Assembly: GCA_040754075.1 (NCBI GenBank)
Contig: JBFMDH010000001.1
Location: 166,262-230,261 of the forward strand
Length of the DNA: 64,000 nucleotides
Direction of reading: 5' to 3'
Source of the DNA: Acidobacteriota bacterium
GTDB lineage: Bacteria; Acidobacteriota; Blastocatellia; UBA7656
In this document: positions 1-64,000 of the stretch, one piece after another
Numbering within the stretch: the first letter of the stretch is position 1
Layout of the letters: the number at the start of each line of letters is the position of its first letter
Notes under the pieces: generated by a model
The model's input: the letters and a program-made list of their open reading frames with translations, nothing else
What the model was told of the DNA's origin: nothing
Databases searched by the model: none
Program-made: the position numbers and the translations under genes

Positions 1-251
1 CGCGCATCGCCGGTTGTCGGGCGTGTAACGGGTGGAGGAGTTGGGGGGGGCAGAGGTTTCTCGGTATTCACAGGCGGTTCAGGGTCGCGTGAACGATTGG
101 GAGCAATGCGGGTTCGCGAATTGTTACGACCCGATTGCGCCAAAACCAACCCGCAAAACAGCGCGAGTGATAAAACAACACCTGTATAAGATTTTAATAG
201 CTTCTTCATTTTTACCTGCTCATTTGAGATTCAAGTTTTACAGCAATGGAA

Positions 252-1652
252 CTAGGATTCAAAAACTGTTGTGTCGAGTTCACTGAAAAAAACCTCGTGC
301 AATTTAGAAATGACCATTTCGACATCGCTTGCAGCCATCACGATGTTCATCATAATCGGCGATGAACCGTGCAATATCGCATTGACTGTGACGGCTTCCA
401 ATGCTTTAAAGACGCGACCGGCAAGCGTTGCATCTTCGTTAAGCTCGGTGCCAACCAGAGAAATAATCGCTTTGTCATGTTCAATGGTCGCGTTGGTGAA
501 TTTAGAAATTTCCGCGAGCAAGTCACGTTCGGTCGTTTCATCCATCGCCACGCTATCGACCGCAAAAGCCATATTCAATCCCGACACCGCTGTGATGAGC
601 GGCGCGACGCGGTGTTTAATCATTTCGTTGATGATGGTTTTTAGTGAATCTTCCGGCAAAAAGCTTTGTTCCTCTTCGCCGATGGTTTCAATGGTCGCGT
701 TAATCACCGTAATCGGGCGTTTATAGGCGATTGATTTAATCGCATTGGCGCAGCGTTGAACGCGCTCGGTGATTGCGGTGCCCGTCGCTTCAGGCGCTTT
801 GGAATTGTAAATATGCACCGGAATATTTTTTCGCGCCGCCGGGTGAATGGCTTTCGGATGCAAGACCTTGGCGCCGAAATAGGTGAGCGCCGCGGCTTCG
901 GTAAACGAACAGGTCTTGACGGTTTTTGCGCCTTTATAAATGCGCGGGTCGCAAGTCATCAGCCCCGAAACATCTTTCCAGATTTGAATATCATCGGCAT
1001 TCATTGCCGCGCCGATGATCGCTGCGGTGTAATCCGAGCCTTCAAATCCGAGGGTTGTGGTCGCGCCCTCGCGGGTTGAGCCGATGAAACCTTGGATCAC
1101 GGCTACCGTGTTGTCTTCCGCGAGCGGCACAATCACTTGCTGCAAATTGGCGTTAGTGATTTCAAAAATCGGTGATGCGCCGCCAAATCGTTCATCGGTT
1201 TTGATGAGTTCGCGGGCATCGAGAAGTCTGGTCTTTAACCCGCGTTCGGCAAAGGCATCGGCGACGATTGCCGACGACAGCAATTCACCATAGGCGAGAA
1301 TTTTATCCAGACCGCGCGGCGGCACTTCGCCTAAAATCGCTAACCCTTCAAGCAGTTTTTTCAACTCGGCGAAATATTTTTCGATTAAATCAAACGCGCT
1401 CCATTGAGTTTTAATCAACTGGCGCGCTTCGCTGGCGTGTCGCGCTTTCAAATCGGCAACGATGGCGAGAGTGGTTTTGGCATCACCCGCCGCCGAGGCT
1501 TTTGCCGCTTGCAGAAGTTTGCGCGTCGTCTTGCCCATTGCCGAAACCACGACCGTCGGGCGAAGCGCCACCCGCGCTTTAACAATCTCTGCGACTCGTT
1601 CGATGCAGGCGGCATCTTCCACAGAAGTGCCGCCAAATTTCATTACTATCAT
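252..1652 (-). CDS. lysC: aspartate kinase
   Basis: 466 aa ORF. N-terminus MIVMKFGGTSVEDAACIERV is the classic aspartokinase KFGGTS motif. C-terminal ACT-like region. Adjacent to asd. Confidence 0.93.
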   Translation of the reverse strand: MIVMKFGGTSVEDAACIERVAEIVKARVALRPTVVVSAMGKTTRKLLQAAKASAAGDAKTTLAIVADLKARHASEARQLIKTQWSAFDLIEKYFAELKKLLEGLAILGEVPPRGLDKILAYGELLSSAIVADAFAERGLKTRLLDARELIKTDERFGGASPIFEITNANLQQVIVPLAEDNTVAVIQGFIGSTREGATTTLGFEGSDYTAAIIGAAMNADDIQIWKDVSGLMTCDPRIYKGAKTVKTCSFTEAAALTYFGAKVLHPKAIHPAARKNIPVHIYNSKAPEATGTAITERVQRCANAIKSIAYKRPITVINATIETIGEEEQSFLPEDSLKTIINEMIKHRVAPLITAVSGLNMAFAVDSVAMDETTERDLLAEISKFTNATIEHDKAIISLVGTELNEDATLAGRVFKALEAVTVNAILHGSSPIMMNIVMAASDVEMVISKLHEVFFSELDTTVFES

Positions 1653-1657
1653 AGATT

Positions 1658-1691
1658 CAGTAGGCAGCCGGCAGTAGGCAGCAGGCAGTAG
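1658..1691. repeat. heptamer tandem array (AGTAGGC-type), left arm of the inverted pair flanking the four-helix-bundle gene
   Basis: cagtaggcagccggcagtaggcagcaggcagtag. Reverse complement of 2123-2152 matches about 26 of 30 positions by eye. Confidence 0.8.
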
Positions 1692-1728
1692 ACAATTTCA
1701 TTTTTGAGTTTATTGTTTCTTACCATTT

Positions 1729-2088
1729 CTACCTTTGAAGAGAATTAGAAAGCCCGTTAATTGAACGACCAATTTCTGATGTAAGCACGATTATGTTTTG
1801 TGAAGCCTGTGGCGGCAAATAACCGAGCCTTTCAGCTATCAGTATTTGCGTTTCGACTTCGCGCAGAGAACCATAAGCGATGGAGAGAAAGTGTGCAAAC
1901 TCTCCAGCAGACTTGCGTCCTTGCCCCTCCGCAATATTAGACGGAATAGATATGGCTGCTCTGCGAAGTTGGCTAGTTAATCCATAAATCTCTTCTTTGG
2001 GAAAATTCTTCGTCTCAGAATAAACTGCTTCAACTAAATCCATAGCTTTTTGCCAGACTATTAAATCTCTGTAATTCTGACTTGCCAT
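1729..2088 (-). CDS. four-helix-bundle protein (23S rRNA intervening-sequence protein family, TIGR02436-like)
   Basis: 119 aa. YRDLIVWQKAMDLVEAVY...LTSQLRRAAISIPSNIAEGQGR is the characteristic family signature. Confidence 0.85.
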   Translation of the reverse strand: MASQNYRDLIVWQKAMDLVEAVYSETKNFPKEEIYGLTSQLRRAAISIPSNIAEGQGRKSAGEFAHFLSIAYGSLREVETQILIAERLGYLPPQASQNIIVLTSEIGRSINGLSNSLQR

Positions 2089-2122
2089 ATTGATTGAAAG
2101 TTTTAATAAACCAAAAATAAAA

Positions 2123-2152
2123 CTGCCTACTGCTTACTGCCTACTGCCTACT
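2123..2152. repeat. heptamer tandem array (CTGCCTA-type), right arm; overlaps the asd stop codon
   Basis: ctgcctactgcttactgcctactgcctact. 7 nt period. Inverted relative to 1658-1691. Confidence 0.8.
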
Positions 2153-3203
2153 AATCCAGCATTCCCTGAGCTTTCATAATTTCCGCATTGAGGATTGCCG
2201 CGCCGGCCGCGCCGCGAACCGTATTATGCGACAAAACGACGAAACGAATATCGAACACCGGGCAAGTGCGAATGCGTCCGACAACGGCGCTCATGCCGTT
2301 GCCTGCGTCGCGGTCAAAGCGTGGTTGCGGGCGGTCGCGCTCGCTGGTGACGATAACCGGTTGGGCGGGCGCAAACGGCAATTTCAACTCCTGTGGCAAC
2401 GAACGGAAATTGGCAAGAACCTCTGCGACCTCGTCGGGGGTGGCTTTCTTTTCGAGTTCAACGGAAACGCATTCCATATGCCCGTCTTCAACGAAGACGC
2501 GATTGGTATGGGCGCTGATTTTGCAATCGGCAAAACGAATTTTATCGCCATCAAACGTGCCCATGATTTTCAACGGTTCGGTTTCGACTTTGTCTTCTTC
2601 GCCGCCGATAAACGGAATCACATTGCCGAGCATATCGATTGCCGAAAGTCCCGGATAGCCCGCGCCCGAAACCGCCTGCATCGTCGAAACGATCAAGCGG
2701 TTGACGCCGAACGCCTGATGTAGCGGCGCAATCGCCATCACCAAGCCGATGGTCGAGCAGTTCGGATTGGTGACGATTGCGCCGTTCCAGCCGCGCCGTT
2801 CTCGTTGGGTTTTAATTAAGCTGAGATGTTGGTGATTGACTTCGGGTACAAGCAAAGGCACGTCTTCATCCATGCGATGATTTTTTGAATTGCTCAAGAC
2901 GATGTAACCGGCGCGCGCGAACGCCTCTTCGACTTCGCCTGCAACCGAAGCGTCGAGTCCCGAAAAGACGACTTTGCAATTGAGGTTGGGTTCACAAGAT
3001 TTTACTTCTTTGTCTTTCAGCGCATCGGGGATGGGCGAATATTGTCGCCACAGGGTCGCGTCTTTGTAAGCTTTGCCCGCCGAACGGTCAGAGGCGGCGA
3101 GTTCCGCAGTTTCAAACCACGGATGATTTTCCAGTAATTTGACGAATTTCTGTCCGACCGCTCCGGTCGCGCCCAATATGCCTACAGGAATTTTGTTACT
3201 CAT
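2151..3203 (-). CDS. asd: aspartate-semialdehyde dehydrogenase
   Basis: 350 aa. N-terminal GILGATGAVGQ Rossmann motif, internal NPNCSTIGL active-site Cys region, SGAGYPG. Confidence 0.93.
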   Translation of the reverse strand: MSNKIPVGILGATGAVGQKFVKLLENHPWFETAELAASDRSAGKAYKDATLWRQYSPIPDALKDKEVKSCEPNLNCKVVFSGLDASVAGEVEEAFARAGYIVLSNSKNHRMDEDVPLLVPEVNHQHLSLIKTQRERRGWNGAIVTNPNCSTIGLVMAIAPLHQAFGVNRLIVSTMQAVSGAGYPGLSAIDMLGNVIPFIGGEEDKVETEPLKIMGTFDGDKIRFADCKISAHTNRVFVEDGHMECVSVELEKKATPDEVAEVLANFRSLPQELKLPFAPAQPVIVTSERDRPQPRFDRDAGNGMSAVVGRIRTCPVFDIRFVVLSHNTVRGAAGAAILNAEIMKAQGMLD

Positions 3204-3565
3204 AGATTCTCTCTTTATAAAGTGGTTGATGATTAAAGCTGCATTTAGATGCCGCCATCGAACCGGATGAAATGAAAATTAAGTGAATAAGCTTAGCGGT
3301 GATGTGTTGGCTCTGACAACTGACAATAGCGGTCAGAGCTATCGTTTGCAGGTTTTGGAAAAGCGTTTGGCAGACAGCGAGGAGGTTTTTGCTGTTTGAC
3401 TGAAATTTAATTTTCTTAATTCACCAGTTAAATTCATAACCTTTCCAAAACGCATTTCACTGAAGTCGCCGGATTATAGCCGATAATAAGCGGATTTTGA
3501 AAGCAAACTTCTGAATTTTTGCTTGTCACGCAATAAAAAATCGCAGCAGGTTTAATCGCCCGGCG

Positions 3566-4447
3566 TTATTGTTTGCGAATTTTGGCAAGGTGTTTCAAAA
3601 ACGTTTCAGCGTCTTTGGCTTTAAGCGCCAGCGCAAAAAGTTTTTCGAGCAAGGCGGCATCGTTGATAGTTGCGATTTTTGTTTCGATGTCGAGACCGGG
3701 AAATTTCTGCTCTACGAGCATCAGTAACGCTTTGGCAATGCCTTCGCGCTCGCCGATTTGTTCGCCTTCTTCAAGCACCATCTGATAGAAACTCGATTCT
3801 TTTAATTCTTGTAAGGGAATCATACCTTTCTCCAAAATCATTTCCAGCAAGCGGACTCGATTATAACGCAACCCGCCCGGCATAAGAAAGTGTACGCCTA
3901 AATCGCGTTGCTTCTGTTTGTCTTTCACAGCGCGGAGGAGTTTAGCGCCGACTCTTAAATCCTCCGCGTCGCCTTTCATCAGCGGAATGAACGGCAAAAT
4001 CCCTTCACGTTTGAGCGCCAGGAAATCTCTCGCTGAACACTCCCAGATTTTAGTCAGGCGAAATGATGATTCGATTTTAAGCGAACCGGCGCGAATAATG
4101 CCTGAATGTGGAACCGTTTTTGGTAAACCGCGTTTCGTTGGTAACAGAATATTGCTGTAAACCGGTAAGCGATATTTCATCCATAAACGCGCGTCATAAT
4201 CTGGCATTCGCTCAAGCAACTCGGCTTTCCATTCAATCTAGGCTTCAGGGTGTACAATGATCTCTTTACCTCCGCGTCGCACCAAATAAACCTGATCAGT
4301 GAGTAAAGTCGAAACACTCAATTCAAGCGGCAACGGTTCAATCTCTGCCCGTTCACCGGGTTTCAAGTAACCAAGAAGAATTAAAAGCGATTCGGCATCC
4401 TGTTCAGCAAAATATTTGAATGCCTGATCATAAGGTTTCGTGCTCAA
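3566..4447 (-). pseudogene. Rpn-family PD-(D/E)XK nuclease / putative transposase with DUF4351-like C-terminus, copy 1 (in-frame TAG, TTG start)
   Basis: ORFs 4238-4447 and 3566-4219 are in the same frame, separated by one TAG at 4238-4240 (...VHPEA*IEWKAELLERMPDYDARLW). The intact-looking paralogue at 13718-14302 reads VHPEAQTQWNDDVLTRMPEYDARLW at the same place. Confidence 0.7.
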
Positions 4448-5448
4448 GAGGATGCCAGCACAGTTTTTAATTTTTTGACCATCTCAACATAAATATCAAC
4501 CGCCTCAATCACATCTTTTTTGGCAATCTTTTCGCCTGCGGTGTGAGCATCGAGAATCGAACCGGGTCCATATAACAATGGCTTGCCCCAGTTGGTCAGC
4601 GCCGGAATGTCTGTGGTAAATGACACGACGGTTGTGTCATAGCCTTCGAGTTTTTCCATAAACACCGGCTCACATTGAAAACCGTATTCAATGGTGGCGC
4701 GGTGGTCGTTGATTCGTTCAATCAGTTTTCTCAATTCGCCGGTTTCCGTAACCACGCGAAACATGAGTTCAGCTTGCGCCGTTGGCGGAATCACGTTTGC
4801 CGCCACCCCGCCCGACATTAGTCCGATGTTCATGGTGGTTTCTCCGAGCGTTTCATTTTTCGGAAGTTCGGCACGGCGAAAATCGTTGAGAATATCCAAT
4901 AATTTTTCAATCGCCGATTCGCCCAGGTGCGGATAAGCCGAATGCGCCGCGCGACCCGAAGCCTTCAAAATGGCTCTCAGCGCCCCTTTCGAGCCGAGCG
5001 CCAGTTTCGATTCCGTCGGTTCGCCGTTAATCAGATAGTGGCAATGGTTCGGCAAATGGTTTGCCACTTTTGCGCCGATGCTGCCGTTTTCTTCGCCAAC
5101 CAGTAACAACATACCGAAATCGCTGACGCCTTCTGCAATCAGGCGCTCGCTGGCTTTAATCATCGAAGTCATCAAGCCTTTGGTATCGCAAGCGCCGCGC
5201 CCGTAAATGAACCGGTCATCTTCGCTGAGTTCAACATAAGGCGGCACGGTATCCGTGTGTGTCGAAAGCACCACGTCCGGTTCGCCGCGTTTGGCGTAAA
5301 GGTTCGGGCGATTGGTTTCGGCTTCCTGTAATTCGATGGAAAAGCCTATGCCTTCGAGATAGTTTGCCAGAAAATCAACCAACGTTTTTTCATTGCCGCT
5401 GATGGATTCGATGTTAATAAGTTGTCGGGTTAAATCGAGTGTGTCCAT
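4444..5448 (-). CDS. M20 family metallohydrolase (ArgE/DapE-like deacylase)
   Basis: Motifs HTDTVP, GRGACDTKG, VGEENGS. The likely true start is the internal ATG at 5448 (MDTLDLTRQLINIESISGNE). The longer track ORF adds 54 unconvincing residues. Confidence 0.8.
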   Translation of the reverse strand: MDTLDLTRQLINIESISGNEKTLVDFLANYLEGIGFSIELQEAETNRPNLYAKRGEPDVVLSTHTDTVPPYVELSEDDRFIYGRGACDTKGLMTSMIKASERLIAEGVSDFGMLLLVGEENGSIGAKVANHLPNHCHYLINGEPTESKLALGSKGALRAILKASGRAAHSAYPHLGESAIEKLLDILNDFRRAELPKNETLGETTMNIGLMSGGVAANVIPPTAQAELMFRVVTETGELRKLIERINDHRATIEYGFQCEPVFMEKLEGYDTTVVSFTTDIPALTNWGKPLLYGPGSILDAHTAGEKIAKKDVIEAVDIYVEMVKKLKTVLASS

Positions 5449-5678
5449 AAGTGAGGTTGTATGATTGCCTGCCCGGTGAACCGTGGTCAAGGATAAGCGC
5501 GATGATTTTCTGACAGCAGGTTTTGATTTAGAGAAGTGGATGAAATGGGCTAATGGAAAACGATTGGTATAGATTTCAATGTGGGCTTCCGCTGGGAAAT
5601 CAACCTTCACGATCAGCCCGGTCTTTTTCCATCAAACCGATTGATAATCAAACCGATTGTAAAGATTTTGCCGATAAA

Positions 5679-7232
5679 TCATTTTTCGTCACTTTGATTT
5701 TGTTCTTCTTCGGCTGAAATCAAACGTAGAACCGTCGTTTTATCGTCTTTATAAACCACTTTAAAAATCCGGCTGCGTTCGGTGATGTCGAGAAACTCTC
5801 GATGTTGATTATCGGTGAACACATATTCGGCTCCGAACCGTTCGCGAATCAAAATCGCCGCGTCGCTTCGACGACCAAGCGTGATGTCGGCGTAAAGATG
5901 CCATAACTCGCGGTCTTGGTCATAAAGATAAGTCGGGTCGAGTCCGGCAGTGTAGGCGTTATTCGGGCTGAAGTAAAAGAGCATCGGGAAATCATCCCAA
6001 TCAGTGTTAAAGACCAGCGTTCCGGGGGACGTGTTTTCCGCGAGCCATTTGCCTGCGCCTTCGTAAGCAAACGGGTCGGCTTCGCTGCTCACATCTTTGC
6101 AGGCTTGTGCGACGTTGATCATCATCGTCGCAAGCAAGGCAATAGCGAGAATGATTGAAACACTGATGGCGATAATCGAATCGCGGGTTCGCGTAAGCCA
6201 TGGGTGATTCAATTGCGGTTTGATGGTGAATGCGCCGAAGAGAATTGCAAACGGCGGAAAGTATTCGATGAACCGCCGCGATTTGAAAACCATGAGCATC
6301 AGCACAATGGCGATGAATAAAAAAAACAGCGGTTTCATATCTTCTGCGCGTTTGCGAAAGTCGAAGGCAATGAGCGCAGCGATGAAAATGATAAACGCGA
6401 GCGCGCTGCTGCCAATGAGCACCCACGAATCATAGGGATACCATTCGACGCCGACGTCGACCGTGTAATTTGCGGTCACTTTCATCAACAGGTGTTCGTA
6501 AAACAGTTTGAGATTGGTGGGGAAATAAGGGTTGATGATTAACCCGGCGATGATGCCGACGGTTGATGCCAGCACCGGACGAAAATCGAATTCACGCCTT
6601 GTTAAGTAAACGCAGGTTGAATAGCCAAGCGCCATCACCAGGGTGAGCGGGAATAGACTGTAAGCCCACACGAAAATGAAGGCGAGACACGCAAGCCACA
6701 AATTCTTGCGTTCCAAAATCAAGTGCGCGCCGATGCCCATCAAAATAATCGAGAGCGCGGGGGCGCGCGTCATGCTCAGGCGATAGAGAAAGGGTTCGGA
6801 ACTGGCGATGAGCGGCAACAGCCAGAGCCAGCGATAGGGGATGCGATACGCGACCAGCAAACCAAAAAGTGAAGTGAGCGCCAGGCTGGAAAAGGCTACA
6901 GCAGCCAGTTTCGCGCCAACGCGCAAATCTCCTAAGGTGAATGGCGAAAGCAACAGGTGATAAAGATAGTGATGGTCAACGTACTCATTTTCGTTGAGCG
7001 TCGTAAGCGGCAAGGCTTTGAATGATGGAAGGGCAGGGAAGGACTCTCTGAGCATCCGGCTCCAGCGAATGTGATAATAGCCGTCGTTATCGAGAATGGC
7101 TTTGCCGGAAAATTGAATCAACGCCATCACCGCCGAAATGACCAGAAAAGCGATGGCAATTTCTAACGCTGCAATTTTTCGCGAAGGCGCGAGCGTCTGA
7201 ACGGAAAGATTTTCTGTGAGCAATTCTTCCAA
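5679..7232 (-). CDS. polytopic membrane protein, possible GT-C-type (ArnT/PMT-like) glycosyltransferase
   Basis: 517 aa with many hydrophobic segments. First loop LDNDGYYHIRWSRML resembles the acidic-aromatic first-loop motif of GT-C enzymes. Assignment is tentative. Confidence 0.4.
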   Translation of the reverse strand: MEELLTENLSVQTLAPSRKIAALEIAIAFLVISAVMALIQFSGKAILDNDGYYHIRWSRMLRESFPALPSFKALPLTTLNENEYVDHHYLYHLLLSPFTLGDLRVGAKLAAVAFSSLALTSLFGLLVAYRIPYRWLWLLPLIASSEPFLYRLSMTRAPALSIILMGIGAHLILERKNLWLACLAFIFVWAYSLFPLTLVMALGYSTCVYLTRREFDFRPVLASTVGIIAGLIINPYFPTNLKLFYEHLLMKVTANYTVDVGVEWYPYDSWVLIGSSALAFIIFIAALIAFDFRKRAEDMKPLFFLFIAIVLMLMVFKSRRFIEYFPPFAILFGAFTIKPQLNHPWLTRTRDSIIAISVSIILAIALLATMMINVAQACKDVSSEADPFAYEGAGKWLAENTSPGTLVFNTDWDDFPMLFYFSPNNAYTAGLDPTYLYDQDRELWHLYADITLGRRSDAAILIRERFGAEYVFTDNQHREFLDITERSRIFKVVYKDDKTTVLRLISAEEEQNQSDEK

Positions 7233-7250
7233 AGCATTTTATTTGAACAA

Positions 7251-9587
7251 CTACTTCGCTTTTGCGACGGCTTGGGCGAGATGGGCTTTGACGGTTTCAA
7301 GTTGCGCAATGAATTGATTCGCCTGTTCGGTGCCGACGTCGCGGAGTTCTTTTTCAATGGCGTTGATGCGGTCGGTTAAAGTTTTGGCTTCGCGGGCGAC
7401 GGCGTTTTTGGAAAGGGATTTGTAAAATCCATCTTCGATACGACCGGCAAAAGTATCGACTTCGGCTCTGAGGTCGGCAACCAACGCGGCAAAAGTTGCG
7501 CGTTGCAAACGCATCAAGCGCTCTTCGCGTTCCTGCAAGGCTGCGGTTCGTTCGCCGAGTTCTTCGGTGCGGGCTTCGACCTGACGGGCGCGACGGTCTA
7601 ACTCTTTTTCCAAAGCTTCGGTGCGGGTCTCTGAACGCGATGCCTGTTCGGAGGCTTGCCCGGCTTGCTCTGCCGCGCGCGCCGCGCGGGTTTCCACATC
7701 GCCGAGTTTTGCGCCCAATTGTTTTTGCAATTCATCGGCTTTTTGATTGGTCGCTTCGACTGCGCCGAGTGCCTGACCTGCGCGAGCATCGGCAGATGAC
7801 GCGCGACCCTCAGCGGCAGCGGCGCGTGAATCCACCTGTGCGACTTGATTGGGCAACTGTGTCGTCGTCTGTTCGAGTTGCGACGACAGCCCCTTGAGCG
7901 CAGTGATTTCGCGGTTTTGCGTCATCAGGGTTTGATAGTGCTCTTTGAATCGTTTGTTGGTGGTGTATTCGTTTTCATCGAAGGCTTCATCAAGTTCGGC
8001 GATTTCATTAATGGCAGATGCTTCACTTTGCGGCAGGCGATTAACGGTTACGGCAGCGGTGCGACGATCAATAGTGGCTGCATTCTGAGGCGCGTCCGGA
8101 CGATTATCTGCCGAGCCGTTAAACAACAAATGGCTGCGCATCAAAGCCACCTGCGAAGGGGCGTTGAGTTTTCCGTTATGCCAAGCCAGCGCATAAACCA
8201 GCGCCCAGAATACGAAGACCACAATACCGGTTAGAATCACCAGCGCCATAAATGAGCGATGGGCTTTTTCCATCAAGGTGAACGGCTCATCGAAATAAGG
8301 CGTCGAGACAATTTCGCGGCGTTCGGGAAAATCGAAATAGCGTTCTTTCAATTTTTCAAAAACGCTTTTGTCCGGCGGTGCGGGCGTATACACCGGCTGC
8401 CCGTACTCTTGATTGGGATATTCCGAAGAAAATTCCGCAGGCGGAATGATTTCAACTTCCTGAACCGGTTTAGCGCGACGTGTGCGCCCGGTGGCGCTTT
8501 CAAAAACCGACAGCACGGGACCAATCAGGTAGTAGATTAAAAACAGCAGGGCATAAATTCCCAAATTGACCAATCCCCATTTGCGCATCGACCGATTCAC
8601 ATCGCCCAGGTAAGCGCGATAAATGTGTTCATCACGTTCACGCAAGAAAGGTTCGACTTGCCAGATGCCAAGCTCCGGTGTGGGCGTAGCAATAACGCGG
8701 GCTTCCTGTTCAATGCGGTCTTCGGAATAGATGCGATTGCGGTCAAGGTAATAAGTCAGCCAGTCGCGAAAGCCATCAGGGTCTTGCCCGCCGTTGACAT
8801 ATTCATCAACGACCTGCAAGCCGTTGCGCCAGGCGGCGTCGCTCGCGCTCAGTTTGGAAGTAATCCAGCGACCGGGACCGTTGCGCAGATAGGTTTCATA
8901 ATCGCCTTGAAATTTGGCATCGGAAAACAGCCAGTTGTTTTTGACAGCTTCACGATAAGCTTGCTCGGTTGTCCCTTGATTTTTAGCAAACAGGAAAAGC
9001 GATGATTTAACGGATACGGGATTTTTTTCTTTAACGTCGTATTTGAAAATAAAGATTGTCCAGCCAATTGAAAGCGCAAGAATGAAAATCGAGATCGGCA
9101 CGGTTTTGCGCCACGACCGAAAAAAACGACCGCTGAAAATGGCAGCAATGCTGAGCATCGGGGCGGCAAAGAAAAATAGAAAAACGAAAAGGTATAGAGA
9201 GACCGGCTCTTCGTGCGGCAAGGTTTTCGGCCACCAGCCGGGCGTTGGCGCGTACCTGGCAAAAAGCCAGGTTGCCAGCAAACAGATCAACAGAATGAGT
9301 TGTTGAAAGCCAACCAGCATCAAAAAGAGCGCCAGGCGTGCCCCCCACTTTGACGATGCCATGCGCCGCCAGAAGGTGCGCGTCAAGCGTTCATCAATTT
9401 CCTGTTTCAGTGCGGTGAGGTCTTCATCGGTGGCTTCGAGTTTGGTGTCGCCAAGTTCTTCTCTGAGGCGTGTCAGTTTATTGAGCGCCGCAAATTTTGC
9501 AAATGGTGAAAGGCTGCGCTCTTTATTGTCGAGCGCGACTAAATATTCGCGAATAATATCCGTATCCCTTGTGATAATGGTTTCCAT
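7251..9587 (-). CDS. large membrane protein with long C-terminal coiled-coil, function unknown
   Basis: 778 aa. Several TM segments in the first ~470 aa. The C-terminal ~250 aa is A/E/R/Q-rich with heptad-like repeats (ETRAARAAEQAGQASEQASRSETRTEALEKELDRRARQVEARTEELGERTAALQEREERL). Confidence 0.55.
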   Translation of the reverse strand: METIITRDTDIIREYLVALDNKERSLSPFAKFAALNKLTRLREELGDTKLEATDEDLTALKQEIDERLTRTFWRRMASSKWGARLALFLMLVGFQQLILLICLLATWLFARYAPTPGWWPKTLPHEEPVSLYLFVFLFFFAAPMLSIAAIFSGRFFRSWRKTVPISIFILALSIGWTIFIFKYDVKEKNPVSVKSSLFLFAKNQGTTEQAYREAVKNNWLFSDAKFQGDYETYLRNGPGRWITSKLSASDAAWRNGLQVVDEYVNGGQDPDGFRDWLTYYLDRNRIYSEDRIEQEARVIATPTPELGIWQVEPFLRERDEHIYRAYLGDVNRSMRKWGLVNLGIYALLFLIYYLIGPVLSVFESATGRTRRAKPVQEVEIIPPAEFSSEYPNQEYGQPVYTPAPPDKSVFEKLKERYFDFPERREIVSTPYFDEPFTLMEKAHRSFMALVILTGIVVFVFWALVYALAWHNGKLNAPSQVALMRSHLLFNGSADNRPDAPQNAATIDRRTAAVTVNRLPQSEASAINEIAELDEAFDENEYTTNKRFKEHYQTLMTQNREITALKGLSSQLEQTTTQLPNQVAQVDSRAAAAEGRASSADARAGQALGAVEATNQKADELQKQLGAKLGDVETRAARAAEQAGQASEQASRSETRTEALEKELDRRARQVEARTEELGERTAALQEREERLMRLQRATFAALVADLRAEVDTFAGRIEDGFYKSLSKNAVAREAKTLTDRINAIEKELRDVGTEQANQFIAQLETVKAHLAQAVAKAK

Positions 9588-9613
9588 ATGGTGATTAATA
9601 GTTCTTAGTTTAT

Positions 9614-9670
9614 AGCCCGTAGTCCGTAAGATGAAAAACGCTACGGGCTACGAACTACTGACTATGGACG
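9614..9670. repeat. short-period repeat hairpin directly downstream of the stop of the 9672-10478 gene
   Basis: agcccgtagtccgtaag ... gctacgggctacgaactactgactatggacg. agcccgtag pairs with ctacgggct. The right arm shows 7 nt periodicity (ctacggg ctacgaa ctactga ctatgga). The 15-mer agcccgtagtccgta recurs at 39651. Confidence 0.7.
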
Positions 9671-9671
9671 T

Positions 9672-10478
9672 TTAGTTCTTTAAATTTTGCTCCGCTTTCA
9701 ATTCTGCGCCATCAATTGCATCCAGATAGACCGTCCAGGATGGCGCATCGCCCAAAAGGATTTCCCAGGCGAGATGAATTTCCAGAGAATCCTTTTTAGC
9801 AACCGGCAATATAACCAATCCTTTGACGTGAACGTCTTTTAGATCATTAATGCGAAGTTGCTGGTCGTTGCCTGCCGCGTCCTTGTATGTGAACGTGCGA
9901 TTGACCAGTCGTTGTGCGGCTTCCTGGCGGTTAATCGTCGGGCTAAAGGGCAATTCGACAACCGGAATGAAACGGTCATCAAGTTGCAGCAAACGTCCGT
10001 CGTTATTGATAACCAGAGTGATTTCTCCGTATCCACCGGCGACCGGAAACGGAAAATCCGCCTGCTTGTAAGTCAAGCGATGGATGCCACCGGTATTATC
10101 GTTTTTGGTCAATGAGACCGTACCAGGTTGTGCACTTAACAACTCGCGCCATCGGTCAATAAAGCGCTTTGCCGCTTCACGAACCGGAACCGTTGTATCG
10201 CCCGTAAGCGGCGCATCGATGATTTTGATACCGCTTTCGATACCCGCAAGCGAGCGCGGCGTGTGGGTGATGGCATAAAATTGCGCCTCAGTCTCTTTCA
10301 AGTTGTACAATTCCAGCAACCGCCGCCACTCGCGTTCGGCTTGGACGAGACGTTGCGGAGAATCTTTAACGATTGCCGGATAATTTTTGGGCTTCGCACT
10401 CTTTGTTGTTTGAGCTGAAATGCTGCACCCTAACGCGCAAACAATTAAAATGGCGAGCAACGAACGAGATAAAATCAT
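9672..10478 (-). CDS. hypothetical lipoprotein / secreted protein
   Basis: Start chosen at the internal ATG giving MILSRSLLAILIVCALGCSISAQ (signal peptide with lipobox-like ALGC). No recognisable catalytic motif. Confidence 0.5.
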   Translation of the reverse strand: MILSRSLLAILIVCALGCSISAQTTKSAKPKNYPAIVKDSPQRLVQAEREWRRLLELYNLKETEAQFYAITHTPRSLAGIESGIKIIDAPLTGDTTVPVREAAKRFIDRWRELLSAQPGTVSLTKNDNTGGIHRLTYKQADFPFPVAGGYGEITLVINNDGRLLQLDDRFIPVVELPFSPTINRQEAAQRLVNRTFTYKDAAGNDQQLRINDLKDVHVKGLVILPVAKKDSLEIHLAWEILLGDAPSWTVYLDAIDGAELKAEQNLKN

Positions 10479-10884
10479 AATGAAATTACGCCCACACCGG
10501 GTGGGGATGTATAGCCGGGTGTACAACAGAAAAATCAAAAAAACAATTATTCATAATCATGGTGGGAAGTGGCAAGTGATGAAGCTAAATGTTGGTGAGC
10601 AAAATGCGCTGAAACGATTTATTTCAACGGGCGCTGAACCGGTTATTGGTAAAAAGCCGTTCTAATTCTCAATTCGGACAGCATCCCTTGAACTTTCGGG
10701 TGAACGCTATTTGCTCTCTCTCCGCCCAATCCGAGGATAAATTTTAACCTGTCGTTTACGGGCGCTTTAGATTTCGAGAGAAGACCAGAGGCTTTAAGCA
10801 GAGCGCAAGTTCTGCGTTGACCTGAGCGAATGGCAAAGCAACTTCTCAGTAACGGTTTGCGATTTGACATCGTTTCTTTTCAGT

Positions 10885-10913
10885 TTGACAATAAATTATG
10901 CGCAAAATAATAT
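10885..10913 (+). promoter_or_regulatory. sigma70-like promoter upstream of nuoA
   Basis: TTGACA (10885-10890), 17 nt spacer, TAATAT (10908-10913), about 48 nt upstream of the nuoA ATG. Confidence 0.5.
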
Positions 10914-10960
10914 GAGTGCGCTTTTAGTCACAATTCCAAATCAAAATTAAGGTTGAGCAA

Positions 10961-11377
10961 ATGACAAACGTAATCGGTTTATTGCTCCAGACACAAACAC
11001 CAACCTCTTCAACCAAAGCGCCGATTTATGGCTATATTCCCATTATTATCTTTTTCCTGATTGCCGCCTTGTTGCCGGTGGTGTTGCTTTTCGTCTCCAG
11101 ACTTCTGCATCGACGGGTCTTCGAGCGCCAGAAACTGATGCCCTATGAATGCGGCATTGACCCGATTGGCGATGCCCGTGACCGGTTTTCAGTGCGCTTT
11201 TATATCGTCGCTATGCTGTTTCTGGTCTTCGACGTCGAAGTGGTTTTTCTGTTTCCCTGGGCGGTCATTTACGACAAGCTGGCGCTTTTCGGGTTGATTG
11301 AAATGCTCATCTTTATCGGCATTCTGGTTATCGGTTATTATTATGCCTGGCGCAAGGGCGCACTCGAATGGGCGTAA
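10961..11377 (+). CDS. nuoA: NADH-quinone oxidoreductase subunit A
   Basis: 138 aa with 3 TM segments. YECGIDPIGDARDRFSVRFYIVAMLFLVFDVEVVFLFPWAV is the NuoA/ND3 signature. Confidence 0.93.
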   Translation: MTNVIGLLLQTQTPTSSTKAPIYGYIPIIIFFLIAALLPVVLLFVSRLLHRRVFERQKLMPYECGIDPIGDARDRFSVRFYIVAMLFLVFDVEVVFLFPWAVIYDKLALFGLIEMLIFIGILVIGYYYAWRKGALEWA

Positions 11378-11380
11378 ATA

Positions 11381-11549
11381 AATTGCGGATTGCGGATTGC
11401 CTGGATTTATAACTGGTTTTCACTTTCATGCCTAGATCACGGTTGCGCAGTAATAATGAAAGCCAGGAAAAAGAAATTGATTGATCTGCACACATCAAGC
11501 AAAGCAGAGATTTGAAAAAAGACAATCCGCATTTCGCAATCCGCAATTG
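11381..11549. repeat. inverted (ATTGCGG)n arrays enclosing a ~120 bp non-coding segment in the nuoA-nuoB spacer
   Basis: Left arm aattgcggattgcggattgcc (11381-11401). Right arm caatccgcatttcgcaatccgcaattg (11523-11549). Same repeat unit as 27362-27390 and 28280-28327. Confidence 0.8.
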
Positions 11550-11559
11550 AAAGGGTTTT

Positions 11560-12102
11560 ATGGCAAAAGAAGAAATTGTTGAATCTTCGAGCGGGATTAT
11601 TACTTCAACCGTTGATGCGGTGTTTAATTGGGCGCGCGCCTCGGCGCTCTGGCCGATGACCTTTGGGCTTGCCTGTTGCGCCATTGAGATGATGGCGACC
11701 GGCGCTTCACGTTTCGATTTAGACCGATTCGGAGCAGGGGTATTTCGTCCGAGTCCGCGTCAATCCGATTTGATGATTGTCGCAGGAACGCCGACACTCA
11801 AAATGGCACCGGTCATCAAGCGCGTCTGGGATCAGATGCCGGAACCGAAATGGTGCATTGCGATGGGCGCTTGTGCATCGACGGGCGGGCCGTTTCCGAC
11901 CTATTCGACCTTGCAAGGCGTTGACCGCATCGTTCCCGTCGATGTCTACATTCCGGGTTGTCCGCCGCGCCCCGAAGCTTTGATTTACGGCTTGATGCGT
12001 TTGCAGGACAAAATCATGCAGGAGCATCCGACGCGTTACGTTTTCTTTCAGGGCGATGTCAGCGAGGAAGAGGTCGAGGGCGCGGAAGCGGTGACCGCTT
12101 AA
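11560..12102 (+). CDS. nuoB: NADH-quinone oxidoreductase subunit B
   Basis: 180 aa. [26 protein letters not shown] and IPGCPPRPE are the N2 Fe-S cluster cysteine motifs. Confidence 0.95.
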
Positions 12103-12124
12103 CCAATTCGCAAATGAAAAGCTG

Positions 12125-12154
12125 GCGCAGGGGCTTGGTTCTCTGCGCTTTTTT
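12125..12154 (+). terminator. rho-independent terminator-like hairpin after nuoB
   Basis: gcgcagggg-cttggt-tctctgcgc stem (about 8-9 bp including G-U pairs) followed by tttttt. Lies 13 nt before the next start codon. Confidence 0.55.
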
Positions 12155-12166
12155 ATTGGGTAGAAG

Positions 12167-13306
12167 ATGAGCGACACAACCGCACTCGAAAAAAAAATAA
12201 TCGAACGCATCAACCGCGACGGCGCAATGAGCTTTCGCGATTTTATGCAACTGGCGCTTTATGATGCGGAACTTGGCTATTACAACACCGAGCGGTTGAA
12301 GATTGGCGCAACCGGTGATTATTACACCTCAAGCAATGTCCACCCGGCATTCGGCGCAATCCTCGCGCAAGTCTTCGTTCGGTTGTGGAAAGACCTCAGT
12401 AGTGACAACCCTGAAAATGCGAACAGCGAATATCTTGAGAGCGATACTGCCTCACCCTTGAACCTCGTTGAAATGGGCGCGGGAACCGGGCAACTGGCAT
12501 TCGATGTTTTAAGCGCCTTGCGTGATGAACACGCCGAAGGGTTTGCGCGCGCGAATTACACGATTATTGAACAAAGTCCGGTGATGCGCGCCAGACAACA
12601 GGAAAAGTTGAATGATTTCAGCGAGCGGGTTTGCTGGCAAACCTTTGCCGCGTTAAAGCCGACCGCCGGAATTTTCTTTTCCAATGAACTGGTTGATGCG
12701 ATGCCTGTGCATCGCTTGCGCTTTACCGGCGAAACCGTCGAAGAACTTTATGTAATCGTAGTTGACGAATCGCATCACCAACGTCTCGCCGTTGTCTGGG
12801 GCGCGCTTTCAAAACCGCAACTGGTTGAATATCTCAAACGTTCGCAGGCGAAATTTTTTCAAGGGCAAATGATCGAAGTCAATCTCGATGCCATTCACTG
12901 GTTGTGGGAAGTTTCCCGCGTGATGGAAAAAGGTTTTTTAGTGACCCTTGATTACGGCGACCTCGCGCCGCATCTCTATTCGGTTGAACGCCTGGAAGGC
13001 ACGCTCAGATGTTTTTACCGGCACACCTTGCGCGATAATCCGCTGGAACGTATTGGTGAACAAGACCTCACTGCCAGCGTCAATTTTTCGGCGCTGATTG
13101 ATTACGGGAAAGATTTCGGATTTGAACAGGTGAGTTACGAACGACAGACCAATTTTCTCTTTCGCAATGGGTTGATTGAACGCATCGCGGCAATGGAAAC
13201 GGGCGACACGATTGATGATTTACAGAAACGCCTGGCGATAAAAAATCTCTTTGTGCCCGGCGGCGTGAGCGATAATTTCCGCGTACTGGTTCAACGGAAA
13301 CCTTAG
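12167..13306 (+). CDS. SAM-dependent methyltransferase, MidA/NDUFAF7 (DUF185) family
   Basis: 379 aa. MSFRDFMQLALYDAELGYYN N-terminal family motif. VEMGAGTGQLAFDVL SAM-binding motif I. ELVDAMPVH. Confidence 0.8.
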   Translation: MSDTTALEKKIIERINRDGAMSFRDFMQLALYDAELGYYNTERLKIGATGDYYTSSNVHPAFGAILAQVFVRLWKDLSSDNPENANSEYLESDTASPLNLVEMGAGTGQLAFDVLSALRDEHAEGFARANYTIIEQSPVMRARQQEKLNDFSERVCWQTFAALKPTAGIFFSNELVDAMPVHRLRFTGETVEELYVIVVDESHHQRLAVVWGALSKPQLVEYLKRSQAKFFQGQMIEVNLDAIHWLWEVSRVMEKGFLVTLDYGDLAPHLYSVERLEGTLRCFYRHTLRDNPLERIGEQDLTASVNFSALIDYGKDFGFEQVSYERQTNFLFRNGLIERIAAMETGDTIDDLQKRLAIKNLFVPGGVSDNFRVLVQRKP

Positions 13307-13336
13307 GCGCTGGCAATTTGCCAGTTGCTGAAGGGT

Positions 13337-14302
13337 TTATTGACTTCGGGTTTTCTTTTTTCGTTCGGCAGCCGACGTTCGTTTATTTTTGCTGAGAATT
13401 TCAGAAAGTCGCTTTTTCAGCACGTCGGCGCTTGGCATATCCAGTAACTCTACGCACAGTTGTTGAAGCAGGGCGGCATTTTGAATGCGTTTGATTTCGG
13501 CTGAAACATTGAGATTGGGAAAACGTTTGGCGACCATCATCGTGAGCGATTCAGCCGCACCTTTAATTTCGCCTCGTCGTTCGCCTTTCTTTTCACCTCG
13601 TTTTTCGCCTTTCCTTTCACCTTCCTGCAACACCAGTTGATAGAAACTCGATTCTTTTAATTGTTCAATGGGAATCATACCTTTCTCCACAATCAACGCT
13701 AACAGGTCTTCACGATTCTAGCGCAACCCGCCAAGCATCAAAAAGTGTACGCCTAAATCACCTTTTAGCCGTTCATCTTTCACGCCGCGCAAAGCTTTTG
13801 CAGCAGCCTGTAATTCTTTCTCTCCGCCTTTCATTAGAGGAATAAAGGGCAATAAATTTTGGCGTGGCATTGCCAGTACGCGATGCGCAGGAATTTCCCA
13901 CAATTTCACCAATTTGAAGGCAGATTTGATTTCCAACACACCTGCCTGAATCCTTCCTGAGTCGGGCAAATAACCGGGCAGACCTTTTGGCGTCAGCATT
14001 AACACATAACTGAAAATTGGCAGACGATATTTCATCCACAATCGCGCATCATATTCGGGCATTCGCGTCAATACATCATCATTCCATTGCGTCTGGGCTT
14101 CCGGGTGAACAATAAATTTGCCTTTCGCATTCGTCACGCGATAGGTCTGGTCGGTTAAAATCGTTGAAGCGCTTAACTCCAGCGGCAATTTTTCAATCAC
14201 CGCCCTTTCATTTGCCTTGAGATGTCCGAGCAAAATTAACAGCGATTTTGCATCTTGTTCCGCCAAATATTTAAATGCCTGGTCGTAAGGTTTGCTGCTC
14301 AT
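13337..14302 (-). pseudogene. Rpn-family PD-(D/E)XK nuclease / putative transposase with DUF4351-like C-terminus, copy 2 (in-frame TAG)
   Basis: ORFs 13718-14302 and 13337-13696 share a frame and are separated by a single TAG at 13718-13720 (GVHFLMLGGLR*NREDLLALIVEKGMIP). Copy 1 has Tyr at that position (GGLRYNRVRLLEMILEKGMIP). Confidence 0.7.
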
Positions 14303-14311
14303 CGAAATCCT

Positions 14312-15838
14312 TTATGCGCGGTTGCGAACATATAACTCCGTCAAATGGTTTAACCGGTTGCTCAAGTGTTCATTCAAGGCATTGGCTTTATAACGCCATT
14401 GCCAGTTGCCCTGCTGACTGGCGGGCAGATTCATTCGCGCTTCGGAACCCAGTCCCAGAATATCCTGCATCGGAATAATTGCCGTATCGGCAACCGACGC
14501 AAGTACGGCGCGAATGAAATCCCAGTGAATCGCTTTGCCGCGAGTGTTCAAATAATCCATACAGAATCGCTTTTCGGCGGCGATCTGTTCGGCGCTGCGG
14601 GTTGAACCTTCACCCGCCTTGCTGTTAAACCAACCGACCGCCGTGTCATTGTCATGGGTTCCCGTATAAGCGACCGAATGCGGAATATAATTGTGCGGCA
14701 AATCGATGTTGGCGCGGTCGCGAAAGGCGAATTGAAAAATCCGCATACCAGGAAAACCGAAACCGTCGCGCAAGGCTTCAACATCGGGCGTTATCACGCC
14801 TAAATCTTCGGCGATGATCGGGAGTTCACCCAGCATTTCATTTAATCTCGTGAACAACGCTTTGCCGGGAACTTCGACCCAGCGCCCGTTCTTGGCGGTC
14901 TTATCGCGCGCCGGAACTTCCCAGGTCGCGCAGAAGCCGCGAAAATGGTCTATGCGAACGATGTCAACCGTGTTGAATGTCGCCTGCAATCGCTCAATCC
15001 ACCACTGGAATTTTGTCGCCTGCATCTTCTCCCAGTTGTAAATCGGATTGCCCCAGAGTTGCCCGGTCTTGCTGAAATAATCGGGCGGCACGCCGGCGAC
15101 CACCAAAGGTCTGCCCTTGGCGTCGAGTTTGAACAACTCAGGATTAGTCCACACATCTGCGGAATCATAAGCGATAAAAATCGGCACATCGCCGATGATT
15201 TTGATGCCTTTGTCATGACAATAATTTTTGAGCGCCCGCCACTCCTTGAAAAACAGAAATTGAAAAAAGCGATGGGCTTCGATTTTATCGTGTAATTTCT
15301 CGCGCGCCTCATTGATGGCTTTGGCGTCGCGCAAAGCGTATTGCGGTTTCCACTTATTCCAGGCGACGCCTTTATGCTGGTCTTTCAGGGCGCGAAACAA
15401 TGCATAATCATCAAGCCAGGGGGCGGCTTCCTGTCTGAACGCCAGAAAGGCTGCGCGCAGGTCGGTGTCGGTTGATTTTTTGAAATTGCTGTAGGCTCGC
15501 TCAAGTAATCCCATTTTGTAAGGAATCACCCAGCCGAAATCGATTTTTTCAACGGGGAATTTCGGCACGCCGCGCAAATCCTGCTTATCGAGCAAGCCTT
15601 CGGCGACGAGTTGTTCAGGGCTAACCAGCAAGGGATTTCCGGCAAAAGCGGAAAAACATTGATAAGGCGAGTCGCCATAACCTGTGGGTCCCAGCGGTAA
15701 AACTTGCCAGAGGCTTTGTTCGCTTGCCGCAAGAAAATCGATAAAACGATAGGCTTCGTCGCCTAAATCGCCAATGCCGAAACGGTTCGGTAAAGATGTC
15801 GGATGAAGTAAAATGCCACTGAGTCTAGGAAAACGCAT
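14312..15838 (-). CDS. malQ: 4-alpha-glucanotransferase (GH77 amylomaltase)
   Basis: 508 aa. GILLHPTSLPNRFGIGDLG...WQVLPLGPTGYGDSPYQCFSAFAGNPLL and the RIDHFRGF catalytic region. Confidence 0.93.
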   Translation of the reverse strand: MRFPRLSGILLHPTSLPNRFGIGDLGDEAYRFIDFLAASEQSLWQVLPLGPTGYGDSPYQCFSAFAGNPLLVSPEQLVAEGLLDKQDLRGVPKFPVEKIDFGWVIPYKMGLLERAYSNFKKSTDTDLRAAFLAFRQEAAPWLDDYALFRALKDQHKGVAWNKWKPQYALRDAKAINEAREKLHDKIEAHRFFQFLFFKEWRALKNYCHDKGIKIIGDVPIFIAYDSADVWTNPELFKLDAKGRPLVVAGVPPDYFSKTGQLWGNPIYNWEKMQATKFQWWIERLQATFNTVDIVRIDHFRGFCATWEVPARDKTAKNGRWVEVPGKALFTRLNEMLGELPIIAEDLGVITPDVEALRDGFGFPGMRIFQFAFRDRANIDLPHNYIPHSVAYTGTHDNDTAVGWFNSKAGEGSTRSAEQIAAEKRFCMDYLNTRGKAIHWDFIRAVLASVADTAIIPMQDILGLGSEARMNLPASQQGNWQWRYKANALNEHLSNRLNHLTELYVRNRA

Positions 15839-16081
15839 GAGTCCCTCTTATTGAATGAATTTGAAATGCGGCGCGATTATACAATCGGCAAATTTGGTTT
15901 GACAAAAGCGCCGTTGGGAAAGATGAAAATAAAAAGTTGGGAAGCAATTTTGCGCGCGATTAAACCGATAAATGCCAGGTGAACATTACCTTCGCGTCAG
16001 CAGGTGGATTCGCTTATCGTCAACGCGGCGCAAATATGATAAGTTGAGGCTGTTTGATGGCTTTCGTTTTTGAGAATTGAA

Positions 16082-16939
16082 ATGATAAATCCGGTAATCA
16101 AAAAAGCGCTGTTGTTATTTGCCCTGGTTCTGTCGGTTGCCGCTGCGAATTTCGCGCAAATCTCGAAGTTGCAATTTCCCCAGTCGAGTGGATATGTCAA
16201 TGATTTTGCCAATAAACTCAATCCGCAAACCCGGCAATCGCTTGAAAACCTGCTCACCAATTTTCGCAATCGAGCAAATATCGAAATCACTGTAGTGACC
16301 ATTCCCTTCGAGCAGATGAACGATTATCCGATTGAAGATTACACGCTCGAACTCGGCAGACGTTGGGGCGTCGGCAAGGCGTCCAACGAACCGGCGGCAG
16401 TGTTGTTGGTTGCCATCAAAGAAAAAGGCAGCGATGGCATGTATCATGGCGGCACGCGGCTTGAAATCAGCCGCCATCTTGAAGGCGATGTGCCCGACGG
16501 GCTTGCCGGTGAATTGATTCGGCGAATGCGTGTCGATTTTCAAAAAGGCAATTTTGACGGCGCATTAAATACCGGCGTGCAAACCATCCTTGCAACCATT
16601 GCCGAAAAACGCGGCATTTCGATGGAAGGCATCGACACCAACGCGGTCTATCGCCCACGAACGCGGCGACCATCAACCGGCATTTCACCCTCGACCATCA
16701 TCTTTATGATAATCGTCTTTTTTGTGGTGATGGCGATTTTGAGCCGCTTCGGGCGCGGGGGTGGCGGCGGTGGCGGTTACCGGCGTCGCGGTTCGGATTG
16801 GTGGGTCGGTCCGGTCATCTGGAGCGGCGGCGGGTCAGGCTGGGGTGGTTCCGGCAGTTCCAGCGATTCAGGCGGCGGTTGGGGCGGATTTGGCGGCGGC
16901 GGCGATTTCGGCGGCGGCGGCGCAAGCGATAGTTGGTAA
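16082..16939 (+). CDS. TPM-domain protein (YgcG-like) with TM segment and Gly-rich tail
   Basis: Signal peptide MINPVIKKALLLFALVLSVAAANFAQ. YVNDFANKLNPQTRQSLENLL is a typical TPM start. C-terminal TM segment, then GGGGGGGYRRRGSDWW...GGGWGGFGGGGDFGGGGASDSW. Confidence 0.8.
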   Translation: MINPVIKKALLLFALVLSVAAANFAQISKLQFPQSSGYVNDFANKLNPQTRQSLENLLTNFRNRANIEITVVTIPFEQMNDYPIEDYTLELGRRWGVGKASNEPAAVLLVAIKEKGSDGMYHGGTRLEISRHLEGDVPDGLAGELIRRMRVDFQKGNFDGALNTGVQTILATIAEKRGISMEGIDTNAVYRPRTRRPSTGISPSTIIFMIIVFFVVMAILSRFGRGGGGGGGYRRRGSDWWVGPVIWSGGGSGWGGSGSSSDSGGGWGGFGGGGDFGGGGASDSW

Positions 16940-17027
16940 ATGATGAAGGTTGCATGGGAAAGGGCGCGCAGCAATTGTCATTTTGAAAATAAATCGTATT
17001 GAATGATTTGAGAGGAGGGCATAAACC

Positions 17028-17738
17028 TTGGCTGATGAACTTTCGGAATTTGTCGATAAATTGGTAACCGCTCACGGCGGCAATTTGAAATCCATTGTGC
17101 TTTACGGCAAAGCCGTCGAGGGCGGGCAATTGGATGACGACGAGCGTAAAAAAGTTTTAGTCGTGCTTGAGGAAATTACTACTGAAGAGTTGAAAGCCGC
17201 GCACGAGGTTGCCGAATGGTGGCGCGAAGTCGGCAACCCTTTGCCCATCTATTTCACCGGGCAGGAAATTCGCGAATCATCCGATGTTTTTCCGATTGAA
17301 TTCATCGGGATGAGCCGCGTGCGCCACGTCGTATACGGGCAAGACCCGTTTGATGATTTGCAGATTCACACACACAATTTGCGTCATCAACTCGAATATG
17401 AATTGCGCGGTAAATTGATTCGCCTGCGTTCGCTCTATTTTCCCGCATCAAAAAATCCCAATCGCCTGACGGCGTTGATGGTCGATTCTCTGGAAAGCTT
17501 TGTCGAGCTATTCAAACACGTTTTGGAGATTTGCGGAATAGATGCGCCTATAGAGAAAAACGAAGTCTTACTAAAAATTGCCGATGCCTTGCATCTCGAT
17601 AAGCGCATCTTTGCGCGCATTGCCCAGTATAAAAAAGATGATGAGGTGTGGTTGGAATCGGAAACCAACGAAACCTTTTCGGCTTACCTGCGACTCATCG
17701 AACAGGTGATTCACGCCGTAGATAAACAGGCAAAATAG
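17028..17738 (+). CDS. hypothetical protein, possibly a nucleotidyltransferase-fold protein
   Basis: 236 aa. TTG start 8 nt after agaggaggg (Shine-Dalgarno). N-terminal LKSIVLYGKAVEG resembles a degenerate minimal-NTase G(S/K)x motif. Weak assignment. Confidence 0.3.
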   Translation: MADELSEFVDKLVTAHGGNLKSIVLYGKAVEGGQLDDDERKKVLVVLEEITTEELKAAHEVAEWWREVGNPLPIYFTGQEIRESSDVFPIEFIGMSRVRHVVYGQDPFDDLQIHTHNLRHQLEYELRGKLIRLRSLYFPASKNPNRLTALMVDSLESFVELFKHVLEICGIDAPIEKNEVLLKIADALHLDKRIFARIAQYKKDDEVWLESETNETFSAYLRLIEQVIHAVDKQAK

Positions 17739-17779
17739 AACGGCAAGGCAATGAATTTGTCTGTGATTGACCGGAGGCT

Positions 17780-18631
17780 TTAAGTCAATTTCACTTCTTC
17801 GAGTCCTTTGTCCGAGAGATAAAGTTTTTCGAGTTTTCCGGTCACGTATTCAAAGGCTTCATCAACCGAATCGGTTTTGAAGAAAATGTCGAGGTCTTGC
17901 GGGCTGACGACCCCCCATTTCACCAGCGCGTCAAAATTAATCACTTCATCCCAGAAGGTTTTGCCGAATAATAACACCGGCATGGTTTTGCCGGGCTTTT
18001 TGGTTTGTATCAAGGTGAGCACTTCAAAGAGTTCATCCATCGTGCCGAAACCGCCAGGAAAGGCAATCAAGGCTTTCGCCGGGTAAACGAACCAGAATTT
18101 GCGCATGAAAAAATAGTGAAAGTTGAAAACCAACTCACGCGAAACGTATTTATTCACATCCTGTTCGTGCGGCAATTCGATATTCAAGCCGATGGTTTTG
18201 CCGCGCGCCAGTGAAGCGCCGCGATTGGCGGCTTCCATCATGCCGCCCGACCCACCCGAACAGATAATGAAGTGATGTTGTCCGGTTAAACTTTTAGACC
18301 ATTCGGTGATGCGTCGCGCCAGGTCAACCGCATCCTGATAGTAACGCGACAGGTGAACGAGTTGCTCGGCTTTGGCAATCCGGTCTTGATATTCAGGCGA
18401 ATCGTCGTTTTGTTTTTGCAGTTCTGCAAGACGCGCCTCGGCGATGTCAGGCGCGACCGAACGCGCTGAGCCGAAAAAGACGATGGTGTCGCGCAGGTTG
18501 AAGCGGCGCAAACGGGCGCGCGGTTCCAGATACTCCGAAAGAATTCGCAAGGCTCGGGCTTCCGAGCTTTTCAAAAAATCGTCATTCAAATATGCCAGCG
18601 GCGGCATTTTGTCATTCAGCAAATCCGTCAT
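17780..18631 (-). CDS. LOG family protein (TIGR00730 Rossmann-fold nucleotide-binding; nucleoside 5'-monophosphate phosphoribohydrolase-like)
   Basis: 283 aa. PGGFGTMDELFE and SGGSGGMMEAANRGA are the LOG family signatures. Confidence 0.85.
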   Translation of the reverse strand: MTDLLNDKMPPLAYLNDDFLKSSEARALRILSEYLEPRARLRRFNLRDTIVFFGSARSVAPDIAEARLAELQKQNDDSPEYQDRIAKAEQLVHLSRYYQDAVDLARRITEWSKSLTGQHHFIICSGGSGGMMEAANRGASLARGKTIGLNIELPHEQDVNKYVSRELVFNFHYFFMRKFWFVYPAKALIAFPGGFGTMDELFEVLTLIQTKKPGKTMPVLLFGKTFWDEVINFDALVKWGVVSPQDLDIFFKTDSVDEAFEYVTGKLEKLYLSDKGLEEVKLT

Positions 18632-18647
18632 AGCCTACCTTTATTGG

Positions 18648-19370
18648 TTAAGATGAAAGCGTAAAAATTTCGTGCAGTAAATTCCAGGCTAAATATAAAC
18701 CGAAACCGATGCTAAAGAGTCCCGCCACGATGCGAATCGCGCGATTAAACGACGCGAATTTTTCTGCGGTGGCAACAAACGGCAAACCAATCATGGCGCT
18801 CATCAGCAGCATGCCGCCAACCGAACCGATGCCAAATATCGCGATGTAAGCCAAACCGAGCGCCACAGTTGGGACTGTGGTCAAGGCAATCAACATTAAC
18901 GCCGCGCTGCCTGCAAAACCGTGAACCATCCCGACCAGAAAGGGTTTGCGACCGATGCGTATGAGATGATGCTGATGATTGTGCTGGTTCTGCAAATGGA
19001 TGTGAACGTGTGAATGTTCGCCTTCGCTGTTGTGCTCGTGGATGTGGGAGTGAATGCTCACTGCCTGATTGCGAAAAGCCTGCCAGACGGCAAGCCCGCC
19101 AAGCGCAATTAACATCAACGCCACGGGCATTTCCATCCACGGTTCGATATGTTTCGGAATCGAAATTTTCAGCAACAAAACCACGATGCCAACGCCAAGC
19201 AGAGATGCCGTGTGACCAAGCCCCCAGAAGGTGCCAATCAGCGACGAGCGCCAGAGGCTTTTATGTTCGCTGACGATGGTTGAAACGGCGACCAGATGGT
19301 CTGCATCCAGGGCGTGCCGCAGCCCGTAAATAAATCCCAGGGATAATATGGCAATAACACTTTCATTCAT
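18648..19370 (-). CDS. NiCoT-like nickel/cobalt transporter family membrane protein with His-rich loop
   Basis: 240 aa. GLRHALDADHLVAV matches the NiCoT RHA(x)DADHI signature. Central loop HSHIHEHNSEGEHSHVHIHLQNQHNHQHH. Confidence 0.6.
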   Translation of the reverse strand: MNESVIAILSLGFIYGLRHALDADHLVAVSTIVSEHKSLWRSSLIGTFWGLGHTASLLGVGIVVLLLKISIPKHIEPWMEMPVALMLIALGGLAVWQAFRNQAVSIHSHIHEHNSEGEHSHVHIHLQNQHNHQHHLIRIGRKPFLVGMVHGFAGSAALMLIALTTVPTVALGLAYIAIFGIGSVGGMLLMSAMIGLPFVATAEKFASFNRAIRIVAGLFSIGFGLYLAWNLLHEIFTLSS

Positions 19371-19565
19371 TGATTCTGCTCCAGACAGAGAGTGTAACAG
19401 GATGAAGTTTTTTGTAAATCTCTTCTACGGTAAATCGCTCAGGAAAGATTTGTGAATAAAGGAATGGCTGAATTTTAAAGCAACTTTTTTAGCGCCAGAT
19501 GTCGTTGGATGAGCGGCGTGCCATATCAAAATGTCGCTCACCCAACGGAGATTGATTCACCGGAT

Positions 19566-20582
19566 TTAAGTGAAAGTGATGGGGAAAGGCATAAAGCACA
19601 GGAAAAAAACGATCAAAGCGATTGCCGCTAATATCTTTCTGCCTCTTCCCAACGGCTCTTCAACGGCAAGCGGCGGATGCCCGACTTTTAACAGGAACAG
19701 TAATACGAACGTCCACAAAAACCAGATGGGCGATTGATAGAGCGCATACGAAAGCACGGCGAGTGTCGCTACCGCCAGGACTACGCCTGTCGAGACCCAT
19801 TTGTGAATGCGCCGACCGAATACCGCGTACAAGACATGCCCGCCATCAAGTTGACCGACCGGGAAGAGATTTAATGCCGTAACCAGCAACGCGCCCCAGG
19901 TTGCCCAGTAGACAGGGTTCCAGTGAATCCATTCCGGGAGTCCGAAAATTTTATTGATCAGGATAAACAATACCGGGTCGTGAAATTGCATTCCGCCTGA
20001 GCCGATGGGGGTTGCCGCCTTTGCAAAAAACAATCCGATAAACGATGCCGGTAAAGCGAAAGCAAATCCGGCGAGCGGTCCGGCGATGCCAATATCAAAA
20101 AGCGCGCGGCGTGTGCGAATCGGTTCTTTGATTTTAATCACTGCGCCGAAGGTGCCAAACAGCGTAATCACCGGTGGCGCGGGAAGAAAAAACGGCAAAG
20201 TGGCGCGAATGCCATAATAACGACAGGCGAAATAGTGCCCGAGTTCGTGCGCCCCTAAAATCGTCAGCAAGGTGAAGGTGAAAACCAATCCGCTGATTAA
20301 GGGTTCGTAATTTCCGGCTTGGGTTGCGTGAATGACGGCAGTGACGGGCGCAAACAAAGCTCTGATGATGGAATCAGTTTGCTCGTCGATGCTGACCACC
20401 ATCGCCGCGCCGGTAATCATCGTCGTAATGATCGTGAAGAAGAGTAAAACGATATGAAGGAAAATGCGGCTTGGCGCTAGTTCTTCGGAGCGCTCCAGCG
20501 CGTAACGTTCATCACGTTGGGCGCGTTCAAGCTCAGGAAACAGATAAGGCTGATTGGTGCTTTCCACAAAAACAGGATACAA
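19566..20582 (-). CDS. site-2 protease family (M50) membrane metalloprotease
   Basis: 338 aa, polytopic. HELGHYFACRYYG (HExxH) and downstream LFPVGQLDGGH (NxxPxxxLDG-like) motifs. Confidence 0.85.
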   Translation of the reverse strand: MYPVFVESTNQPYLFPELERAQRDERYALERSEELAPSRIFLHIVLLFFTIITTMITGAAMVVSIDEQTDSIIRALFAPVTAVIHATQAGNYEPLISGLVFTFTLLTILGAHELGHYFACRYYGIRATLPFFLPAPPVITLFGTFGAVIKIKEPIRTRRALFDIGIAGPLAGFAFALPASFIGLFFAKAATPIGSGGMQFHDPVLFILINKIFGLPEWIHWNPVYWATWGALLVTALNLFPVGQLDGGHVLYAVFGRRIHKWVSTGVVLAVATLAVLSYALYQSPIWFLWTFVLLFLLKVGHPPLAVEEPLGRGRKILAAIALIVFFLCFMPFPITFT

Positions 20583-20614
20583 CTTTGGGATAGTTTGCTG
20601 TCAACAGCAGCGAG

Positions 20615-20649
20615 AAGGATGTTAGATGGTTGCATCACCTAACATCCTT
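20615..20649. other. 11 bp perfect hairpin between the HU/IHF gene and the M50 protease gene
   Basis: aaggatgttag (20615-20625) pairs with ctaacatcctt (20639-20649), 13 nt loop. No clear U-tract, so its role as a terminator is uncertain. Confidence 0.4.
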
Positions 20650-20657
20650 TAGGAAAT

Positions 20658-20921
20658 TCAGGATTGAAGTTCTTTGCCCGGTTTAAAGCGAATGGTTTTT
20701 CCCGGCGGAATATCTGTAACTTCGCCGGTGCGAGGATTACGACCGACGCCGCGTTTGCGTGGTTTGACAACGAACACCCCGAACCCGCGCAGTTCAATTC
20801 GCTCCCCTCTTTGCAAAGCATTTTTCATCGCTTCAAAAAGCGCTTCGACGGCAACTTCAGCTTTAATTTTTGGAACTCCGGTTTTGTCAGAAACTTCATT
20901 TACGATATCGAGCTTAATCAC
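20658..20921 (-). CDS. HU/IHF family DNA-binding protein
   Basis: 87 aa. RGFGVFVVKPRKRGVGRNPRTGEVTDIPPGKTIRFKPGKEL is the beta-arm signature (RNPxTGE). Confidence 0.9.
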   Translation of the reverse strand: MIKLDIVNEVSDKTGVPKIKAEVAVEALFEAMKNALQRGERIELRGFGVFVVKPRKRGVGRNPRTGEVTDIPPGKTIRFKPGKELQS

Positions 20922-20983
20922 GGTTAGCCTCCGTTTGACTTCGATTTAATAATTACTGAAAGCCATGATTGATGAAGGCTTGC

Positions 20984-21013
20984 ATTATAGGAACCGCTTT
21001 TAACGACTGTCAA
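20984..21013 (-). promoter_or_regulatory. sigma70-like promoter for the HU/IHF gene
   Basis: On the minus strand: TTGACA (complement of 21008-21013), 18 nt spacer, TATAAT (complement of 20984-20989), about 60 nt upstream of the start at 20921. Confidence 0.5.
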
Positions 21014-21266
21014 GAAAGTAAAAAAAAACTGCTGCAATCAGATTTGTTGAATCTGTAAGATGACTTTTTCGCTGAGTGAAAGCCGGATTCCTGAATGACA
21101 AATAAGCCTTTTCAGATGAGGCAAACTGGACGGAGCGGGTTTCGCAAATTTATCCGTCTTATCTGTTCCACCCGCTCAATCAATAAGTTTTACCTCTCGG
21201 TATTGAGTGATTGAATTTTTTGGTAGTGATTAATGGTAAACCTGCGCTCGACTGTAGAGAGAATTT

Positions 21267-21707
21267 TTAAACATCGGGGTCGGCGTTGCTCGCCTGTGCG
21301 CCGCCTTTATCTGCCCCGTGAATTTGCCGCGATTCATCGACATAGAATGAACGCTTGCCGGTCACGCCGTAACGTTCGGGAATCGCTGTCGCTTCAAAAC
21401 CGCCCGGACGCACGCGCACTTCAAAGCGATACCCGGTGAGTTTGCCGCGCGCGGGGTCGCTCATTGCCCCGCTTGCAATCAAGGTTTCAAGCGTCGCAAA
21501 CTGTCCGTCACCATTCAGCGCATAAGCCATTTCAGCCGTGACAATCGAACGCAAACGGGCAAGGGCAGCCGTTTCGTTAGCCGCAATCACCTGCGGCACT
21601 TGTTCGGGTCGATTGGTGTTTTTTGCATCGCTGCCAAAATTTTTTATCAGGCTGTCACATCCGGTTAAACTTAAAGCGAGCATCGCTATCAACAAGAATT
21701 TTTTCAT
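21267..21707 (-). CDS. hypothetical lipoprotein
   Basis: Start chosen at the internal ATG giving MKKFLLIAMLALSLTGCDS (lipobox LTGC). The central segment AALARLRSIVTAEMAYA resembles pilin-like acidobacterial proteins, but function is unknown. Confidence 0.5.
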   Translation of the reverse strand: MKKFLLIAMLALSLTGCDSLIKNFGSDAKNTNRPEQVPQVIAANETAALARLRSIVTAEMAYALNGDGQFATLETLIASGAMSDPARGKLTGYRFEVRVRPGGFEATAIPERYGVTGKRSFYVDESRQIHGADKGGAQASNADPDV

Positions 21708-21938
21708 CGGGGAGTCCTCAATCAGTTCGGATTTAAAACCGCAGGGGCAGCCGTCAATTTGCCAACATACTATTTTGAAAACCGGAATGCCGCAATACTT
21801 ATTCAATGGCATCCCTGACCGGATAAGCTAAATTTTTCTGTCAATCGCTTGACTAAAGCTGTAGACATAATTAGACCTGAATCTTGAATTGTCCCGGAAT
21901 GAAATCGCAAAACCGCCACGCGACAAAGGAGACTACGG

Positions 21939-22847
21939 ATGAAAGTTTTGATGACCGGGGTGACCGGGCTAATCGGCAAAGCGTTATGCGAGCGGCTCAA
22001 AAGTGAAGGGCATATCATCGTTGGACTTTCGCGTTCGCCGCAAAAGGTCAAAGGTTTAGCGGTTGATGAAATGCACGCCTGGGACACGCTTTCCTGCCCG
22101 CCGCCTGATGCTGCACTCGATGGCATTGATGCCGTGATTCACCTCGCGGGTGAACCGATTGCCGAAGGACGATGGACGGATGCAAAGAAAAAACGCATAC
22201 GCGATTCGCGTCTGGTCAGCACCAGAAATTTAGTTGAAGGGATGCGCGCGGCGTCCTCAAAACCGAGCGTTTTTTTGTGCAGTTCAGCAGTCGGCATTTA
22301 CGGTGACCGGGGCGATGAAGAGCTTGACGAACGCGCCCAAGCCGGTTCGGGATTTCTCGAAGACCTTTGCAAAGCCTGGGAAGCCGAAGCCGGACGCGCC
22401 AGAGAACTCGGCATTCGCGTCGTTGAAGTTCGCACGGGCGTGGTCTTAGCGACCGAAAGCGGCGCGCTTGCCAAGATGCTTCCGGCATTCAAGATGGGAG
22501 TTGCCGGCAGGCTCGGCAACGGGCGTCAATGGTTCCCGTGGATTCATCTTGATGACATCGTCGGATTGTATATTTTTGCGCTCAATACGCCGACGCTCAA
22601 TGAACCGATAAACGGCGTCGCGCCCGAATCAGTGACTAACGCGGAATTTACCAAACAACTTGGCAAAGCTTTACATCGTCCCGCCTTCATCCCGGTTCCG
22701 GCATTGGGGTTGAAGTTACTGTTTGGCGAAATGGCAGCCGTGTTAGTCGCCAGTCAACGGGCGATTCCGAAAACCGCGCTTGCCGCAGGCTACAAATTCA
22801 AATACGCCAGCCTTGCGCCTGCGCTTCAAAATTTAGTCGGGAAATGA
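21939..22847 (+). CDS. TIGR01777 (YfcH-like) NAD-dependent epimerase/dehydratase family protein
   Basis: 302 aa. MKVLMTGVTGLIGKAL Rossmann motif. C-terminal DUF1731-like GYKFKY. Confidence 0.8.
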   Translation: MKVLMTGVTGLIGKALCERLKSEGHIIVGLSRSPQKVKGLAVDEMHAWDTLSCPPPDAALDGIDAVIHLAGEPIAEGRWTDAKKKRIRDSRLVSTRNLVEGMRAASSKPSVFLCSSAVGIYGDRGDEELDERAQAGSGFLEDLCKAWEAEAGRARELGIRVVEVRTGVVLATESGALAKMLPAFKMGVAGRLGNGRQWFPWIHLDDIVGLYIFALNTPTLNEPINGVAPESVTNAEFTKQLGKALHRPAFIPVPALGLKLLFGEMAAVLVASQRAIPKTALAAGYKFKYASLAPALQNLVGK

Positions 22848-22942
22848 GACCGAAGGTTTATTGAATCTGTATTCGTTGTGTATGGATTTTGCCGCCATTT
22901 GGAATTTCCCCGCCTGGCGGCTCAATGGTTGACGGTGGAATG

Positions 22943-24232
22943 TCAAGGCGTACCCGAAGGCTTGTCGAATTTACTTTTCATCAATTCCCCTGCGCGGTCA
23001 TTGGAAATCGTAATGTTGGCTTCGACACGATTGCCGCTGCTTGAAGCTTTCAATTTTCCTAAAACCTCTTTGATGTCAGGGCTGACGTTTTTCCCGAAAT
23101 TGCGAATGCCCCAGACCAGTGTGTTTAATAATGCAACCTGATTTTTCGCTTCATCAGCAGACGGCGCGAAGGCAAAGATGGAAAGTTTGGCAATCTCTTT
23201 GGTCAAGGTGAGTTCAATCGAACAGGACGAAAGAATATGCAGCGGCCCAAGCGCGTGGGATTCGCCCAGTAAAAACAGCACTTTTTTTGCCTGCACATCG
23301 ACGTAATTATTGCCCGACGATTTGCTGACCGCGATGTTTGAAATGGAACCGTCTTTTTCAATCTTGAAGGTTAGCCGCAAATATAAATTGGTCGAATCCA
23401 CGTTGATGAACCCGACTTTATTCATTGCATAGATTTGCCCCAAGACCTCTTTGATTGGCGCTTCGTTGATTTCGCCGAATTTGGGCTTTTCATCGGTTTT
23501 CTGGTCATCAGTTTTAGCCTGTTCACCTGCTGCGGCTTTGTCTTTGGCTTCCTGTTCGGCTTTGGCAAGCTCAGCCTGCTTTTCTTCTTGGGCTTTCTTG
23601 CGCGCCTCTTCACGACGCCGGCGCTCTTCTTCCTCGCGACGACGGCGTTCTTCCTCTTCACGACGCTTGCGGTCACGCTCGCGTATTTCATCAAGCGACA
23701 TGGTGTTTTCAAGCGATTGTCTGGGAAGTTTCAACCGCGGCGGCAGCACCGCGACCAGTTTTTCATCATACTGGCGATAGGCTTTGTTTACCACGCGCAT
23801 ATTTTTGTACGGCGCAATAATCGACATCACTAGAACGTAGCCGAGATAAATGATGGCTACGGAATGCACGACGGTTGAAAGCACCAGCAGTTTTTTCAAC
23901 GGGCGACGTTTGACGGGTTTATCTATGAGCGCCACATCTGTAGTAAATGCTGCGACTTTATCTGCGGGTTTATAAATGTAGCCGAGATTGATGACATCCA
24001 AACTGAAGGCGCTTTTGAGGAATTGAATCGGGTGTTTGAAAACGTCGAGAACACGTTGAACGAAACTGCGCGGCAACCAGAGTTCAGGTCTATCCGGGAG
24101 AAAAACCGCTTTCAAATAAGCCGGGAGATTTTGCGCCTCTTTGGACAGGTTGCCAAATTCACGCGCCAGTCGCTTGAGGAGCATTTCGCGTTCAAGCATT
24201 GAAAAGATTTTTTCTTCTTGAATATGTTGCAT
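22943..24232 (-). CDS. membrane protein with TonB C-terminal-like domain and highly charged ER-repeat linker
   Basis: 429 aa, one TM segment. RKRREEEERRRREEEERRRREEARKKAQEEKQ linker. LTFKIEKDGSISNIAVSKSSGNNYVDVQAKKVL resembles a TonB_C domain, followed by an extra ~100 aa. Confidence 0.45.
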   Translation of the reverse strand: MQHIQEEKIFSMLEREMLLKRLAREFGNLSKEAQNLPAYLKAVFLPDRPELWLPRSFVQRVLDVFKHPIQFLKSAFSLDVINLGYIYKPADKVAAFTTDVALIDKPVKRRPLKKLLVLSTVVHSVAIIYLGYVLVMSIIAPYKNMRVVNKAYRQYDEKLVAVLPPRLKLPRQSLENTMSLDEIRERDRKRREEEERRRREEEERRRREEARKKAQEEKQAELAKAEQEAKDKAAAGEQAKTDDQKTDEKPKFGEINEAPIKEVLGQIYAMNKVGFINVDSTNLYLRLTFKIEKDGSISNIAVSKSSGNNYVDVQAKKVLFLLGESHALGPLHILSSCSIELTLTKEIAKLSIFAFAPSADEAKNQVALLNTLVWGIRNFGKNVSPDIKEVLGKLKASSSGNRVEANITISNDRAGELMKSKFDKPSGTP

Positions 24233-24429
24233 ATACTGCCCGCTCGCTTTCGACCAGCAGTTTCTAATTTAGAAGTCTAACAACTGTGGCCGGTTTTTGT
24301 CACTCTCCACCTGTTACTCCGCTTATTGAACGCCTTCCAGGTAACAACAGTTCATCTTTAGTTGCTCAGCGCAAGAGACGCAAACGGGCTGTCAGTTTAT
24401 CTCTAATGGGTTGGTGCAGTTTAGCGCAT

Positions 24430-25305
24430 TTAAACGGCGAGAGCCATACCTAATGAATCGGTTATTTCCCAGGCGGAATCATCATGCAGGACGCGCGAGA
24501 CGAGCGCCGTGTGGACGCCATGCCCGGTGCGTTCGGCTTCAACGTGTCCGAGCACAGGCATACCGAATAGAGCGAGGTCGCCCATGATGTCTAAAATTTT
24601 ATGACGCACAAATTCGTCGGCAAAGCGCAAACCTTCCGAATTCATCACGCCGCCTTCGGGTGTGAGCACTACGGCGTTTTCCAATCCGCCGCCGCGAATC
24701 AACCCGGCATCGCGCAGGGCTTCGACTTCGGCGAGAAATCCGAAAGTGCGGGCGGCGGCAATCTCTCTGGCGAAATGACCGTTGACCACTTCCAGAGTGC
24801 GGCGTTGGGTGCCGACCATCGCATGGGGGAATTCAATTAGACAGGAGATGGAAAATTGATTGGCAGGGCTGATGCTCATGCAACGATTGGCGTCGTGAAC
24901 TTCGACGCGCTTGAGGATACGAAGAAACTGGCGCGGCGCTTCAAGTGTCGCCGTGCCTGCCTGTTCAATCAGTTCAATGAACGGTTCGGCGCTGCCATCA
25001 AGAATCGGCACTTCCAGGGAATCGAGTTCAATAATGCAGTTATCGATATGCGAACCGGAAAGCGCCGACAGCAGATGTTCGACAGTGGCAATCATGACGC
25101 CCTGTTTCATTAAGGTCGTGGCATAACTCACACGCGCCACATATTGCGGCGCGGCTTGAATTTCAAAGTTGTTCAAATCGGTGCGGCGAAAAACAAAACC
25201 CGTGTAGGCGGGAGCGGGTTTTAATGTGAGATTAACTTTTTCACCGGTGTGCAATCCGTGTCCGCTAATTGAAACTGCACTCGCAAGCGTCGTTTGATGA
25301 ATCAA
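24430..25305 (-). CDS. lpxC: UDP-3-O-acyl-N-acetylglucosamine deacetylase
   Basis: IHQTTLASAVSISGHGLHTGEKVNLTLKPA, ATVEHLLSAL, HKILDIMGDLAL. Start set to the TTG at 25305 preceded by agagg. The longer track ORF adds a non-homologous N-terminus. Confidence 0.88.
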   Translation of the reverse strand: MIHQTTLASAVSISGHGLHTGEKVNLTLKPAPAYTGFVFRRTDLNNFEIQAAPQYVARVSYATTLMKQGVMIATVEHLLSALSGSHIDNCIIELDSLEVPILDGSAEPFIELIEQAGTATLEAPRQFLRILKRVEVHDANRCMSISPANQFSISCLIEFPHAMVGTQRRTLEVVNGHFAREIAAARTFGFLAEVEALRDAGLIRGGGLENAVVLTPEGGVMNSEGLRFADEFVRHKILDIMGDLALFGMPVLGHVEAERTGHGVHTALVSRVLHDDSAWEITDSLGMALAV

Positions 25306-25488
25306 ATCAGTGCCTCTTGAAATTAAATTTACCTGCAAATATAGAGCAACGATAAGGCAACCATTGTACCAGTTAAAAAAGCAGTGATGCCTGCGGAAAA
25401 ATAAGGACTTAATCACAGATGAGAGAGTTCGACTGTTGCAATAAAGCAACAACCGTGTGGTGAGCAGACACAAAAGGATTCGGAGGTA

Positions 25489-25537
25489 TTTTAACTTTTA
25501 ACTTTTGTCTTTTTAATTTTGCCTTTTAACTTTTCAT
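25489..25537. repeat. (TTTTAAC)-type heptamer array abutting the stop codon of the M20 peptidase gene
   Basis: ttttaac ttttaac ttttgtc tttttaa ttttgcc ttttaac ttttcat. Strict 7 nt phasing. A shorter related run lies at 49055-49091. Confidence 0.75.
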
Positions 25538-26950
25538 TCATTTCGCGCCTGCGACATCAACGACTGCGCGCCAGATAAATTCGACGAATTTGCCTAAGCC
25601 GTCGATAGATAAACGTTCATCGTTGCCATGAACATTTGTCGGGAAGCGGTCATTAACGACGCTGCCGAGTCCGTAAGCCTGCACCCCTTTGGCGCGCAGT
25701 TGCGCCGAATCGGTCGCGCCTGTAAGCATACTCGGAAGCGTCACTGCGGTTGGAAACATTTTCTGTTGTGCGCGTTCGAGGGCTTGAAACATTTCTGTCG
25801 TAACCCCTGATGGCGCGGGCGCGGGTCTTCCGCGTCCTGACGGCGCAACCACTTCAACTGTCGAGTCGTCAATCAGCTTTTTCAAACTTTCCACCAGTGC
25901 GGGAATGTTTTCGTCGGGAACCGCGCGCACATCGAGGGTCGCTTCGGCATCGCCCGGTATCACGTTTGAACGAAAGCCGCCTTTAATAATCGTCGGCACA
26001 ATCGAGGTGCGAATCATCGAATAATATTGCGGATATTTAGCCCAGAGCTTTTCCTGTACTTTCGGGTCTTCAAGGTGCGTAAACAGATAAGCATCTTCGG
26101 GCGAACTGATTTTTGCGAGACGTTTAAAAAATTCGCGAGTGGTTTCATTGAGTCGCATAGGCACGAGCCAGTTGCCGACTTTAGCGACTGCCGCCGCGAG
26201 ATGGGTAATCGCATTATCCATTCGCGGCACCGACCCATGTCCGCTCGTTCCTCGCCCAATGAGCCGCATCCCACGCGGGACTTTTTCAGTGGTTGCAACA
26301 TTGACGCTGATGACTTTGTCACCGACCTCACGAATGCCGCCGCCTTCGTTCAAGGCAAACTCGCATTCGATTTTGTCCCAATGTTCATTAACCATATAAT
26401 CAATGCCGACGCGGGTCGTGCCTTCTTCACCGGCTTCAGCAAGAAAAATCACATCGCGGTCAAGCGGCATCTTCATTCGATGAAGCATCAGAAAAACTTC
26501 AAGACAAGCGATGGTCATGCCTTTGTCGTCGGATGCGCCGCGCCCGTAAATAAAACCGTCTTTGATAACCCCGCCAAACGGATCAACCGTCCATTTATCG
26601 CGTTCAACGCCGACCACATCAATATGCCCCATCAATAGAAGCGGGCGCTTTTTGCCGTTGCCTTTGAGTCGCGCCACAATATTGCCGCGCCCTTTTTCAA
26701 GTTCAAAAATTTCCGAAGCGATGCCTTCACGGTCGAATATGGCTTTCAGGTACTCAGCGCCTTTGGTTTCATTGCCCGGCGGATTGCTGGTATCAACTTT
26801 GACGAAACCCGCGAGCATCTGCACCGCTTCATCCCGCGCCTTGTTGAAGTCGGGCGCGGTGGTTTTTTGCAATGCAGAGGCGAGTGCGGATGAAGCGATG
26901 AGCAGAAAAACGGTTGCCGTGGCAACGACCAACTGAAAGCGTGAACGCAT
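25538..26950 (-). CDS. secreted M20/M25/M40 family peptidase
   Basis: 470 aa with a signal peptide. MGHIDVV, GRGASDDKG, AEAGEEG metal-ligand motifs. Confidence 0.85.
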   Translation of the reverse strand: MRSRFQLVVATATVFLLIASSALASALQKTTAPDFNKARDEAVQMLAGFVKVDTSNPPGNETKGAEYLKAIFDREGIASEIFELEKGRGNIVARLKGNGKKRPLLLMGHIDVVGVERDKWTVDPFGGVIKDGFIYGRGASDDKGMTIACLEVFLMLHRMKMPLDRDVIFLAEAGEEGTTRVGIDYMVNEHWDKIECEFALNEGGGIREVGDKVISVNVATTEKVPRGMRLIGRGTSGHGSVPRMDNAITHLAAAVAKVGNWLVPMRLNETTREFFKRLAKISSPEDAYLFTHLEDPKVQEKLWAKYPQYYSMIRTSIVPTIIKGGFRSNVIPGDAEATLDVRAVPDENIPALVESLKKLIDDSTVEVVAPSGRGRPAPAPSGVTTEMFQALERAQQKMFPTAVTLPSMLTGATDSAQLRAKGVQAYGLGSVVNDRFPTNVHGNDERLSIDGLGKFVEFIWRAVVDVAGAK

Positions 26951-27361
26951 AATTTCTCCTTAAATAAATGGGATGAACACAAGCCAATTCCGAATCGGTC
27001 AAAAGAAGATAATTCGCCGATACAAAAAGGTCAAAGTGATGTGAGGTTTTCGCGGCATAAAATAAAAATGATTTAAAATGCCTGTAATAATTGAGGTTTT
27101 GCTGCCGAGTAAAAATGGCACACTCGTTGCTCTGGTTGAGTACGGAAGCTTGAGGCACTTGTTAAGGTGCTTTCTTACGGAGCCATCATGCGGAACCGGT
27201 GTTTGCACGAATGATTCGCACATTGCTCATCGCAATCGCGGCAGGAACCTCACCTCTTTGCGCGGATGAACAATAGTGCAACGTCTGTTGCAAAACCTAA
27301 CGAAGAAGAACCCTCTCTACTCTTTTAAGTTCCGGTACGACGCATGATGGCGCCGCTTTCT

Positions 27362-27390
27362 CAATTGCGGATTGCGGATTGCGGATTGCC
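27362..27390. repeat. (ATTGCGG)4 heptamer array, left arm flanking the GIY-YIG cassette
   Basis: caattgcggattgcggattgcggattgcc. Near-perfect inverted match to 28280-28313. Confidence 0.85.
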
Positions 27391-27492
27391 GCTGCCAACT
27401 CATTCACCTTCACTTAAATATTTAACCCCGACAACCAAACATAGACTTGCCATCGCTAACGCTAAATTTAGTGACTAAAGGTGCAAGATATT

Positions 27493-28116
27493 CTACGCTT
27501 CAAAAAGTTCAGGTAACCCATATAAAAGAACTGTAGAGGTACTATTAACTAAAAACGGTTTCTCTTCGATCCAACGAGGAGCAAGAGCCATACCTTTATC
27601 TGGAATGGTACTAATAGGTTCTTCTGCTGAATAAAGTAAATTCATAATGGCTGCTTCTATTCTTGCAAGACTTCTACGTTCAGTGTTCAAAGGAGCAAGA
27701 AATATCCGAAAAGCAGAAAGCAAAGATTCTATTGGAAGTTCCAGTTCTTGATAACGAGAGTGAAACAATTGCTTCATTTCAGGAGTATTCGTAGACTTGC
27801 CCATCCACATACCATGCCAAAGTTCAACCCTCTTACCATTTTGCAAACTCTCAGGATCAAAAATTGTATAGGTTCCTTTTCTATAAGTGGCTATGTGTTC
27901 TTTAAGTCGCTTTTTAAAGGGTCTTGTAGTCCAGCCAGCCATATAGATTAAATACCCATTATTGTGTTCAACAGTAAAAAGATAAATTCCTGATTGCTCA
28001 ACTACTGGAGATTTTAAAAACAACTCTCCTTCACAACCTTGTAAAACTAGCGGACCTTTCCATGAAAGTAAGTAACTATCATGATCAGTATCATTGAGCA
28101 TAATTTTATTTGCCAC
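27493..28116 (-). CDS. GIY-YIG nuclease-domain protein, otherwise uncharacterised
   Basis: 207 aa. SGIYLFTVEHNNGYLIYMAGWTTRPFKKRLKEH fits GIY-(x9-11)-YxG-x-T-x(5-6)-R-x3-H, as in I-TevI and UvrC N-domains. The gene is visibly AT-richer than its flanks (by eye). Confidence 0.55.
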   Translation of the reverse strand: MANKIMLNDTDHDSYLLSWKGPLVLQGCEGELFLKSPVVEQSGIYLFTVEHNNGYLIYMAGWTTRPFKKRLKEHIATYRKGTYTIFDPESLQNGKRVELWHGMWMGKSTNTPEMKQLFHSRYQELELPIESLLSAFRIFLAPLNTERRSLARIEAAIMNLLYSAEEPISTIPDKGMALAPRWIEEKPFLVNSTSTVLLYGLPELFEA

Positions 28117-28175
28117 CTATCGACACAAAGCCGCCGAACTTCTATTTGAGAGCGGCTTACAAAATAATTCGCTGA

Positions 28176-28239
28176 GGTTGAGCAAGCGGTCTTTGACTAC
28201 GTCGTTATGACTTACTTGGTTGAGCAATCGGTCTTTGAC
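28176..28239. repeat. two direct copies of a 22-mer (ggttgagcaaNcggtctttgac), 42 bp apart
   Basis: 28176-28197 ggttgagcaagcggtctttgac and 28218-28239 ggttgagcaatcggtctttgac. The reverse complement recurs twice at 61083-61129. Confidence 0.75.
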
Positions 28240-28279
28240 CGCGTAAGGAATCGCAATCAAAGACCACTTGTGCGGCGCT

Positions 28280-28327
28280 CAATCCGCAATCCGCATTTCG
28301 CAATCCGCAATTGGAAAATCCGCAATT
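28280..28327. repeat. (CCGCAAT)n heptamer array, right arm; overlaps the serS stop codon
   Basis: caatccgcaatccgcatttcgcaatccgcaattggaaaatccgcaatt. Confidence 0.85.
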
Positions 28328-29609
28328 ATTTGATGATTTCCAATCCATCCAGATAAGGGCGCAGGGCTTCGGGTACAGCAACAGAGCCATCCGCCTGTTG
28401 ATAGTTTTCTAAAATTGCTAACCACGTTCGACCGATTGCCAAGCCCGAACCGTTCAAGGTATGCGCGAATTCCGGTTTGGCATTCGGTTCACGACGAAAG
28501 CGAATCTGCGCGCGGCGGGCTTGAAAGGCTTCGCAATTCGAGCACGAAGAGATTTCGCGGAAGGTTCCCTGACTCGGCAACCAGACTTCGATGTCATAAG
28601 TTTTTGCTGCCGAAAATCCCATATCGCCGGTCGATAGCACAATCGTGCGATATGGCAAACCTAATGCTTCAAGAATCGCTTCGGCGTTGCGCGTCAACTG
28701 TTCGAGTTCTTCGTAAGACTCTTCGGGTTTGGTGATTTTGACGAGTTCGACTTTATCGAATTGGTGCTGGCGAATTAAGCCTTTGGTGTCTTTGCCGTAG
28801 CTTCCGGCTTCCGAACGAAAGCATGGCGTATAGGCGGTCATTTTAATTGGCAAATTCGCGCCGTCCAAAATTTCATCGGCATAAATATTGGTCACCGGGA
28901 CTTCGGCAGTGGGAATCAAATAAAAATTCCGGTCGTCGGTGAGTTTGAATAAATCGCCTTCAAATTTGGGTAATTGCCCGGTGCCAAACAAGCTGTTGGC
29001 ATTGACAATGAACGGTGGCAAGACTTCCGTGTAGCCATGTTTTTTAGTGTGAAAATCCAGGCAGAAATTAATCAAGGCGCGTTCGAGTCGCGCGCCAAGT
29101 CCGGTGAGGATGGCAAAACGCGCGCCGGTGATTTTCGCGGCGCGTTCAAAATCGACGATACCAAGCCGCACGCCAAGGTCTGCGTGATCTAATGGTGTGA
29201 AGCCGAATTGGCGCGGTTCGCCCCAACGTTTGATTTCTTGATTTGCCGATTCATCTACGCCTACCGGAACGCTGTCGTGCGGCAGGTTGGGCACGTTGAC
29301 CAGTAAAGTTCTTAGCCCTTCTTCAACGTGTGTGACTTCGCTTTCGGTTGCGGTGATCTGTTCGACCAGTTCGCGAACCGCAGCGCGACGGGCTTCGGCT
29401 TCTTCCTTTTGCCCGGCTTTCATCATCTTGCCGATTTCCTGGCTTTCGCGATTGCGCGTCGCGTTTAAATCATCGCGTTTAGTAACTAACTGGCGGCGAC
29501 GCAAGTCGAGTTCATTAAATTCACTCAGCGCATCAAGCGGAAAATTGCGCGCTTCGAGTTTCTGTTTGACCAGTTCAAAATTATTGCGAACGTAAATGAC
29601 ATCAAGCAT
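28326..29609 (-). CDS. serS: serine--tRNA ligase
   Basis: 427 aa. N-terminal coiled-coil [23 protein letters not shown]. Class II motifs [25 protein letters not shown]. Confidence 0.95.
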
Positions 29610-29738
29610 CAGTAGCCTCTTTCAGGGAAAAGATAAAACGATAAAGTAAGACAGGGCGTAAAGGGGTGTCAAATTGCGGTACGTCACAATTGCTTATGAT
29701 GTTGCGCGAGTTTGCCGCCAGTCGTTAGGATAGTCGGG

Positions 29739-30626
29739 ATGATTGAACAGGCACAACTGTCGAACGAAGAAAGTTTTTCTCTTTCAAACGAAGAAGCATT
29801 TTCGCTGCGTCAACGCGACATCGAAACAGCGGATGGCATCGCGCGCATTGCCTATATCGTTTGTGAACCAATGGAAGAAGCCGGTTTTTTGAACGCTTTC
29901 AGCACCCGGCTTGGCGGCGTGAGTTCGCTTCCTGCAAATGCCCTCAACCTGACGAACTTTAAAGGCGACACGCCGGAAAACGTCAAAGAGAATCGCCATC
30001 GATTTCTTGAAGCCATCGGCGCAGAGGGGATGCCCGTCATCACCATGCGACAGACCCACTCGACTGAAAGAGGCTTCATTGATTCGGCAGATGAAGCCTT
30101 AAAAGAGCCGCCGGGTTGTGATGCGCTGGTGTCGAAACTGAAAAACGTTTTGCTTGCCGTGCAAACCGCCGACTGTGCGCCGGTGTTGATTGCCGATACG
30201 AAATCGAAGGCGATGGCGGCGATTCACGCCGGTTGGCGTGGCACCGCGGGGCGCATCGTCGAACGCGCGGTTGCCGATTTGATGCGCCTCGGCGTAAACC
30301 CGCGTGATTGCATCGCGGCGATTGGTCCGTGCGCCTCGGCAGAGTTTTATGAAGTCGGCGCAGAGGTCATCGACCGTTATAAAAAAGAGTTCGGCTACTG
30401 GAAAGAATTGCTGGTGAATTTCAAAGCGGATGGCAAATGCCATTTGGATGTTCGCGCCGCCAATGTTCAACAATTGAAATTCTGCGGCTTTGATGAAGAA
30501 CAAATTTTCGTTGCCCCCTTTTGCACGATGGCGAGAAACGACCTGTTCTTCTCTTATCGTTTGGAAGCGGGTGGTGAACCGATGAAGGTCGGCAGATTAC
30601 TTTCGGTGATTGGCAGAGCGAAATAA
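29739..30626 (+). CDS. pgeF: peptidoglycan editing factor PgeF / YfiH (DUF152 laccase-domain protein)
   Basis: QTHSTE, TADCAPVL, HAGWRG motifs. Start chosen at the first ATG (29739). Also contains a small internal duplication SNEESFSLSNEEAFSL. Confidence 0.85.
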   Translation: MIEQAQLSNEESFSLSNEEAFSLRQRDIETADGIARIAYIVCEPMEEAGFLNAFSTRLGGVSSLPANALNLTNFKGDTPENVKENRHRFLEAIGAEGMPVITMRQTHSTERGFIDSADEALKEPPGCDALVSKLKNVLLAVQTADCAPVLIADTKSKAMAAIHAGWRGTAGRIVERAVADLMRLGVNPRDCIAAIGPCASAEFYEVGAEVIDRYKKEFGYWKELLVNFKADGKCHLDVRAANVQQLKFCGFDEEQIFVAPFCTMARNDLFFSYRLEAGGEPMKVGRLLSVIGRAK

Positions 30627-30730
30627 AAGCAAATTATTCGTCATCGGTATTAAATTCTTGCGGCGGATGTAGATTTGCTGCAATCAGCAACCTGCGTAGA
30701 TTTATTACTTCTTCTCGATTCAACCGCAAT

Positions 30731-31077
30731 TCATTTATTGTTGCTCTTCCCGTAGCCGTCAATCCGATAAGTAATGTCGAATCCATTCCATGCAAAATGT
30801 TTCTTCCATTTTTGTTTTCTGGGATTATATAGTGGCACTACTTTCCCTGTTTGGAAGTCATAGCCGCCAATTTTGGCATGTTTATAGCCGTTACATCCTT
30901 GGCAAGCAAAGGCAAGATTAGCCAAAACGGTTTTGCCGCCCTGTTGTCGAGGTTTGATATGCTCAACGGCAAAAGAAGATAGTGAGTAATTGGCAGGGCT
31001 GTAACAATACTCACAATACTTTTTGCTCGTTTTTCTACGAACCGTTTTTGCTGAACTGTGACGCGCTTTTCAGACAT
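30731..31077 (-). pseudogene. HNH endonuclease, frameshifted
   Basis: Frame a: MSEKRVTVQQKRFVEKRAK. After the A-run near 31020-31024 the homologous reading continues in another frame: YCEYCYSPANYSLSSFAVEHIKPRQQGGKTVLANLAFACQGCNGYKH (HNH CxxC...H...N...CxxCN). The track shows it as two overlapping ORFs. Confidence 0.7.
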
Positions 31078-31471
31078 AAGCCGGAGGTCTAATGCCCAGA
31101 CTATCCATCAACTCATCCACTGAAACCTGACGAATTTGAGCAAGTTTTATTAAGGCTTCGAGACGGCGCACGTTTAATTGCTCTTGCTCTTTAACTAATG
31201 GTAACAACTCCTGATACTCTTTTTCAGTGATGGTCTCTTCTTGTAGTTTACTGTACAGTTTGTTGTACCGCCGCTGTTTATCTTTTGGGAATGCCTCTTT
31301 TATTTTGAGCAATAGTGCAGATTCGCGTTTTGACGGGCGCGGAGCTTTGCGGCGTGCCTGAACTTTCAAAACCTCTCCGGCAAATTTATCCAACTCTTGA
31401 GTGCTCAATTGCTCCACGGCTTGCAAAAGCTCGTCTGCGGAAAGTTTCGCTTGCACTTGAATGACTGGCAT
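31070..31471 (-). CDS. hypothetical protein, partner of the HNH gene
   Basis: Start chosen at the ATG at 31471 (MPVIQVQAKLSADELLQAVEQLS) preceded by ggagaacc. Overlaps the HNH start by 8 nt. Helical, charged, no recognised domain. Confidence 0.45.
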   Translation of the reverse strand: MPVIQVQAKLSADELLQAVEQLSTQELDKFAGEVLKVQARRKAPRPSKRESALLLKIKEAFPKDKQRRYNKLYSKLQEETITEKEYQELLPLVKEQEQLNVRRLEALIKLAQIRQVSVDELMDSLGIRPPAYV

Positions 31472-31484
31472 TGGTTCTCCTAAG

Positions 31485-32543
31485 CTAAGCGCCTTCTTTT
31501 TTGGCAAAGTAACCGCGACGATGACGCACGGTTAAATCTTTGCGATTTTTGACGCGCACAACAATCGTGCGAAATGACCCGTCCTGGGCTTCGTTCGATG
31601 ATTGATAGGTCAGGATATTATGCGAACGCAGGTCTTCATCAATCTGTGCGTAGGCTTCATCCAAATCCTTTTCACTGCGCGGCACGAATGAACGCCCGCC
31701 GGTCTCGCTGGCAATCTTCTTCAAATCACCCGAAGCAATGCCCGTCGAGCCGCTGATGCCGATGGTGTAGATGATCACTTCATGTCGCCAGGCTTTTTCG
31801 ATGGCTTCGCGCATTTTGATGTGGCTGTCGGTATCCTGCCCGTCGGTGAGCAAAATAATTACGCGGCGTCCGGCTTCACCGCTGAGCAATTCGCCTGAGG
31901 TTGAATAAATCGCATCGTACATCGCCGTCGCGCCGATGTGTGAACCGCCGTTGATCGGTGGCGTGCCTCTGCCGCTTGGGATTGCCGATGGCGCAACCGG
32001 TATGCGAACGTCATCAAGCGCGCGTTCCAGTTTCTGCATATTTGAAGTCAGGTCTTGCACCAGTTCGGATTCATGTTGAAAAGTCACCACGGCGGCTAAA
32101 TCTTTTTTCGGGCGCAAAATTCTCTCAAAGAATTTTTTCCCCGCAGAAATTTGAATCGGCAAAGTAAATTCCTGGCTGCCTGAAATATCAATCAACATGG
32201 CGATGGTGAGCGCTGCATCGGTTTGCCGGTCAAACGATTCAACCTGTTGCGGCTTGCCGTCTTCGAGGATTTCGAGGTCTTCTTTTTTCAAATCGTTGAC
32301 ATAGCGATTCGATTTTTCCGTAACCGTAAACGGCACGGTAACCAGTTGGGTGCCGAGTTTGATTATCTGACCGTCGTCCTCATCATCCGATTTTTTATTT
32401 TTATCGTCAGCTTTTTGGTTTTTATTTTCCTGATTTTTTTTCTCGGATTGTGGATTGAAATTGGCGCTGGTAATGGACAGCGATGAAAACAGCACTGCCA
32501 CAAATAACACTCCTGCAATGACTAAAAACTTCTGATACTTCAT
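31485..32543 (-). CDS. secreted VWA-domain protein (acidobacterial VWFA-related family, TIGR03436-like), paralogue 1
   Basis: 352 aa with signal peptide. IAMLIDISGSQ (MIDAS DxSxS). ILLTDGQDTDS. C-terminal HRRGYFA. Confidence 0.85.
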   Translation of the reverse strand: MKYQKFLVIAGVLFVAVLFSSLSITSANFNPQSEKKNQENKNQKADDKNKKSDDEDDGQIIKLGTQLVTVPFTVTEKSNRYVNDLKKEDLEILEDGKPQQVESFDRQTDAALTIAMLIDISGSQEFTLPIQISAGKKFFERILRPKKDLAAVVTFQHESELVQDLTSNMQKLERALDDVRIPVAPSAIPSGRGTPPINGGSHIGATAMYDAIYSTSGELLSGEAGRRVIILLTDGQDTDSHIKMREAIEKAWRHEVIIYTIGISGSTGIASGDLKKIASETGGRSFVPRSEKDLDEAYAQIDEDLRSHNILTYQSSNEAQDGSFRTIVVRVKNRKDLTVRHRRGYFAKKEGA

Positions 32544-33619
32544 TTCTTTTCATCTCTCGGCGCGTAATAGCCGCGACGATGCACCAAACGAACATCGTCA
32601 CGATTATTCACACGAACTTCTATGCGACGAAAACTGCCGTCGCGGTTGGGGTTGGATGGCGTGTAAGCCACCAGGTATTGGCTGCGCATTTCGTTTTCGA
32701 TTTGCCGAAAATCTTCCATTAAATCATCCGCGCCCTGCGGAAAATAGGCGCGTCCGCCAGTCTCTTCCGATAACCGTTTCAAGACATCTTCGCGCACCCC
32801 TTCAAAGCGGAAACGGTCGCCGATGCCGATGGAATAGATCACCACCCCGGCTTTCCAGGCGCGGTCAATGGCATCGTCGAGTTTGCGATTGCTGGCATTA
32901 TCAACGCCGTCTGTAAGCAAGATAATCGCGCGGCGCACGATGGAATCATCTGTGGTGCGCGCGCGATATTCATCACGCGCCAGAATTTCATCGGCGGTCA
33001 CATAAATCGCATCATAGAGCGCAGTCGCCTGTCTGCGAGTTGAGGCATTATTGAACCGGCGCGAGTATTGAATTTCATCCAAAGCGCGTTGCAAAGATTC
33101 CACACGCGAAGAAAGCCCCTGCACCAGATCGACGTCATCCTGAAAGGTGAGAATCGCCGCAGAGTCTTTGCCCTGGCGAATAATCGAGCGCAAAAACTCG
33201 CTCGCCGCCGTCTTTTCTTTCGGGAAAGTGTATTCCTGACTGCCCGACAAATCCATCAGGATGGCGATGTTGATTGGCAGCGTCGATTCGCGTTTGAATG
33301 CGAAAAGGGTTTGCGGTTTGCCGTCTTCAAAAATCGTGACCTCTTCTTGTTTAAGGTCGCTCACGATGCGATTGTTTTTATCGACGGCGCTGAAAAAAAG
33401 ATTGACCAGGTCGGCTCCGAGTTTCACCACTTCATCACTCGTAGGGATTTCTTCGGGCTTCGCGTCGGTTTTTTGCGGCGGTTGAGTGGCAGGTTTATTT
33501 TTCTGCGCATCCGCCGCAGAAGATTTCGGCGCAGGCTTGGTTGGTGATTTTTGCCCCTGAGCCAATAAAGCAGGTGCGATGACGGCAACTAATACGATGA
33601 CAGCGATTGATTTTTTCAT
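32540..33619 (-). CDS. secreted VWA-domain protein (TIGR03436-like), paralogue 2
   Basis: 359 aa with signal peptide. IAILMDLSGSQ. ILLTDGVDNAS. C-terminal HRRGYYA. 4 nt overlap with paralogue 1. Confidence 0.85.
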   Translation of the reverse strand: MKKSIAVIVLVAVIAPALLAQGQKSPTKPAPKSSAADAQKNKPATQPPQKTDAKPEEIPTSDEVVKLGADLVNLFFSAVDKNNRIVSDLKQEEVTIFEDGKPQTLFAFKRESTLPINIAILMDLSGSQEYTFPKEKTAASEFLRSIIRQGKDSAAILTFQDDVDLVQGLSSRVESLQRALDEIQYSRRFNNASTRRQATALYDAIYVTADEILARDEYRARTTDDSIVRRAIILLTDGVDNASNRKLDDAIDRAWKAGVVIYSIGIGDRFRFEGVREDVLKRLSEETGGRAYFPQGADDLMEDFRQIENEMRSQYLVAYTPSNPNRDGSFRRIEVRVNNRDDVRLVHRRGYYAPRDEKK

Positions 33620-33641
33620 CCTTTAAAAACCTCAACTCCGG

Positions 33642-33719
33642 TTATTGGTCACTGGTCATTGGTCATTTGTAGAAGGCTTGACAAATCACTAATGACAAAG
33701 GACAACTGACGAATGACTA
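33642..33719. repeat. inverted (TTGGTCA)-type heptamer arrays; overlaps the stop codon of VWA paralogue 3
   Basis: ttattggtcactggtcattggtcatttg ... caaatcactaatgacaaaggacaactgacgaatgacta. Confidence 0.75.
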
Positions 33720-34661
33720 ATAAACATACCCCTGCTTGTGATAAAGGTCGCCCTCAGCATTGAGGAGCTTGACTTTGATTTTGCGTTCTTTGCCGGTTTT
33801 ATCCTGATTGCTCGGCGTGTAATAGACCACATATTCGCGGCGCAAATCTTCTGCGACTTCGGTAAACGAACGGAATAATTCAGCCTTTTGCGAGGGCAGG
33901 AAGACCTGTCCGCCGGTGGCTTCGCAAAGCATTTCCAATTCTTTATCGGGGTCTGCTGCCACTGTGCCCGCGCCGGTGCCGGTGAAATTTTTGGTGCTGA
34001 TTCCGAAAATCGTCACATCAAAACGTTGAGCGATTTCAATGGCATCTTTCAAGCTTTTATCGCTTGCGGTATCTTCGCCATCCGAAAGAATCACCAGAAT
34101 TCGCCGCGCTTCGCTATCGGGAACCGTCGCCATTTTCTCTTCAATGACCCGATAGACGCCGTCAAACAGTTTAGTGTAGCCGCTGGCTTTCAACTGTTTA
34201 ATGGCTTTGGAAATCTGCTCCAGCGAAGCCGTGAAATCCTGATGCAATTCGACATCGGAATCGAAACTGGCGACCAGAACTCTATCCTTTCGACGATAAG
34301 AAGTAACCGTAGCTGCGAAATCATCGGCGGCTTCTTTTTCAACCGGCAGTTTGAGTTTTACGCTGTTGCTGGTGTCGATCAAAATTCCGACATTGAGCGG
34401 CAATTCGCTGGGCGATACGAATTTGTTAATCGCCTGCTTTTTACCATCTTCGTAAATTTCAAAATTCGATTGCGCCAATCCGCCCAGGAATTTGGCTTTG
34501 CGTTTTACAGTAATCGGCAGACGCACTTCGGTAATGCCGATACCGATTTGTTTGTCATCATTTTTCTTGTCCTGGGTTGGTGGCTTTTGTGAAAAAGCCA
34601 AAGCATTGGTTAAAGCAACGAAAAAGGTGACGAGAAGTGAGATTACAATGGCGCGTTTCAT
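33717..34661 (-). CDS. secreted VWA-domain protein (TIGR03436-like), paralogue 3
   Basis: Start at the internal ATG (MKRAIVISLLVTFFVALTNALAFSQ). VGILIDTSNS. VILSDGEDTAS. C-terminal HKQGYVY. Confidence 0.8.
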   Translation of the reverse strand: MKRAIVISLLVTFFVALTNALAFSQKPPTQDKKNDDKQIGIGITEVRLPITVKRKAKFLGGLAQSNFEIYEDGKKQAINKFVSPSELPLNVGILIDTSNSVKLKLPVEKEAADDFAATVTSYRRKDRVLVASFDSDVELHQDFTASLEQISKAIKQLKASGYTKLFDGVYRVIEEKMATVPDSEARRILVILSDGEDTASDKSLKDAIEIAQRFDVTIFGISTKNFTGTGAGTVAADPDKELEMLCEATGGQVFLPSQKAELFRSFTEVAEDLRREYVVYYTPSNQDKTGKERKIKVKLLNAEGDLYHKQGYVY

Positions 34662-34850
34662 AAGTTTTTGGTTTAAGAGAAGCCTCCGGGTTACTCGTAT
34701 CTGATGCACGGAAATTTAATGCAAGATGCTCAAGTAAGAAAAAATTATAGTTTGCCGGTTTGGAAAGTGACAAGCGGGAGAATCGTTCAGCAGATTTGGG
34801 GTATATCAGTCATCGACGAAAAATCAATGTGCTTCTTATTAATGGACATT

Positions 34851-34974
34851 CCCAGCGGATGCGGCGGATTGCGCGGATGAAGACGGATTTTTAAAGCGGA
34901 TGATGATTATCGGTCAAATTTCAGTGATTCAAGCAATCTGCGCCTAGCCGCCGCATCCGCTCAATCCGCTGGGG
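34851..34974. repeat. ~125 bp element bounded by 17 nt terminal inverted repeats (CCCAGCGGATGCGGCGG / CCGCCGCATCCGCT..GGG), MITE/REP-like
   Basis: 34851-34867 cccagcggatgcggcgg. 34948-34974 ccgccgcatccgct[caatccgct]gggg. The same 17-mer occurs at 48927-48943. Confidence 0.65.
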
Positions 34975-35147
34975 AATTCAAATTGAAATAAGAAATCTCA
35001 AGGGCTTCCAGCAGAAAACTTCAAACCCAGCTATTGGATCTTCGCATACACCTTTAACCTTACAATTTTCTTGCGGCGGTTGTGGGTTCGGACAGTTGTT
35101 TGCGTGTGACGAAAAGCGTGTGCTAGCATCCACGTCTTAGGAGTTAT

Positions 35148-36422
35148 ATGACAGTACAATCCAGTCCTATTGAAAAGACCAATCTTGCAAACGGTCTTAC
35201 CATCATCACCGAAAAAATGGCTCACGTTCGTTCCGCTTCCGTAGGCATATGGGTGCGCTCAGGGTCGCGCCACGAACAAGCGGAACTCAATGGCATTTCA
35301 CATTTCATCGAACATGCCTTATTTAAAGGCACCCAGAAAAGAAATTCGCGGCAGATTGCCGTTGAAGGCGATGCCATCGGCGGCAATGTCGATGCCTTCA
35401 CCAGCCGCGAAGTCGCCTGTTATCACTTTCGCGCTTTGGACGCGCATGTTCCGCGCGCCTTCGATTTGCTCGCCGATTTAGTGACCGCGCCGTTATTTGC
35501 AAATGAAGAACTCGACCGCGAACGCAAAGTCGTGCTCGAAGAAATCAACATGGTCGAAGACACGCCCGATGACCTGGTGCACGAAGTCTTCAATGCCAAC
35601 TTCTGGCCTAACCATCCGTTGGGTCGCTCTATCTTAGGAACCTCGGATACGCTGGCGACCTTTGATCACACTCGCGTGATGGAACATTTCAAACGCGTCT
35701 ACATCCCGCGCAATCTGGTTGTCGCGGGCGCAGGCAATATCGAACATCAAGAGTTTGTCGAAATGGTTGCCGGTTATTTCAACGATTTGCCGGATACGAC
35801 GGTTGAATTGAATAAAACCTCGCCAACCGTTGCCTGGCCGCGCATCACCATTAATAAAGAGCTGGAACAAGCGCATCTCGTGCTAGGCACCAGTTGCCCG
35901 TCGCTACTTCACCAAGACCGTTATGGCGTCAACATCCTTGCAGTGATTTTGGGCGGCGGCATGAGTTCGCGGCTTTTTCAAAGTATTCGCGAAGAGCATG
36001 GGCTTGCCTATTCGGTTTTCGCGGGTGTCAGTTCTTACACGGATGCCGGTTGCCTGTCGATGTACGCGGCGACTTCGCCTGAGCGGATGAGTAAAGCGAT
36101 TCGTTTGAGTATCGAAGAGTTCAGAAAATGCAAAGTCGAAGCGGTTTCCGAAGATGAGTTGCAACGCGCCAAAGACCAGTTGAAAGTTTCCATTATGCTC
36201 AGCCTGGAATCCTGTTCGGCGCGCATGAGCAACCTGGCGCGACAGGAGATTTTTTACGGCAAACAATTTTCGCTTGATGAAATTTTGCAACGCATTGAAA
36301 AAGTTACTGCCGATGATGTGCAACGCATCGCCAATCAGGTTTTCAACGGAAATGGTCTGGCGATGACCGCCATCGGGCAACTCGAAGATTTTGAAATCGC
36401 AGAAGACATGCTTACGGTTTAG
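35148..36422 (+). CDS. M16 family (pitrilysin/insulinase-like) zinc peptidase
   Basis: 424 aa. GISHFIEHALFKGT (inverted zincin HxxEH). Confidence 0.88.
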   Translation: MTVQSSPIEKTNLANGLTIITEKMAHVRSASVGIWVRSGSRHEQAELNGISHFIEHALFKGTQKRNSRQIAVEGDAIGGNVDAFTSREVACYHFRALDAHVPRAFDLLADLVTAPLFANEELDRERKVVLEEINMVEDTPDDLVHEVFNANFWPNHPLGRSILGTSDTLATFDHTRVMEHFKRVYIPRNLVVAGAGNIEHQEFVEMVAGYFNDLPDTTVELNKTSPTVAWPRITINKELEQAHLVLGTSCPSLLHQDRYGVNILAVILGGGMSSRLFQSIREEHGLAYSVFAGVSSYTDAGCLSMYAATSPERMSKAIRLSIEEFRKCKVEAVSEDELQRAKDQLKVSIMLSLESCSARMSNLARQEIFYGKQFSLDEILQRIEKVTADDVQRIANQVFNGNGLAMTAIGQLEDFEIAEDMLTV

Positions 36423-36429
36423 TTCTCAG

Positions 36430-36501
36430 GTAATGAGTGATGAGTGATGAGTGATGAGTTTAATACTCCCCGCTCATTACTCATTACTCATTACTCATCA
36501 C
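36430..36501 (+). repeat. inverted heptamer arrays forming a long hairpin favoured on the plus-strand RNA
   Basis: gtaatgagtgatgagtgatgagtgatgag (36430-36458), 14 nt loop, ctcattactcattactcattactcatcac (36473-36501). About 25 of 29 Watson-Crick pairs plus three G-U pairs that would be C-A mismatches on the opposite strand. Confidence 0.75.
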
Positions 36502-36509
36502 CTTAAAAG

Positions 36510-37304
36510 ATGAGAGTCATCATTCTTGGCAGCGGCAGTTCCGGTAACGCGCTTTACATTGAAGCGGGCGAAACCCGCGCGCTCGTTGACGTCGGACTCT
36601 CTGCCAAGGAGACGGCGCGACGCCTCACCGAAACGGGCATTGACCCGACACGCATCAACGCCATCGTCGTTACCCACGAACACGCCGACCACATCAAAGG
36701 CGTGCGGGTGTTTTCCAAAACCGCCAGCGCGCCGGTCTTCATTTCCGAAGAGACGCGAATGATGAGCAATTTTGGTGGCAAATCCGAAGATATACGTTGG
36801 GGACAGGTCATTACTTCAAGCGAGCCTTTTCAAATCGGTAGCCTCGATTTTCACCCGTTCACGATTCCCCACGACGGCATTGATACCTTTGCTTACACGG
36901 TTGAATCGGCGGGCGTGAAAATTGGCATCGTCACAGACCTTGGGTATATCACGCAACTGGTAGCGCAAAAACTGCTCGGTTGCAAAATGATTGTCATTGA
37001 ATCCAATCACGACCGCGATATGCTGAAAGTCGGTCCTTACCCCTGGCATTTGAAACAACGCATAGCCAGTAAAACCGGGCACCTGTCGAACGATGAAACC
37101 TCAAGATGGTTGAAAGAAGATTTCGACGGCGAGGCGGAATATATTGTGCTTGCACATCTATCGAAGCAGTGCAATCACCCGGAGCTTGCGAGACTAGCGG
37201 CATTGCAATCGCTTGGCGAACGCGGCTCACTATTTTTTCAAGACGCCGAACGCCGCGTCAAAGTCGCTGCCCAAGACCACGCGAGCGAGTGGTTTGAATT
37301 TTGA
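36510..37304 (+). CDS. MBL-fold metallo-hydrolase
   Basis: 264 aa. VVTHEHADH (HxHxDH). Confidence 0.85.
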   Translation: MRVIILGSGSSGNALYIEAGETRALVDVGLSAKETARRLTETGIDPTRINAIVVTHEHADHIKGVRVFSKTASAPVFISEETRMMSNFGGKSEDIRWGQVITSSEPFQIGSLDFHPFTIPHDGIDTFAYTVESAGVKIGIVTDLGYITQLVAQKLLGCKMIVIESNHDRDMLKVGPYPWHLKQRIASKTGHLSNDETSRWLKEDFDGEAEYIVLAHLSKQCNHPELARLAALQSLGERGSLFFQDAERRVKVAAQDHASEWFEF

Positions 37305-37528
37305 AATTACTTCGGCACATTTCTGCGGTTGTGATATGCGCGCTGATTGCAGCAGGATTTGTGGTTATTGGTGATTGGCTATACCCCGTTCAAACACTGG
37401 CGCAGCAATTGATTTCCGAAAGTTTTGAAACCGTAGGTGTTCTGGAACGATTTCGATATTTGTGGGGCGCAGTCTTCGCGGCTCTTTGCTTTATTTATTT
37501 TTTCTGGAATCAAAGGTGTAATGTTTGA
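37301..37528 (+). CDS. small hypothetical membrane protein
   Basis: 75 aa with two hydrophobic segments. TTG start overlapping the upstream stop. No homology recognised. Confidence 0.3.
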   Translation: MKLLRHISAVVICALIAAGFVVIGDWLYPVQTLAQQLISESFETVGVLERFRYLWGAVFAALCFIYFFWNQRCNV

Positions 37529-37584
37529 ATAGAAAAACGATTTAAAACTGGCACATGCAAAGAAGAAATTGGGAGAGCGGTTTT

Positions 37585-37941
37585 ATGGAGTATTCGGTCA
37601 TCGTTGAAAATCATAATGGCGTTTGGCGGGCGGTGATTCCGGCGCTTTCTGACCTCTCGGCAGAAGGCGCGTCGGAAGCAGAAGCGGTTGACCGAGCCAA
37701 ACAAGCGGCAGAGAAGTTTCTCGCCTCAGTGAAGATCAAAACGATTGCAGTTAATGTATCCAAGGACGCAGAACCAAGACCGGATAGCCCCCAAGCGTGG
37801 CTACGGGATGCCGGAGCATTTGTTGGCGATGAAGCAGCCATGCTGCAACACATAGAAGAAATTTACGCGGAAAGACAAAGACAGCAAAAAGAGGCGGAGT
37901 TAGAAGAGACACTAACGGGAACGGATAAACCGGCAGCATGA
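37585..37941 (+). CDS. HicB-like (UPF0150) antitoxin-type protein
   Basis: MEYSVIVENHNGVWRAVIPALSDLSAEGASEAEAVDRAKQAAEKFL is a typical HicB N-domain pattern. ATG at 37585 preceded by gggagag. 4 nt ATGA overlap with the PIN gene. Confidence 0.65.
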   Translation: MEYSVIVENHNGVWRAVIPALSDLSAEGASEAEAVDRAKQAAEKFLASVKIKTIAVNVSKDAEPRPDSPQAWLRDAGAFVGDEAAMLQHIEEIYAERQRQQKEAELEETLTGTDKPAA

Positions 37942-38360
37942 AAATCTATGTTTTAGACACAGATATTTGCGGTTTTGTGCAAAGTTCTCACTCGAATACG
38001 CTTCAACAACTGATGTCACTTCCCGCAGAGGCTGTAGTGGTTACCACAATTATTACTTTCGGAGAAGACTTGAGCGGTTGGCTTCCCGCTTGTCGCCATG
38101 CCAAAGATGGCATAACCCGCAGCAAAGCTTTTGCGCGATTACAGAACGGTTTGAAATTTTACTTGAAGCGTCGCTGCTTACCTTTCGATGATGCGGCGGT
38201 GGTTATTTTTGACAAACTGAAATCGCTTAAACTACATATTGGAAATAATGATTTGAGCATTGCAGCCATTACCCTGGCGGTCGGTGGCATTCTCGTAACT
38301 CGCAATGCCAAAGATTTCCAACGCATCCCTGATTTACCATTGGAAGATTGGACAGTATGA
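37938..38360 (+). CDS. vapC: PIN-domain toxin (VapC family)
   Basis: 140 aa. MKIYVLDTDI (first acidic residue), internal GNNDLSIAA and VTRNAKDF are typical VapC motifs. Confidence 0.8.
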   Translation: MKIYVLDTDICGFVQSSHSNTLQQLMSLPAEAVVVTTIITFGEDLSGWLPACRHAKDGITRSKAFARLQNGLKFYLKRRCLPFDDAAVVIFDKLKSLKLHIGNNDLSIAAITLAVGGILVTRNAKDFQRIPDLPLEDWTV

Positions 38361-39652
38361 TTTCACGATATACACGCCCGCAAATGGGCGCGATTTGGAC
38401 AGAACAGAATCGCTTTCAAAAATGGCTCGATGTGGAAATCGCCGTCTGCGAAGTTCACGCAGAGATGGGCACGATTCCCGAAGCTGCCGTCGCCGAAATC
38501 AAACAGAAAGCGGCTTTTTCGGTTGAGCGTATCAAGGAAATTGAAACCCTCACACGCCACGATGTCATCGCGTTTACCACTGCGCTTGCTGAAAACATCG
38601 GCGAAACTTCACGCTTTGTGCATTACGGACTCACTTCATCGGATGTTGTGGATACGGCAAATGCGCTGCTGCTGCGTGATGCCGCAAAACTCATCCTTGA
38701 TGATTTAGCTCAACTCGGTGAAGCGTTGCGCCGTCGCGCCTTTGAACACAAAGACACCGTGATGATTGGTCGCACGCATGGCATGCACGCGGAACCGACG
38801 ACGTTTGGTTTAGTGCTGGCGCTCTACTTTGCCGACAATCAACGCAACCTCGAACGCCTGCGGCGGGCATTGGAAACCATCAGCTACGGGAAAATATCGG
38901 GCGCGGTCGGCACCTTCGCCAATCTCGACCCCGAAGTTGAAGAGCGCGTCTGCCAGAAACTCGGACTAAATTTCGCGCCGATTTCCACGCAGGTGATTCA
39001 ACGCGACCGCTACGCCGAATTTCTTTCAACGCTTGCCATCATTGCCGCATCAATCGAAAAAATCGCACTGGAAATCCGCCACCTGCAACGCACCGAAGTT
39101 CGCGAAGCGCAGGAGCCATTTTCAAAAGGGCAAAAAGGTTCATCGGCAATGCCGCATAAACGCAACCCGGTGACCTGCGAACAACTCTGCGGCTTATCAA
39201 GAGTGGTTCGCGCCAATGCCGGTGCGGGATTCGAGAATGTCGCGCTGTGGCACGAACGCGATATTTCGCATTCATCGGTCGAGCGCGTGATTCTCGCCGA
39301 TTCATCCATTCTGGTCGATTATATGCTCGCGAAAGCTCATTGGTTGATTGATGGGCTGGTGGTTTTCGATAAGCGTATGCGTTATAACTTTGAATCGCTC
39401 GGCGGCGTGACTGCAAGCGGGCAAATTTTATTGGAACTCACCCGCAAAGGCGTTTCGCGCGAAGATGCTTATGCGATTGTGCAACCGCTGGCGATGCGCG
39501 TCTGGGATGAAGGCGCGAAATTCAATGAACTGGTTTTACAAGATGAGCGTGTGACCGCGAAACTCACACGCGAAGAAATCGAAGCCGTTTTTGATGTCCA
39601 ACATCAATTGCGGAATGTGGAAAAAATTTTTACAAGAGTTTTTTGTCAGTAG
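38357..39652 (+). CDS. purB: adenylosuccinate lyase
   Basis: MISRYTRPQMGAIWTEQNRFQKWLDVE. SSAMPHKRNP signature loop. Start ATG at 38357 overlaps the vapC stop (ATGA). Confidence 0.95.
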   Translation: MISRYTRPQMGAIWTEQNRFQKWLDVEIAVCEVHAEMGTIPEAAVAEIKQKAAFSVERIKEIETLTRHDVIAFTTALAENIGETSRFVHYGLTSSDVVDTANALLLRDAAKLILDDLAQLGEALRRRAFEHKDTVMIGRTHGMHAEPTTFGLVLALYFADNQRNLERLRRALETISYGKISGAVGTFANLDPEVEERVCQKLGLNFAPISTQVIQRDRYAEFLSTLAIIAASIEKIALEIRHLQRTEVREAQEPFSKGQKGSSAMPHKRNPVTCEQLCGLSRVVRANAGAGFENVALWHERDISHSSVERVILADSSILVDYMLAKAHWLIDGLVVFDKRMRYNFESLGGVTASGQILLELTRKGVSREDAYAIVQPLAMRVWDEGAKFNELVLQDERVTAKLTREEIEAVFDVQHQLRNVEKIFTRVFCQ

Positions 39653-39657
39653 CCCGT

Positions 39658-39685
39658 AGTCCGTAGTTGTTTTCAACTAAGGACT
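39658..39685 (+). terminator. 12 bp stem / tttt-loop hairpin right after the purB stop
   Basis: agtccgtagttg-tttt-caactaaggact (11 of 12 pairs). No downstream U-tract, so it may act in processing or stability rather than termination. Confidence 0.4.
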
Positions 39686-39713
39686 CCAGACTCCAGACTC
39701 CAGACTCCAGACT
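39682..39713. repeat. (GACTCCA)4 heptamer array between purB and purS
   Basis: gactccagactccagactccagactccagac. Confidence 0.8.
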
Positions 39714-39722
39714 TCTTGAGAT

Positions 39723-39968
39723 ATGAAAGCAAAAATCTACGTCACCTTGAAACCATCCGTGCTTGACCCGCAGGGCAAAGCGATTCATCACGCCGTTGAA
39801 ACCATCGGCTATTCGGGTATTGCCGATGTTCGACAGGGCAAATATTTTGAAATCACGCTCGATGGCGGGTTGTCTTCCGACGAAGCGCGCGCCCAGATTG
39901 AGCGGATAGCGAAAGATGTGTTGTCGAATCCGGTTATCGAAGATTATCGAGTTGAGTTGGAAACTTAA
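39723..39968 (+). CDS. purS: phosphoribosylformylglycinamidine synthase subunit PurS
   Basis: 81 aa. MKAKIYVTLKPSVLDPQGKAIHHA... is a typical PurS sequence. Confidence 0.92.
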   Translation: MKAKIYVTLKPSVLDPQGKAIHHAVETIGYSGIADVRQGKYFEITLDGGLSSDEARAQIERIAKDVLSNPVIEDYRVELET

Positions 39969-40119
39969 ACATAAGTTTGAGACAATAGCCCTTACCGAAT
40001 CTCGTAAACCGAACGGTAAATCTGAACCGTTTAGAATTTGAGGTCTGAAAGACCTTTAGCCTTCGCGGTCAACCATACTGCGTCTAAACGAATAAAATTT
40101 TTCGGAAGAGGAAGAACGA

Positions 40120-40827
40120 ATGAAATTCGGCGTTGTCGTGTTTCCGGGTTCCAATTGCGACCACGATACCTACCACGTAATCAGCAAAGTCATCGGTCAA
40201 CCGGTCAATTTCATCTGGCATAAAGAAAATTCCATCGGCGAATATGATGCGATCATTCTGCCCGGCGGATTTTCCTATGGCGATTATTTGCGCACCGGCG
40301 CGATTGCCCGTTTCAGTCCGGTGATGGGCGCGGTGAAAGCGTTCGCTGCACAGGGCGGCATCGTGATGGGCATTTGCAATGGCTTTCAGATTCTCTGCGA
40401 AGCCGGGTTACTCCCCGGCGCGTTGATGCGCAATGCCAATCTGAAATTTATTTGCGAACACATCAATATGCGGGTTGAAACGACTGATACACCGTACACG
40501 GCGCTTTGTCAGAAAGGGCAGGTGCTGTCGGTTCCCATCGCGCACGGCGACGGCAATTATTTTTGCGACGCGGCGACTTTGGAAGAACTGAGGCGCGAAA
40601 ACCGCATCATCTTTCGTTATTCGGACGCTAACGGCAATCTCACCGCCGAATCAAATGTGAACGGCTCGCTTGAAAGCATCGCCGGCATCTGCAACCGCGA
40701 ACGTAACGTGCTTGGGTTGATGCCGCACCCCGAACGCGCCAGCGAAGAGATATTAGGCAGCAACGACGGTCGCATCATTTTCCGTTCGCTGGCATACACG
40801 CTTGCCGAACTGGCGAAAGCATCGTAA
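40120..40827 (+). CDS. purQ: phosphoribosylformylglycinamidine synthase subunit PurQ (glutaminase)
   Basis: 235 aa. [25 protein letters not shown] (nucleophile Cys), MPHPER. Confidence 0.95.
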
Positions 40828-40840
40828 AAATAAAGCGATT

Positions 40841-41125
40841 ATGGCAAAAGTTACAGTTAAGGTTAAAAAAGGGAGTGGAACGCAGCCAAGAAAAAAGATA
40901 AGGGAACTTGGCGAACAATTGGATTTGAATGAGAGCCTTAATTCATTGGTTGCTGCCATGCACGACTTTGAAGCCAAATACGGTATGAGTACCCTTGAAT
41001 TTTATGTCCGTTTTGTCGCTGGTAAAATGGGTGACAGCCGTGATTTCATCAAATGGGCAGGTAGTTTTGACCTTTACCAAAATTTATTAAACACACATTT
41101 TCATCAAAATAGTAAAGCAGTTTAA
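40841..41125 (+). CDS. hypothetical small protein, putative antitoxin-like partner of the DUF6516-like gene
   Basis: 94 aa from the ATG at 40841 (MAKVTVKVKKGSG...YGMSTLEFYVRFVAGKMGDSRDFIKWAGSFDLY). Inserted between purQ and purL. Confidence 0.4.
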   Translation: MAKVTVKVKKGSGTQPRKKIRELGEQLDLNESLNSLVAAMHDFEAKYGMSTLEFYVRFVAGKMGDSRDFIKWAGSFDLYQNLLNTHFHQNSKAV

Positions 41126-41209
41126 CCAGATAAAACTCGTTGCTGATGCTTCTCTTGACACTGACCATACACTACTTGCGCAACACACTTGATTAGGAAG
41201 TGAAGAGAG

Positions 41210-41632
41210 ATGAGAAGCATTCTCCAATATTTTGACCGCATTTCAGACATCATAGAATACAGCGAAGCAGAACTTGCTGAAATTGAATTTGAGCAAATCG
41301 ACTCAATTAGCGGAATGATCGATGGGGTCTTGTACTTTCACGACCATTCCCGGTTGGAGTTTACAGAAATCGTTACCATCCAAAAATCGTATGCACATAA
41401 CCGGTTATATCGCTATCAATACATTCAAGCCGAAGAAGCGATTTTTCGATACGACAATGCGCCACATCATCCGGATTTAGTAAACTTTCCGCATCATAAG
41501 CATATAGGTCGAAAAAAGGTTTCATCAACTGAGCCAACTTTGGCGCAAGTTTTAGATGAAATTTCCAAATGGATTAAAGATTCAGCCTTCCCTTTAAAGA
41601 AAGCACGCAAACAGCCACGAACTGGAAAATAA
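41210..41632 (+). CDS. DUF6516-like protein (TumE-type toxin family, tentative)
   Basis: 140 aa. FRYDNAPHHPDLVNFPHHKH motif as I recall it for DUF6516/TumE. Assignment is from memory, not a search. Confidence 0.45.
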   Translation: MRSILQYFDRISDIIEYSEAELAEIEFEQIDSISGMIDGVLYFHDHSRLEFTEIVTIQKSYAHNRLYRYQYIQAEEAIFRYDNAPHHPDLVNFPHHKHIGRKKVSSTEPTLAQVLDEISKWIKDSAFPLKKARKQPRTGK

Positions 41633-41740
41633 ATGAGACTACGAGCGCCTCTAATCCCTCTCGCCTTGATAAAGCCGCGCCTCGTCGGGTAGCATAACGC
41701 TTACCAATTCCACCCTGGAAAGATTTTACGACACACCATT

Positions 41741-44029
41741 ATGAACGAACCGAATATAACCCCTGAACTTATTCATTCCCACGGTATCACTGACGAAGAA
41801 TACGAGCGCATCAAAACGCTTTTGGGGCGCGAACCGAATTTTACCGAACTCGGCATCTTCTCGGTGATGTGGTCGGAACATTGTTCTTATAAATCTTCGC
41901 GGGTTCATCTGAAACGTCTGCCCACCGAAGGCGAATGCGTATTACAAGGACCGGGCGAAAATGCCGGTATCGTTGACATCGGCGGCAATCTGGCTGCCGC
42001 CTTCAAAATCGAATCGCACAACCATCCGTCATTCATTGAACCCTATCAAGGCGCAGCCACAGGCGTCGGCGGCATTCTGCGCGATGTCTTCACGATGGGC
42101 GCGCGACCCGTCGCCGCAATGAACTCTCTGCATTTCGGGCAACTCAACGCTACAGCAGGGGCAAGCGAAGAAGAGCGAAAAACCATTGCGCGCAATCGTT
42201 CGATTCTTTCAGGCGTGGTCAAAGGCATAGGCGATTACGGCAACGCCTTCGGAGTGCCGACCATCGGCGGCGAAGTGCGCTTTGCCGATTGTTATTCGCG
42301 AAATCCGCTTGTCAATGCCTTCACGCTCGGCATCGTCGCGCACGATAAAATTTTTTACGGCACCGCCTCAGGCGTCGGCAATCCCGTCATCTATGTTGGC
42401 GCAAAGACCGGACGCGACGGCATACACGGCGCGACCATGGCTTCGGAAGAATTCGATGAAGCATCGGAAGCCAAACGCCCGACCGTGCAGGTCGGCGACC
42501 CCTTCTTAGAAAAACTGCTGCTGGAAGCCTGCCTTGAAGCCATGCGCGCAGGCGCTATCGTCGGCATACAGGATATGGGCGCGGCGGGACTCACGAGTTC
42601 ATCCTGCGAAATGGGCGCGCGTTCGGGAACCGGCGTCGAAATCGATGTTGACCTGGTGCCGCAACGCGAAACCGGAATGACGGCTTACGAGATGATGCTT
42701 TCGGAATCGCAGGAACGCATGCTGATTGTCGCTAAGTCAGGTCACGAACGCGCCGTCATCGAAATTTTCAAGAAGTGGGAACTCGATGCGGTGGTCATCG
42801 GTCGCGTCACCGACGATCAGATGCTCAGGGTCAAACAGGGCGGCAAAGTGGTTGCCGAAATTCCCAACACCGCGCTCACGGACGAAGCGCCGAAATATAA
42901 CCGACCGATTAAAAAGCCCGATTTTACAGGCGAAATCCCTAGTGTCGAACAAGTCGAAAAGACAGCGGCGGAACTCGATGCCACATTTATGAAAATCATC
43001 GCCTCGCCAAACATCGCTTCAAAAGAGTGGGTCTATCATCAGTACGACCACATGGTTCGCACCAACACTGTGGTGATGCCGGGTTCGGATGCGGCGGTCA
43101 TTCGCGTGAAAGAAAAACGCTGCGGTCTGGCGATGACGTTGGATTCCAATGCGCGTTATTGCGAAGCCGACCCGCGCGAAGGCGCAAAACTCGTGATTGC
43201 CGAAGCCTGTCGCAATCTGGTGGCAAGCGGCGCAAGACCTCTGGCGCTGACCAATTGTTTGAACTTCGCGTCGCCTGAACGCCCGGAAGTGATGTGGCAA
43301 TTTTCCGAAACCATAGACGGAATGCGCGAAGCCTGCGAAGCATTCAATACACCTGTGACCGGCGGCAATGTCAGTTTTTATAATGAAACCGAAGGGCGCG
43401 GCATACATCCAACGCCGGTTATCGGCATGGTTGGCAAAGTTTATGATTTGAAGCAGGTCACGCAGCAATGGTTCAAAGCCGAAGACCGCGCGATTATTCT
43501 ATTTGGCAAAACCGAAAACGATTTGGGCGTCAGTGAATATGCGCTTGCTACACGCGGCAAAGCCGATGGCGCGGTGCCAAAAATCGATTTGCAGTTGGAA
43601 AAACGTTTGCAGGATGCCTGTTTTAAAGCCATCACCGAAGGTTTGGTCGAATCGGCGCATGACCCTTCGGATGGCGGACTTGCGGTGGCGCTTGCCGAGA
43701 GTTGTTTTTCAAGTTACCGGCGCGATGCTATTGGGTGCGAAGTCAACCTTGAAGGCGAACTCTCGCAGGCGGCGTTATTATTTGCCGAAACGCCGTCGCG
43801 CATGGTGCTGGCTGTTGCCGCCGAAAATGTCGAGAAAGTATTGGAAATCGCCCGCGAATACGCTATCGAAGCCACGATCATCGGACGCGCCACCGGCAAA
43901 GCGTTAAAAATTTCCGTCAAGGGTGAACCCATCATCAACCGCAAAGTCTCCGAAGTTGAAGCCATCTGGCGCAATGTCTTGCCGCAAGTGTTAGAGACCG
44001 CTTCGATGATTGCCGCCGAACAACGATGA
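41741..44029 (+). CDS. purL: phosphoribosylformylglycinamidine synthase subunit PurL
   Basis: 762 aa. [37 protein letters not shown]. Confidence 0.96.
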
Positions 44030-44124
44030 TTGATATGAAGCGTAGGTAAAACCTCGACTCAAAGTAATAATTTTTCAGCAAGAGACGTTGCCTGAAAGCC
44101 TGAGCAATATGCCGGATTTTAACC

Positions 44125-45075
44125 ATGCAGAATGTTAAGCCGAAATTTTCTGTGAAGTATTGGCGATACGCAATCATCGTTTTATCGGGTTTGAGTTCGC
44201 TGGTGTATGTCTATCCGTTTCGGCAAAACGCCCAGTCAAGCATTGAATACAATCCGGCGGTTCAACTCACTACGCTGGAAAATCGAACCATCAATGAAAG
44301 CAGCGGTATTGCGGCATCACATCGCAACCCGGGAATTCTGTGGACGCATAACGATAGCGGCGATGATGCGTTCGTTTATGCCTTCGATAAAAGCGGAAAA
44401 AATCGCGGGGTTTTCAAAATCACCGATGCCAAAGCGATTGATTGGGAAGACCTCGCCAGTTGGAAAGACCCGAAATCCGGCAAGGCATACCTGTACCTTG
44501 GCGACATCGGCAATAATGCAAAAAAACGCCCGTTTTTAACCATCTATCGCGTCGAAGAACCGAAAATCAGCGAAAGGGATTCAGCTAGCAGCAGACAAAA
44601 TCCCATTCCCACAGCCAAAGCCCAAGCCATCAACCTCAAATACCCGGATGGGAATTTCGACGCCGAAACCTTGATGGTGCATCCGGCGACCGGCGATTTG
44701 TACATCATCACTAAAATAATGGGCGCAGCGGCAAAGGTCTTTAAACTTAAAGCGCCGTTTATGCAGAAAGAAGCGACCCTTGTGCAGGTCGGTGAAGTGC
44801 AGGTTCAAAATCCGATGAAAGGATTTTTTACCGGCGGCGATATTGCGCCTGATGGTCGCCGCGTCGCATTGTGCGATTATCTGAGCGGGTTTGAACTCTC
44901 TTTGCCCGATACAAAAGGCATTGAGTTTGACGAAATCTGGAAACAACCGGTGAAGCTTATTAACCTCGGCGCGCGCAAACAGGGCGAAGCGATTTGTTAT
45001 AGCGCGGATGGCAAATCACTCTTGGCAACCAGTGAAGGCGCGCCTTGCCCGTTGATTGAGATTACGCGCAAATAA
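44125..45075 (+). CDS. hypothetical secreted protein (possible beta-propeller)
   Basis: 316 aa. N-terminal hydrophobic segment YAIIVLSGLSSLVYVY. NESSGIAASHRNPGILWTHNDSGD. No confident family call. Confidence 0.4.
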   Translation: MQNVKPKFSVKYWRYAIIVLSGLSSLVYVYPFRQNAQSSIEYNPAVQLTTLENRTINESSGIAASHRNPGILWTHNDSGDDAFVYAFDKSGKNRGVFKITDAKAIDWEDLASWKDPKSGKAYLYLGDIGNNAKKRPFLTIYRVEEPKISERDSASSRQNPIPTAKAQAINLKYPDGNFDAETLMVHPATGDLYIITKIMGAAAKVFKLKAPFMQKEATLVQVGEVQVQNPMKGFFTGGDIAPDGRRVALCDYLSGFELSLPDTKGIEFDEIWKQPVKLINLGARKQGEAICYSADGKSLLATSEGAPCPLIEITRK

Positions 45076-45103
45076 TTATCAAGATATTAAACCATTCATT
45101 TTT

Positions 45104-45610
45104 ATGACCCTCATACGCAAAGAGCAACCCCAAGACCTTGCCGCTATTTATCAAGTCGTCGAACAGGCGTTCGGGCAAGCCGATGAAGCGAAACTGGTTG
45201 ACCGCTTGCGCGCAAACGGCAAAGCGGTGGTTTCATTGGTTGCCATCAAAGACCGGCGCGTCGTCGGGCATATTCTGTTTAGCGAGGTGACATTCGCTTC
45301 GGCTCTGTGTGATGTGAAAGCCATCGGGCTTGCGCCAATGGCGGTGTTGCCTCAGTTGCAGAATCAAGGCATTGGCTCGCAGTTGGTTAAAGCCGGACTT
45401 GATGAATGCCGCGAGCTTGGTTACGAAGTCGTAGTGGTGCTCGGTCATGCGAAATACTATCCGCGATTCGGGTTTGTGCCTTCGGTGCAATACCACATCA
45501 AAAGCCAATACGCCGTGCCGGATGACCATTTTCTGGTGATGGAACTTCGCCAAGGCGCGCTCAACAAGTGTTCGGGCATTGTGGGCTATCAGCCGGAATT
45601 TAATGAGTGA
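45104..45610 (+). CDS. GNAT family N-acetyltransferase
   Basis: Start at the ATG at 45104. VLPQLQNQGIGSQLVKAGL (acetyl-CoA Q/RxxGxG/A motif) and YYPRFGF tail, typical of YhbS-like GNATs. Confidence 0.8.
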   Translation: MTLIRKEQPQDLAAIYQVVEQAFGQADEAKLVDRLRANGKAVVSLVAIKDRRVVGHILFSEVTFASALCDVKAIGLAPMAVLPQLQNQGIGSQLVKAGLDECRELGYEVVVVLGHAKYYPRFGFVPSVQYHIKSQYAVPDDHFLVMELRQGALNKCSGIVGYQPEFNE

Positions 45611-45806
45611 TAGGGAAGCCCATCGCTAATAATTTCCGTTCAAGCAAAACTCCTATTGCGGCAGCAAACCGGTTGATTTCGTTTGACTAACCTCGACCTT
45701 TGTATGTTCGCCTTTTTCGTTGGTAATGACGCGGCAAAACGATTGCGCGTTGAAATCGGATGAAGCAGAATGGTTGTGTCATCTCTTGAGCAATAGAAGG
45801 AAAACC

Positions 45807-46064
45807 ATGACGCACAAAGTTTCTATAGAGCTACCGGATTCGGCGTTCGCGGCGTTGCGGAAATCGCCCGATGAATTTGTCCGTGAAATGCGACTTGCGG
45901 CAGTCGTCAAATGGTATGAACTCGGCGAACTATCGCAAAGCAAAGCCGCCGAAATTGTCGGGTTGAGTCGCGCCGAATTTATCAATGTGTTGTCACGTTT
46001 TCGCGTCTCGCCGTTGCAATACACAGCGGAAGAATTACAAGAGGAATTAGCCGGTGAAGATTGA
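45807..46064 (+). CDS. UPF0175 family antitoxin-like protein
   Basis: 85 aa. LRLAAVVKWYELGELSQSKAAEIVGLSRAEFINVLSRFRVSP is typical of UPF0175. Overlaps the downstream gene by 11 nt. Confidence 0.7.
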   Translation: MTHKVSIELPDSAFAALRKSPDEFVREMRLAAVVKWYELGELSQSKAAEIVGLSRAEFINVLSRFRVSPLQYTAEELQEELAGED

Positions 46065-46542
46065 GAGCGTCGTCATAAATGCCTCGCTCTTGATCGTGCT
46101 GTTCAAAAGCGGAATGGGAGATTTGCTGCCGCAACTTTTCAGGGAAATTTATATTCCCGAAGCCGTATGGCAGGAAATCATCGCAGGCGGCGCACAGGAT
46201 ACTGCCGCGCAAAATTTATCTTCCGCGACCTGGGCGCAGCGCGTTACGGTTTCCGTGACCAACCCAATTATCACAGCTTGGAATTTAGGAGCAGGCGAAT
46301 CAGAAGTCTTGAGTTATGCTCTTGAAAACCCCGGTTATCGCGCAATGGTTGATGACGCGGCAGCGCGCGCTTGCGCGAAAACTTTAAACATACCGACGCT
46401 TGGCACAGGCGGCGCAATCGTGTTGGCGAAAAACCGCAACTTGATTGATTCCGTTACTCAAGCATTAGAGGCTTTGCAAAACTCAGGATTATGGCTATCT
46501 GAAAACATTATTCGATTGCTCAAGCAACAAGCCGACGAATAA
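46054..46542 (+). CDS. DUF3368-type PIN-like nucleic-acid-binding protein
   Basis: 162 aa. Pattern VINASLLI...LGAGESEV...DDAAAR...LNIPTLGTGG. Canonical partner of UPF0175. Confidence 0.65.
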   Translation: MKIESVVINASLLIVLFKSGMGDLLPQLFREIYIPEAVWQEIIAGGAQDTAAQNLSSATWAQRVTVSVTNPIITAWNLGAGESEVLSYALENPGYRAMVDDAAARACAKTLNIPTLGTGGAIVLAKNRNLIDSVTQALEALQNSGLWLSENIIRLLKQQADE

Positions 46543-46652
46543 CACTTCTATGCTGCGAAAAAACGACAAGGGTTATTGAACAACCGAACCTTTGAAGTTG
46601 AGGCTATACAGTTGATTGCTTGCCAAACTATGTACTAAGAGGCGCAAGTTCA

Positions 46653-47528
46653 ATGAACCGGAAAAAGTTTTTCATACTGGTTGCCGTGTTTTTCACATTA
46701 GGGCTAGCGACCTTTACCGCAGCTTCCTATTTTTTCGCCATGCAGTTCATCTCTCCGGCAAATTGCGCCATCGGCGATGCGCCGCAGGAATTTGCGTTTC
46801 CGATTAAAAACGTATCCTTTACCACCGAGGACGGACTCGCGATTCGCGGCTGGTATGCGCCCGATGAAAAAACGCGCACGGCAATCATTCTGTTGCACGG
46901 GCACAGAGGCAATCGCTGGCAGATGTATGACACCGCGAAGATGCTCAGGCGCGCTGGCTACGGCGTGTTGCTCTATGATGCGCGCGCTACCGGTGAAAGC
47001 GAAGGCAAGGCGATTTCCATCGGTTACTTTGAAACCAAAGATTTAATCGCTGCGGTTCGCTTCTTGCGCGAACAGGGAGTTGAGCGCATCGCCTGTCTTG
47101 GTCAATCACAAGGCGGCGCAACCATTCTGATGGCTGCGGCAAAACTTGACGGTGTAAAATGCGTCATCGCGCAAAGCTCTTATGACACTATCTGCCGGGC
47201 GATTGACCGCCGCTATCGTGAGTATCTGCACATTCCGGGCTGGCTTGGCGGCTCACTCATGAAATTTTTTGCCGAACAAAAACTCGGTATCAGCGCCGAG
47301 CAAATCAGTCCGCTTCGCGAAATCAAGAATCTGCCTTGCCCGGTGTTGATTATCGCGGGAGAAAACGATACCAAAACCTGGGCGAAGGATACGCGGGAAC
47401 TATTCGAGGCGGCAAATGCGCCGAAAGATTTGTGGATGATGGAGGGTGCGGGGCACGAAGACCTCTATGCGTTAAGACCACAGGAATATGAAAAACGGGT
47501 TCTGGAATTTTTGAAAAAGTATTTGTAA
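46653..47528 (+). CDS. alpha/beta hydrolase
   Basis: N-terminal TM/signal segment. LLHGHRGN, nucleophile elbow LGQSQGG, C-terminal GAGHEDL. Confidence 0.8.
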   Translation: MNRKKFFILVAVFFTLGLATFTAASYFFAMQFISPANCAIGDAPQEFAFPIKNVSFTTEDGLAIRGWYAPDEKTRTAIILLHGHRGNRWQMYDTAKMLRRAGYGVLLYDARATGESEGKAISIGYFETKDLIAAVRFLREQGVERIACLGQSQGGATILMAAAKLDGVKCVIAQSSYDTICRAIDRRYREYLHIPGWLGGSLMKFFAEQKLGISAEQISPLREIKNLPCPVLIIAGENDTKTWAKDTRELFEAANAPKDLWMMEGAGHEDLYALRPQEYEKRVLEFLKKYL

Positions 47529-47615
47529 ACGCGCGGTAAATACCCGTCGCTTTCATTCAACACATTCCCTTGCCTCTGATACAATCCTTCGGACAACACC
47601 AGCAAGGAGATTCGC

Positions 47616-48728
47616 ATGAGTAGAGCAAACGGGGCGACTGCTGCGGGTACGCAAAAGTATGTCGAGCGAATGAATGGAACGGCTGCCACCAACCATTTTC
47701 GCAGGCAACAGAATTTGTGCCTGTCTTCCATAGGGCTTGGCACCTATCTCGGTCACTGGGATGACGCAACCGACAAAATGTATGTTGAATCGATCAAACG
47801 CGCCATCGAACTCGGTTGCAATGTGATTGATTCGGCAATCAACTATCGCTTTCAACGCAGCGAACGGGCGATTGGCGCGGCGCTCAAACAGTTATTCGAT
47901 GCGGGCAAAGCCTCGCGGGATGAAATCATTATTGCCACCAAAGGCGGCTATTTTCCTTTCGACGGAGAGCCGCCAACGGATGCTCGCGGCTGGATTATGG
48001 AAAACCTCATCAATACCGGGGCGGCGCAGGTTTCCGACATTGTCGCGGGCAGCCATTGTATGTCGCCAAGCTATCTGGAAAATCAACTCTCGCAGAGTTT
48101 GAAAAACCTCGGTCTTGAAACCATTGATGTTTATTACATTCATAATCCCGAAACCCAGCTTGACGGCGTAAGCCGCAATGAATTTTTAAATCGCCTTCGC
48201 GCCGCTTTTGAATTTCTCGAACAGGCTGTAAGCGATGGTCGGATTCAATTTTATGGCGTGGCGACGTGGAACGGGTTTCGCCAACCGCAACAGGCGCGCG
48301 GCTATCTTTCGCTTGCTGAACTTGTGGAAATCGCCGAAGACCTTGCCGGTGAGGCGCACCATTTTCGGGTCATTCAATTGCCGCACAACTTAGCGATGCC
48401 CGAAGCCTTGACCGCAGATAATCAACCACTTGATGGTGAAACCGTGCCCCCATTGATTGCCGCAGAAAAACTTGGACTAACGGTGATGTGCAGCGCCTCG
48501 ATGATGCAATCGCGGCTTGCGCAAGGTTTGCCGCCGTTTGTTGCCGAGGCGTTTGACAATTTACACACGGACGCGCAACGCGCCATTCAATTCGTGCGTT
48601 CGACGCCCGGGGTGACGACGGCTTTGATTGGTATGAGCCAACGGTCGCACGTTGAAGAAAATTTGATGGTAGCAAAAATGCCACCTGCGCCGATTGAAGA
48701 TTTTATGAAACTCTTTTCGGGGAATTAA
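47616..48728 (+). CDS. aldo/keto reductase
   Basis: 370 aa. GCNVIDSAINYRFQRSERAIG, IDVYYIHNP. AAGGAG Shine-Dalgarno 7 nt upstream. Confidence 0.85.
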   Translation: MSRANGATAAGTQKYVERMNGTAATNHFRRQQNLCLSSIGLGTYLGHWDDATDKMYVESIKRAIELGCNVIDSAINYRFQRSERAIGAALKQLFDAGKASRDEIIIATKGGYFPFDGEPPTDARGWIMENLINTGAAQVSDIVAGSHCMSPSYLENQLSQSLKNLGLETIDVYYIHNPETQLDGVSRNEFLNRLRAAFEFLEQAVSDGRIQFYGVATWNGFRQPQQARGYLSLAELVEIAEDLAGEAHHFRVIQLPHNLAMPEALTADNQPLDGETVPPLIAAEKLGLTVMCSASMMQSRLAQGLPPFVAEAFDNLHTDAQRAIQFVRSTPGVTTALIGMSQRSHVEENLMVAKMPPAPIEDFMKLFSGN

Positions 48729-48815
48729 TCTCCGGTTGAGTTTGATAGAACCGGCATATGCATTTTTAAAGGTCTAAGGGAACGCTATCGGGCATTGGTT
48801 TGAATGCTGATTTTT

Positions 48816-48943
48816 CAGCGGACATGGCAGATGCAGCGGATTTGCTGGATTGCCTGAATCCTTGAAATTTAAATTTGACGGATGAAAATAACCATACGCT
48901 TAAAAATCTGTCATCATCCGCAGTATCCGCCGCATCCGCTGGG
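48816..48943. repeat. second copy of the GCGGAT-rich inverted-repeat element, upstream of the AAA+ cluster
   Basis: Left arm cagcggacatggcagatgcagcggatttgctggattgcc (degenerate). Right arm ends in ccgccgcatccgctggg (48927-48943), identical to the reverse complement of 34851-34867. Confidence 0.6.
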
Positions 48944-49091
48944 AAGCTGACCTTGATAGCCGGCAGATTGATTTTTCGTATGCACATTACCGGGAAAAGA
49001 TTTTTGTAGCGAGCATTGACGATGAAATAACTTCACGAGGACTGATTAGCGCAGCACTTACTTTCTATTTTTAACTTTTAATTTTTCATTT

Positions 49092-52000
49092 ATGCCGGAA
49101 TATTCCTTTCGTCTGACAATTATTTTTCAGACTTTTGAAAATGACACTGAGCTTGCCGAAGCTCTTTTTTTTCCCGAAATCTCCCGATTTGGCGATAAAG
49201 CGAAAAAATTAGAGAACGCGGTTAAGGAAAATGTCGTGCGCCTTGTCGAAGAAGACGATGCGCTCGCGCTCTATCGTCGTCACTTTACGAGCGAGCCTGA
49301 ACTTGGTGAAGCGCGCGTCACCGTCAATCCGCCACCGAAATCCATCGCCTGGCAAAAGCCGATTGATCTTACTTTTCAAATCCTGCTCTTTACGCATGGC
49401 GAAGACCTGTACATCGCTCACCTTCCACAACTTGGTATCGAAATCATTGGCAGAAACCGGGAAGAACTTGAAGAGAAAATTCCCGCAGAAATTCACGCGC
49501 ATCTCTTACGCATCAAAAAAAATCGCTCACTTGGCGAATTGTTCTGGTTGCAACGCGCCAAAGCGATTCGCCTGGCGCGAACCACTTTTGACGCGACCAT
49601 TCGCACGCCGAAACAGATAGCCAAAAGTCAGTATGCCGCTGACGAAGAGAAAAAATCCGAGCTTGAAAAAGTGGCGACCGATTTAGTCAAAGAGCATTTA
49701 CCGGAGGCTTTTGAGATAGACGAAACCGTCACCCGCATTGCAGACGCGCTTGGCGGTCGCCATCCGCGCAGTGTTTTACTGGTCGGCAAATCGGGCGTCG
49801 GCAAAACCGCTGCGGTGTATGAACTGGTGCGCCGTCGCGCGGCGTTTCGTCTGAGTCGCACACCGTTTTACGCAACCAGCGGCTCGCGACTGGTTGCCGG
49901 CATGTCAGGTTTTGGCATGTGGCAGGAACGTTGCGGCAAAGTCTGGCGCGAGGCTGCAAAACAAAAAGCGATTCTGCATTTCGGCAATCTGCTCGAACTG
50001 ATGGAAGTTGGCAAAAGCACGGCGAACAATCAGGGTATCGCGTCATTCTTTCGCCCCTACATCAGTCGTGGCGATTTGCTCTGCATTGCCGAATGCGCGC
50101 CTGAACAATTGCCCATCATTGAACGCGAAGCGCCAAATCTGCTTGACGCTTTTTTGCAAATTAAAGTTGATGAACCGACAGTTGAACGCGGTTCGGCAAT
50201 TCTGCTGCATTATGCGATTGCGCAAAGCGGGCGCGAGTCGCCGGTTGACCTCGAAGCGATTGAAACGATTGATCGGTTGCATCGCCGCTATGCGACTTAT
50301 TCAGCCTATCCCGGTCGCCCTTTGCGGTTTTTGAAAAATTTATTGCAGGATCGCAAAGGCGGTTCCATCAATGCCGCGATGGTCACTGCGCGTTTTTCCG
50401 AAGAGACCGGTTTGCCGCTATTTTTACTGAACGATGACCTGCCGCTCGATTTAGCGGCGACGCAGAAATTTTTCAGTGAACGGGTCATCGGACAAGCGAG
50501 CGCCGTTGAGTTGGTGGTTAATTTACTGGCGACCGTCAAAGCGCGGCTCACGCGAGCCGGAAAACCGATTGCGTCGTTGATGTTCATCGGGCCCACCGGC
50601 GTTGGCAAAACCGAAATGGCAAAGGCGCTTGCCGAATTCTTATTTCAAAATCGCAATCGCCTGATTCGTTTCGATATGAGCGAATATGCCGATGTGAATT
50701 CCATCGGGCGACTGATTGGCGGCGCGTGGGGAAAAGAAGGCTTGCTTACCGCGAAGGTGCGCGAACAACCGTTTGCGGTGATTCTGCTTGATGAATTTGA
50801 GAAAGCCCATCCGTCATTTTTCGATTTGTTGTTGCAGGTTCTGGGCGAAGGTCGTTTGACCGATGCGATGGGGCGGGTTGCCGATTTTACCAACGCGGTG
50901 GTGATTATGACTTCCAATCTCGGCGCGGAAACTTATAAACGCAATGCGCTGGGGTTTCGTGACGCGACGGATGCCACTGCGCAGGCTCGCGAACATTTTA
51001 TGAAAGCGGTGCAGGCATTTGTGCGTCCCGAATTTTTCAACCGCATCGACCGTATCGTGCCGTTTACACCGCTTGATGAAGCGACCGTATTGAAAATTGC
51101 CCATCGTGAACTGCAACAGATTACGCGACGCGATGGCATTTTCTATCGCGGGGTTGAATTAAATATTACCGAGCAGGTGGCTGAGCGATTGGCGCGAATC
51201 GGCTACGATGCGCGGTATGGGGCGCGACCTCTGAAACGCGCCATCGAACGAGAATTGCTGGTGCCGATTTCCGAAGCGTTGAATTTGCAAACCCTCGATG
51301 TCGGTTTACAGGCGGAGGTGACTGTCGAAGGCGATGAATTGAGTGTAGCGGTGCGCCTTAAAACCGATGAAGCCGGGCGCGTGATTTCCAAATCGTCGAA
51401 GAGCGCGCCGTTTGCCGAACTGGTAAAACAGGCGGCGAAACTCCGCCGCGATGCGCAGAACCTGCGTGGCAGTATCTTTGTTCAGGAGATTCAAAACGAA
51501 ATATTCAACCTTGAACGACTGGCGATGCGGCTTGCGAAAAATAAAACAAAAAATAAATGGCAAGACCCGGCGCAAGCTACAAGCCTTGCGCGGTTGCCCG
51601 ATTTGAAAAATAAATTACAGGCGCTTGAGGTATTCGTCACCCAAACGGCGCAATTTGAAGACGCCGTGTTGTTCTGTTTTTACGGCAAGGAGACCGGCGA
51701 TAAAAACGGTTTGCAGGCGCAACTTGCCGGGATGCAAAAACAGTGGACGGCGCGGTTGTTGGAAATTTACGGATTGCAATTTAAAAAGCCGGATGCGGTG
51801 ACGGTGGCGCTCTATTCGGAAAATGCCAACTGGTTATTTGAACTGGCGCGTGCCTATTTTGAAATCGCGAAACAAATCATGGCGAACGTCGAGGTTGTGG
51901 AATTTGCGGTGCCGTCGCATCAGGAAAGCGAAGCGATAAAGCTTCGCGTCAAAGCCGGTGAAAAAGTTGAGGTTTTTAATTTGCTGGGGCGCGTGACCAT

Positions 52001-52394
52001 TAAACGCCAGGTGAAAAAGCCGGAGGAATTTTTATCCGCGCCGAACGCGCAAACCGTTGGTATCGTGTTGGGCATAGCGGGTGAAATGGTGTTTCCGAGA
52101 TTTGAACCCGAACATGATTTGCACGCCATGACGGTTGCCAAACAAACCCATAACTGTTTGGTACATACCAGTGAAGCGCGCCTCGAAGATTACCTGCCGG
52201 TGAAAGAATTGGATAAACGCGGCAGCATCAAGCATCAGGACGCGCGACGCCTTTATAACCGCGACGACAGCTCGGTTGAAGATTTGTCGCTTGAAGAGAA
52301 ATTTTACTTAGACCGTGATAATTTAGTTGCGGTTGTGCATCAGGCGATTGAACGCCGCTTGCTCAAAAGCGCGCAAGGATTGCTGGATGAATGA
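49092..52394 (+). CDS. atypical ClpA/ClpC-like double-AAA+ ATPase with novel N-domain and C-terminal release-factor-like module (paralogue 1)
   Basis: 1100 aa.
- NBD1: Walker A GKSGVGKT; Walker B position reads AILHFGNLLEL (no acidic pair).
- NBD2: GPTGVGKT, ILLDEFEKAH, TSNLG, GARPLKRAIEREL.
- LGF at aa 620-622, at the ClpA IGL-loop position.
- C-terminal aa ~775-1100 aligns with RF1/RF2 motifs (see findings). Confidence 0.85.
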   Translation: MPEYSFRLTIIFQTFENDTELAEALFFPEISRFGDKAKKLENAVKENVVRLVEEDDALALYRRHFTSEPELGEARVTVNPPPKSIAWQKPIDLTFQILLFTHGEDLYIAHLPQLGIEIIGRNREELEEKIPAEIHAHLLRIKKNRSLGELFWLQRAKAIRLARTTFDATIRTPKQIAKSQYAADEEKKSELEKVATDLVKEHLPEAFEIDETVTRIADALGGRHPRSVLLVGKSGVGKTAAVYELVRRRAAFRLSRTPFYATSGSRLVAGMSGFGMWQERCGKVWREAAKQKAILHFGNLLELMEVGKSTANNQGIASFFRPYISRGDLLCIAECAPEQLPIIEREAPNLLDAFLQIKVDEPTVERGSAILLHYAIAQSGRESPVDLEAIETIDRLHRRYATYSAYPGRPLRFLKNLLQDRKGGSINAAMVTARFSEETGLPLFLLNDDLPLDLAATQKFFSERVIGQASAVELVVNLLATVKARLTRAGKPIASLMFIGPTGVGKTEMAKALAEFLFQNRNRLIRFDMSEYADVNSIGRLIGGAWGKEGLLTAKVREQPFAVILLDEFEKAHPSFFDLLLQVLGEGRLTDAMGRVADFTNAVVIMTSNLGAETYKRNALGFRDATDATAQAREHFMKAVQAFVRPEFFNRIDRIVPFTPLDEATVLKIAHRELQQITRRDGIFYRGVELNITEQVAERLARIGYDARYGARPLKRAIERELLVPISEALNLQTLDVGLQAEVTVEGDELSVAVRLKTDEAGRVISKSSKSAPFAELVKQAAKLRRDAQNLRGSIFVQEIQNEIFNLERLAMRLAKNKTKNKWQDPAQATSLARLPDLKNKLQALEVFVTQTAQFEDAVLFCFYGKETGDKNGLQAQLAGMQKQWTARLLEIYGLQFKKPDAVTVALYSENANWLFELARAYFEIAKQIMANVEVVEFAVPSHQESEAIKLRVKAGEKVEVFNLLGRVTIKRQVKKPEEFLSAPNAQTVGIVLGIAGEMVFPRFEPEHDLHAMTVAKQTHNCLVHTSEARLEDYLPVKELDKRGSIKHQDARRLYNRDDSSVEDLSLEEKFYLDRDNLVAVVHQAIERRLLKSAQGLLDE

Positions 52395-52550
52395 TTGTTT
52401 GAATTAAAAAAATAAACCGCAGAGGATGCCAGGGGGTAACAGAGGAGGACAGAGAACTCGAAGTAAATTACGGTTTTTACTCTGCGTCGTTTGCGATGTC
52501 GAGAATGGGCAATTATCAATAACTCATAGTAAAAGCAATTTAAAACCGCT

Positions 52551-55500
52551 GTGAACATAACGCTTCCGATTTACATTCAAAAACCTGCGCCGCAAGACAC
52601 CTTGCCGCCGACGCATATTCTGCGCCCGCTGTTTTTCCCCTATATCGAAGTGCAGGGCGAAGACCTCAATCGCGCCGTCACCAAGCTGGCGCAAAAGATT
52701 CGCCACGAGTGTGACCGACTCGGTAAGGCGATGCGTCACGACCAACTTTCAAAATTTGGTTTCGCGCCTGACCTCGAAGACCGCTTTTTGAAACTCACGC
52801 TCGACCTCGGCAGTCGAAAAGCCGAGTGCAATTTTCTATTTGTCGTCATGCAAACGGTGGGGCGCAAAATTGCTTTTACTCCGGCGCTTGCCGATTTATG
52901 GTTTGAGATTCATCGCGGCGAAACCTTAGTCAACCGCGCCACCGAAGTTCTGTCGCATTACTTTCGCCAGAAACAGAAACGCGAAGGCAACGATGCCCTG
53001 AGACCCGAAGCCTTTTCGGTCAGCGGTAAAGCCTGGGTAACGACGCTCGACATCAGCATCAATCCACCGGCGCGCGCGCCCAAGCTTGTGCAAAATCTCT
53101 TTGCCCTGCTTGGCGAAGCGCCGCAGATGGATGGCGCGGAAGAACTCAATCGCGTCGGGCGATGCCTCGATTATCTTTACCCGGACGATTTGCAGCGGGT
53201 GATTTTTCGGGAGACGGAAACTGAAGCCTTGACCGCGATTTTGAAATCGCAGGACAAACGCCCGGTGCTGTTAATCGGCGAACGCCTGGTCGGAAAGACG
53301 GCGATCATTCACGAATATGTGCATCGCGCTGTGAGCCAACGTCACTCGAAATTCGACGCGAAAAATCAAGTGTGGTTGATTGCGCCGCAACGGTTGATTT
53401 CGGGAATGTCTTACGTCGGGCAGTGGGAAAACCGTCTGCTGGCGATTTTGAAAGTTGCGAAAAAAAAGCAACACATTCTCTACTTCGATGATTTGCTCGG
53501 ACTCTATCAAGCCGGGCAGAGCGCCAGTTCTTCTCTAAGCGTTGCCGATGTTTTAAAACCTTATGTAGAAAAACGCGAAGTGCGCATCCTTGGCGAAATC
53601 ACTCCCGAAGCCTTTCGGGTATTTCAGGAACGCGACCGCGGCTTTGCCGATTCCTTTCATCTGTTGCCGGTCAAAGAACCCGATGAAGATAAAACCTTTC
53701 GCATTCTTCTGCATTTGATGCGCGAGCTTGAGCGCAAACATCGCGCCACTTTTTCTACGGATGTTTTTCCGACAGTGATGGATGTGCAGCGACGCTACAC
53801 ACGCGATGCGGTGTTCCCCGGCAAGGCGGCGATTTTCCTGCAACAACTCGCCGTCAAATATCGCCACGAGCGCGTCACCCGCGATGAAGTATTACAGGAG
53901 TTTCACGCGAAAAGCGGTTTCAGCTTGAATTTTTTGAATGATGAAAACAAACTCACACGGCAAGAGGTAATCGAAGCGGTCGGCAATACGGTCATCGGGC
54001 AGGAGGCGGCGCTTGCTGCCTGTGCGGATGTGGTGTCGATGGCAAAGGCGCGGCTCAATGACCCAGACCGCCCGCTCGCGTCGTTTCTGTTTTTAGGACC
54101 CACAGGGGTTGGCAAAACCCAATGCGCGAAATCGCTTGCGGCATATCTGTACGGCGATGGCGATAAACTTATTCGTTTCGATATGAATGAATATTCGTCG
54201 CCCTATGCGGTGGCAAGACTGGTCGGCACATTCCATCAACCCGAAGGATTGCTCACCAGCGCCGCGCGGCGGCAACCGTTTTCGGTAGTGTTGTTTGATG
54301 AAATCGAAAAGGCGCACCCGGATGTTTTCAATCTTTTATTGCAGGTAATGGGTGACGGGCGGCTTACGGATGCGCTCGGACGAACGGTCGATTTTACCAA
54401 CGCGATGGTCATTTTAACCTCGAACCTCGGCGTCAAAGAGGCTGCGAAAAATCTGGGCTTTCATCGTGACAGAGAACGCGATGGGCAGGTTTATACGCAA
54501 GCCGCCGAGAAATTTTTCAAGCCGGAATTTTTCAATCGCCTCGACCGCATCGTGCCGTTTGCAAGGCTCGGACGCGAAGAGGTGATGCAGATTGCCGAAG
54601 GGTTGATTCAACAGGTTTTTGCGCGTGAAGGATTGGTGCGCCGCAAATGTATTTTACAGGTGGATGAACGGGCAATGGCGCGCATTGTTGAGGAAGGTTA
54701 TCACCCACAACTCGGAGCGCGCGCCCTGAAACGCCTGCTTGAACGCGAGTTGACCCAACCGGTGGCAAGACAACTTGCGACTCTTAAACCCGATGCGCCC
54801 ACGCTCATTAAAGTTTATCCGGCGGCAAGTGAGCTAAAAGTTACGGTCGATTCATTGAAAGGCGCAACGTTGAATGATGAGAGCGCAAGGTTGATTGAAG
54901 GGGTTGCGCCAAAACAGATTGTTGAGCTTGCGGAAGCCGCAGTTGACCGCATTGAATCGCAGGCGGCAAAGATGAGTCCGCAAGGGCTGATCAATCCCGA
55001 TGCCGTGGATGCTACACAACTCGCCTATTTTCAAATTCGCGAACAGGCGCGCCGGGCGCGTGAACTTTGTGAAAAGGTCGCGGCAAAAATCAAACCAACC
55101 GGAAAGCCACTGGTGTCGCGTTCACGCGGTCGCAGCATTGCGGCTTCGCAATTCACTTTGCGTCAGGTAAGCGTCGGAGATTTATGGCAACGATTGATTG
55201 AAGCGGGTGATGTGCGTCAGTTGATGCGCGAACTGCTAACCACTGCCCAACCCTATGGTGAACGCCTCGAAGATTACCTTTCAGAGTTAACGCGCGAGAC
55301 CGCCTTGCTTGAGGTGATTGCGCAAAGCAACGATGAGGTTTCAACCCATCAGGCATTGATGTTGATTCAATCGCTGGACGAAGCCTTTAAAGTCGAGCGT
55401 GAACGGCTGGCAAAAATTTATCACGAACTCTTTACCTATAAACTGGGAAGCCGCGCAGAGTTATTGACCGGCAATCAGGAGGCGGCGGCTTTGCACAGCG

Positions 55501-55877
55501 ATGCCGTGTTGATTCAAGGCGTAAATGTGTTGGCGCTGGCTAAACCCGAAACCGGCGCTCACCTGTTTTACACGGCTAAAGAACAACTCGTGCCGTTGCA
55601 AATTCACGTCTTGCCGGTAATTGACCATTCCGCAGCCGCGACGATTCGCCGGTTTGCTGAAAGTCAGAAGAGGCGATTAAGCGAGCCGGTCGATACCAAC
55701 GAAACCGATTTAAACGAGGCATCGGTTATTCGGGTTTATGAAGAGAACGGCGCGACGCTTGATTTACGCTCAGGACTGATGACGCTCAAGATGCCGACGA
55801 CGAAAGAACTGCGCGCCTTGTTACTTGCGGCTTTGCCATTGCCAATGGAGATGCAATCGGTAGTCGGTAGCCGGTAG
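52551..55877 (+). CDS. atypical ClpA/ClpC-like double-AAA+ ATPase with novel N-domain and C-terminal release-factor-like module (paralogue 2)
   Basis: 1108 aa, GTG start.
- NBD1: GERLVGKT; Walker B ILYFDDLL.
- NBD2: GPTGVGKT, VLFDEIEKAH, TSNLG, GARALKRLLEREL.
- LGF at aa 635-637.
- C-terminal aa ~785-1108 is RF-like (ETGAHLF, IRVYEENGATLDLRSG). Confidence 0.85.
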   Translation: MNITLPIYIQKPAPQDTLPPTHILRPLFFPYIEVQGEDLNRAVTKLAQKIRHECDRLGKAMRHDQLSKFGFAPDLEDRFLKLTLDLGSRKAECNFLFVVMQTVGRKIAFTPALADLWFEIHRGETLVNRATEVLSHYFRQKQKREGNDALRPEAFSVSGKAWVTTLDISINPPARAPKLVQNLFALLGEAPQMDGAEELNRVGRCLDYLYPDDLQRVIFRETETEALTAILKSQDKRPVLLIGERLVGKTAIIHEYVHRAVSQRHSKFDAKNQVWLIAPQRLISGMSYVGQWENRLLAILKVAKKKQHILYFDDLLGLYQAGQSASSSLSVADVLKPYVEKREVRILGEITPEAFRVFQERDRGFADSFHLLPVKEPDEDKTFRILLHLMRELERKHRATFSTDVFPTVMDVQRRYTRDAVFPGKAAIFLQQLAVKYRHERVTRDEVLQEFHAKSGFSLNFLNDENKLTRQEVIEAVGNTVIGQEAALAACADVVSMAKARLNDPDRPLASFLFLGPTGVGKTQCAKSLAAYLYGDGDKLIRFDMNEYSSPYAVARLVGTFHQPEGLLTSAARRQPFSVVLFDEIEKAHPDVFNLLLQVMGDGRLTDALGRTVDFTNAMVILTSNLGVKEAAKNLGFHRDRERDGQVYTQAAEKFFKPEFFNRLDRIVPFARLGREEVMQIAEGLIQQVFAREGLVRRKCILQVDERAMARIVEEGYHPQLGARALKRLLERELTQPVARQLATLKPDAPTLIKVYPAASELKVTVDSLKGATLNDESARLIEGVAPKQIVELAEAAVDRIESQAAKMSPQGLINPDAVDATQLAYFQIREQARRARELCEKVAAKIKPTGKPLVSRSRGRSIAASQFTLRQVSVGDLWQRLIEAGDVRQLMRELLTTAQPYGERLEDYLSELTRETALLEVIAQSNDEVSTHQALMLIQSLDEAFKVERERLAKIYHELFTYKLGSRAELLTGNQEAAALHSDAVLIQGVNVLALAKPETGAHLFYTAKEQLVPLQIHVLPVIDHSAAATIRRFAESQKRRLSEPVDTNETDLNEASVIRVYEENGATLDLRSGLMTLKMPTTKELRALLLAALPLPMEMQSVVGSR

Positions 55878-55885
55878 CCGGTTAT
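55858..55885. repeat. (CGGTAGC)-type heptamer array overlapping the last codons and stop of AAA+ paralogue 2
   Basis: cggtagt cggtagc cggtagc cggttat. Encodes ...SVVGSR*. Confidence 0.75.
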
Positions 55886-55941
55886 GTGTTTAGTGGTTGA
55901 ATAGAGCGAGGAAGGCTTATGATAAAAAACCGGAGGTAATT

Positions 55942-56553
55942 ATGAGGAACTTCATGTACTGCTTTTTATTTTTATCAAGCCTTTTGACCTTATTGTTGAT
56001 GGTCACGCCGACCGCGAAAGCCTGTACACGCGCCGGCCCGTTTACGTTTAATGAGTTATTCGATAATGCAGAGGTGATTGTGCGGGCTACCGCCGTTAAG
56101 TATGCAAAGGTTCCTGATAATCCGAATATGCGGACAACGGGAGAGCCGGATTCAATTATTCAATTCAAGGTTGAAGAAATACTGAGAGGCAAAAACCTCG
56201 CGAGTACCATCCTGCTCAATGGTTATTTGAGTGATAGTGATGATTACAACGAACAGCCTGTACCTTATACCTTCGTCCGTCCGAATGGTCGCGATGGAAG
56301 TTGCTTTGCGAATACCTATAAACAAGGCGGGCAATTTCTCTTGTTTTTAAAAAAAGTCGACAGTGAATATACGCCCAATATCAGCGCACTTGGCCCAACC
56401 AATGAACAATTGCGAGATGAAAACGACCCCTGGTTGAAATGGGTTAAAGAGCATTTGAAAACCGAAACGAAGCGCAAGCCGCGACTTGCGCTGAACTGGA
56501 AATCACAATTCATAATCGAACACCTCTTCGATAGGGATTGGATATTGGTTTAG
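55942..56553 (+). CDS. hypothetical secreted protein embedded in the AAA+ cluster
   Basis: ATG at 55942 preceded by ggagg. MRNFMYCFLFLSSLLTLLLMVTPTAKAC signal peptide. No recognised domain. Visibly AT-richer than the flanking AAA+ genes (by eye). Confidence 0.55.
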   Translation: MRNFMYCFLFLSSLLTLLLMVTPTAKACTRAGPFTFNELFDNAEVIVRATAVKYAKVPDNPNMRTTGEPDSIIQFKVEEILRGKNLASTILLNGYLSDSDDYNEQPVPYTFVRPNGRDGSCFANTYKQGGQFLLFLKKVDSEYTPNISALGPTNEQLRDENDPWLKWVKEHLKTETKRKPRLALNWKSQFIIEHLFDRDWILV

Positions 56554-56643
56554 CCATTCAGGGACATCAAAAAACGGGCAAGGATATTTGAGGTGTTGAG
56601 ATTGAACCTCCTTCGCCCGCTCTTATAAACGTTAAAGGAAAGA

Positions 56644-58950
56644 ATGCCGAGTTTTCGTTTTCCAATTTTAATCTGGGAAGACCACGAAGGATATTTTACC
56701 GCGTGTCCGGTCGAGGGTTTTTATAACACTTTTGCGGGAATAGGTCGCAGTGCCAGTGAAGCGGTTTTTCAATTGAAAGAATTTCTCGCTTATCACTACG
56801 AGAAAAACCCCTGGGCAGCGCCGCCCGATTTTCACGACGCCAAACTCATCGAATTTCGCGCTGATGTGCGCCCGGAATATCGCATTGAAGAAATTGTCGG
56901 CGACCGCAAACAAAAAAATATTTACCCGACCGAAGAAACCCTCGCCTTGCGTTTTGCCTGTGTACACGGCAAACAGCAAGCCGGATTGCTCATCTGTGTG
57001 CTGCCGCTTTTCGGCATACAATTTTATTACTACGATGAAAAGAAACTGAAAGAACTGGCGGTCACCTATGTGCAGGAGAGTTTCAAAGGTCTTGCCCCAC
57101 AACAACTCACAAGATTCTTACCGCCTAAAAATTATCGACTTGATGAAATCGTCATCAATGTTTCACGCAAAGAAACCAGATACGAATACCAACCCTCGCT
57201 TGACACCTTGAACGAAATTGCCGAACCCCTCGGCGACAAACGATTGCGCAGACAATTTTCCGCCGCCTGGGAGCGTGACACGGAAGTTAGAGACCTCGCC
57301 CAGCGCATCGGCAAAGAGAAAGCCAACGTCATCATCGTCGGCGACAGCGGCATCGGTAAAACCACTTTGCTGGTGAACGCGGTGCGTGAAGTTGAACAGC
57401 ATATGATTGCGGGCGATGACGAAGAAAACGCCGGGCGCAAAGCCAGACACCGATTTTATTTGACCAGCGGCGCGCGCATCATCGCAGGGATGCGCTATCT
57501 CGGTCAGTGGGAAGAGCGGGTTGAATCGCTCATTGATGAGCTTGCGGAAATCAATGGCGTGTTATGCGTCGGCAGCATTTTGGACTTAATCCTTGCAGGC
57601 GGTGAAGTGAGCGCCAGCATCGCGGCATTTTTACAGCCCTTTCTGCAACGCGGCGAATTGCAACTCGTAGGCGAAGCGACGCCCACCGAACTCGATGCCT
57701 GCCGAAGATTATTGCCGGGATTTGCCAGCCTGTTTCAAATTCTCAATCTGCAACCGTTCAATCGCGCCCAGGCGATTGCGATTTTGCAACGCGCTTCGGA
57801 AACTTATCAGCGCAATTATCGCATTGAGGCGGCAAGCATCCTGCCGGAACTCGTCTATCGTTTGTTCAATCGCTTCTCGCCTTATCAGGCATTCCCCGGA
57901 AAAGCCATTGCCTTTCTGCATTCGGCATTTGAACGCGCCGAACTTGAACATAAAACGGCAATCACCGGCGAAGACCTGATTCAAAAGTTTGTGCGGCAGA
58001 CCGGACTCCCCGAACTTTTTTTACGCGATGAATTGCCGCTCAACCAGTATGACATCGTTGAATTTTTTGAACAGCAGGTCATCGGGCAACGCGCCGCCTG
58101 TGAAGTTGCGGCAAATCTGGTGACTACATTCAAAGCCGGGTTGAACGACCCGCAACGCCCGATTGGGGTGTTGCTGTTTTGCGGGCCGACCGGGGTTGGC
58201 AAAACCCAACTCGCAAAAGCGATTTCGGAATACCTGTTCGGACAAGGCGAAGAACGCAACCGCTTAATCCGGCTCGATATGAGCGAATATGGCGATTTCG
58301 GCGCGGCAGAACGTTTGATTACCAAGCCCAATGGCGAGCCGAGCGATTTGATTCAGCGGGTACGCCAGCAACCATTCGTTGTGGTGTTGTTCGATGAAAT
58401 CGAAAAAGCCGACGTAGCGGTTTTCGATGCGTTGCTCAGTGTTTTCGATGAAGGGCGCATCACCGACCGTTACGGGCGAACCACTTCATTTCGCAGCGCC
58501 ATCATTATCGCGACGTCGAACATCGGCGCAGATAAAACCGCGAGCATCGGATTCGATGGTCACAATGTGCGCGGTTTTGCCGCGGAGGTGATGACTTTCT
58601 TTCGCCCGGAATTTTTTAATCGCCTGGATGCGGTTGTCGGTTTTCGCGCGCTCGACGAAGAAGCGATTCTCAACGTAACGCGCAAAGAATTAGCTGAGAT
58701 TGCCAAACGCGAAGGGATAAACGCCTCGAATACCAGATTAATTTGGACAGAACGATTAATTGAATATATGGCGAAAGCCGGTTATGACGCGCGATATGGC
58801 GCGCGCCCTTTGCAACGCACCATTGAACAGATGATCGTTGCGCCGCTTTCGCGATTCCTGCTTGAACACCTGATGAGCAAAGGCAAAACCATTCAAGCCG
58901 ATTTCCTCAATGGCGAAATCCGTTTTTCAACTACGGAACATACGGAATAG
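56644..58950 (+). CDS. atypical ClpA/ClpC-like double-AAA+ ATPase with novel N-domain, no C-terminal extension (paralogue 3)
   Basis: 768 aa.
- NBD1: GDSGIGKT; Walker B position reads GVLCVGSILDL.
- NBD2: GPTGVGKT, VLFDEIEKAD, TSNIG, GARPLQRTIEQ.
- IGF at aa 635-637. Confidence 0.85.
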   Translation: MPSFRFPILIWEDHEGYFTACPVEGFYNTFAGIGRSASEAVFQLKEFLAYHYEKNPWAAPPDFHDAKLIEFRADVRPEYRIEEIVGDRKQKNIYPTEETLALRFACVHGKQQAGLLICVLPLFGIQFYYYDEKKLKELAVTYVQESFKGLAPQQLTRFLPPKNYRLDEIVINVSRKETRYEYQPSLDTLNEIAEPLGDKRLRRQFSAAWERDTEVRDLAQRIGKEKANVIIVGDSGIGKTTLLVNAVREVEQHMIAGDDEENAGRKARHRFYLTSGARIIAGMRYLGQWEERVESLIDELAEINGVLCVGSILDLILAGGEVSASIAAFLQPFLQRGELQLVGEATPTELDACRRLLPGFASLFQILNLQPFNRAQAIAILQRASETYQRNYRIEAASILPELVYRLFNRFSPYQAFPGKAIAFLHSAFERAELEHKTAITGEDLIQKFVRQTGLPELFLRDELPLNQYDIVEFFEQQVIGQRAACEVAANLVTTFKAGLNDPQRPIGVLLFCGPTGVGKTQLAKAISEYLFGQGEERNRLIRLDMSEYGDFGAAERLITKPNGEPSDLIQRVRQQPFVVVLFDEIEKADVAVFDALLSVFDEGRITDRYGRTTSFRSAIIIATSNIGADKTASIGFDGHNVRGFAAEVMTFFRPEFFNRLDAVVGFRALDEEAILNVTRKELAEIAKREGINASNTRLIWTERLIEYMAKAGYDARYGARPLQRTIEQMIVAPLSRFLLEHLMSKGKTIQADFLNGEIRFSTTEHTE

Positions 58951-59094
58951 AGAGCACGGAACAACCGGAAGGATATTTATCAAATCAAGTTCCGGCACAT
59001 CTTCTTTTTAACGATTACCAGCGATGAGTAAAACAATTTCCAATCTTCATTTGATTTTTTTTCGTTTGTTCCGTTATTTCCGTTTGTTCCGTAC
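58931..59094. repeat. inverted ACGGAAC/GTTCCGT-rich short-period arrays after AAA+ paralogue 3 (overlaps its stop codon)
   Basis: ctacggaacatacggaatagagagcacggaacaaccggaagg (58931-58972) and ttcgtttgttccgttatttccgtttgttccgtac (59060-59094). The period is looser (7-10 nt). Confidence 0.65.
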
Positions 59095-59163
59095 TCCTGG
59101 TTTTAATATTTCTGTTGCAGTTTGCGTTGTGCTCATCATTGGTTTGAAGGGAAAATAGTTGCT

Positions 59164-60423
59164 ATGGATAAATTCAGAATTATCGGTGGGCGTCCGCTTG
59201 AAGGTCGCGTGGCAATCAGCGGGGCGAAAAATTCGGCGTTGCCGTGTATGGCTGCGGCTCTGCTCACGGCTGAAAATGTCACGCTTCATAATCTGCCGTA
59301 TGTGCGCGACATCATCACCATGCGGCGATTGCTCGAAGATTTAGGGTGCACGGCATTGATGCCCGAACTGCGCACCCTGAAAATCAATGCCTCAAAGGTC
59401 GAACTCTTTGAAGCGCCTTATGAACTGGTGAAAACCATGCGCGCATCGGTGCTGGCGTTGGGTCCACTGCTGGCGCGATTTGGCGAAGCGCGGGTGAGTT
59501 TGCCCGGTGGTTGCGCGATTGGACAACGCCCGATTGATTTGCATCTCGCGGGCTTTGAAAAACTCGGCGCAGTCGTATCGCTCGAAGGCGGCGACGTGGT
59601 GGCGCGCGCTGAAAGGCTTCGCGGCGCAGAAATTGATTTTGATACGGTGACCGTCACCGGCACGGAAAATTTAATGATGGCGGCGGCGCTCGCCGAAGGC
59701 GAAACCATTTTAAACAATGCAGCGCGTGAGCCTGAGATCGTTGACCTCGCGGAACTCCTGAACAAAATGGGCGCGCGTATCGAAGGCGCGGGTCGCAGTT
59801 CGATGCGCATTCAAGGCGTGAAAACTTTGGGCGGCGCGGAACACACGATTATTCCCGATAGAATCGAAGCCGGTACATTTATCGCAGCGGCGGCGATAAC
59901 CGGCGGCGAACTCGAAATCACCAACTGCAATCCGCAACACATTCACGCCGTCATCTATAAATTGCGCGATACCGGCGTCGTCATCGAAGAAACCAATGCC
60001 TTTTCGCTGAGAGTCAAAGCAGCTCAGCTTTTGCGACATTCGGATGTGACGACGCTGGCGCACCCCGGTTTTCCAACCGACATGCAGGCGCAGTACATGG
60101 CATTGATGACGCTTGCAGAAGGGACGAGTGTGATTACCGAAACCATTTTTGAAAATCGCTTTATGCATGCGTCGGAGTTACTCAGAATGGGCGCGAAGAT
60201 TAAAATCAGCGGGCGGCAGGCGATTGTCGAAGGCAACGAAAAATTGACGGGCGCGAAAATGCAGGCGTCGGATTTGCGGGCGTCGGCGTCATTGGTGATT
60301 GCCGCGCTTGCGGCAGAAGGCGAATCCATCATTGACCGCGTCTATCACATCGACCGGGGCTATGAAAAAATCGAAGAGAAATTACGCGCTGTCGGCGGAC
60401 GAATCGAACGCTTCAGGAGTTAG
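59164..60423 (+). CDS. murA: UDP-N-acetylglucosamine 1-carboxyvinyltransferase
   Basis: MDKFRIIGGRPLEGRVAISGAKNSALP. PGGCAIGQRPIDLH (active-site Cys loop). Start at the ATG at 59164. Confidence 0.95.
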   Translation: MDKFRIIGGRPLEGRVAISGAKNSALPCMAAALLTAENVTLHNLPYVRDIITMRRLLEDLGCTALMPELRTLKINASKVELFEAPYELVKTMRASVLALGPLLARFGEARVSLPGGCAIGQRPIDLHLAGFEKLGAVVSLEGGDVVARAERLRGAEIDFDTVTVTGTENLMMAAALAEGETILNNAAREPEIVDLAELLNKMGARIEGAGRSSMRIQGVKTLGGAEHTIIPDRIEAGTFIAAAAITGGELEITNCNPQHIHAVIYKLRDTGVVIEETNAFSLRVKAAQLLRHSDVTTLAHPGFPTDMQAQYMALMTLAEGTSVITETIFENRFMHASELLRMGAKIKISGRQAIVEGNEKLTGAKMQASDLRASASLVIAALAAEGESIIDRVYHIDRGYEKIEEKLRAVGGRIERFRS

Positions 60424-60429
60424 AAAAAT

Positions 60430-60545
60430 AGTCGGCAACCGGCAACAGGCGATAGGCAGTTAAAACGCCAAATAAATCCTTTTCCTTTGAAAAATCTTTA
60501 TAAACTGAATTTTTACTGTCTGCTGTCTACTGCCTACTGCCTACT
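60430..60545. repeat. inverted GGCA/CTGCCTA-type heptamer arrays after murA (same family as 1658-2152)
   Basis: agtcggcaaccggcaacaggcgataggcag (60430-60459) ... ctgtctgctgtctactgcctactgcctact (60516-60545) followed by tttgttt. ctactgcctactgcctact is identical to 2134-2152. Confidence 0.75.
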
Positions 60546-60601
60546 TTTGTTTGACTGTACAAAGGTTCGTGTTTGATAATCGTCGCGAGGGATAATTACG
60601 A

Positions 60602-60955
60602 ATGGCAGAACAAGACACTATATTTCACAAAATCATCACAGGCGATGCGCCAGCGCAAATTGTTTACGAAGACGAAGAAGTTGTCGCTTTTAAAGACGTC
60701 AATCCGCAAGCCCCCGTGCATATTATTTTGATTCCACGCAATACTGACCCGGAATCGCTCAATGATGTTTCGCGAGCTGACGAGCGAGTTTTGGGGCACT
60801 TGTTATTTGCCGCCGCCAAAGTCGCCAATAAAGAAGGTATTGCCGAAAGCGGTTATCGTGTGGTCATCAACACAGGCGCGGCTGCCGGTCAAAGCGTTGA
60901 TTATTTGCACGTTCATTTACTGGGTGGGCGCGATATGACCTGGCCTCCGGGCTAA
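60602..60955 (+). CDS. HIT family (HinT-like) nucleotide hydrolase
   Basis: 117 aa. IFHKIITGDAPAQIVYEDEEVVAFKDVNPQAPVH and the histidine triad HVHLLGG. Confidence 0.9.
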   Translation: MAEQDTIFHKIITGDAPAQIVYEDEEVVAFKDVNPQAPVHIILIPRNTDPESLNDVSRADERVLGHLLFAAAKVANKEGIAESGYRVVINTGAAAGQSVDYLHVHLLGGRDMTWPPG

Positions 60956-60979
60956 AATTTCTGCACTACAAATGCAAAT

Positions 60980-61017
60980 AAAAAAGCGGGGAATCATCAC
61001 CAGTCCCCGCTTTTTTT
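60980..61017. terminator. bidirectional rho-independent terminator between convergent HIT and M28 genes
   Basis: A-run, agcgggga (60985-60992), 11 nt loop, tccccgct (61004-61011), then ttttttt. Confidence 0.8.
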
Positions 61018-61082
61018 ATTTGTGGCGGTCGCCAAATGATTTGTTGGGTTAAACGGTCGGTTGATGCGCAACCTGTCACGCG

Positions 61083-61129
61083 GTCAAAGACCGCTTTCTC
61101 AACAATCAGTTAAAGACCGCTTTCTCAAT
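61083..61129. repeat. two direct copies of the 21-mer gt(c/t)aaagaccgctttctcaa(c/t), 26 bp apart
   Basis: 61083-61103 and 61109-61129. The reverse complement gttgagaaagcggtctttgac differs at one position from 28177-28197. Confidence 0.75.
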
Positions 61130-61148
61130 AATGAGTTTTCCGGTGGTT

Positions 61149-62840
61149 TTACAATTTGCCTGAACTACCTTTGCCGACGCGCGGCCCTTTGTTGTCACGC
61201 ATCGGAGCTTTATCGTTGTTGGCAACCATCCTGCCGATTTCATAGGCGTACTGCGCAATGTTTGCCATCTTTTCATACTCGATTTTTTCAGGCGCATCGG
61301 TATTGGCATGATAATCGGGATGCAACCCCGTAGTTAAAAAGATAATCGGCACGCCTTTTGCCGCGTAGCTGTAATGGTCGCTGCGATAATAAATCTGTTC
61401 AGGGTCAGCCGGGTCATTGAATTCATAATTCAAATTGAGCGGTTTGCTTAACGCTTTGTTGGCATCAACCGTGAGGTTGTGAAACTGCGTGCTGATGCGG
61501 TCGGAACCGACACAGTAGACCGTACTCGTTTCTTCGGATTTGTTATCGCGGTTGCGACCAATCATATCGATGTTGACCTGGGCGACGATTTTTTCAACCG
61601 GCACAGTCGGAAAATCAACATAGTAACGCGAACCCCATAAGCCTTTCTCTTCGCCACTGTGCCAAACGAAAATCACCGAGCGTTTCGGTTTCGCGGTCGT
61701 TGCAAACGCTTTGGCAACGCCGAGAATGCCGACGGTTCCCGAACCATCATCATCCGCGCCATTCCAGATGCGGTCTGCGCCAGCGCCTTCCGTAATGCGC
61801 CCCTGACCTCTGGCTAAGCGCGCGCCTTTTTCAGTCTGTTTGATTTCGGCTTCCGAATAACCGACGTGGTCATAATGCGCGCCGAAAGCCACATAGGTAT
61901 CTTTCAATTTCGCATCTGTGCCTTCGATAATGCCGACCACGTTGCGCGTGTACTGGGTGCGCACGATGCGATAATCGGCATCGAGGTTGAAGGTGAATTT
62001 GACATTTTTCAAAGTGAAACTCGGCAGCGGTTCGCCTTTTGCGGCTTTGTCTTTGAGGTCGGCATATTTCACATCTGCGGCGCTCAGTAAAAATTCATAG
62101 AACTCATCGTTTACCGAAACCGCTGGCGGGACGGGTTTATCGAGTTTTTCGGCAATCGTGAAATCCGGCGCGTCAGGATTCGCCTGGGCATTTTGCGGCG
62201 CTTGACCGCCGCCCGGAAAATTACCCTGCACGCCGATACTGGCAATCGCGCCCTGAGTGATGGCTTCGCGCGAACGCCCGAATAACACGCGCCTTGCCGA
62301 ACCGGTCATGGCTTTCGGTCCGGTTTGACTCATCCACACGGCAACTTTGCCGCGCAAATCTTTACCGGCGAAATCATTGTACGAAGTGTTCGGCGCGTTG
62401 ATGCCGTAACCGATGAATTCAATCTGGTCTGCGGTGAAGGTGCGTTTGCCACCGACATTCGCGGGAAAGTTAATGCCTTCTTTATTTTTGAAAGTGCGCG
62501 ACTCGCCGTTCACTTCAACGGTGAGGGTGGATTGGTTATCGCTTTTGACGCCGAGCACCGCGACCCGTTGATAATAAGAGCCGTTGGTGCCGCCGGGTTT
62601 GACGCCCCAGGATTTGAGTTGCCCGGCGATGTAGGCGGCAGCAATGCCGAGTCCTTCGCTGAAGGTGTTACGACCTTCGAGTTCGTCTGATGCGAGATAG
62701 CCGAGCCATTCTTTCAAATCGTCAGCTTTTACGGTGCCGCGACCATTGGCGCTATTTTTATCCGCTGCGGTTGAAAAAGCGAGCGACGAAATTAAAGCCA
62801 GTAACACGAATGTCGCCGCAAATTTATTGATGCGATTCAT
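61149..62840 (-). CDS. secreted M28 family aminopeptidase with PA domain
   Basis: 563 aa with signal peptide. GADDDGSGTVGILGVAKAF and WHSGEEKGLWGS metal-ligand motifs. Confidence 0.88.
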   Translation of the reverse strand: MNRINKFAATFVLLALISSLAFSTAADKNSANGRGTVKADDLKEWLGYLASDELEGRNTFSEGLGIAAAYIAGQLKSWGVKPGGTNGSYYQRVAVLGVKSDNQSTLTVEVNGESRTFKNKEGINFPANVGGKRTFTADQIEFIGYGINAPNTSYNDFAGKDLRGKVAVWMSQTGPKAMTGSARRVLFGRSREAITQGAIASIGVQGNFPGGGQAPQNAQANPDAPDFTIAEKLDKPVPPAVSVNDEFYEFLLSAADVKYADLKDKAAKGEPLPSFTLKNVKFTFNLDADYRIVRTQYTRNVVGIIEGTDAKLKDTYVAFGAHYDHVGYSEAEIKQTEKGARLARGQGRITEGAGADRIWNGADDDGSGTVGILGVAKAFATTAKPKRSVIFVWHSGEEKGLWGSRYYVDFPTVPVEKIVAQVNIDMIGRNRDNKSEETSTVYCVGSDRISTQFHNLTVDANKALSKPLNLNYEFNDPADPEQIYYRSDHYSYAAKGVPIIFLTTGLHPDYHANTDAPEKIEYEKMANIAQYAYEIGRMVANNDKAPMRDNKGPRVGKGSSGKL

Positions 62841-63089
62841 AGATTCTCCTTAGCAAAAAGATGCGCGATGCCAGATGATTGTCTTAGAAGATGCAAATCA
62901 GAAGACTTCAAATGATTGCCGTTACCTTCCTGATTCCTGACATCTATGCGATTACAGCCAGCTTTTAATGATTGCAGTAAACAGCTTGTACGCTGACAGA
63001 AGGCATAAGGATACAAAAAATCTTGAATGCGGCACAATCATTCGCTCGTTGAATAAACCCTGCAAGTTGGTTATGCTGCACGCCACCAA

Positions 63090-64000
63090 ATGGCACAGCA
63101 CGACGAGGAAAAATTATCCGCTGAGTTTCGCAACGCCGAAGAGCGCATCGCAGCCCGCAGCGATGTCTTCAAAAAAGAGCTTGGGCTATGGGATTTGGTG
63201 TTAACTCAGATTCTTTTCATTGTCGGACTCGGTTGGGTTGGCGCGGCGGCAAAACTCGGTCACGCCCATGTGCTGTTGTGGCTCACCGCCATTGCCCTTT
63301 TTTATATTCCTTCGGCAATCGTGGTGATTCATCTCAATAAACTGATGCCGCTGGAAGGCGGTTTATATCAGTGGGCGAAATTCGGCTTCAATGAATTCGT
63401 CGGCTTTCTGGTCGCCTGGAATCTCTGGCTCTATGTGATTTTATTGACTTCGGAAATCGGTCTGCAATTTGCCACCAATCTCTCATATGCAACCGGCGCG
63501 AAATGGATGGCGGGCAGCAAATGGTTTATTACCGCTGCCAGTATTTTCGTCATTGCGACGCTGACTTTGGTTTCAATCCTCGGACTTGGCGTCGGTAAAT
63601 GGGTGCATAATGCGGGCGGTGTGATGATGATTATTATATTTGCGGCGCTCATCGCTTTGCCGTTTTTGAATGTCGCGAAAGGGACGATTCCTGCTTATAA
63701 CCCGCTGGAAATCAGCATCCCGGCAGTGACGCTACTCAATTTAAATATTTTGGGCAAGATGGGATTTGGCGCGCTCGGCGGCTTCGAGTATATGGCGACC
63801 TTTGCGGGCGAATGTCGCGACCCGGTGCGCAGCATCAATCGTTCGGTCATCATTGCTGCGCCGATCATCGCCGTGATGTTTATTCTGGGAACGAGTTCGA
63901 TGTTGGCTTTGATTCCGATTGATGAGATTGATTTGATTGGTCCGATTCCGCAGGCATTAAGCATCGGTTTTCAACCCTTCGGCATTGCAGTGCGTGTAGT
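63090..64000 (+). CDS. APC superfamily amino acid permease (5' partial; runs off the window)
   Basis: This reading frame is not in the supplied track. It is open from the ATG at 63090 (stop at 63054 upstream) to the window end. It reads MAQHDEEKLSAEFRNAEERIAARSDVFKKELGLWDLVLTQILFIVGLGWVG...MPLEGGLYQWAKFGFNEFVGFLVAWNLW, a typical APC pattern with many TM segments. Confidence 0.75.
   Translation, partial: MAQHDEEKLSAEFRNAEERIAARSDVFKKELGLWDLVLTQILFIVGLGWVGAAAKLGHAHVLLWLTAIALFYIPSAIVVIHLNKLMPLEGGLYQWAKFGFNEFVGFLVAWNLWLYVILLTSEIGLQFATNLSYATGAKWMAGSKWFITAASIFVIATLTLVSILGLGVGKWVHNAGGVMMIIIFAALIALPFLNVAKGTIPAYNPLEISIPAVTLLNLNILGKMGFGALGGFEYMATFAGECRDPVRSINRSVIIAAPIIAVMFILGTSSMLALIPIDEIDLIGPIPQALSIGFQPFGIAVRV

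Follow-up and report, generated by a model that had tools for sequence, protein, structure and literature searches.

The window (the whole stretch of DNA that was analysed, 64 kb in length) carries on its minus strand the gene order asd, a 119-aa four-helix-bundle (4HB) gene of the S23p family (PF05635), and lysC. The 4HB gene lies between two inverted heptamer arrays, referred to here as arms, and the junction contains the following features, in the order of transcription:

2151 to 3203, minus strand: asd (aspartate-semialdehyde dehydrogenase), the upstream host gene (Pfam PF01118 and PF02774)
2122 to 2152, minus strand: 5' arm in the transcript, (TAGGCAG) x 4.4, period 7 (Tandem Repeats Finder; kept in the orthologous cassettes L002, L081 and L082)
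2104 to 2121, minus strand: U-rich inner stem extension (UUUUAUUUUUGG...) between the 5' arm and the AT-rich 4HB leader (paired in the MFE fold)
1729 to 2088, minus strand: 4HB/S23p gene (23S rRNA-IVS protein family), 119 aa, the cargo of the cassette (PF05635, TIGR02436, PDB 2GSC)
1692 to 1706, minus strand: A-rich inner stem extension (CAAAAAUGAAAUUGU), the complement of 2104-2121 (repeat pairing, fold and orthologue alignment)
1658 to 1691, minus strand: 3' arm in the transcript, a (CUGCCUA)-type array x 4.9, period 7 (Tandem Repeats Finder)
252 to 1652, minus strand: lysC (aspartokinase), the downstream host gene (Pfam PF00696 and ACT_9)

The arms meet the host genes closely. The TAG stop codon of asd (2151-2153) is in phase within the first unit of the 5' arm, and the TAG and TAA triplets of this arm cover all three reading frames. 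At the other end, the first ATG of lysC (1650-1652) lies 5 nt past the 3' arm and is followed 9 nt into the gene by another conserved ATG; no Shine-Dalgarno sequence is found between the 3' arm and the lysC ATG. The unit of ~500 bp was previously described as filling the asd-lysC junction exactly, which is correct for the asd stop, located inside the array, but the gap before the lysC ATG is 5 nt rather than the 6 nt given there. The cassette is probably co-transcribed with asd and lysC, since a promoter and terminator scan of 1400-3500 gives no signal above shuffled expectation. An Rfam scan of 1400-2400 finds nothing credible (the single match is a chance-level DicF, E = 0.61), and eight related loci have no Rfam matches. 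The site is the asd-lysC junction and not the 23S rRNA gene (helix 25 or helix 45), where intervening sequences (IVSs) are found.

The assignment of the gene at 1729-2088 to the rRNA-IVS-type family, made in the preliminary description from the sequence alone, is confirmed by profile searches. Residues 7-112 of the 119 match PF05635 (1e-40; 138.7 bits against a cutoff of 33.8), the protein also matches TIGR02436 at 5.8e-39 (132.7 bits; cutoff 24) and NF008911 with 150.2 bits (cutoff 137), and residues 5-119 align to the solved four-helix-bundle protein Xanthomonas XCC0516 (PDB 2GSC; E = 3.8e-28). The protein also shows weak matches to models of Avd, an accessory protein of diversity-generating retroelements (PF22296, 35.8 bits; NF033474, 30.1 bits; PHROG 3206, 3e-11), with which it shares a four-helix-bundle fold superfamily. 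Identity as Avd itself was considered and rejected: the scores are below the curated cutoffs (40 for PF22296 and 80 for NF033474), and the neighbours are asd and lysC, with no reverse transcriptase and no template or variable repeat next to the 4HB gene. Avd genes are not known to carry heptamer arms. The 4HB gene is under purifying selection, as indicated by a dN/dS of 0.09-0.11 against its asd-lysC orthologues (0.07-0.11 overall, at dS 1.2-1.4). Exact-sequence look-ups of the asd and 4HB proteins of the window returned no match; the 4HB protein does, however, have an identical entry that stems from an NCBI Acidobacteriota MAG (P0001). The S23p family is described as a homopentameric toroid, according to the citation of Lin et al. 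2006 in PMC4990558.

Direct and inverted repeats within 1500-2400 consist of the heptamer arms only. The inverted arrays of about 30 nt said to bracket the gene are indeed present, with 27 of 31 positions complementary between 1659-1689 and 2122-2152. In a second register, 1670-1706 pairs with 2112-2148 over 37 nt (32/37 complementary, 86%), so that the pairing of the stem runs past the heptamers into the T-rich/A-rich extension. The 14-mer CTACTGCCTACTGC, with up to two mismatches, has 10 matches in the window against 0.10 expected, and all of them fall in three arrays: the two arms of the cassette and an array located after murA (see below). When the minus-strand transcript from 2160 to 1645 is folded, it forms a terminal stem of ~53 bp with an MFE of -168.6 kcal/mol (z = -6.4; none of 100 shuffled sequences folds as well), and the last codons of asd are paired at the base of this stem. 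Four asd-lysC orthologues share a consensus stem of 40 bp with two compensatory pairs, both of which sit in the inner extension (alignment columns 34/100 and 36/98). The arms are much better conserved than synonymous sites, and 28 of the 32 columns of the 5' arm are invariant across the asd-lysC orthologues. We infer that the arms pair into an RNA duplex of ~40-53 bp, with the asd stop at its base, that reaches the lysC AUG.

The asd|lysC junction occurs in several states in related Blastocatellia. All relatives that have the 4HB gene at this position (L002 and L081-L085) have flanking arrays of identical type, and two others (L005 and L006) have an empty junction with a spacer of 0-2 nt, both as anticipated for an inserted, repeat-bounded unit in the preliminary description. 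In addition, one relative contains a decayed remnant of the 4HB gene (L031), two contain arms of the cassette's heptamer unit without the gene (L010 and L016), and two have no gene although they branch from among lineages that bear the cassette (L066 and L029). The comparison of these junctions shows that the cassette was inserted at an originally overlapping asd/lysC stop/start junction, that it was inherited vertically under purifying selection in one Blastocatellia sub-lineage, and that it has decayed or been lost in other lineages, sometimes leaving a heptamer hairpin.

The association between gene and arms extends well outside this junction. Of 75 metagenomic 4HB homologues found in unrelated contexts (56-73% identity), 60 have a flank-to-flank inverted heptamer repeat scoring at least 12, as compared to none of 330 controls; a clear inverted repeat within 150 nt is absent in the other 15. 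Nearly all of these arms are of the NAGTNGN type, and the 5' units contain AGT in 51 of 59 non-redundant cases. The host contexts are unrelated and include asd-lysC, BREX, a cas operon, RNR, lpx and pdh. A Phycisphaerae homologue (71% identity), for instance, lies between the BREX genes brxC and pglX and has identical TAGGCAG arms. Arms with other units accompany the copies on cyanobacterial plasmids (42-52% identity), and inverted flanks are also present around 4HB copies on viral contigs and around a 58%-identical copy found upstream of asd, on the opposite strand, in an Acidobacteriota MAG (L032). Of 53 intergenic cassettes, 48 have a 5' arm that begins where an upstream ORF of the same direction ends (median gap -3 nt), and 37 are followed by a downstream ORF that starts a median of 4 nt past the 3' arm. 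The type of arm unit clusters by protein clade (Mantel r = 0.376; 0 of 5000 permutations as high). Together, the enrichment over controls, the co-variation of unit and clade and the TAGGCAG copy in Phycisphaerae show that the arms belong to the 4HB gene rather than to the site, and that they travel and co-evolve with it. The expectation that other members of the family would be flanked by inverted arrays is thus borne out. The suggestion that the unit is mobile holds in part: it follows from deep comparative data, but recent transposition was not seen. No near-identical cassettes occur in different contexts and the closest such pair is at most 78% identical, which suggests that mobility is ancient or rare.

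The reading that we favour, and regard as probable, is that 1658-2152 is one copy of a cross-phylum S23p/4HB cassette with inverted heptamer arms, which has the architecture of the ORF-bearing 23S rRNA IVSs and resides in an mRNA operon. Some of the same observations could also be explained if the 4HB protein were a domesticated, sequence-specific binder of the heptamers, in RNA or DNA, with the arrays serving as operators that regulate neighbours such as lysC; the unit would then not be selfish. Such a binder would account for the co-variation of arm unit and protein clade, although simple linkage predicts this equally well. It would also fit the strong purifying selection on the protein, the conservation of the arm sequence beyond complementarity, the fact that in most loci the 3' arm ends a few nucleotides short of the downstream start, and the match between a homopentameric toroid and the ~4-5 units of each arm (Lin et al. 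2006, as cited in PMC4990558). In addition, loci that bear the 4HB gene contain about ten times more extra heptamer arrays (31 additional arrays per 281 kb) than loci of other phyla (6 per 518 kb). However, the unrelated host contexts suit a hitch-hiker better than a dedicated regulator, the gene has been lost repeatedly with no visible consequence for the operon, and the Coxiella protein is apparently not made (PMC4990558). We consider regulation by a domesticated binder unlikely.

Within the window, period 7 is the only period between 4 and 12 with arrays scoring at least 12 (8 versus 0), and the window contains at least seven inverted heptamer pairs with differing units. In 403 kb of Blastocatellia loci there are 70 period-7 arrays versus at most 2 for any other period in this range, and 50 of 72 Blastocatellia arrays have an inverted partner. 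Heptamer arrays are a genome-wide feature that had been missed in the preliminary description. Most of the Blastocatellia heptamer hairpins contain no 4HB gene and are built of many other, unrelated units. One that is built of related units is the following:

60430 to 60545, plus strand: gene-less hairpin with arms 60430-60459 and 60516-60545 and a 56-nt loop

This hairpin has an EPSP-synthase-family (MurA/AroA) gene on one side and a gene of the HIT family on the other, and it folds with -31.9 kcal/mol (z = -4.3). It had been put forward as a cargo-less version of the cassette. The hairpin does exist, without a gene and with related units, but its pairing is weaker than implied (19/30 Watson-Crick pairs, or ~24/31 when counted by hand with plus-strand G-U pairs), and it is one of many heptamer hairpins, most of which have other units. 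A 207-aa ORF (27493-28116) between (ATTGCGG)n arms was also considered as a family-wide cassette and was rejected, as its homologues (L174-L177) lack heptamer arms.

The prevalence of paired arrays in Blastocatellia would fit a different order of events, in which a resident hairpin of these genomes (REP-like, an mRNA stabiliser or attenuator) came first and a bare 4HB gene landed in its loop. Most Blastocatellia relatives do have a gene-less heptamer hairpin with other units at asd-lysC, and the (ATTGCGG)n hairpin at 27364-28311 encloses an unrelated GIY-YIG-fold gene whose homologues elsewhere are without arms. However, TAGGCAG arms flank a homologue in another phylum and another operon, 80% of the family in unrelated genomes has arms, nearly all of the NAGTNGN type, and the arm unit tracks the protein phylogeny. 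These comparisons largely refute a hairpin-first origin, which we consider very improbable.

In 12 loci, the cassette lies within a PglX-like methylase ORF that reads through it. The host ORF runs in the -1 frame relative to the 4HB gene and stays open over the full length of the cassette, with 0 stops versus a mean of 3.4 elsewhere. Removal of these copies by RNA splicing was considered and rejected, since a host ORF kept open across the cassette would be needless if the cassette were removed. Cleavage inside such cassettes would destroy the host mRNA, and processing therefore cannot be obligatory.

The intragenic copies also bear on the possibility that the arms act as DNA, either as cruciform or hairpin recombination sites or as phase-varying slippage repeats, and that no RNA stem is used. 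Slippage by 7 nt in a PglX-like ORF would switch the frame, and near-identical contigs do differ in length by one heptamer (L086 versus L087; L183 versus L184). No frame-shifted ('OFF') pglX copies are seen among the intragenic loci, although recognition by open frame would miss them. In Xanthomonas, inverted heptamer pairs have been treated as DNA structures (PMC4692102). The strand-specific signals are divided: over all cassettes, sense-strand G-U mismatches (239) are in no clear excess over A-C (211), a comparison to which repeat-register ambiguity adds noise, and among four gene-less hairpins the sense strand gives the better fold once, an equal fold once and the poorer fold twice, but one-sided stem changes in the asd-lysC orthologues are mostly G-U on the sense strand. 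The polarity of the arms, however, is fixed with respect to transcription, with the G-rich 'CAGT.G.' arm 5' on the sense strand in essentially all cassettes and the G/T-rich arm first in 11 of 12 gene-less hairpins between co-directional genes. RNase III also acts on such stems in experiments with Coxiella (PMC4990558) and Haemophilus (PMC12721329). A role at the DNA level only is, in our estimate, improbable.

A cassette with paired RNA arms has parallels in the ORF-bearing 23S rRNA IVSs (Coxiella burnetii helix 45; Leptospira, Brucella and Haemophilus), which likewise contain an S23p (PF05635) ORF, have a size of ~430-500 nt and end in inverted repeats, whose pairing gives a long stem that closes off the ORF as a loop. 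The Coxiella IVS has a 28-bp terminal stem whose 5' strand consists of tandem heptamers in variable copy number (GACAGAT x 2-3 at the 5' end), and RNase III cuts at the first repeat (PMC4990558). The IVS analogy drawn in the preliminary description thus has support in the literature. Unlike the 23S IVSs, the cassette is hosted by the protein-coding asd|lysC pair, and other copies are found inside ORFs or in defence operons. Its arrays are longer than those of Coxiella, with 4-5 units on both arms. Purifying selection maintains its 4HB gene, in contrast to the ORF of Coxiella, which is decaying and apparently untranslated. Excision by RNase III has been shown for the Coxiella IVS and is putative for the asd-lysC cassette. 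In the literature covered, which is incomplete and may leave out earlier reports, the single-organism description of Coxiella is the only link between S23p/4HB genes and heptamer arms.

Intergenic tandem heptamers are also known as the STRR repeats of cyanobacteria, the GGGAATC repeats of Xanthomonas and the TAACTGA repeats of Beggiatoaceae and cyanobacteria. The GGGAATC arrays are often in inverted pairs (70-75 convergent pairs; PMC4692102), the TAACTGA arrays often end just upstream of start codons (PMC4679880), and the TAACTGA and STRR units share an ACTG/CAGT core with the heptamer of the asd-lysC cassette. These reports make no link to S23p/4HB genes and do not treat the arrays as cassette ends; the arrays have been interpreted as G-quadruplexes or translational regulators. 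In the 5'-UTR of Haemophilus influenzae hmw1A, tandem heptamers form one arm of a long hairpin upstream of the gene, RNase III cutting raises downstream expression, and the repeat number slips (PMC12721329). Unlike the cassette, the hmw1A hairpin has a single heptamer arm and no gene in its loop, and it is a promoter/5'-UTR contingency locus rather than an inserted cassette. MITEs, REP/BIME elements and integron cassettes are likewise short intergenic units that have inverted repeats at their ends and form hairpins, and integron cassettes also contain a single promoter-less ORF. The arms described here differ from a fixed TIR or attC in being tandem arrays with clade-specific units, and they lie on both sides of the ORF. 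No target-site duplication is present outside the arms (GGAT|TAG... versus ...CTACTG|AATCT), and no transposase, RAYT or integrase is found in the cassette or in the ~5 kb of ORFs around it, where asd and lysC are housekeeping genes and a 217-aa ORF (3566-4219) has no Pfam match; an enzyme acting in trans is conceivable.

The occurrence of the gene-plus-arms unit across phyla, in operons, in defence genes and, from the literature, in rRNA, suggests that it behaves as a portable, self-insulating cassette. By analogy with the Coxiella IVS and the Haemophilus hmw heptamer hairpin, the duplex would most likely insulate the host genes from the insert and is a probable RNase III site, at which cleavage would release the 4HB mRNA and free the lysC start. 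The arms are also likely to be the cis-acting ends for copying the cassette to new sites. A period of 7, which equals 1 modulo 3, means that an array of TAG-containing units would stop translation in all frames; it would also allow the length of the arms to slip.

A broader and more tentative scheme, which we offer as rather doubtful, is that S23p/4HB cassettes constitute a widespread, unrecognised class of autonomous mobile elements, of which the rRNA IVSs are a special case. In this scheme, an Avd-like pentamer would recognise the arrays of its own clade and promote copying, perhaps via RNA and a cellular reverse transcriptase. Its non-autonomous derivatives would be the abundant gene-less hairpins and the STRR-type repeats that are found in Blastocatellia, cyanobacteria and Xanthomonas, and the copies in ORFs would be cases of dual coding.

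Since the early 1990s, the 23S rRNA IVSs and the S23p ORF within them have lacked an explanation, and the bacterial heptamer repeats (STRR, TAACTGA and GGGAATC) are a second puzzle of this kind. The asd-lysC locus suggests that the two are connected. The cassette offers a simple explanation for the published 'associations' of S23p genes with CRISPR loci, and the analysis also points to a source of annotation errors, in which pglX genes are split or extended and start codons are mis-called within arrays. The IVS-type architecture is seen at operon junctions, in BREX and CRISPR-Cas operons and inside reading frames, and our analysis suggests that the S23p family normally has this architecture, an ORF between inverted heptamer arms.

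On the minus strand, the 119-aa open reading frame (ORF) lies between asd and lysC and is a full-length member of both PF05635 (23S rRNA-IVS protein; 1e-40) and TIGR02436 (four helix bundle protein). The nearest solved structure to this four-helix-bundle (4HB) protein is Xanthomonas XCC0516 (PDB 2GSC). The features of the locus are:

252-1652, minus strand: lysC (Pfam)
1658-1691: 3' arm of the transcript, a period-7 array of 4.9 units
1729-2088, minus strand: 119-aa 4HB ORF
2122-2152: 5' arm of the transcript, a period-7 array, (TAGGCAG) x 4.4
2151-3203, minus strand: asd (Pfam)
3566-4219, minus strand: 217-aa ORF upstream of asd, no Pfam match

Repeat, pairing and fold analyses confirm that inverted heptamer arrays surround the 4HB gene, as the preliminary description had proposed. 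The arms are complementary at 27/31 positions, their pairing extends inward via a U-rich/A-rich stretch (37 nt, 86%), and the minus-strand RNA folds with a terminal stem of ~53 bp (z = -6.4). A 14-mer of the TAGGCAG array occurs 10 times in the window, against 0.1 expected. The 5' arm opens with the TAG stop of asd; the gap between the end of the 3' arm and the first lysC ATG is 5 nt, not 6. The element is classified as a cassette of IVS type that sits in an mRNA operon.

The arms accompany the gene well beyond this locus. A homologue (71% identity) between BREX brxC and pglX in a Phycisphaerae MAG has TAGGCAG/CTGCCTA flanking arrays, and a metagenome scan yielded 80 homologues (56-73% identity) in highly varied contexts, 75 of them with sufficient flank. 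A flank-to-flank inverted repeat is present in 60 of these 75, as against 0/330 random placements in the same loci, so that inverted arrays also flank other members of the family; an array lies upstream in 55 metagenomic homologues and downstream in 59. Copies on viral contigs likewise have arms, as do those on cyanobacterial plasmids (Nostoc GAGTAGG, Calothrix GGGTGTA, Anabaena AGGTGAC), which are annotated 'S23 ribosomal protein' or 'four helix bundle protein'. Even a 34%-identical homologue from an Ignavibacterium album MAG (L078, 854-1210) has inverted arrays, of period 6 (GGCGGA GGCTAA GGCTGA); a portion of its 5' array is duplicated farther upstream.

The arm units vary by locus (CAGTAGG, CAGTGGT, CAGTGGG, AAGTGGG, TAGTGGA, CAGTTGC and others), and both arms of any one locus share their unit. 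The AGT-containing version is invariably the 5' one on the sense strand, and 51/59 non-redundant 5' units contain AGT. Unit type tracks protein clade (Mantel r = 0.376, 0/5000 permutations as high), which, together with the association of arms and gene across phyla, supports the proposal of an IVS-like cassette moving as a unit. The exact filling of the junction, claimed for the window copy alone, is a family trait, since in 48/53 intergenic cassettes the first triplets of the 5' arm hold the stop of a co-directional ORF, and in 37/53 a co-directional ORF begins a median of 4 nt past the 3' arm. Many Acidobacteria-like contigs (L127, L131, L132, L147, L152, L157, L158, L161) carry the cassette at one recurrent junction (upstream ORF end ...RGVIK, downstream ORF start MKLGLIAGNGKFPF) with arm units that vary among contigs (CAGTGGT vs CAGTTGC); the recurrence could reflect either an insertion made long ago or a preference for the site. 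One Acidobacteria-like 4HB clade (L146 1744-1876, and equivalent positions in L159, L162 and L170) has a conserved stretch of ~110 nt between 5' arm and gene, GGGAAATCCACAG...GTGA..TCACA...GCATGG...GATGC...GTGAGGCC.AT.GTC. Rfam contains no match for it, its consensus structure is not convincing, and it may encode an N-terminal extension or act as a promoter or leader.

Other Acidobacteria, as well as ~27 Blastocatellia loci, keep the order asd-lysC, with the following spacers.

Spacers at the asd-lysC junction in relatives
0-20 nt, stop and start overlapping or adjacent: L005 (ATGA), L006 (TAATG), L021-L025
Heptamer hairpin with locus-specific units: L001, L003, L007, L008, L015, L018, L027, L029, L066
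TAGGCAG arms, short loop, no gene: L010, L016
TAGGCAG arms with a 47-residue 4HB gene remnant: L031
Full cassette: L002

Empty sites thus exist among relatives, with spacers of 0-2 nt in L005 and L006. The nearest homologues of the 4HB protein (79-82% identity; L081-L085) all lie in the order asd-4HB-lysC, and they and L002 carry the same TAGGCAG arms. In a tree of asd and lysC, one clade holds the cassette-bearing lineages, with the gene-less L066 and L029 nested inside, and the remnant L031 and the gene-less TAGGCAG hairpins L010 and L016 fall in other clades. Read most simply, the cassette entered an overlap of stop and start long ago and was then inherited vertically, with repeated losses. 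The hairpin loops at this junction in L016 (7053-7278) and L004 (7053-7229) hold a second, unrelated nested palindromic insert.

Comparison of the window 4HB gene with its asd-lysC orthologues gives a dN/dS of 0.09-0.11 at a dS of 1.2-1.3 (0.07-0.12 over all orthologue pairs), and the protein is therefore functional. Although a dS this high would leave neutral DNA scrambled, the 5' arm is invariant in 28/32 columns; the spacers of orthologous cassettes show no conservation. Two double changes in the inner extension of the stem are compensatory (UA to CG, AU to GC), and one-sided stem changes in orthologues mostly give G-U pairs on the sense strand. Near-identical contigs show arm-length slippage of one unit, the 5' arms of the BREX loci L086 and L087 differing by exactly one heptamer.

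Heptamer arrays are not confined to the cassette. For periods 4 to 12, strong arrays occur in the window for period 7 only (8 vs 0), and inverted pairs with differing units occupy several intergenic sites:

11382/11529: inverted pair, span 11382-11547
27364/28286: inverted pair
33646/33691: inverted pair, span 33640-33721
36433/36472: inverted pair, span 36433-36498
39645/39682: inverted pair, span 39645-39713
60430/60516: inverted pair
25489-25534 and 55857-55882: further heptamer arrays, intergenic

The hairpin at 60430-60545, after murA, had been described as a cargo-less version of the cassette; the hairpin is present, but just 19/30 arm positions are Watson-Crick. The arrays at 11382, 25489, 33640, 36433, 39645 and 55857 are mostly short-loop inverted pairs (units ATTGCGG, GGTCATT, GATGAGT, GACTCCA, TTTTAAC, CGGTAGC) and sit between co-directional genes, such as nuoA and nuoB, or an M16 peptidase and a metallo-beta-lactamase-fold gene. 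The hairpin at 36433-36498 is perfect on the sense strand only, via four G-U pairs (-45.4 vs -35.3 kcal/mol).

The window comes from a member of the Blastocatellia (Acidobacteriota), its asd being 74-87% identical to that of Blastocatellia MAGs. The same bias extends to other loci of this class: Blastocatellia loci (403 kb) contain 70 period-7 arrays and at most two of any other period, and loci from other phyla (518 kb) contain 6 period-7 arrays. An inverted partner exists for 50/72 arrays, with loops mostly <100 nt, and only three of these Blastocatellia loci hold a 4HB gene or its remnant. L026 (5082-5473) is more complex: six direct (ATTGATG)n arrays are followed by two inverted ones. Extra heptamer arrays are ~10 times commoner in 4HB-gene loci than in other-phyla loci, and about a quarter of them (8/30) use the resident unit. 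This excess, a correlation only, would fit either arrays that are derivatives or a factor acting on them in trans. The G/T-rich arm precedes, relative to transcription, in 11/12 gene-less hairpins, a polarity that a role at the DNA level alone would hardly account for. Two results limit the idea of RNA processing: sense-strand folding of gene-less hairpins is not consistently better, and over all cassettes G-U mismatches are not in excess of A-C (239 vs 211).

A possible RNA-level mechanism is suggested by two precedents. The 428-nt Coxiella 23S IVS has the architecture of the window cassette, namely an S23p ORF, a 28-bp terminal stem and, at its 5' end, two to three tandem GACAGAT heptamers of strain-dependent copy number, the first of which starts at the RNase III cut (Warrier et al. 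2016, PMC4990558). In the Haemophilus hmw 5'-UTR, RNase III cleavage of a heptamer-array hairpin raises downstream expression (PMC12721329). By analogy, the arms would pair as RNA and the duplex would be processed, which may release the 4HB mRNA and free the lysC start, which lies without a Shine-Dalgarno at the stem foot.

The idea of RNA processing is also limited by cassettes that lie within PglX-like (Eco57I/MmeI-type) N6-methylase genes, since these evidently are not removed from the methylase mRNAs. There are 12 such metagenomic loci (L104 1414-5352, L125 1426-5352, L118 1315-5349, L096 1-2610, L094, L111, L114, L122, L126, L153, L154 and L173), with three different insertion sites; the viral-contig copies L179, L182 and L185 lie, as judged by position, at one of these sites. 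In all 12, a single unbroken host ORF crosses both arms and the 4HB gene, in the 4HB -1 frame, which has 0 stops here against a mean of 3.4 elsewhere (7 in the window copy). Selection has thus purged stops from the host frame and kept the 4HB frame. To judge from the reading frames, the insertion amounts to a dual-coding one of ~150 aa, and heptamer arms within an ORF would double as frame-switching repeats.

No transposase, integrase or reverse transcriptase is present within ~5 kb among the ORFs listed around the window cassette, no target duplication is visible there, and no near-identical cassettes in different contexts were found among the compared loci; the closest such pair, L086 (intergenic) and L094 (intragenic), both BREX loci, shares 78% identity. 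ORF-bearing IVSs in rRNA, heptamers in the Coxiella IVS and over-represented heptamer repeats were already known, the last with inverted pairs in Xanthomonas (PMC4692102) and in cyanobacteria and Beggiatoaceae (PMC4679880). In the searchable literature we did not find inverted heptamer arms as a rule for the 4HB family outside rRNA, co-variation of arm unit with 4HB protein, a cassette occupying operon junctions and ORFs, or such a cassette as the explanation of the family's CRISPR 'association'.

Several copies lie in defense operons or on plasmids. In the Phycisphaerae MAG GCA_018055905.1 and related contigs (L086-L093), the TAGGCAG-arm cassette lies between brxC and pglX, and the gene caller began the 4HB ORF at a GTG within the array (131 aa), probably a mis-called start. 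On Nostoc edaphicum plasmid pNe_5 (L186), a (GAGTAGG)n-arm cassette is antisense between two ribonucleotide reductase subunit genes, and on Anabaena sp. 90 plasmid pANA02 (L189) an (AGGTGAC)n-arm cassette separates cas6 from cas4 in a type I-D CRISPR-Cas operon. The '23S rRNA IVP' has been scored as CRISPR-associated (PMC10910872), and hitch-hiking of the cassette into such operons may account for that score.

Follow-up and report, generated by a model that had tools for sequence, protein, structure and literature searches.

Heptamer arrays form the stems of hairpin cassettes that typically carry a gene of the TIGR02436/PF05635 family, an arrangement found in at least four bacterial phyla. The window analyzed here, a stretch of 64,000 nt, derives from a metagenome-assembled genome (MAG) of a soil acidobacterium (Acidobacteriota, with relatives in the Blastocatellia; 50% G+C). 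Its arrays belong with the heptanucleotide simple-sequence repeats described as STRR and as heptameric long simple-sequence repeats (LSSRs), and in most cases they make up the two arms of one intercistronic hairpin cassette: a G-rich array at or near the stop codon of a co-directional gene, a loop that is short or holds a cargo gene, and a complementary C-rich array shortly before the next gene. Our preferred reading, held at about even confidence, is that they are slippage-driven stems of cassettes resembling 23S rRNA intervening sequences (IVS), located in intercistronic RNA and probably serving as RNase III-type processing or stability sites. The link to the cargo gene gives the long-known heptamer puzzle of cyanobacteria a testable handle.

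Period 7 in the window

Arrays were detected with Tandem Repeats Finder (TRF), by direct reading and with our own offset scan. The scan of the window returned eight strong arrays at period 7 and none at each other period from 4 to 12, while 20 shuffles of the window gave no strong period-7 array; period 7 is the sole over-represented short period there. A sequence-only reading had described a family of short-period, mostly 7-nt, arrays, and TRF, the scan and the shuffles bear this out. When the spacers of the window were surveyed one by one, the highest score fell at period 7 in 12 of 29 co-directional spacers, in none of the seven convergent ones and in one of the eight divergent ones, the last depending on a doubtful 73-aa ORF. 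The arrays of the earlier list were found at their stated coordinates by TRF and direct reading, with some amendments. At 58931-59094 the period is about 9, ACGGAAC cores being set apart by 2-nt spacers (TRF period 9; survey score 10 at offset 9 and 4 at offset 7). That at 9614-9670 is a degenerate heptamer hairpin, which received no TRF call and yet folds at z = -5.6. One array had been missed, (ATTTTTA)3.6 at 49067-49091 on the plus strand, which TRF and the spacer survey found to end at the start codon (49092) of the first AAA+ gene. Pfam and NCBIfam agree with the gene names given earlier (asd, nuoA, M20, serS, VWA, M16, purB, ClpA/B-like AAA+ and murA).

Inverted pairs and their folding

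Most arrays had been taken for inverted pairs; six pairs were confirmed, and three arrays proved to be single direct runs with no partner. On the minus strand between asd and lysC, the 5′ arm, (AGGCAGT)n at 2122-2152, overlaps the asd stop codon (2151-2153), and the 3′ arm at 1658-1706, (ACTGCCT)n with an inner unique complementary stretch, ends 5 nt ahead of the lysC start (1652). These arms pair as 1659-1689 with 2122-2152 (31 nt, 87% complementary) and as 1670-1706 with 2112-2148 (37 nt, 86% complementary, 405 nt apart). The ORF-less hairpin past murA (60430-60545, plus strand), with AGGCAGT and ACTGCCT arms around an unrelated 68-nt loop, shares this unit family. Between nuoA and nuoB on the plus strand, TRF, direct reading and pairing all identified (ATTGCGG)n at 11381-11400 and (CAATCCG)n at 11523-11548, the latter ending 11 nt ahead of the nuoB start; the pairing runs 11381-11400 with 11529-11548. 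Similarly, an ATTGCGG-type 5′ arm on the minus strand begins at the serS stop codon (28280-28327) and pairs with a CAATCCG-type 3′ arm at 27352-27389 (27352-27389 with 28286-28323; 38 nt, 84% complementary). Direct reading showed that 28 identical nucleotides, an irregular unit included, are common to the nuoA-nuoB 3′ arm and 28287-28314. The serS-side loop contains a 207-aa ORF (27493-28116, minus strand) with a weak GIY-YIG signature (Pfam E 0.035, below cutoff). It is missing from the orthologous spacer of the relative L001, where homology resumes directly past the 3′ arm, and its homologues occur in other contexts without heptamers; the ORF is probably a secondary insertion outside the repeat family.

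The strongest hairpin of the set, (ATGAGTG)4/(CTCATTA)4 at 36430-36501 on the plus strand, lies between the M16 gene and the next start codon, 8 nt ahead of the latter, and pairs 36430-36459 with 36465-36494 (-46 kcal/mol, z = -11.7). The degenerate hairpin with CCGTAG-type units (9598-9665, minus strand; 9598-9622 with 9641-9665; -27.8 kcal/mol) fills the 84-nt spacer from the stop codon of the 9672 gene to the start at 9587. The period-9 pair (58931-59096, plus strand; 58952-58970 with 59078-59096) holds the stop codon of an AAA+ gene (58948-58950) in its first arm. Between two VWA genes on the minus strand, an imperfect GTCATTx/TGACCAx hairpin (33640-33721) fills the spacer, overlaps the upstream stop codon (33717-33719) and folds weakly (33620-33722, z = -1.3); its unit TTGGTCA (33642-33662) is one that we take to be identical to STRR2. 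At purB on the plus strand (39645-39713), a (CCGTAGT)n array with the purB stop codon inside it is followed by a 12-bp hairpin and then by (GACTCCA)4.6 (39682-39713), which ends 9 nt ahead of the purS start. This GACTCCA run is one of the single direct arrays. The others are (GTTAAAA)n on the minus strand at 25489-25537, which touches the stop codon of the M20 peptidase gene and where folding of 25474-25537 gave no structure (z = +1.6), and (CGGTAGY)3.6 on the plus strand at 55858-55885 (z = -3.2), which an AAA+ ORF enters for 2.5 units before an in-frame TAG (55875-55877).

Some of these observations count against our preferred reading. The direct runs at 25489-25537, 49067-49091 and 55858-55885 have no partner or structure, and there are weak folds such as 33620-33722.

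Placement between stop and start codons

The arrays had been described as anchored to stop codons, and 11 of 11 loci indeed start 0-7 nt from the upstream stop or overlap it. The stop codon lies inside or touches the array at asd, serS, VWA_b, purB and both AAA+ genes, and the gap is 0-3 nt at the M20 peptidase gene, 3 nt at nuoA, 6 nt at the 9672 gene and at murA, and 7 nt at M16. Even where the spacer is long (four cases, 171-209 nt), the first arm begins 0-6 nt past the stop, which would rarely be expected under uniform placement. The second arm mostly ends 5-25 nt ahead of the downstream start codon, so that the spacer is occupied at both ends. This contact with downstream starts was overlooked by the sequence-only reading. 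In 39 of 43 metagenomic cassettes, an upstream ORF in the same direction terminates somewhere from 31 nt short of the outer edge of the 5′ arm to 25 nt inside that edge.

Such positions invite a model of translational coupling or masking, in which the 3′ arm hides the downstream start until a ribosome at the stop codon by the 5′ arm unwinds the stem and exposes that start. In many cases 0-7 nt separate the stop from the 5′ arm and 0-12 nt the 3′ arm from the start, the array of the relative L006 leads straight into the purS ATG, only 20 of 61 genes passed a loose test for Shine-Dalgarno-like motifs, and the same role was proposed for STRR and TAACTGA repeats. However, the downstream neighbour is convergent in 24 of the 39 metagenomic cassettes that have one, leaving no start codon there to control; furthermore, in long-loop pairs (murA, HIT) 25-56 nt lie between the 3′ arm and the start, and single direct arrays could mask nothing. 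We regard coupling as decidedly unlikely.

Stable stems directly past genes could also be transcription terminators or attenuators. T-rich runs do follow a few of them (60545, CTTTTGTTTG; 59096), and a consensus scan picked up one array (55860-55885). Nevertheless, most hairpins have no T-run, some sit inside operons that require co-expression (nuoA-nuoB, purB-purS and Xanthomonas accB-accC), none of the seven convergent spacers of the window contains a heptamer hairpin, terminator-like matches overall equal the shuffled expectation, and a canonical terminator of another form, with a T-run, occurs at 12124-12149. This explanation is highly improbable, and the earlier remark that the arrays are neither REP/BIME elements nor classic terminators was borne out.

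A cargo gene between the heptamer arms

The loop of the asd-lysC hairpin contains a gene (1729-2088, minus strand), a bracketing that the sequence-only reading had overlooked. It encodes a 119-aa, Avd-like four-helix bundle matching Pfam PF05635 ('23S rRNA intervening sequence protein', E 1e-40), TIGR02436, NCBIfam NF008911 (150 bits, cutoff 137) and PDB 2GSC (Xanthomonas XCC0516, E 4e-28), and is bracketed by the 31-37-nt arms. Metagenomic relatives of this gene have at least one flanking array in 57 of 69 cases and arrays on both sides in 27. Arrays were present in 92 of 149 cargo flanking zones versus 9 of 90 other spacers of the same contigs (p = 2e-16). Heptamer arrays also flank all eight copies on cyanobacterial plasmids, the gene in a Phycisphaerae BREX locus (brxC-IVP-pglX) and, as GGGAATC and xATTCCC, the XCC0516 homologue between Xanthomonas accB and accC. 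In a Pseudanabaena plasmid the two arrays are direct and not inverted, which also counts against the preferred reading.

Since the window is from a MAG and repeats are hard to assemble, assembly or sequencing artefacts had to be considered. The same architecture recurs in independent MAGs from different studies. Cultured organisms with finished sequences show it too, on plasmids of Nostoc, Anabaena, Calothrix and Trichormus and on a 5.09-Mb Xanthomonas chromosome. Both contradict an artefact and make it hardly credible.

The association would also fit DNA-level elements, with the arrays as terminal inverted arrays or protein binding sites and the pentameric four-helix-bundle cargo protein as a candidate binder that mobilises, maintains or regulates the cassette, much as RAYT acts on REP. 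Arms and cargo travel together: in Acidobacteriota and one Phycisphaerae MAG alike, the TAGGCAG unit surrounds cargo proteins of 71-82% identity. Moreover, two loci of the window share an identical, imperfect arm of 28 nt, complementarity is strand-symmetric, and the cargo family is homologous to Avd, a nucleic-acid- and reverse-transcriptase-binding accessory of diversity-generating retroelements. Set against this, the cargo protein is not known to catalyse any reaction, target-site duplications were not seen, most window hairpins lie far from any copy of the cargo gene, and array polarity tracks transcription (see below). Neither is the asd-IVP-lysC cassette recently mobile; it is vertically stable, and relatives L188 and L190-L193 have an identical unit at the corresponding site. 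We consider this explanation quite unlikely.

In the window, just one of about 12 loci carries the cargo gene, and no remnants of it were found in the other window hairpin loops. To regard the ORF-less hairpins as the same kind of element minus its cargo, as we tentatively do, therefore rests on common period, position and polarity and on one unit family.

Persistence and turnover across relatives

A comparison of orthologous spacers, suggested earlier as a check, showed that the heptamer hairpin is kept while its unit drifts by one or two bases and the arms remain complementary. Between M16 and MBL genes, six of eight genomes have a heptamer hairpin with differing units (the window and five of seven relatives: L001-L004 and L006). 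The purB-purS spacer has one in six of seven (the window and five of six relatives: L001 and L003-L006), with one or two substitutions separating the units of the series; L007 has a non-heptamer hairpin with two heptamer units. The genomes that keep hairpins share just 70-86% protein identity. The earlier statement that the unit varies while period and stop anchoring are conserved is also true across related genomes. Near-identical loci differ by exactly 14 nt (L166 versus L167, and L178 versus L185), which supports the common generating mechanism that had been suggested. One compensatory change was seen in the inner stem of the asd-IVP-lysC cassette, where L188 has TTTTG/CAAAA and L190 has TTCTG/CAGAA.

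These patterns bear on a neutral alternative, in which the arrays are selfish or functionless slippage products seeded by a polymerase-related 7-nt bias. Intrastrand template switching would make and keep the complementarity, and expansion would continue until coding or start-site constraints stopped it, leaving arrays against stop codons by default. Mrazek 2007 (summarised in PMC4679880) put the general surplus of heptamers across many genomes, which the window fits, down to polymerase slippage, and the fast unit turnover, the copy-number polymorphism in 7-nt steps, the filling of whole spacers, the arrays without any structure and the lack of G:U bias in stems (see below) all agree with the neutral alternative. 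However, it does not readily explain why the same spacers keep a hairpin across such diverged genomes, why anchoring holds in long spacers with room elsewhere, or the compensatory change in a unique stem part; it leaves unexplained why the arrays are so tightly, and in a fixed orientation, tied to one gene family, and a strong G-first polarity relative to transcription is not expected of a strand-neutral process. We judge it possible, if unlikely.

Polarity and the level of action

Read in the direction of transcription, 17 of 19 hairpins open with their G-rich arm (p = 7e-4). Around the cargo (IVP) genes, G-rich arrays make up 48 of 50 on the upstream side and C-rich arrays 46 of 48 on the downstream side. 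Within the window the polarity flips with gene strand and GC skew does not. This compositional polarity is the sole strand-specific signal. Stem mismatches have no excess of G:U over A:C (21 versus 17), and sense and antisense folds are equally stable, the sense being more stable in 10 of 22 regions. The RNA-level role put forward earlier is accordingly not demonstrated: DNA-level copying, and not RNA selection, could maintain the pairing, and because the stem mismatches are without G:U bias, the function of the hairpins is one that we infer. Both results count against our preferred reading, as does the fact that RNase III enters it by analogy alone.

On that preferred reading, the sequence of events might be as follows. 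Replication slippage would grow and shrink arrays in 7-nt steps, as the copy-number differences partly show. Units would drift and be homogenised within each array and between both arms, so that the unit would be replaced over time without loss of position or period. Transcription reading through from the upstream gene would yield an RNA whose arms form a 15-37 bp duplex, which, by analogy with the ORF-bearing 23S rRNA IVS, could be a double-strand-specific processing or stability site. A cut there may separate or differentially stabilise the flanking cistrons and free the cargo mRNA.

Relation to known repeats

REP/BIME elements of enterobacteria and pseudomonads are extragenic, hairpin-forming and dispersed in many copies just past stop codons, with documented effects on upstream mRNA stability; the window arrays resemble them in extragenic position, stop-codon proximity, hairpins and dispersal. 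In contrast, REPs are imperfect palindromes of 20-40 nt, with one conserved sequence per genome, rather than tandem short units, and are linked to RAYT transposases rather than to a four-helix-bundle protein.

The arrays match cyanobacterial STRR and heptameric LSSRs; what is new is the phylum and not the kind of repeat. The literature searched contained no report of such repeats from Acidobacteriota and no mention of the TIGR02436 link or of G-first polarity. STRR of heterocystous cyanobacteria (Mazel et al. 1990; cited in PMC4692102 and PMC2670836) likewise have a 7-nt unit with several unit families per genome and are intergenic, often as inverted hairpin pairs between co-transcribed genes such as hupS-hupL, where stability or translational coupling was proposed (PMC2670836); the present host differs in being a Blastocatellia-like acidobacterium. 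Heptamers are also over-represented among long, intergenic simple-sequence repeats (Xanthomonas GGGAATC, Nostoc GGGGAYT; Mrazek 2007; Rehm et al. 2015). According to PMC4692102, heptameric LSSRs lie on average 28 nt from the upstream ORF 3′ end, nearer than to the next ORF; the GGGAATC repeats lie near the upstream 3′ end between same-direction ORFs and in inverted pairs; and loci are conserved between species while length and sequence vary (Rehm et al. 2015). That work dwells on the G-quadruplex potential of a single unit, whereas the window has many units, most not G4-prone, in one architecture; nor, in the text consulted, does it discuss the XCC0516 homologue that we found bracketed at accB-accC.

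The ORF-bearing IVS of Leptospira and Coxiella 23S rRNA also have a PF05635 (S23p) gene in the loop; that of Coxiella is 428 nt long, with a 28-bp terminal stem cut by RNase III (PMC4990558). Stems are of about 28 bp there and 31-37 bp in the window, and in both the element is about 430-500 nt and inside a host-gene transcript. However, the IVS lie in rRNA and the present elements in mRNA intercistronic spacers, at some metagenomic loci inside a protein-coding ORF, and the present stems are tandem heptamers. The TAACTGA repeats of Beggiatoaceae, cyanobacteria and Bacteroidetes (MacGregor 2015, PMC4679880) are similarly heptamer spacer arrays, often a few nucleotides from a start codon, with scarce canonical ribosome-binding sites, a patchy phylogenetic distribution and 7-nt-step indels between strains; they are mostly direct, of a single unit and upstream of starts, whereas those of the window have many units and are mostly inverted and stop-anchored.

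Heptamer arrays behind stop codons

An offset scan of the window over periods 4 to 12 returned strong arrays at 7 nt only, eight in number, and shuffled window sequence gave no strong period-7 array. Tandem Repeats Finder placed period-7 arrays at nearly all of the coordinates listed in a sequence-only reading of this DNA, where the repeats can also be read directly; scan, shuffles, program and direct reading agree that the arrays are real. The copies are head-to-tail tandem 7-nt units, at least about three to an array, as in the short tandemly repeated repetitive sequences (STRR) and heptameric long simple-sequence repeats (LSSR). Since the same architecture is present in finished genomes of cultured organisms, assembly or sequencing artefacts are excluded. 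Eleven loci had been listed, and an array at 49067-49091 (ATTTTTA) had been overlooked; the period is 7 nt at nearly all of the listed loci, the exceptions being 58931-59094, with a period of about 9, and 9614-9670, which is degenerate. Inverted pairing, which had been described for most of the arrays, is found at seven or eight loci, while three listed loci are single direct arrays with no inverted partner. The expected folding into hairpins was borne out by a strong stem at 36430-36501, the best of the window (-46 kcal/mol, z = -11.7); some other loci are weak or unstructured. Unit families recur within the window (AGGCAGT at 3 sites, ATTGCGG in 4 arrays, CCGTAG at 3 sites). Tandem repeats of 24, 24 and 26 nt at 13560-13622, 23605-23665 and 61086-61137 (2-2.6 copies) are unrelated to the heptamer family; the two 24-nt repeats fall within the coordinates of ORFs, where they would encode in-frame protein repeats.

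All eleven loci do lie, as had been claimed, at the stop codon of a gene: the stop is inside or touching the array in six, and a gap of 0-7 nt separates the two in the other five. The arrays are confined to spacers, or overlap at most 20 terminal nt of an ORF, and the far arm (an arm being one array of an inverted pair, and a cassette the two arms with their loop) usually terminates 5-25 nt ahead of the next start codon. When window spacers of 25 nt or more were scored, period 7 was the top offset in 12 of 29 co-directional, 0 of 7 convergent and 1 of 8 divergent spacers, the single divergent case depending on a small doubtful ORF. TAG is the stop of 7 of the 11 array-adjacent genes of the window as against 11 of 50 others (Fisher p = 0.011), and in three ORFs, purB and two of the AAA+ genes, the terminating TAG comes from the array itself. 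A housekeeping gene can have its stop codon within a hypermutable repeat, a point relevant to gene callers. The AAA+ genes are three tandem ClpA/ClpB-like paralogues (49092-52394, 52551-55877 and 56644-58950, +; 768-1108 aa), which score far under equivalog cutoffs and two of which have their ends within repeat arrays; the second and third are separated by a 218-aa ORF that gave no family match. A loosely defined Shine-Dalgarno-like 4-mer precedes the longest-ORF start in only 20 of 61 genes.

A four-helix-bundle gene bracketed by heptamer arrays

The array pair 1658-1691 and 2122-2152 brackets a 119-aa gene at 1729-2088 (-), between asd and lysC, which we call the cargo gene. The arms of this cassette are 31-37 nt long, 86-87% complementary and 405-432 nt apart. 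The encoded protein is a four-helix bundle of the PF05635/TIGR02436 family ('23S rRNA intervening sequence protein'), with PDB 2GSC and Avd, the accessory protein of DGRs, as homologues. The family comprises more than 8000 database clusters at E <= 1e-5; its structure has been solved and, to our knowledge, its function is not known. We surveyed 80 metagenomic loci encoding relatives 56-73% identical to the cargo protein. These loci contain 146 period-7 arrays, compared with 0-8 for periods 5, 6 and 8-10. Where both flanks of the cargo gene were available, 57 of 69 genes are accompanied by an array no more than 150 nt away on one side or both, and 27 of 69 on both; flanking zones were positive in 92 of 149 cases, compared with 9 of 90 among the remaining spacers of those contigs (odds ratio 14.5, p = 2e-16). 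The orientation is fixed, upstream arrays carrying CAGT and never ACTG, with the reverse in downstream arrays. The upstream neighbour is co-directional in 39 of 43 metagenomic cassettes, its stop falling in the range from 25 nt within the arm to 31 nt ahead of the arm's edge.

The bracket extends well beyond the Acidobacteriota. All eight four-helix-bundle genes inspected on plasmids from cultured cyanobacteria (Nostoc, Anabaena 90, Calothrix, Trichormus, Scytonema, Pseudanabaena) are flanked in this way, the arrays of the Pseudanabaena galeata plasmid being direct rather than inverted (AAAAGCT x14, AAAAGCC x9). In Xanthomonas, a homologue of XCC0516 lies between accB and accC inside a heptamer bracket, with GGGAATC repeats beginning about 5 nt past the accB stop and xATTCCC repeats running into the accC ATG. 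A Phycisphaerae MAG has a cargo bracket between brxC and pglX, built from the window's own TAGGCAG unit. Heptamer arrays and TIGR02436 genes are thus physically coupled, in fixed orientation, in several phyla. Some of these genes are situated within defence loci: the four-helix-bundle gene lies between cas6 and cas4 in Anabaena sp. 90 pANA02 (L162) and in the P. galeata plasmid (L168), and the brxC-pglX position of the Phycisphaerae MAG (L178-L187) is a BREX locus. In the window's closest relatives the asd-cargo-lysC cassette persists with an identical unit, and a compensatory change (TTTTG/CAAAA versus TTCTG/CAGAA) has occurred in the inner unique part of its stem. Within the window, the cargo-less hairpin 60430-60545 shares its unit family with the cargo cassette, and its loop (60461-60513) is unrelated to that cassette. 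We infer from the shared period, position behind a stop and polarity that cargo-bearing and cargo-less hairpins are one kind of element, and put this no more firmly because tblastn found no cargo-gene remnants in the other loops of the window.

Polarity follows transcription

In 17 of 19 hairpins from the window and its relatives, the arm transcribed first is G-rich (p = 7e-4). Of the arrays at the cargo loci, 48 of 50 upstream ones are rich in G and 46 of 48 downstream ones in C. This polarity flips with the gene strand while the GC skew of the window keeps its sign, so that it follows transcription and not the replication strand. Two simple rules were tried and rejected. Confinement to spacers between co-directional genes holds in the window but not in the metagenomic cassettes, where 24 of 39 downstream neighbours are convergent and only the upstream neighbour is consistently co-directional. 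The provision of stops in three frames by the array fails as a general cause of anchoring or polarity, since 5' arms close frames (24 of 63) no more often than 3' arms (17 of 63), and all three frames are closed by 15 of 43 upstream and 15 of 37 downstream arrays at the cargo loci.

Hairpins persist at operon junctions while their units turn over

The best relatives of the M16 peptidase come from Blastocatellia/Acidobacteriota MAGs (86% identity, then 70-79%), all others being at most 52% identical, and synteny between the window and the seven related loci L001-L007 is good. Blastocatellia loci hold 14 period-7 arrays in 123 kb, compared with 11 in roughly 1.2 Mb of the other 73 loci. The M16-MBL spacer of the window, and that of five among seven relatives, has a long hairpin of heptamer period, with each genome using a unit of its own (window, ATGAGTG; L001, GTATGAA; L002 and L003, GTCCTTA; L004, GGTCATT; L006, GTCCTTY/GTCACTY). 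The purB-purS spacer is similar: the window and five of six relatives have a heptamer hairpin there, and L007, the remaining one, has a non-heptamer hairpin together with two heptamer units. The 3' arms of this spacer form a series (GACTCCA, GACTTCT, GACTACT, GGCTACT, GACCACT, GACCCCT, AACCAGT) with steps of 1-2 substitutions. The proposal that units vary while period and position are kept is therefore upheld in orthologous spacers, where the arms stay complementary as units evolve in concert; the hairpins are old residents of these junctions. They are no general property of spacers, since the purS-purQ (or purS-to-next-gene) spacer at 39969-40119 has a conserved block (GTGAGAYAATAGCGCTTACCGAA...) in L001 and L003-L007 and no heptamers. 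This block may be a purine-operon leader or riboswitch missed by Rfam at gathering thresholds.

Copy number shifts by whole units, with 14-nt differences between near-identical loci (L166 versus L167, L178 versus L185). Slippage yielding neutral or selfish arrays would account for much of what we see; it leaves the polarity, the long retention and the oriented link to a gene unexplained, and as a full account we regard it as fairly unlikely. In L003 (11290-11410), the loop of the M16-MBL hairpin holds an insertion of about 300 nt that includes a near-perfect hairpin of about 120 nt; it looks like a MITE, and would be another instance of foreign DNA in a hairpin loop.

A processing or stability site as a model

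The elements sit in operons that need co-expression. In a read-through transcript the arms would pair into a duplex of 15-37 bp, and this duplex, by analogy, could act as a double-strand-specific site for processing or stability, at which the cistrons would be parted and the cargo mRNA released. We consider such a site the most economical model for the hairpins because ORF-bearing 23S rRNA intervening sequences (IVS) have a matching architecture. The IVS of Coxiella, as described in PMC4990558, is 428 nt long with a 28-bp terminal stem and the same protein family in the loop, and is excised by RNase III.

A transcription terminator, which had been among the roles suggested for the arrays, is unlikely. 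An intrinsic terminator has a G+C-rich stem, a short loop and a T-run; here most hairpins have no T-run, loops span 12-900 nt where 3-8 nt are expected, the hairpins lie within operons, and none occurs in the seven convergent spacers of the window. Only 55860-55885 was picked up, weakly, by a consensus scan. Counts from the consensus promoter and terminator scans of the window equal the shuffled expectation, so the scans are uninformative except for one site, 12124-12149. There, a canonical terminator of another form (12124-12159, +) follows nuoB (11560-12102) with a 10-bp G+C-rich stem and then TTTTTTATT. It precedes the next + ORF (12167-13306), which is unexpected if the nuo genes are one operon.

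For STRR hairpins, earlier authors proposed transcript stabilisation or translational coupling (PMC2670836). Translational coupling fits many of our loci. Cassettes with a convergent gene opposite, and arms that lie far from a start, do not agree with it, and we judge it unlikely. An excess of G:U wobble pairs was considered as proof of selection at the RNA level and rejected: over 21 stems there are 21 G:U and 17 A:C mismatches, and the initial impression came from the 36430 hairpin, whose three G:U pairs on the sense strand are not general. The sense strand is more stable in only 10 of 22 regions. Because A:C mismatches are about as frequent as G:U and the sense strand has no energy advantage, a copying process at the DNA level may keep the arms complementary. 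A reading of the arrays as DNA-level protein-binding or mobility sites seems unlikely to us, and RNA processing or stability remains the model that we favour.

Relation to known repeats

Heptamer repeats in spacers have been catalogued since 1990 as STRR and since 2007 as LSSR, and have served for strain fingerprinting. The window arrays share with the STRR of heterocystous cyanobacteria their 7-nt tandem units, dispersed families and intergenic placement. The host of STRR in the strict sense is a heterocystous cyanobacterium, whereas the closest relatives of the window's host are Blastocatellia/Acidobacteriota MAGs; the arrays therefore belong to the broader heptameric LSSR. In placement they resemble the Xanthomonas GGGAATC repeats: according to PMC4692102, those form inverted pairs, lie between ORFs of the same direction close to the end of the upstream one, and keep their loci while their sequence varies. 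The TAACTGA repeats of Beggiatoaceae (PMC4679880) and the heptamer excess reported by Mrazek in 2007, which PMC4679880 summarises, are of the same known kind. Origin and function of heptamer repeats are still called unknown in papers such as PMC2670836 and PMC4692102. The arrays were rightly set apart from REP/BIME, which consist of one conserved imperfect palindrome of 20-40 nt, whereas the arms are tandem heptamers of at least eight different units; they were equally rightly set apart from classic terminators. With ORF-bearing IVS the cargo cassette shares terminal inverted repeats that form a long stem and a PF05635 (S23p) ORF in the loop. An IVS, however, sits in a 23S rRNA helix (9, 25 or 45), and RNase III cuts it out of the precursor without religation, whereas the cassette lies between asd and lysC; at gathering thresholds Rfam found no rRNA or other RNA family in the window, and ARAGORN no tRNA. 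Not lying in rRNA, the cassette is not a member of the IVS, and at most works like one.

The original observation is confirmed, and the arrays belong to a known kind, heptameric SSRs. New relative to the literature searched are the host phylum, the transcription-linked polarity and the coupling to TIGR02436. That literature, to which most subscription journals do not belong, contained no report of Acidobacteriota as host of such repeats and no co-mention of the IVS or four-helix-bundle protein with heptamer repeats or STRR. The phenomenon is thereby extended to a dominant and poorly studied soil phylum. The cross-phylum association makes the old question of the purpose of the repeats approachable by experiment; the coupling, together with the persistence of cargo-less copies at the same operon junctions over long evolutionary times, brings two ill-defined puzzles within reach of concrete experiments, for which Xanthomonas (accB-accC) and Nostoc are tractable organisms.

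Cassettes inside methyltransferase ORFs

Cassettes also occur within genes, at the metagenomic loci L081, L083 and L105; L091, L101, L112 and L113; and L098 and L109 (also L140 and L141). The host is a pglX/type IIG-like N6-methyltransferase ORF of up to at least 1512 aa; in L105 the cassette separates motif I from the Eco57I domain. The host frame is free of stops through both arrays and the cargo gene in 9 of 9 loci, compared with 5 of 142 alternative frames in other cassettes, and the cargo gene is read in a different frame from the host ORF. Such a cassette may represent an insertion that is read through, a genuine intervening sequence or a phase switch by 7-nt slippage. As a tentative possibility in all its parts taken jointly, heptamer-stem cassettes might be a single widespread IVS-like family (Acidobacteriota, Cyanobacteriota, Xanthomonadaceae, Planctomycetota) whose Avd-like cargo protein recognises, maintains or generates the arrays; STRR, GGGAATC repeats and ORF-bearing IVS would be three faces of one system, and the cassette would sit harmlessly in operons and pglX-type ORFs through RNA excision or an open host frame, with 7-nt slippage as an on/off switch.

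A second loop ORF and its surroundings

The loop of the ATTGCGG hairpin after serS contains a 207-aa ORF, o207 (27493-28116, -), with a weak GIY-YIG-like motif (GIYLF...YLIYMAG...RLKEH; Pfam E 0.035, below cutoff). The ATTGCGG-o207 cassette is absent from L001, where homology resumes exactly at the 3' arm. A MITE or transposon with terminal inverted repeats would be expected to show a target-site duplication and precise ends in its presence/absence polymorphism; the cassette has no direct duplication at its flanks, and L001 has 126 nt of unrelated sequence at the site. The 17 homologues of o207 are all Acidobacteriota or metagenome proteins in unrelated gene contexts with no heptamer flanks, which suggests, from sequence comparison, a mobile gene; it probably landed in a pre-existing hairpin. 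As a second regular cargo o207 was rejected, its homologues occurring in five other contexts without flanking heptamers. Nearby, about 210 nt of non-coding sequence upstream of a 74-aa ORF (26999-27223), at 27151-27360 (-), had no match in Rfam; it is 80% identical to L001 3701-3925 and could be a leader or small RNA.

Follow-up and report, generated by a model that had tools for sequence, protein, structure and literature searches.

A MidA/NDUFAF7-family methyltransferase gene adjoins nuoA and nuoB in Acidobacteriota and probably belongs to a complex I operon

Introduction

In human complex I, the arginine of the HRGxE motif of NDUFS2 (NuoD) is dimethylated by the methyltransferase NDUFAF7 (PMC3829151). 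The equivalent arginine of Nqo4 (NuoD) is symmetrically dimethylated in Paracoccus denitrificans, the one bacterial species whose complex I has been demonstrated to carry this modification (Carroll et al. 2013, PMC3750175). That precedent comes from an alphaproteobacterium with a 14-subunit enzyme, and the paper names neither the responsible gene nor any operon linkage (PMC3750175). In E. coli the arginine is unmethylated, and the role of methyl groups on this residue, which lies beside cluster N2, is still open (PMC8042128). For prokaryotic MidA, the family to which NDUFAF7 belongs, a 2025 paper has the function inferred in silico only; the same paper reports DNA methylation when Wolbachia MidA is expressed in E. 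coli (PMC12455994). The closest solved bacterial relative of the protein described here, the COG1565 protein of Burkholderia thailandensis (4F3N/4G67), and the DUF185 protein of Rhodopseudomonas palustris (1ZKD) are structural-genomics entries whose titles assign no function. A methyltransferase-like gene also lies amid the nuo genes of Rhodobacter capsulatus, where urf7 is a proposed SAM methyltransferase with an in silico role in complex I assembly (PMC9036352); its product has 257 aa.

Complex I genes themselves may be divided among loci. In cyanobacteria the split order is ndhC-ndhK-ndhJ. The fragment that we describe differs in ending after nuoB, with a putative maturation enzyme in place of nuoC/ndhJ. 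It resembles the split nuo/ndh clusters of other bacteria in that the nuoA and nuoB homologues stand apart from most other subunits (PMC12361115). In the literature searched we found no account of the nuo-midA gene neighbourhood, although Shahul Hameed et al. 2018 (Cell Rep) may mention the context. Literature matches for "DUF185" were mostly to DUF185x families such as DUF1854, and a lead combining ndhH with a methyltransferase, Slr0320, concerned an irrelevant radical-SAM enzyme.

Gene content of the locus

The stretch of DNA analysed here (the window, 64 kb), from a soil acidobacterium, had been given a first-pass annotation that placed nuoA, nuoB, a terminator-like hairpin and a MidA-family gene in this order, and the ORF coordinates and profile searches confirm that arrangement, all on the + strand (Table 1). 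NuoA passes its family profile PF00507 with 137.8 bits (cut-off 23.3) and is 81-94% identical to NuoA of the related loci that we call Blastocatellia-type. Under the NCBIfam equivalog cut-offs it falls short (131 versus 163) and is thus a diverged NuoA outside those particular equivalog groups. Upstream of nuoA, the two overlapping sigma-70-like candidates each agree with the promoter at 10 of 12 positions, a match to consensus only.

Table 1. Features of the nuoA-nuoB-midA locus (positions within the window)
Feature	Position	Strand	Evidence or remark
Promoter-like pair, overlapping, sigma-70-like, upstream of nuoA	10864-10913	+	TTGACA-17-GACAAT, TTGACA-17-TAATAT
nuoA (ND3 homologue), 138 aa	10961-11377	+	PF00507 E=1.5e-40
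168-bp insertion, 20-nt terminal inverted repeats of ATTGCGG heptamers	11381-11548		fills nuoA-nuoB spacer
nuoB (PSST/NDUFS7 homologue), 180 aa	11560-12102	+	PF01058 2.6e-28; TIGR01957 245.5 bits
Intrinsic-terminator-like G+C-rich hairpin GGCGCAGGGG...CTCTGCGC + T-run	12124-12157	+	terminator scan
midA, predicted SAM-dependent methyltransferase, MidA/NDUFAF7 family (PF02636, COG1565), 379 aa	12167-13306	+	profile, fold

NuoB scores well above the cut-offs of TIGR01957 (142.7) and NF005012 (249.6 bits versus 116), and its closest solved structure is 7Q5Y_F (7.5e-73). The translation contains C39 and C40 (LACCAIEM), C105 (GACAS) and C134 (PGCPP), which, by what is established for this family, are the expected ligands of cluster N2. 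It is 91-93% identical to NuoB of the Blastocatellia-type loci and 83% identical to NuoB of L164, a complete acidobacterial operon discussed below; in a neighbour-joining tree of NuoB the window-type and L164-type groups are sister clades.

The view that nuoA and nuoB are the only complex I genes present also held, no further nuo gene being detected in the 64 kb. Queries with NuoCD, NuoE, NuoF and NuoG gave no tblastn match across the whole window, and Pfam scans of 38 large ORFs, which alone served as the search for NuoH-N (seven ORFs of at least 150 aa fell outside them), found no other nuo gene. Searches with acidobacterial NuoD queries likewise gave no match encoded on the source contig (529,644 bp) or on two contigs from relatives (7.9 Mb and 634 kb).

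The MidA protein

The midA product matches PF02636 (Methyltransf_28) with 198.1 bits (cut-off 23.3, E=2.3e-58). Direct searches of the PDB returned 4F3N (5e-26), 1ZKD (2e-16) and MidA of Dictyostelium discoideum (1.4e-7), and a family profile matched the same structures over their full length with values of 5e-85, 1e-60 and 1.8e-56, respectively, the last covering residues 21-390. An AlphaFold2 model of the protein (pLDDT 94.4, pTM 0.92) had as its six best Foldseek matches 4G67, 4F3N, 5ZU0, 5ZTZ and two chains of 1ZKD at TM 0.77-0.85; the matches after these six were generic methyltransferases at TM below 0.45. Similarity was highest to the Burkholderia protein (TM 0.85, 27% identity), followed by Dictyostelium MidA (5ZTZ/5ZU0/5ZZW; TM 0.79-0.80 to the first two, over the full-length fold) and the Rhodopseudomonas protein (TM 0.77-0.79, 23% identity). 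With high confidence, the protein is thus modelled as having the full-length MidA/COG1565 fold, both the Rossmann core and the additional domains that surround it.

The protein has each of the 12 residues that are invariant in the family. Among the invariant or nearly invariant columns of a 104-sequence alignment (A1; window-protein numbering) are motif I (E-x-G-x-G-x-G: E102, G104, G106 and G108 in EMGAGTG), E174 and D177 (NELVDAMP), D262-Y-G264, and D300. With NDUFAF7/MidA the protein has in common PF02636, an association with complex I, SAM motif I and the NExxDAxP, DYG and QDxTAxV motifs, and these motifs align to Dictyostelium MidA. It differs in being bacterial, in having no targeting peptide and in being encoded in or beside a complex I operon; identity to Dictyostelium MidA is only about 20%, and its activity and substrate are predicted ones. 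The first-pass annotation named clustering away from MidA/NDUFAF7 as a refuting outcome, and the protein escapes it only in part. Full-length family membership stands by both profile and fold, but in a distance-based neighbour-joining tree, which carries no support values, 1ZKD and Dictyostelium MidA group together, apart from the Blastocatellia, Nitrospira and cyanobacterial clades, and the window protein thus lies outside the alphaproteobacterial/mitochondrial clade.

Linkage of midA to complex I genes

Restriction of the adjacency to this genome would also have refuted the earlier reading, but the adjacency extends beyond it. All six related Blastocatellia-type loci with a readable junction have midA next to nuoB (L001/L002, L003, L004, L005 and L085), and nuoA joins the pair wherever the contig extends that far. 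The relatives that keep this arrangement have MidA proteins only 53-71% identical to that of the window and different flanking genes, and nuo genes are the most recurrent neighbours of the family across phyla; on both grounds the adjacency is more than chance. In this lineage nuoA-nuoB-midA stands alone, with nuoC-N absent within 8-10 kb.

Other Acidobacteriota have an 11-subunit operon in the order nuoA-nuoB-midA-nuoC-D-H-I-J-K-L-M-N. midA is flanked by nuoB and nuoC in L164, where it overlaps nuoB by 4 bp, and in L166; in L167 it begins 5 bp past nuoB and is followed by a DNA ligase gene and then nuoD-H... A further cluster, L168, whose NuoD belongs to a related lineage, starts at nuoC and has no nuoAB. 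The first-pass annotation had midA standing instead of nuoC/D. We reject such a replacement, since an intact nuoC-nuoD follows midA in L164 and L166; given that in-operon position, the window reads as the front part of an operon broken after midA, which explains its odd order of nuoAB plus a methyltransferase. Nor is the split unusual in itself, as had been supposed: in a 2025 survey, most clades contained a mixture of split complex I clusters and single ones (PMC12361115).

Outside the Acidobacteriota, midA is the first gene in Nitrospira-type loci (n=18), directly upstream of nuoA-B-CD-E-F-G..., with a gap of 6 bp to the nuo operon in L042. The order midA-nuoA-nuoB occurs in L109 and L111, and L114 has two nuoB copies. 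In 5 of 23 cyanobacterial loci midA adjoins ndhH, whose product is the homologue of NuoD and the predicted substrate. Clustering of neighbours over about 85 loci gave NuoB (21 loci), NuoCD/NdhH (17) and NuoA (16) as the commonest families; the only two other families that occur in more than a single phylum are transporter-like, with 7 loci each. Linkage to complex I thus takes at least four distinct arrangements in three phyla. Most family members in an 80-locus sample lie away from nuo genes, as in Geobacter, Paenibacillus, the Terriglobia (L046, L058, L062) and the nearest relatives outside the Blastocatellia (L006, L007). The association of the MidA family with complex I is here one of gene neighbourhood only. 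The earlier suggestion that midA-nuo linkage hints at a conserved functional link in bacteria is supported, and strengthened by this recurrence.

The hairpin between nuoB and midA

The stem found by a terminator scan at 12124-12149 has 10 pairs, of which 6 are G-C, and TTTTTTATT comes next; the first-pass annotation had placed the feature at 12125-12154. It combines, as an intrinsic terminator does, a G+C-rich stem-loop with a directly adjoining U-run, and it is conserved in relatives: an equivalent hairpin with a T-rich tail is present in L001, L003, L004, L084 and L085, for a total of 6 of 7 Blastocatellia-type loci. Of the 13 pairs in an RNAalifold consensus, 4 are maintained by compensatory changes on both sides. 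The folding energy of the window hairpin alone is unexceptional (z=-1.3), so we dropped significance from the single sequence and rest the case on conservation. Where midA sits inside a full nuo operon, the hairpin is absent. The midA start codon comes only about 10 nt after the T-run (5-50 nt in relatives), and a consensus scan found no + strand promoter match between 11344 and 13219. With no promoter-like site in the gap and the T-run too near the start of midA, a midA transcript must cross the hairpin, which we read as a leaky terminator.

Proposed function and alternatives

We think it probable that nuoA-nuoB-midA is the front of a complex I operon of Acidobacteriota and that this operon encodes a maturation enzyme of its own, one that methylates NuoD. 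In this scheme transcription would start upstream of nuoA, the majority of transcripts would stop at the conserved hairpin and T-run after nuoB, and a minority would read through, which would keep the enzyme at a low level relative to the structural subunits. MidA, with S-adenosylmethionine, would then methylate the HRGxE arginine of NuoD, a modification that we infer for the window protein. The target arginine would adjoin iron-sulfur cluster N2, carried by NuoB, and its methylation may be timed to the joining of NuoD and NuoB, much as NDUFAF7 acts on Arg-85 of NDUFS2 in mitochondria. In other genomes, HRGVE or HRGME stands in every NuoD or NdhH that was read beside a midA-linked cluster; since the arginine is widespread among bacteria and unmethylated in E. 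coli (PMC8042128), its presence does not discriminate.

The adjacency could instead be a leftover of gene order, with the methyltransferase acting on some other protein, on DNA or on a small molecule. The separation of midA from nuo genes in most of the 80 sampled loci, the conserved terminator-like hairpin that parts nuoB from midA, the clade position apart from characterised NDUFAF7 and the DNA methylation by Wolbachia MidA in E. coli (PMC12455994) all fit this idea. Against it stand at least four complex I-linked arrangements in three phyla, one of them with midA directly beside ndhH, the predicted substrate gene, the rank of NuoB, NuoCD/NdhH and NuoA as the top three neighbour families, and a triad that stays intact while its surroundings change, and we consider it unlikely. 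Less likely still is that MidA modifies NuoB or NuoA rather than NuoD. The gene order invites the thought, as midA directly follows nuoB in Acidobacteriota (overlapping it in L164) and directly precedes nuoA-nuoB in Nitrospira, and mammalian PSST, the NuoB homologue, does have a modified arginine; that change, however, is hydroxylation and not methylation (PMC3750175). In cyanobacteria the neighbour is ndhH and not ndhK or ndhC, nuoC-nuoD comes directly after midA in the operon of Acidobacteriota, and NDUFS2/NuoD is the only demonstrated substrate of the family (PMC3829151).

It is very improbable that the nuoAB pair is a partial copy, redundant or in decay, with a working complex I encoded wholly elsewhere. 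No nuoC-N turned up in the window, and some genomes do have several nuo clusters, L114 with its two nuoB copies being a case in point, but both ORFs are intact, NuoB retains all four cluster N2 cysteines, and L168, a cluster of the complementary kind, starts at nuoC and lacks nuoAB, as a true split predicts. Moreover, NuoB is 91-93% identical in relatives that share only 53-62% identity in MidA, which indicates strong purifying selection on NuoB. Somewhat more weight, though still on the unlikely side, goes to the hairpin being a full terminator, with midA transcribed alone as a mere neighbour of the nuoAB unit. A canonical hairpin and T-run with compensatory changes in 6 of 7 loci, missing where midA is within a complete operon, is what such a terminator would look like; the short distance from T-run to start codon and the want of a promoter-like site in the interval speak against it, in that transcripts arriving at midA have to pass the hairpin. 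This alternative touches expression only, and the functional link of midA to complex I is unaffected by it.

Beyond the operon-front reading, methylation of the NuoD/NdhH HRGxE arginine by MidA may quite possibly be an old and widespread maturation step of bacterial complex I rather than a proteobacterial or mitochondrial speciality, although we would not go so far as to call this probable. If true, the step would be written into the operons of both the 11-subunit acidobacterial and the 14-subunit Nitrospira enzymes and would apply also to the photosynthetic NDH-1 of cyanobacteria. The NdhH of midA-bearing cyanobacteria should then hold dimethylarginine beside cluster N2, of which we know of no report. 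In Acidobacteriota and Nitrospira the gene lies within complex I operons or alongside them, and in cyanobacteria beside ndhH; this is independent genomic support for a like role in bacteria, and it widens the distribution of the MidA-complex I association past the "proteobacterial origin" that the 2018 structure paper reportedly has in its title. Transformable cyanobacteria and cultured Nitrospira would be systems in which loss of the modification is non-lethal and in which cluster N2 and assembly are measurable.

An inserted element between nuoA and nuoB

The insertion in the nuoA-nuoB spacer (Table 1) has a predicted RNA fold of -52.9 kcal/mol (z=-3.4), and its repeat has 8 matches in the window against 0.08 expected. 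An Rfam scan of the whole window found no family at gathering score, so neither this spacer nor the nuoB-midA hairpin is a known RNA family. The spacer measures 182 bp in the window versus 10-81 bp in L001, L003 and L004, and these short spacers of the relatives mark the element as specific to the lineage of the window.

A conserved nuoA-nuoB-midA triad encodes a MidA-family enzyme

The first-pass annotation described an isolated pair of complex I genes, nuoA and nuoB, followed by a terminator and a MidA/NDUFAF7-type methyltransferase gene, and suggested a functional link between MidA and complex I. ORF calls with Pfam and TIGR matches confirmed the three ORFs and their coordinates, all on the plus strand (see table), and both nuo ORFs are intact. 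Neither Pfam scans of 38 larger ORFs nor tblastn of the full window with NuoCD, NuoE, NuoF and NuoG turned up another complex I gene; NuoH-N were sought by the Pfam scans alone, with seven ORFs of at least 150 aa outside them. Searches with acidobacterial NuoD queries did not find the genome's own nuoC-N or NuoD.

Features of the nuoA-nuoB-midA region and other elements of the window
Feature	Position	Strand	Evidence or remark
Two promoter-like sites	10864-10913	+	5' of nuoA; sequence matches
nuoA	10961-11377	+	PF00507, E=1.5e-40
Element without ORF, 168 bp	11381-11548		nuoA-nuoB spacer; bounded by inverted ATTGCGG arrays
nuoB	11560-12102	+	PF01058; TIGR01957, 245 bits (cut-off 142.7)
Hairpin, 10 pairs, then TTTTTTATT	12124-12149	+	terminator scan
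midA, 379 aa	12167-13306	+	PF02636 Methyltransf_28, 198 bits (cut-off 23.3)
Acidic loop of MidA	12398-12457		SSDNPENANSEYLESDTASP; residues about 78-97
ORF	13337-13696	-	no family match
ORF	13718-14302	-	no family match
malQ	14312-15838		convergent with midA
ORF, 778 aa	7251-9587	-	marginal family matches only
AT-rich cassette, ~950 bp	27364-28311		bounded by inverted ATTGCGG arrays
ORF, 207 aa	27493-28116	-	within cassette; no Pfam or NCBIfam match

The window MidA directly matches the solved chains 4F3N (5e-26), 1ZKD (2e-16) and Dictyostelium MidA, 5ZTZ (1.4e-7), and the family profile matches the same chains over their full length (5e-85, 1e-60 and 1.8e-56). In an AlphaFold2 model (pLDDT 94.4), the six best PDB matches are solved MidA/COG1565-family structures (TM 0.77-0.85), followed by generic methyltransferases at TM below 0.45. 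All 12 family-invariant residues are kept, including motif I, EMGAGTG. From the profile matches, modeled fold and invariant residues, the protein is a genuine MidA/NDUFAF7-family enzyme by family, with predicted activity. The expected clustering with MidA/NDUFAF7 holds for full-length family match and fold, but in the tree the protein falls outside the alphaproteobacterial/mitochondrial clade; the family is known, and this member of it is new and non-proteobacterial. The acidic lineage-specific loop is the sole lower-confidence part of the model (block pLDDT 66-83 versus 87-98 elsewhere).

The nearest relatives of the window MidA (53-71% identical) are named Blastocatellia. Conservation of the nuoB-midA adjacency, which the first-pass annotation had proposed for testing, was borne out: the triad occurs in L001/L002 (MidA 62% identical), L003 (55%), L004 (60%) and L005 (53%), and L085, whose contig starts within nuoB, has nuoB-midA. 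Across these Blastocatellia-type loci NuoB identity is 91-93% versus 53-62% for MidA; the genes upstream of the triad vary, and a convergent malQ downstream is common to several. Since malQ directly follows midA in L001, L004 and L005, unlike in the window, the two ORFs that intervene here look like a lineage-specific insertion.

Of 7 Blastocatellia-type loci, 6 have a hairpin plus T-rich tail in the nuoB-midA gap, and 4 of the 13 pairs of the hairpin's consensus structure keep pairing despite changes on both sides. The T-run ends about 10 nt before the midA start codon and a promoter scan found no promoter-like site between the genes, so midA transcripts must cross the hairpin. It may act as a leaky terminator, which would keep the enzyme below the level of the structural subunits.

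The triad as the probable front of an 11-subunit operon

A search with acidobacterial NuoD reached three loci whose midA is embedded in a complete nuo operon. In L164 the order is nuoA-nuoB-midA-nuoC-nuoD-nuoH-I-J-K-L-M-N, with a 4-bp midA/nuoB overlap; L166, on a 4.75-Mb contig, is identical in order, and L167, from a Terriglobia MAG, adds a DNA ligase gene after midA. All three clusters encode 11 subunits and lack nuoE, F and G, and the hairpin is absent where midA lies within the full operon. Compared with the window, L164 NuoB is 83% identical and MidA only 32%. In a NuoB neighbour-joining tree the in-operon group is sister to a clade holding the Blastocatellia triads and lone-nuoAB loci without midA, and L168 provides the complementary half, a cluster that starts at nuoC with no nuoAB upstream. 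On the simplest reading of these gene orders, the window carries the first part of an 11-subunit operon broken after midA, the order of events (operon first, break later) coming from distance trees without support values.

In the acidobacterial-type clusters L165 and L168, nuoJ directly follows nuoH and nuoI was not called within the cluster. Many metagenomic contigs carry nuoB alone (61-75% identical; L095-L098, L100, L104, L116, L120, L122, L125, L128, L130, L135 and others); within the available flanks, at most 10 kb per side, nuoA and nuoC/D went undetected.

Recurrent midA-nuo linkage in other phyla

A 104-sequence MidA alignment, run against a single genome for each species, hit 80 loci across many phyla. 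Of these, 18 Nitrospira-type loci have midA immediately 5' of nuoA on the same strand, with a 6-bp gap in L042; the operon continues nuoA-nuoB-nuoCD(fused)-nuoE-nuoF-nuoG. Among cyanobacteria midA directly adjoins ndhH, the NuoD homologue (confirmed by PF00346), in 5 of 23 loci, with ndhH upstream in L034, L035, L053 and L059 and downstream in L040. The Chroococcidiopsidaceae locus L059 has two tandem ndhH copies directly 5' of midA (5461-7944). Two metagenomic loci, L109 and L111, carry midA-nuoA-nuoB with a very divergent MidA.

Clustering of every ORF lying 3.5 kb or less from midA in ~85 loci gave NuoB (21 loci), NuoCD/NdhH (17) and NuoA (16) as the commonest neighbour families. Two transporter-like families occurred in several phyla, at 7 loci each, and the remaining recurrent neighbours were each confined to a single lineage. 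Most of the family is not nuo-linked (Geobacter, Paenibacillus, several Terriglobia, L006/L007), and in the MidA tree unlinked lineages fall between linked ones. This separation, together with the differing gene orders, suggests that at least four midA-nuo arrangements arose or were kept separately. The literature searched, which left out the 2018 MidA structure paper, gave no description of this neighbourhood. The adjacency is real, and the suggested MidA-complex I link is supported and extended by conserved, recurrent linkage; the operon context is informative and unsurprising in kind, and clear, cheap experimental predictions follow from it.

A proposed role in NuoD methylation

NDUFAF7 symmetrically dimethylates Arg-85 of NDUFS2, as required for an early assembly step (PMC3829151). 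This arginine is part of the HRGxE motif, which lies next to cluster N2 (PMC8042128). It is likewise dimethylated in Paracoccus Nqo4, replaced by Thr in Thermus (PMC3750175), and present and unmethylated in E. coli (PMC8042128). For a bacterial MidA there is a single experimental report, of DNA methylation (PMC12455994). Every NuoD/NdhH read beside a midA-linked cluster has the target arginine, as HRGVE (Nitrospira, L164) or HRGME (cyanobacteria). Given the NDUFAF7 precedent and this arginine, we propose that MidA would methylate NuoD in the window's organism. Position 77 of the window NuoB is Thr (AGT). By ungapped alignment offset, its equivalent in Thermus Nqo6 is Arg-83, a residue said to take up the space of the NuoD arginine (PMC8042128). 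This hints, though weakly and indirectly, at a partner NuoD that supplies the arginine.

Nine metagenomic nuoD genes (L126, L134, L136, L137, L140, L146, L150, L154 and L155) encode HTGxE, with Thr as in Thermus, and midA is nearby in none of the nine. This set is useful for comparing MidA presence or absence with the target arginine.

Insertions and other features of the window

The 778-aa ORF upstream of the triad has several hydrophobic, apparently membrane-spanning stretches and a long C-terminal region rich in Ala, Glu and Arg. Two insertions, one of them in the nuoA-nuoB spacer, are flanked by inverted ATTGCGG arrays, and the repeat has 8 matches in the window versus 0.08 expected; the elements may form a small mobile-element family. 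In the sister-lineage locus L094 (NuoB 82% identical), midA does not follow nuoB, a NuoCD-like match starts 7.5 kb downstream, and nuoA is separated from nuoB by an inserted TIGR02436 four-helix-bundle gene (1464-1862). Insertions seem to occur readily in the nuoA-nuoB spacer.
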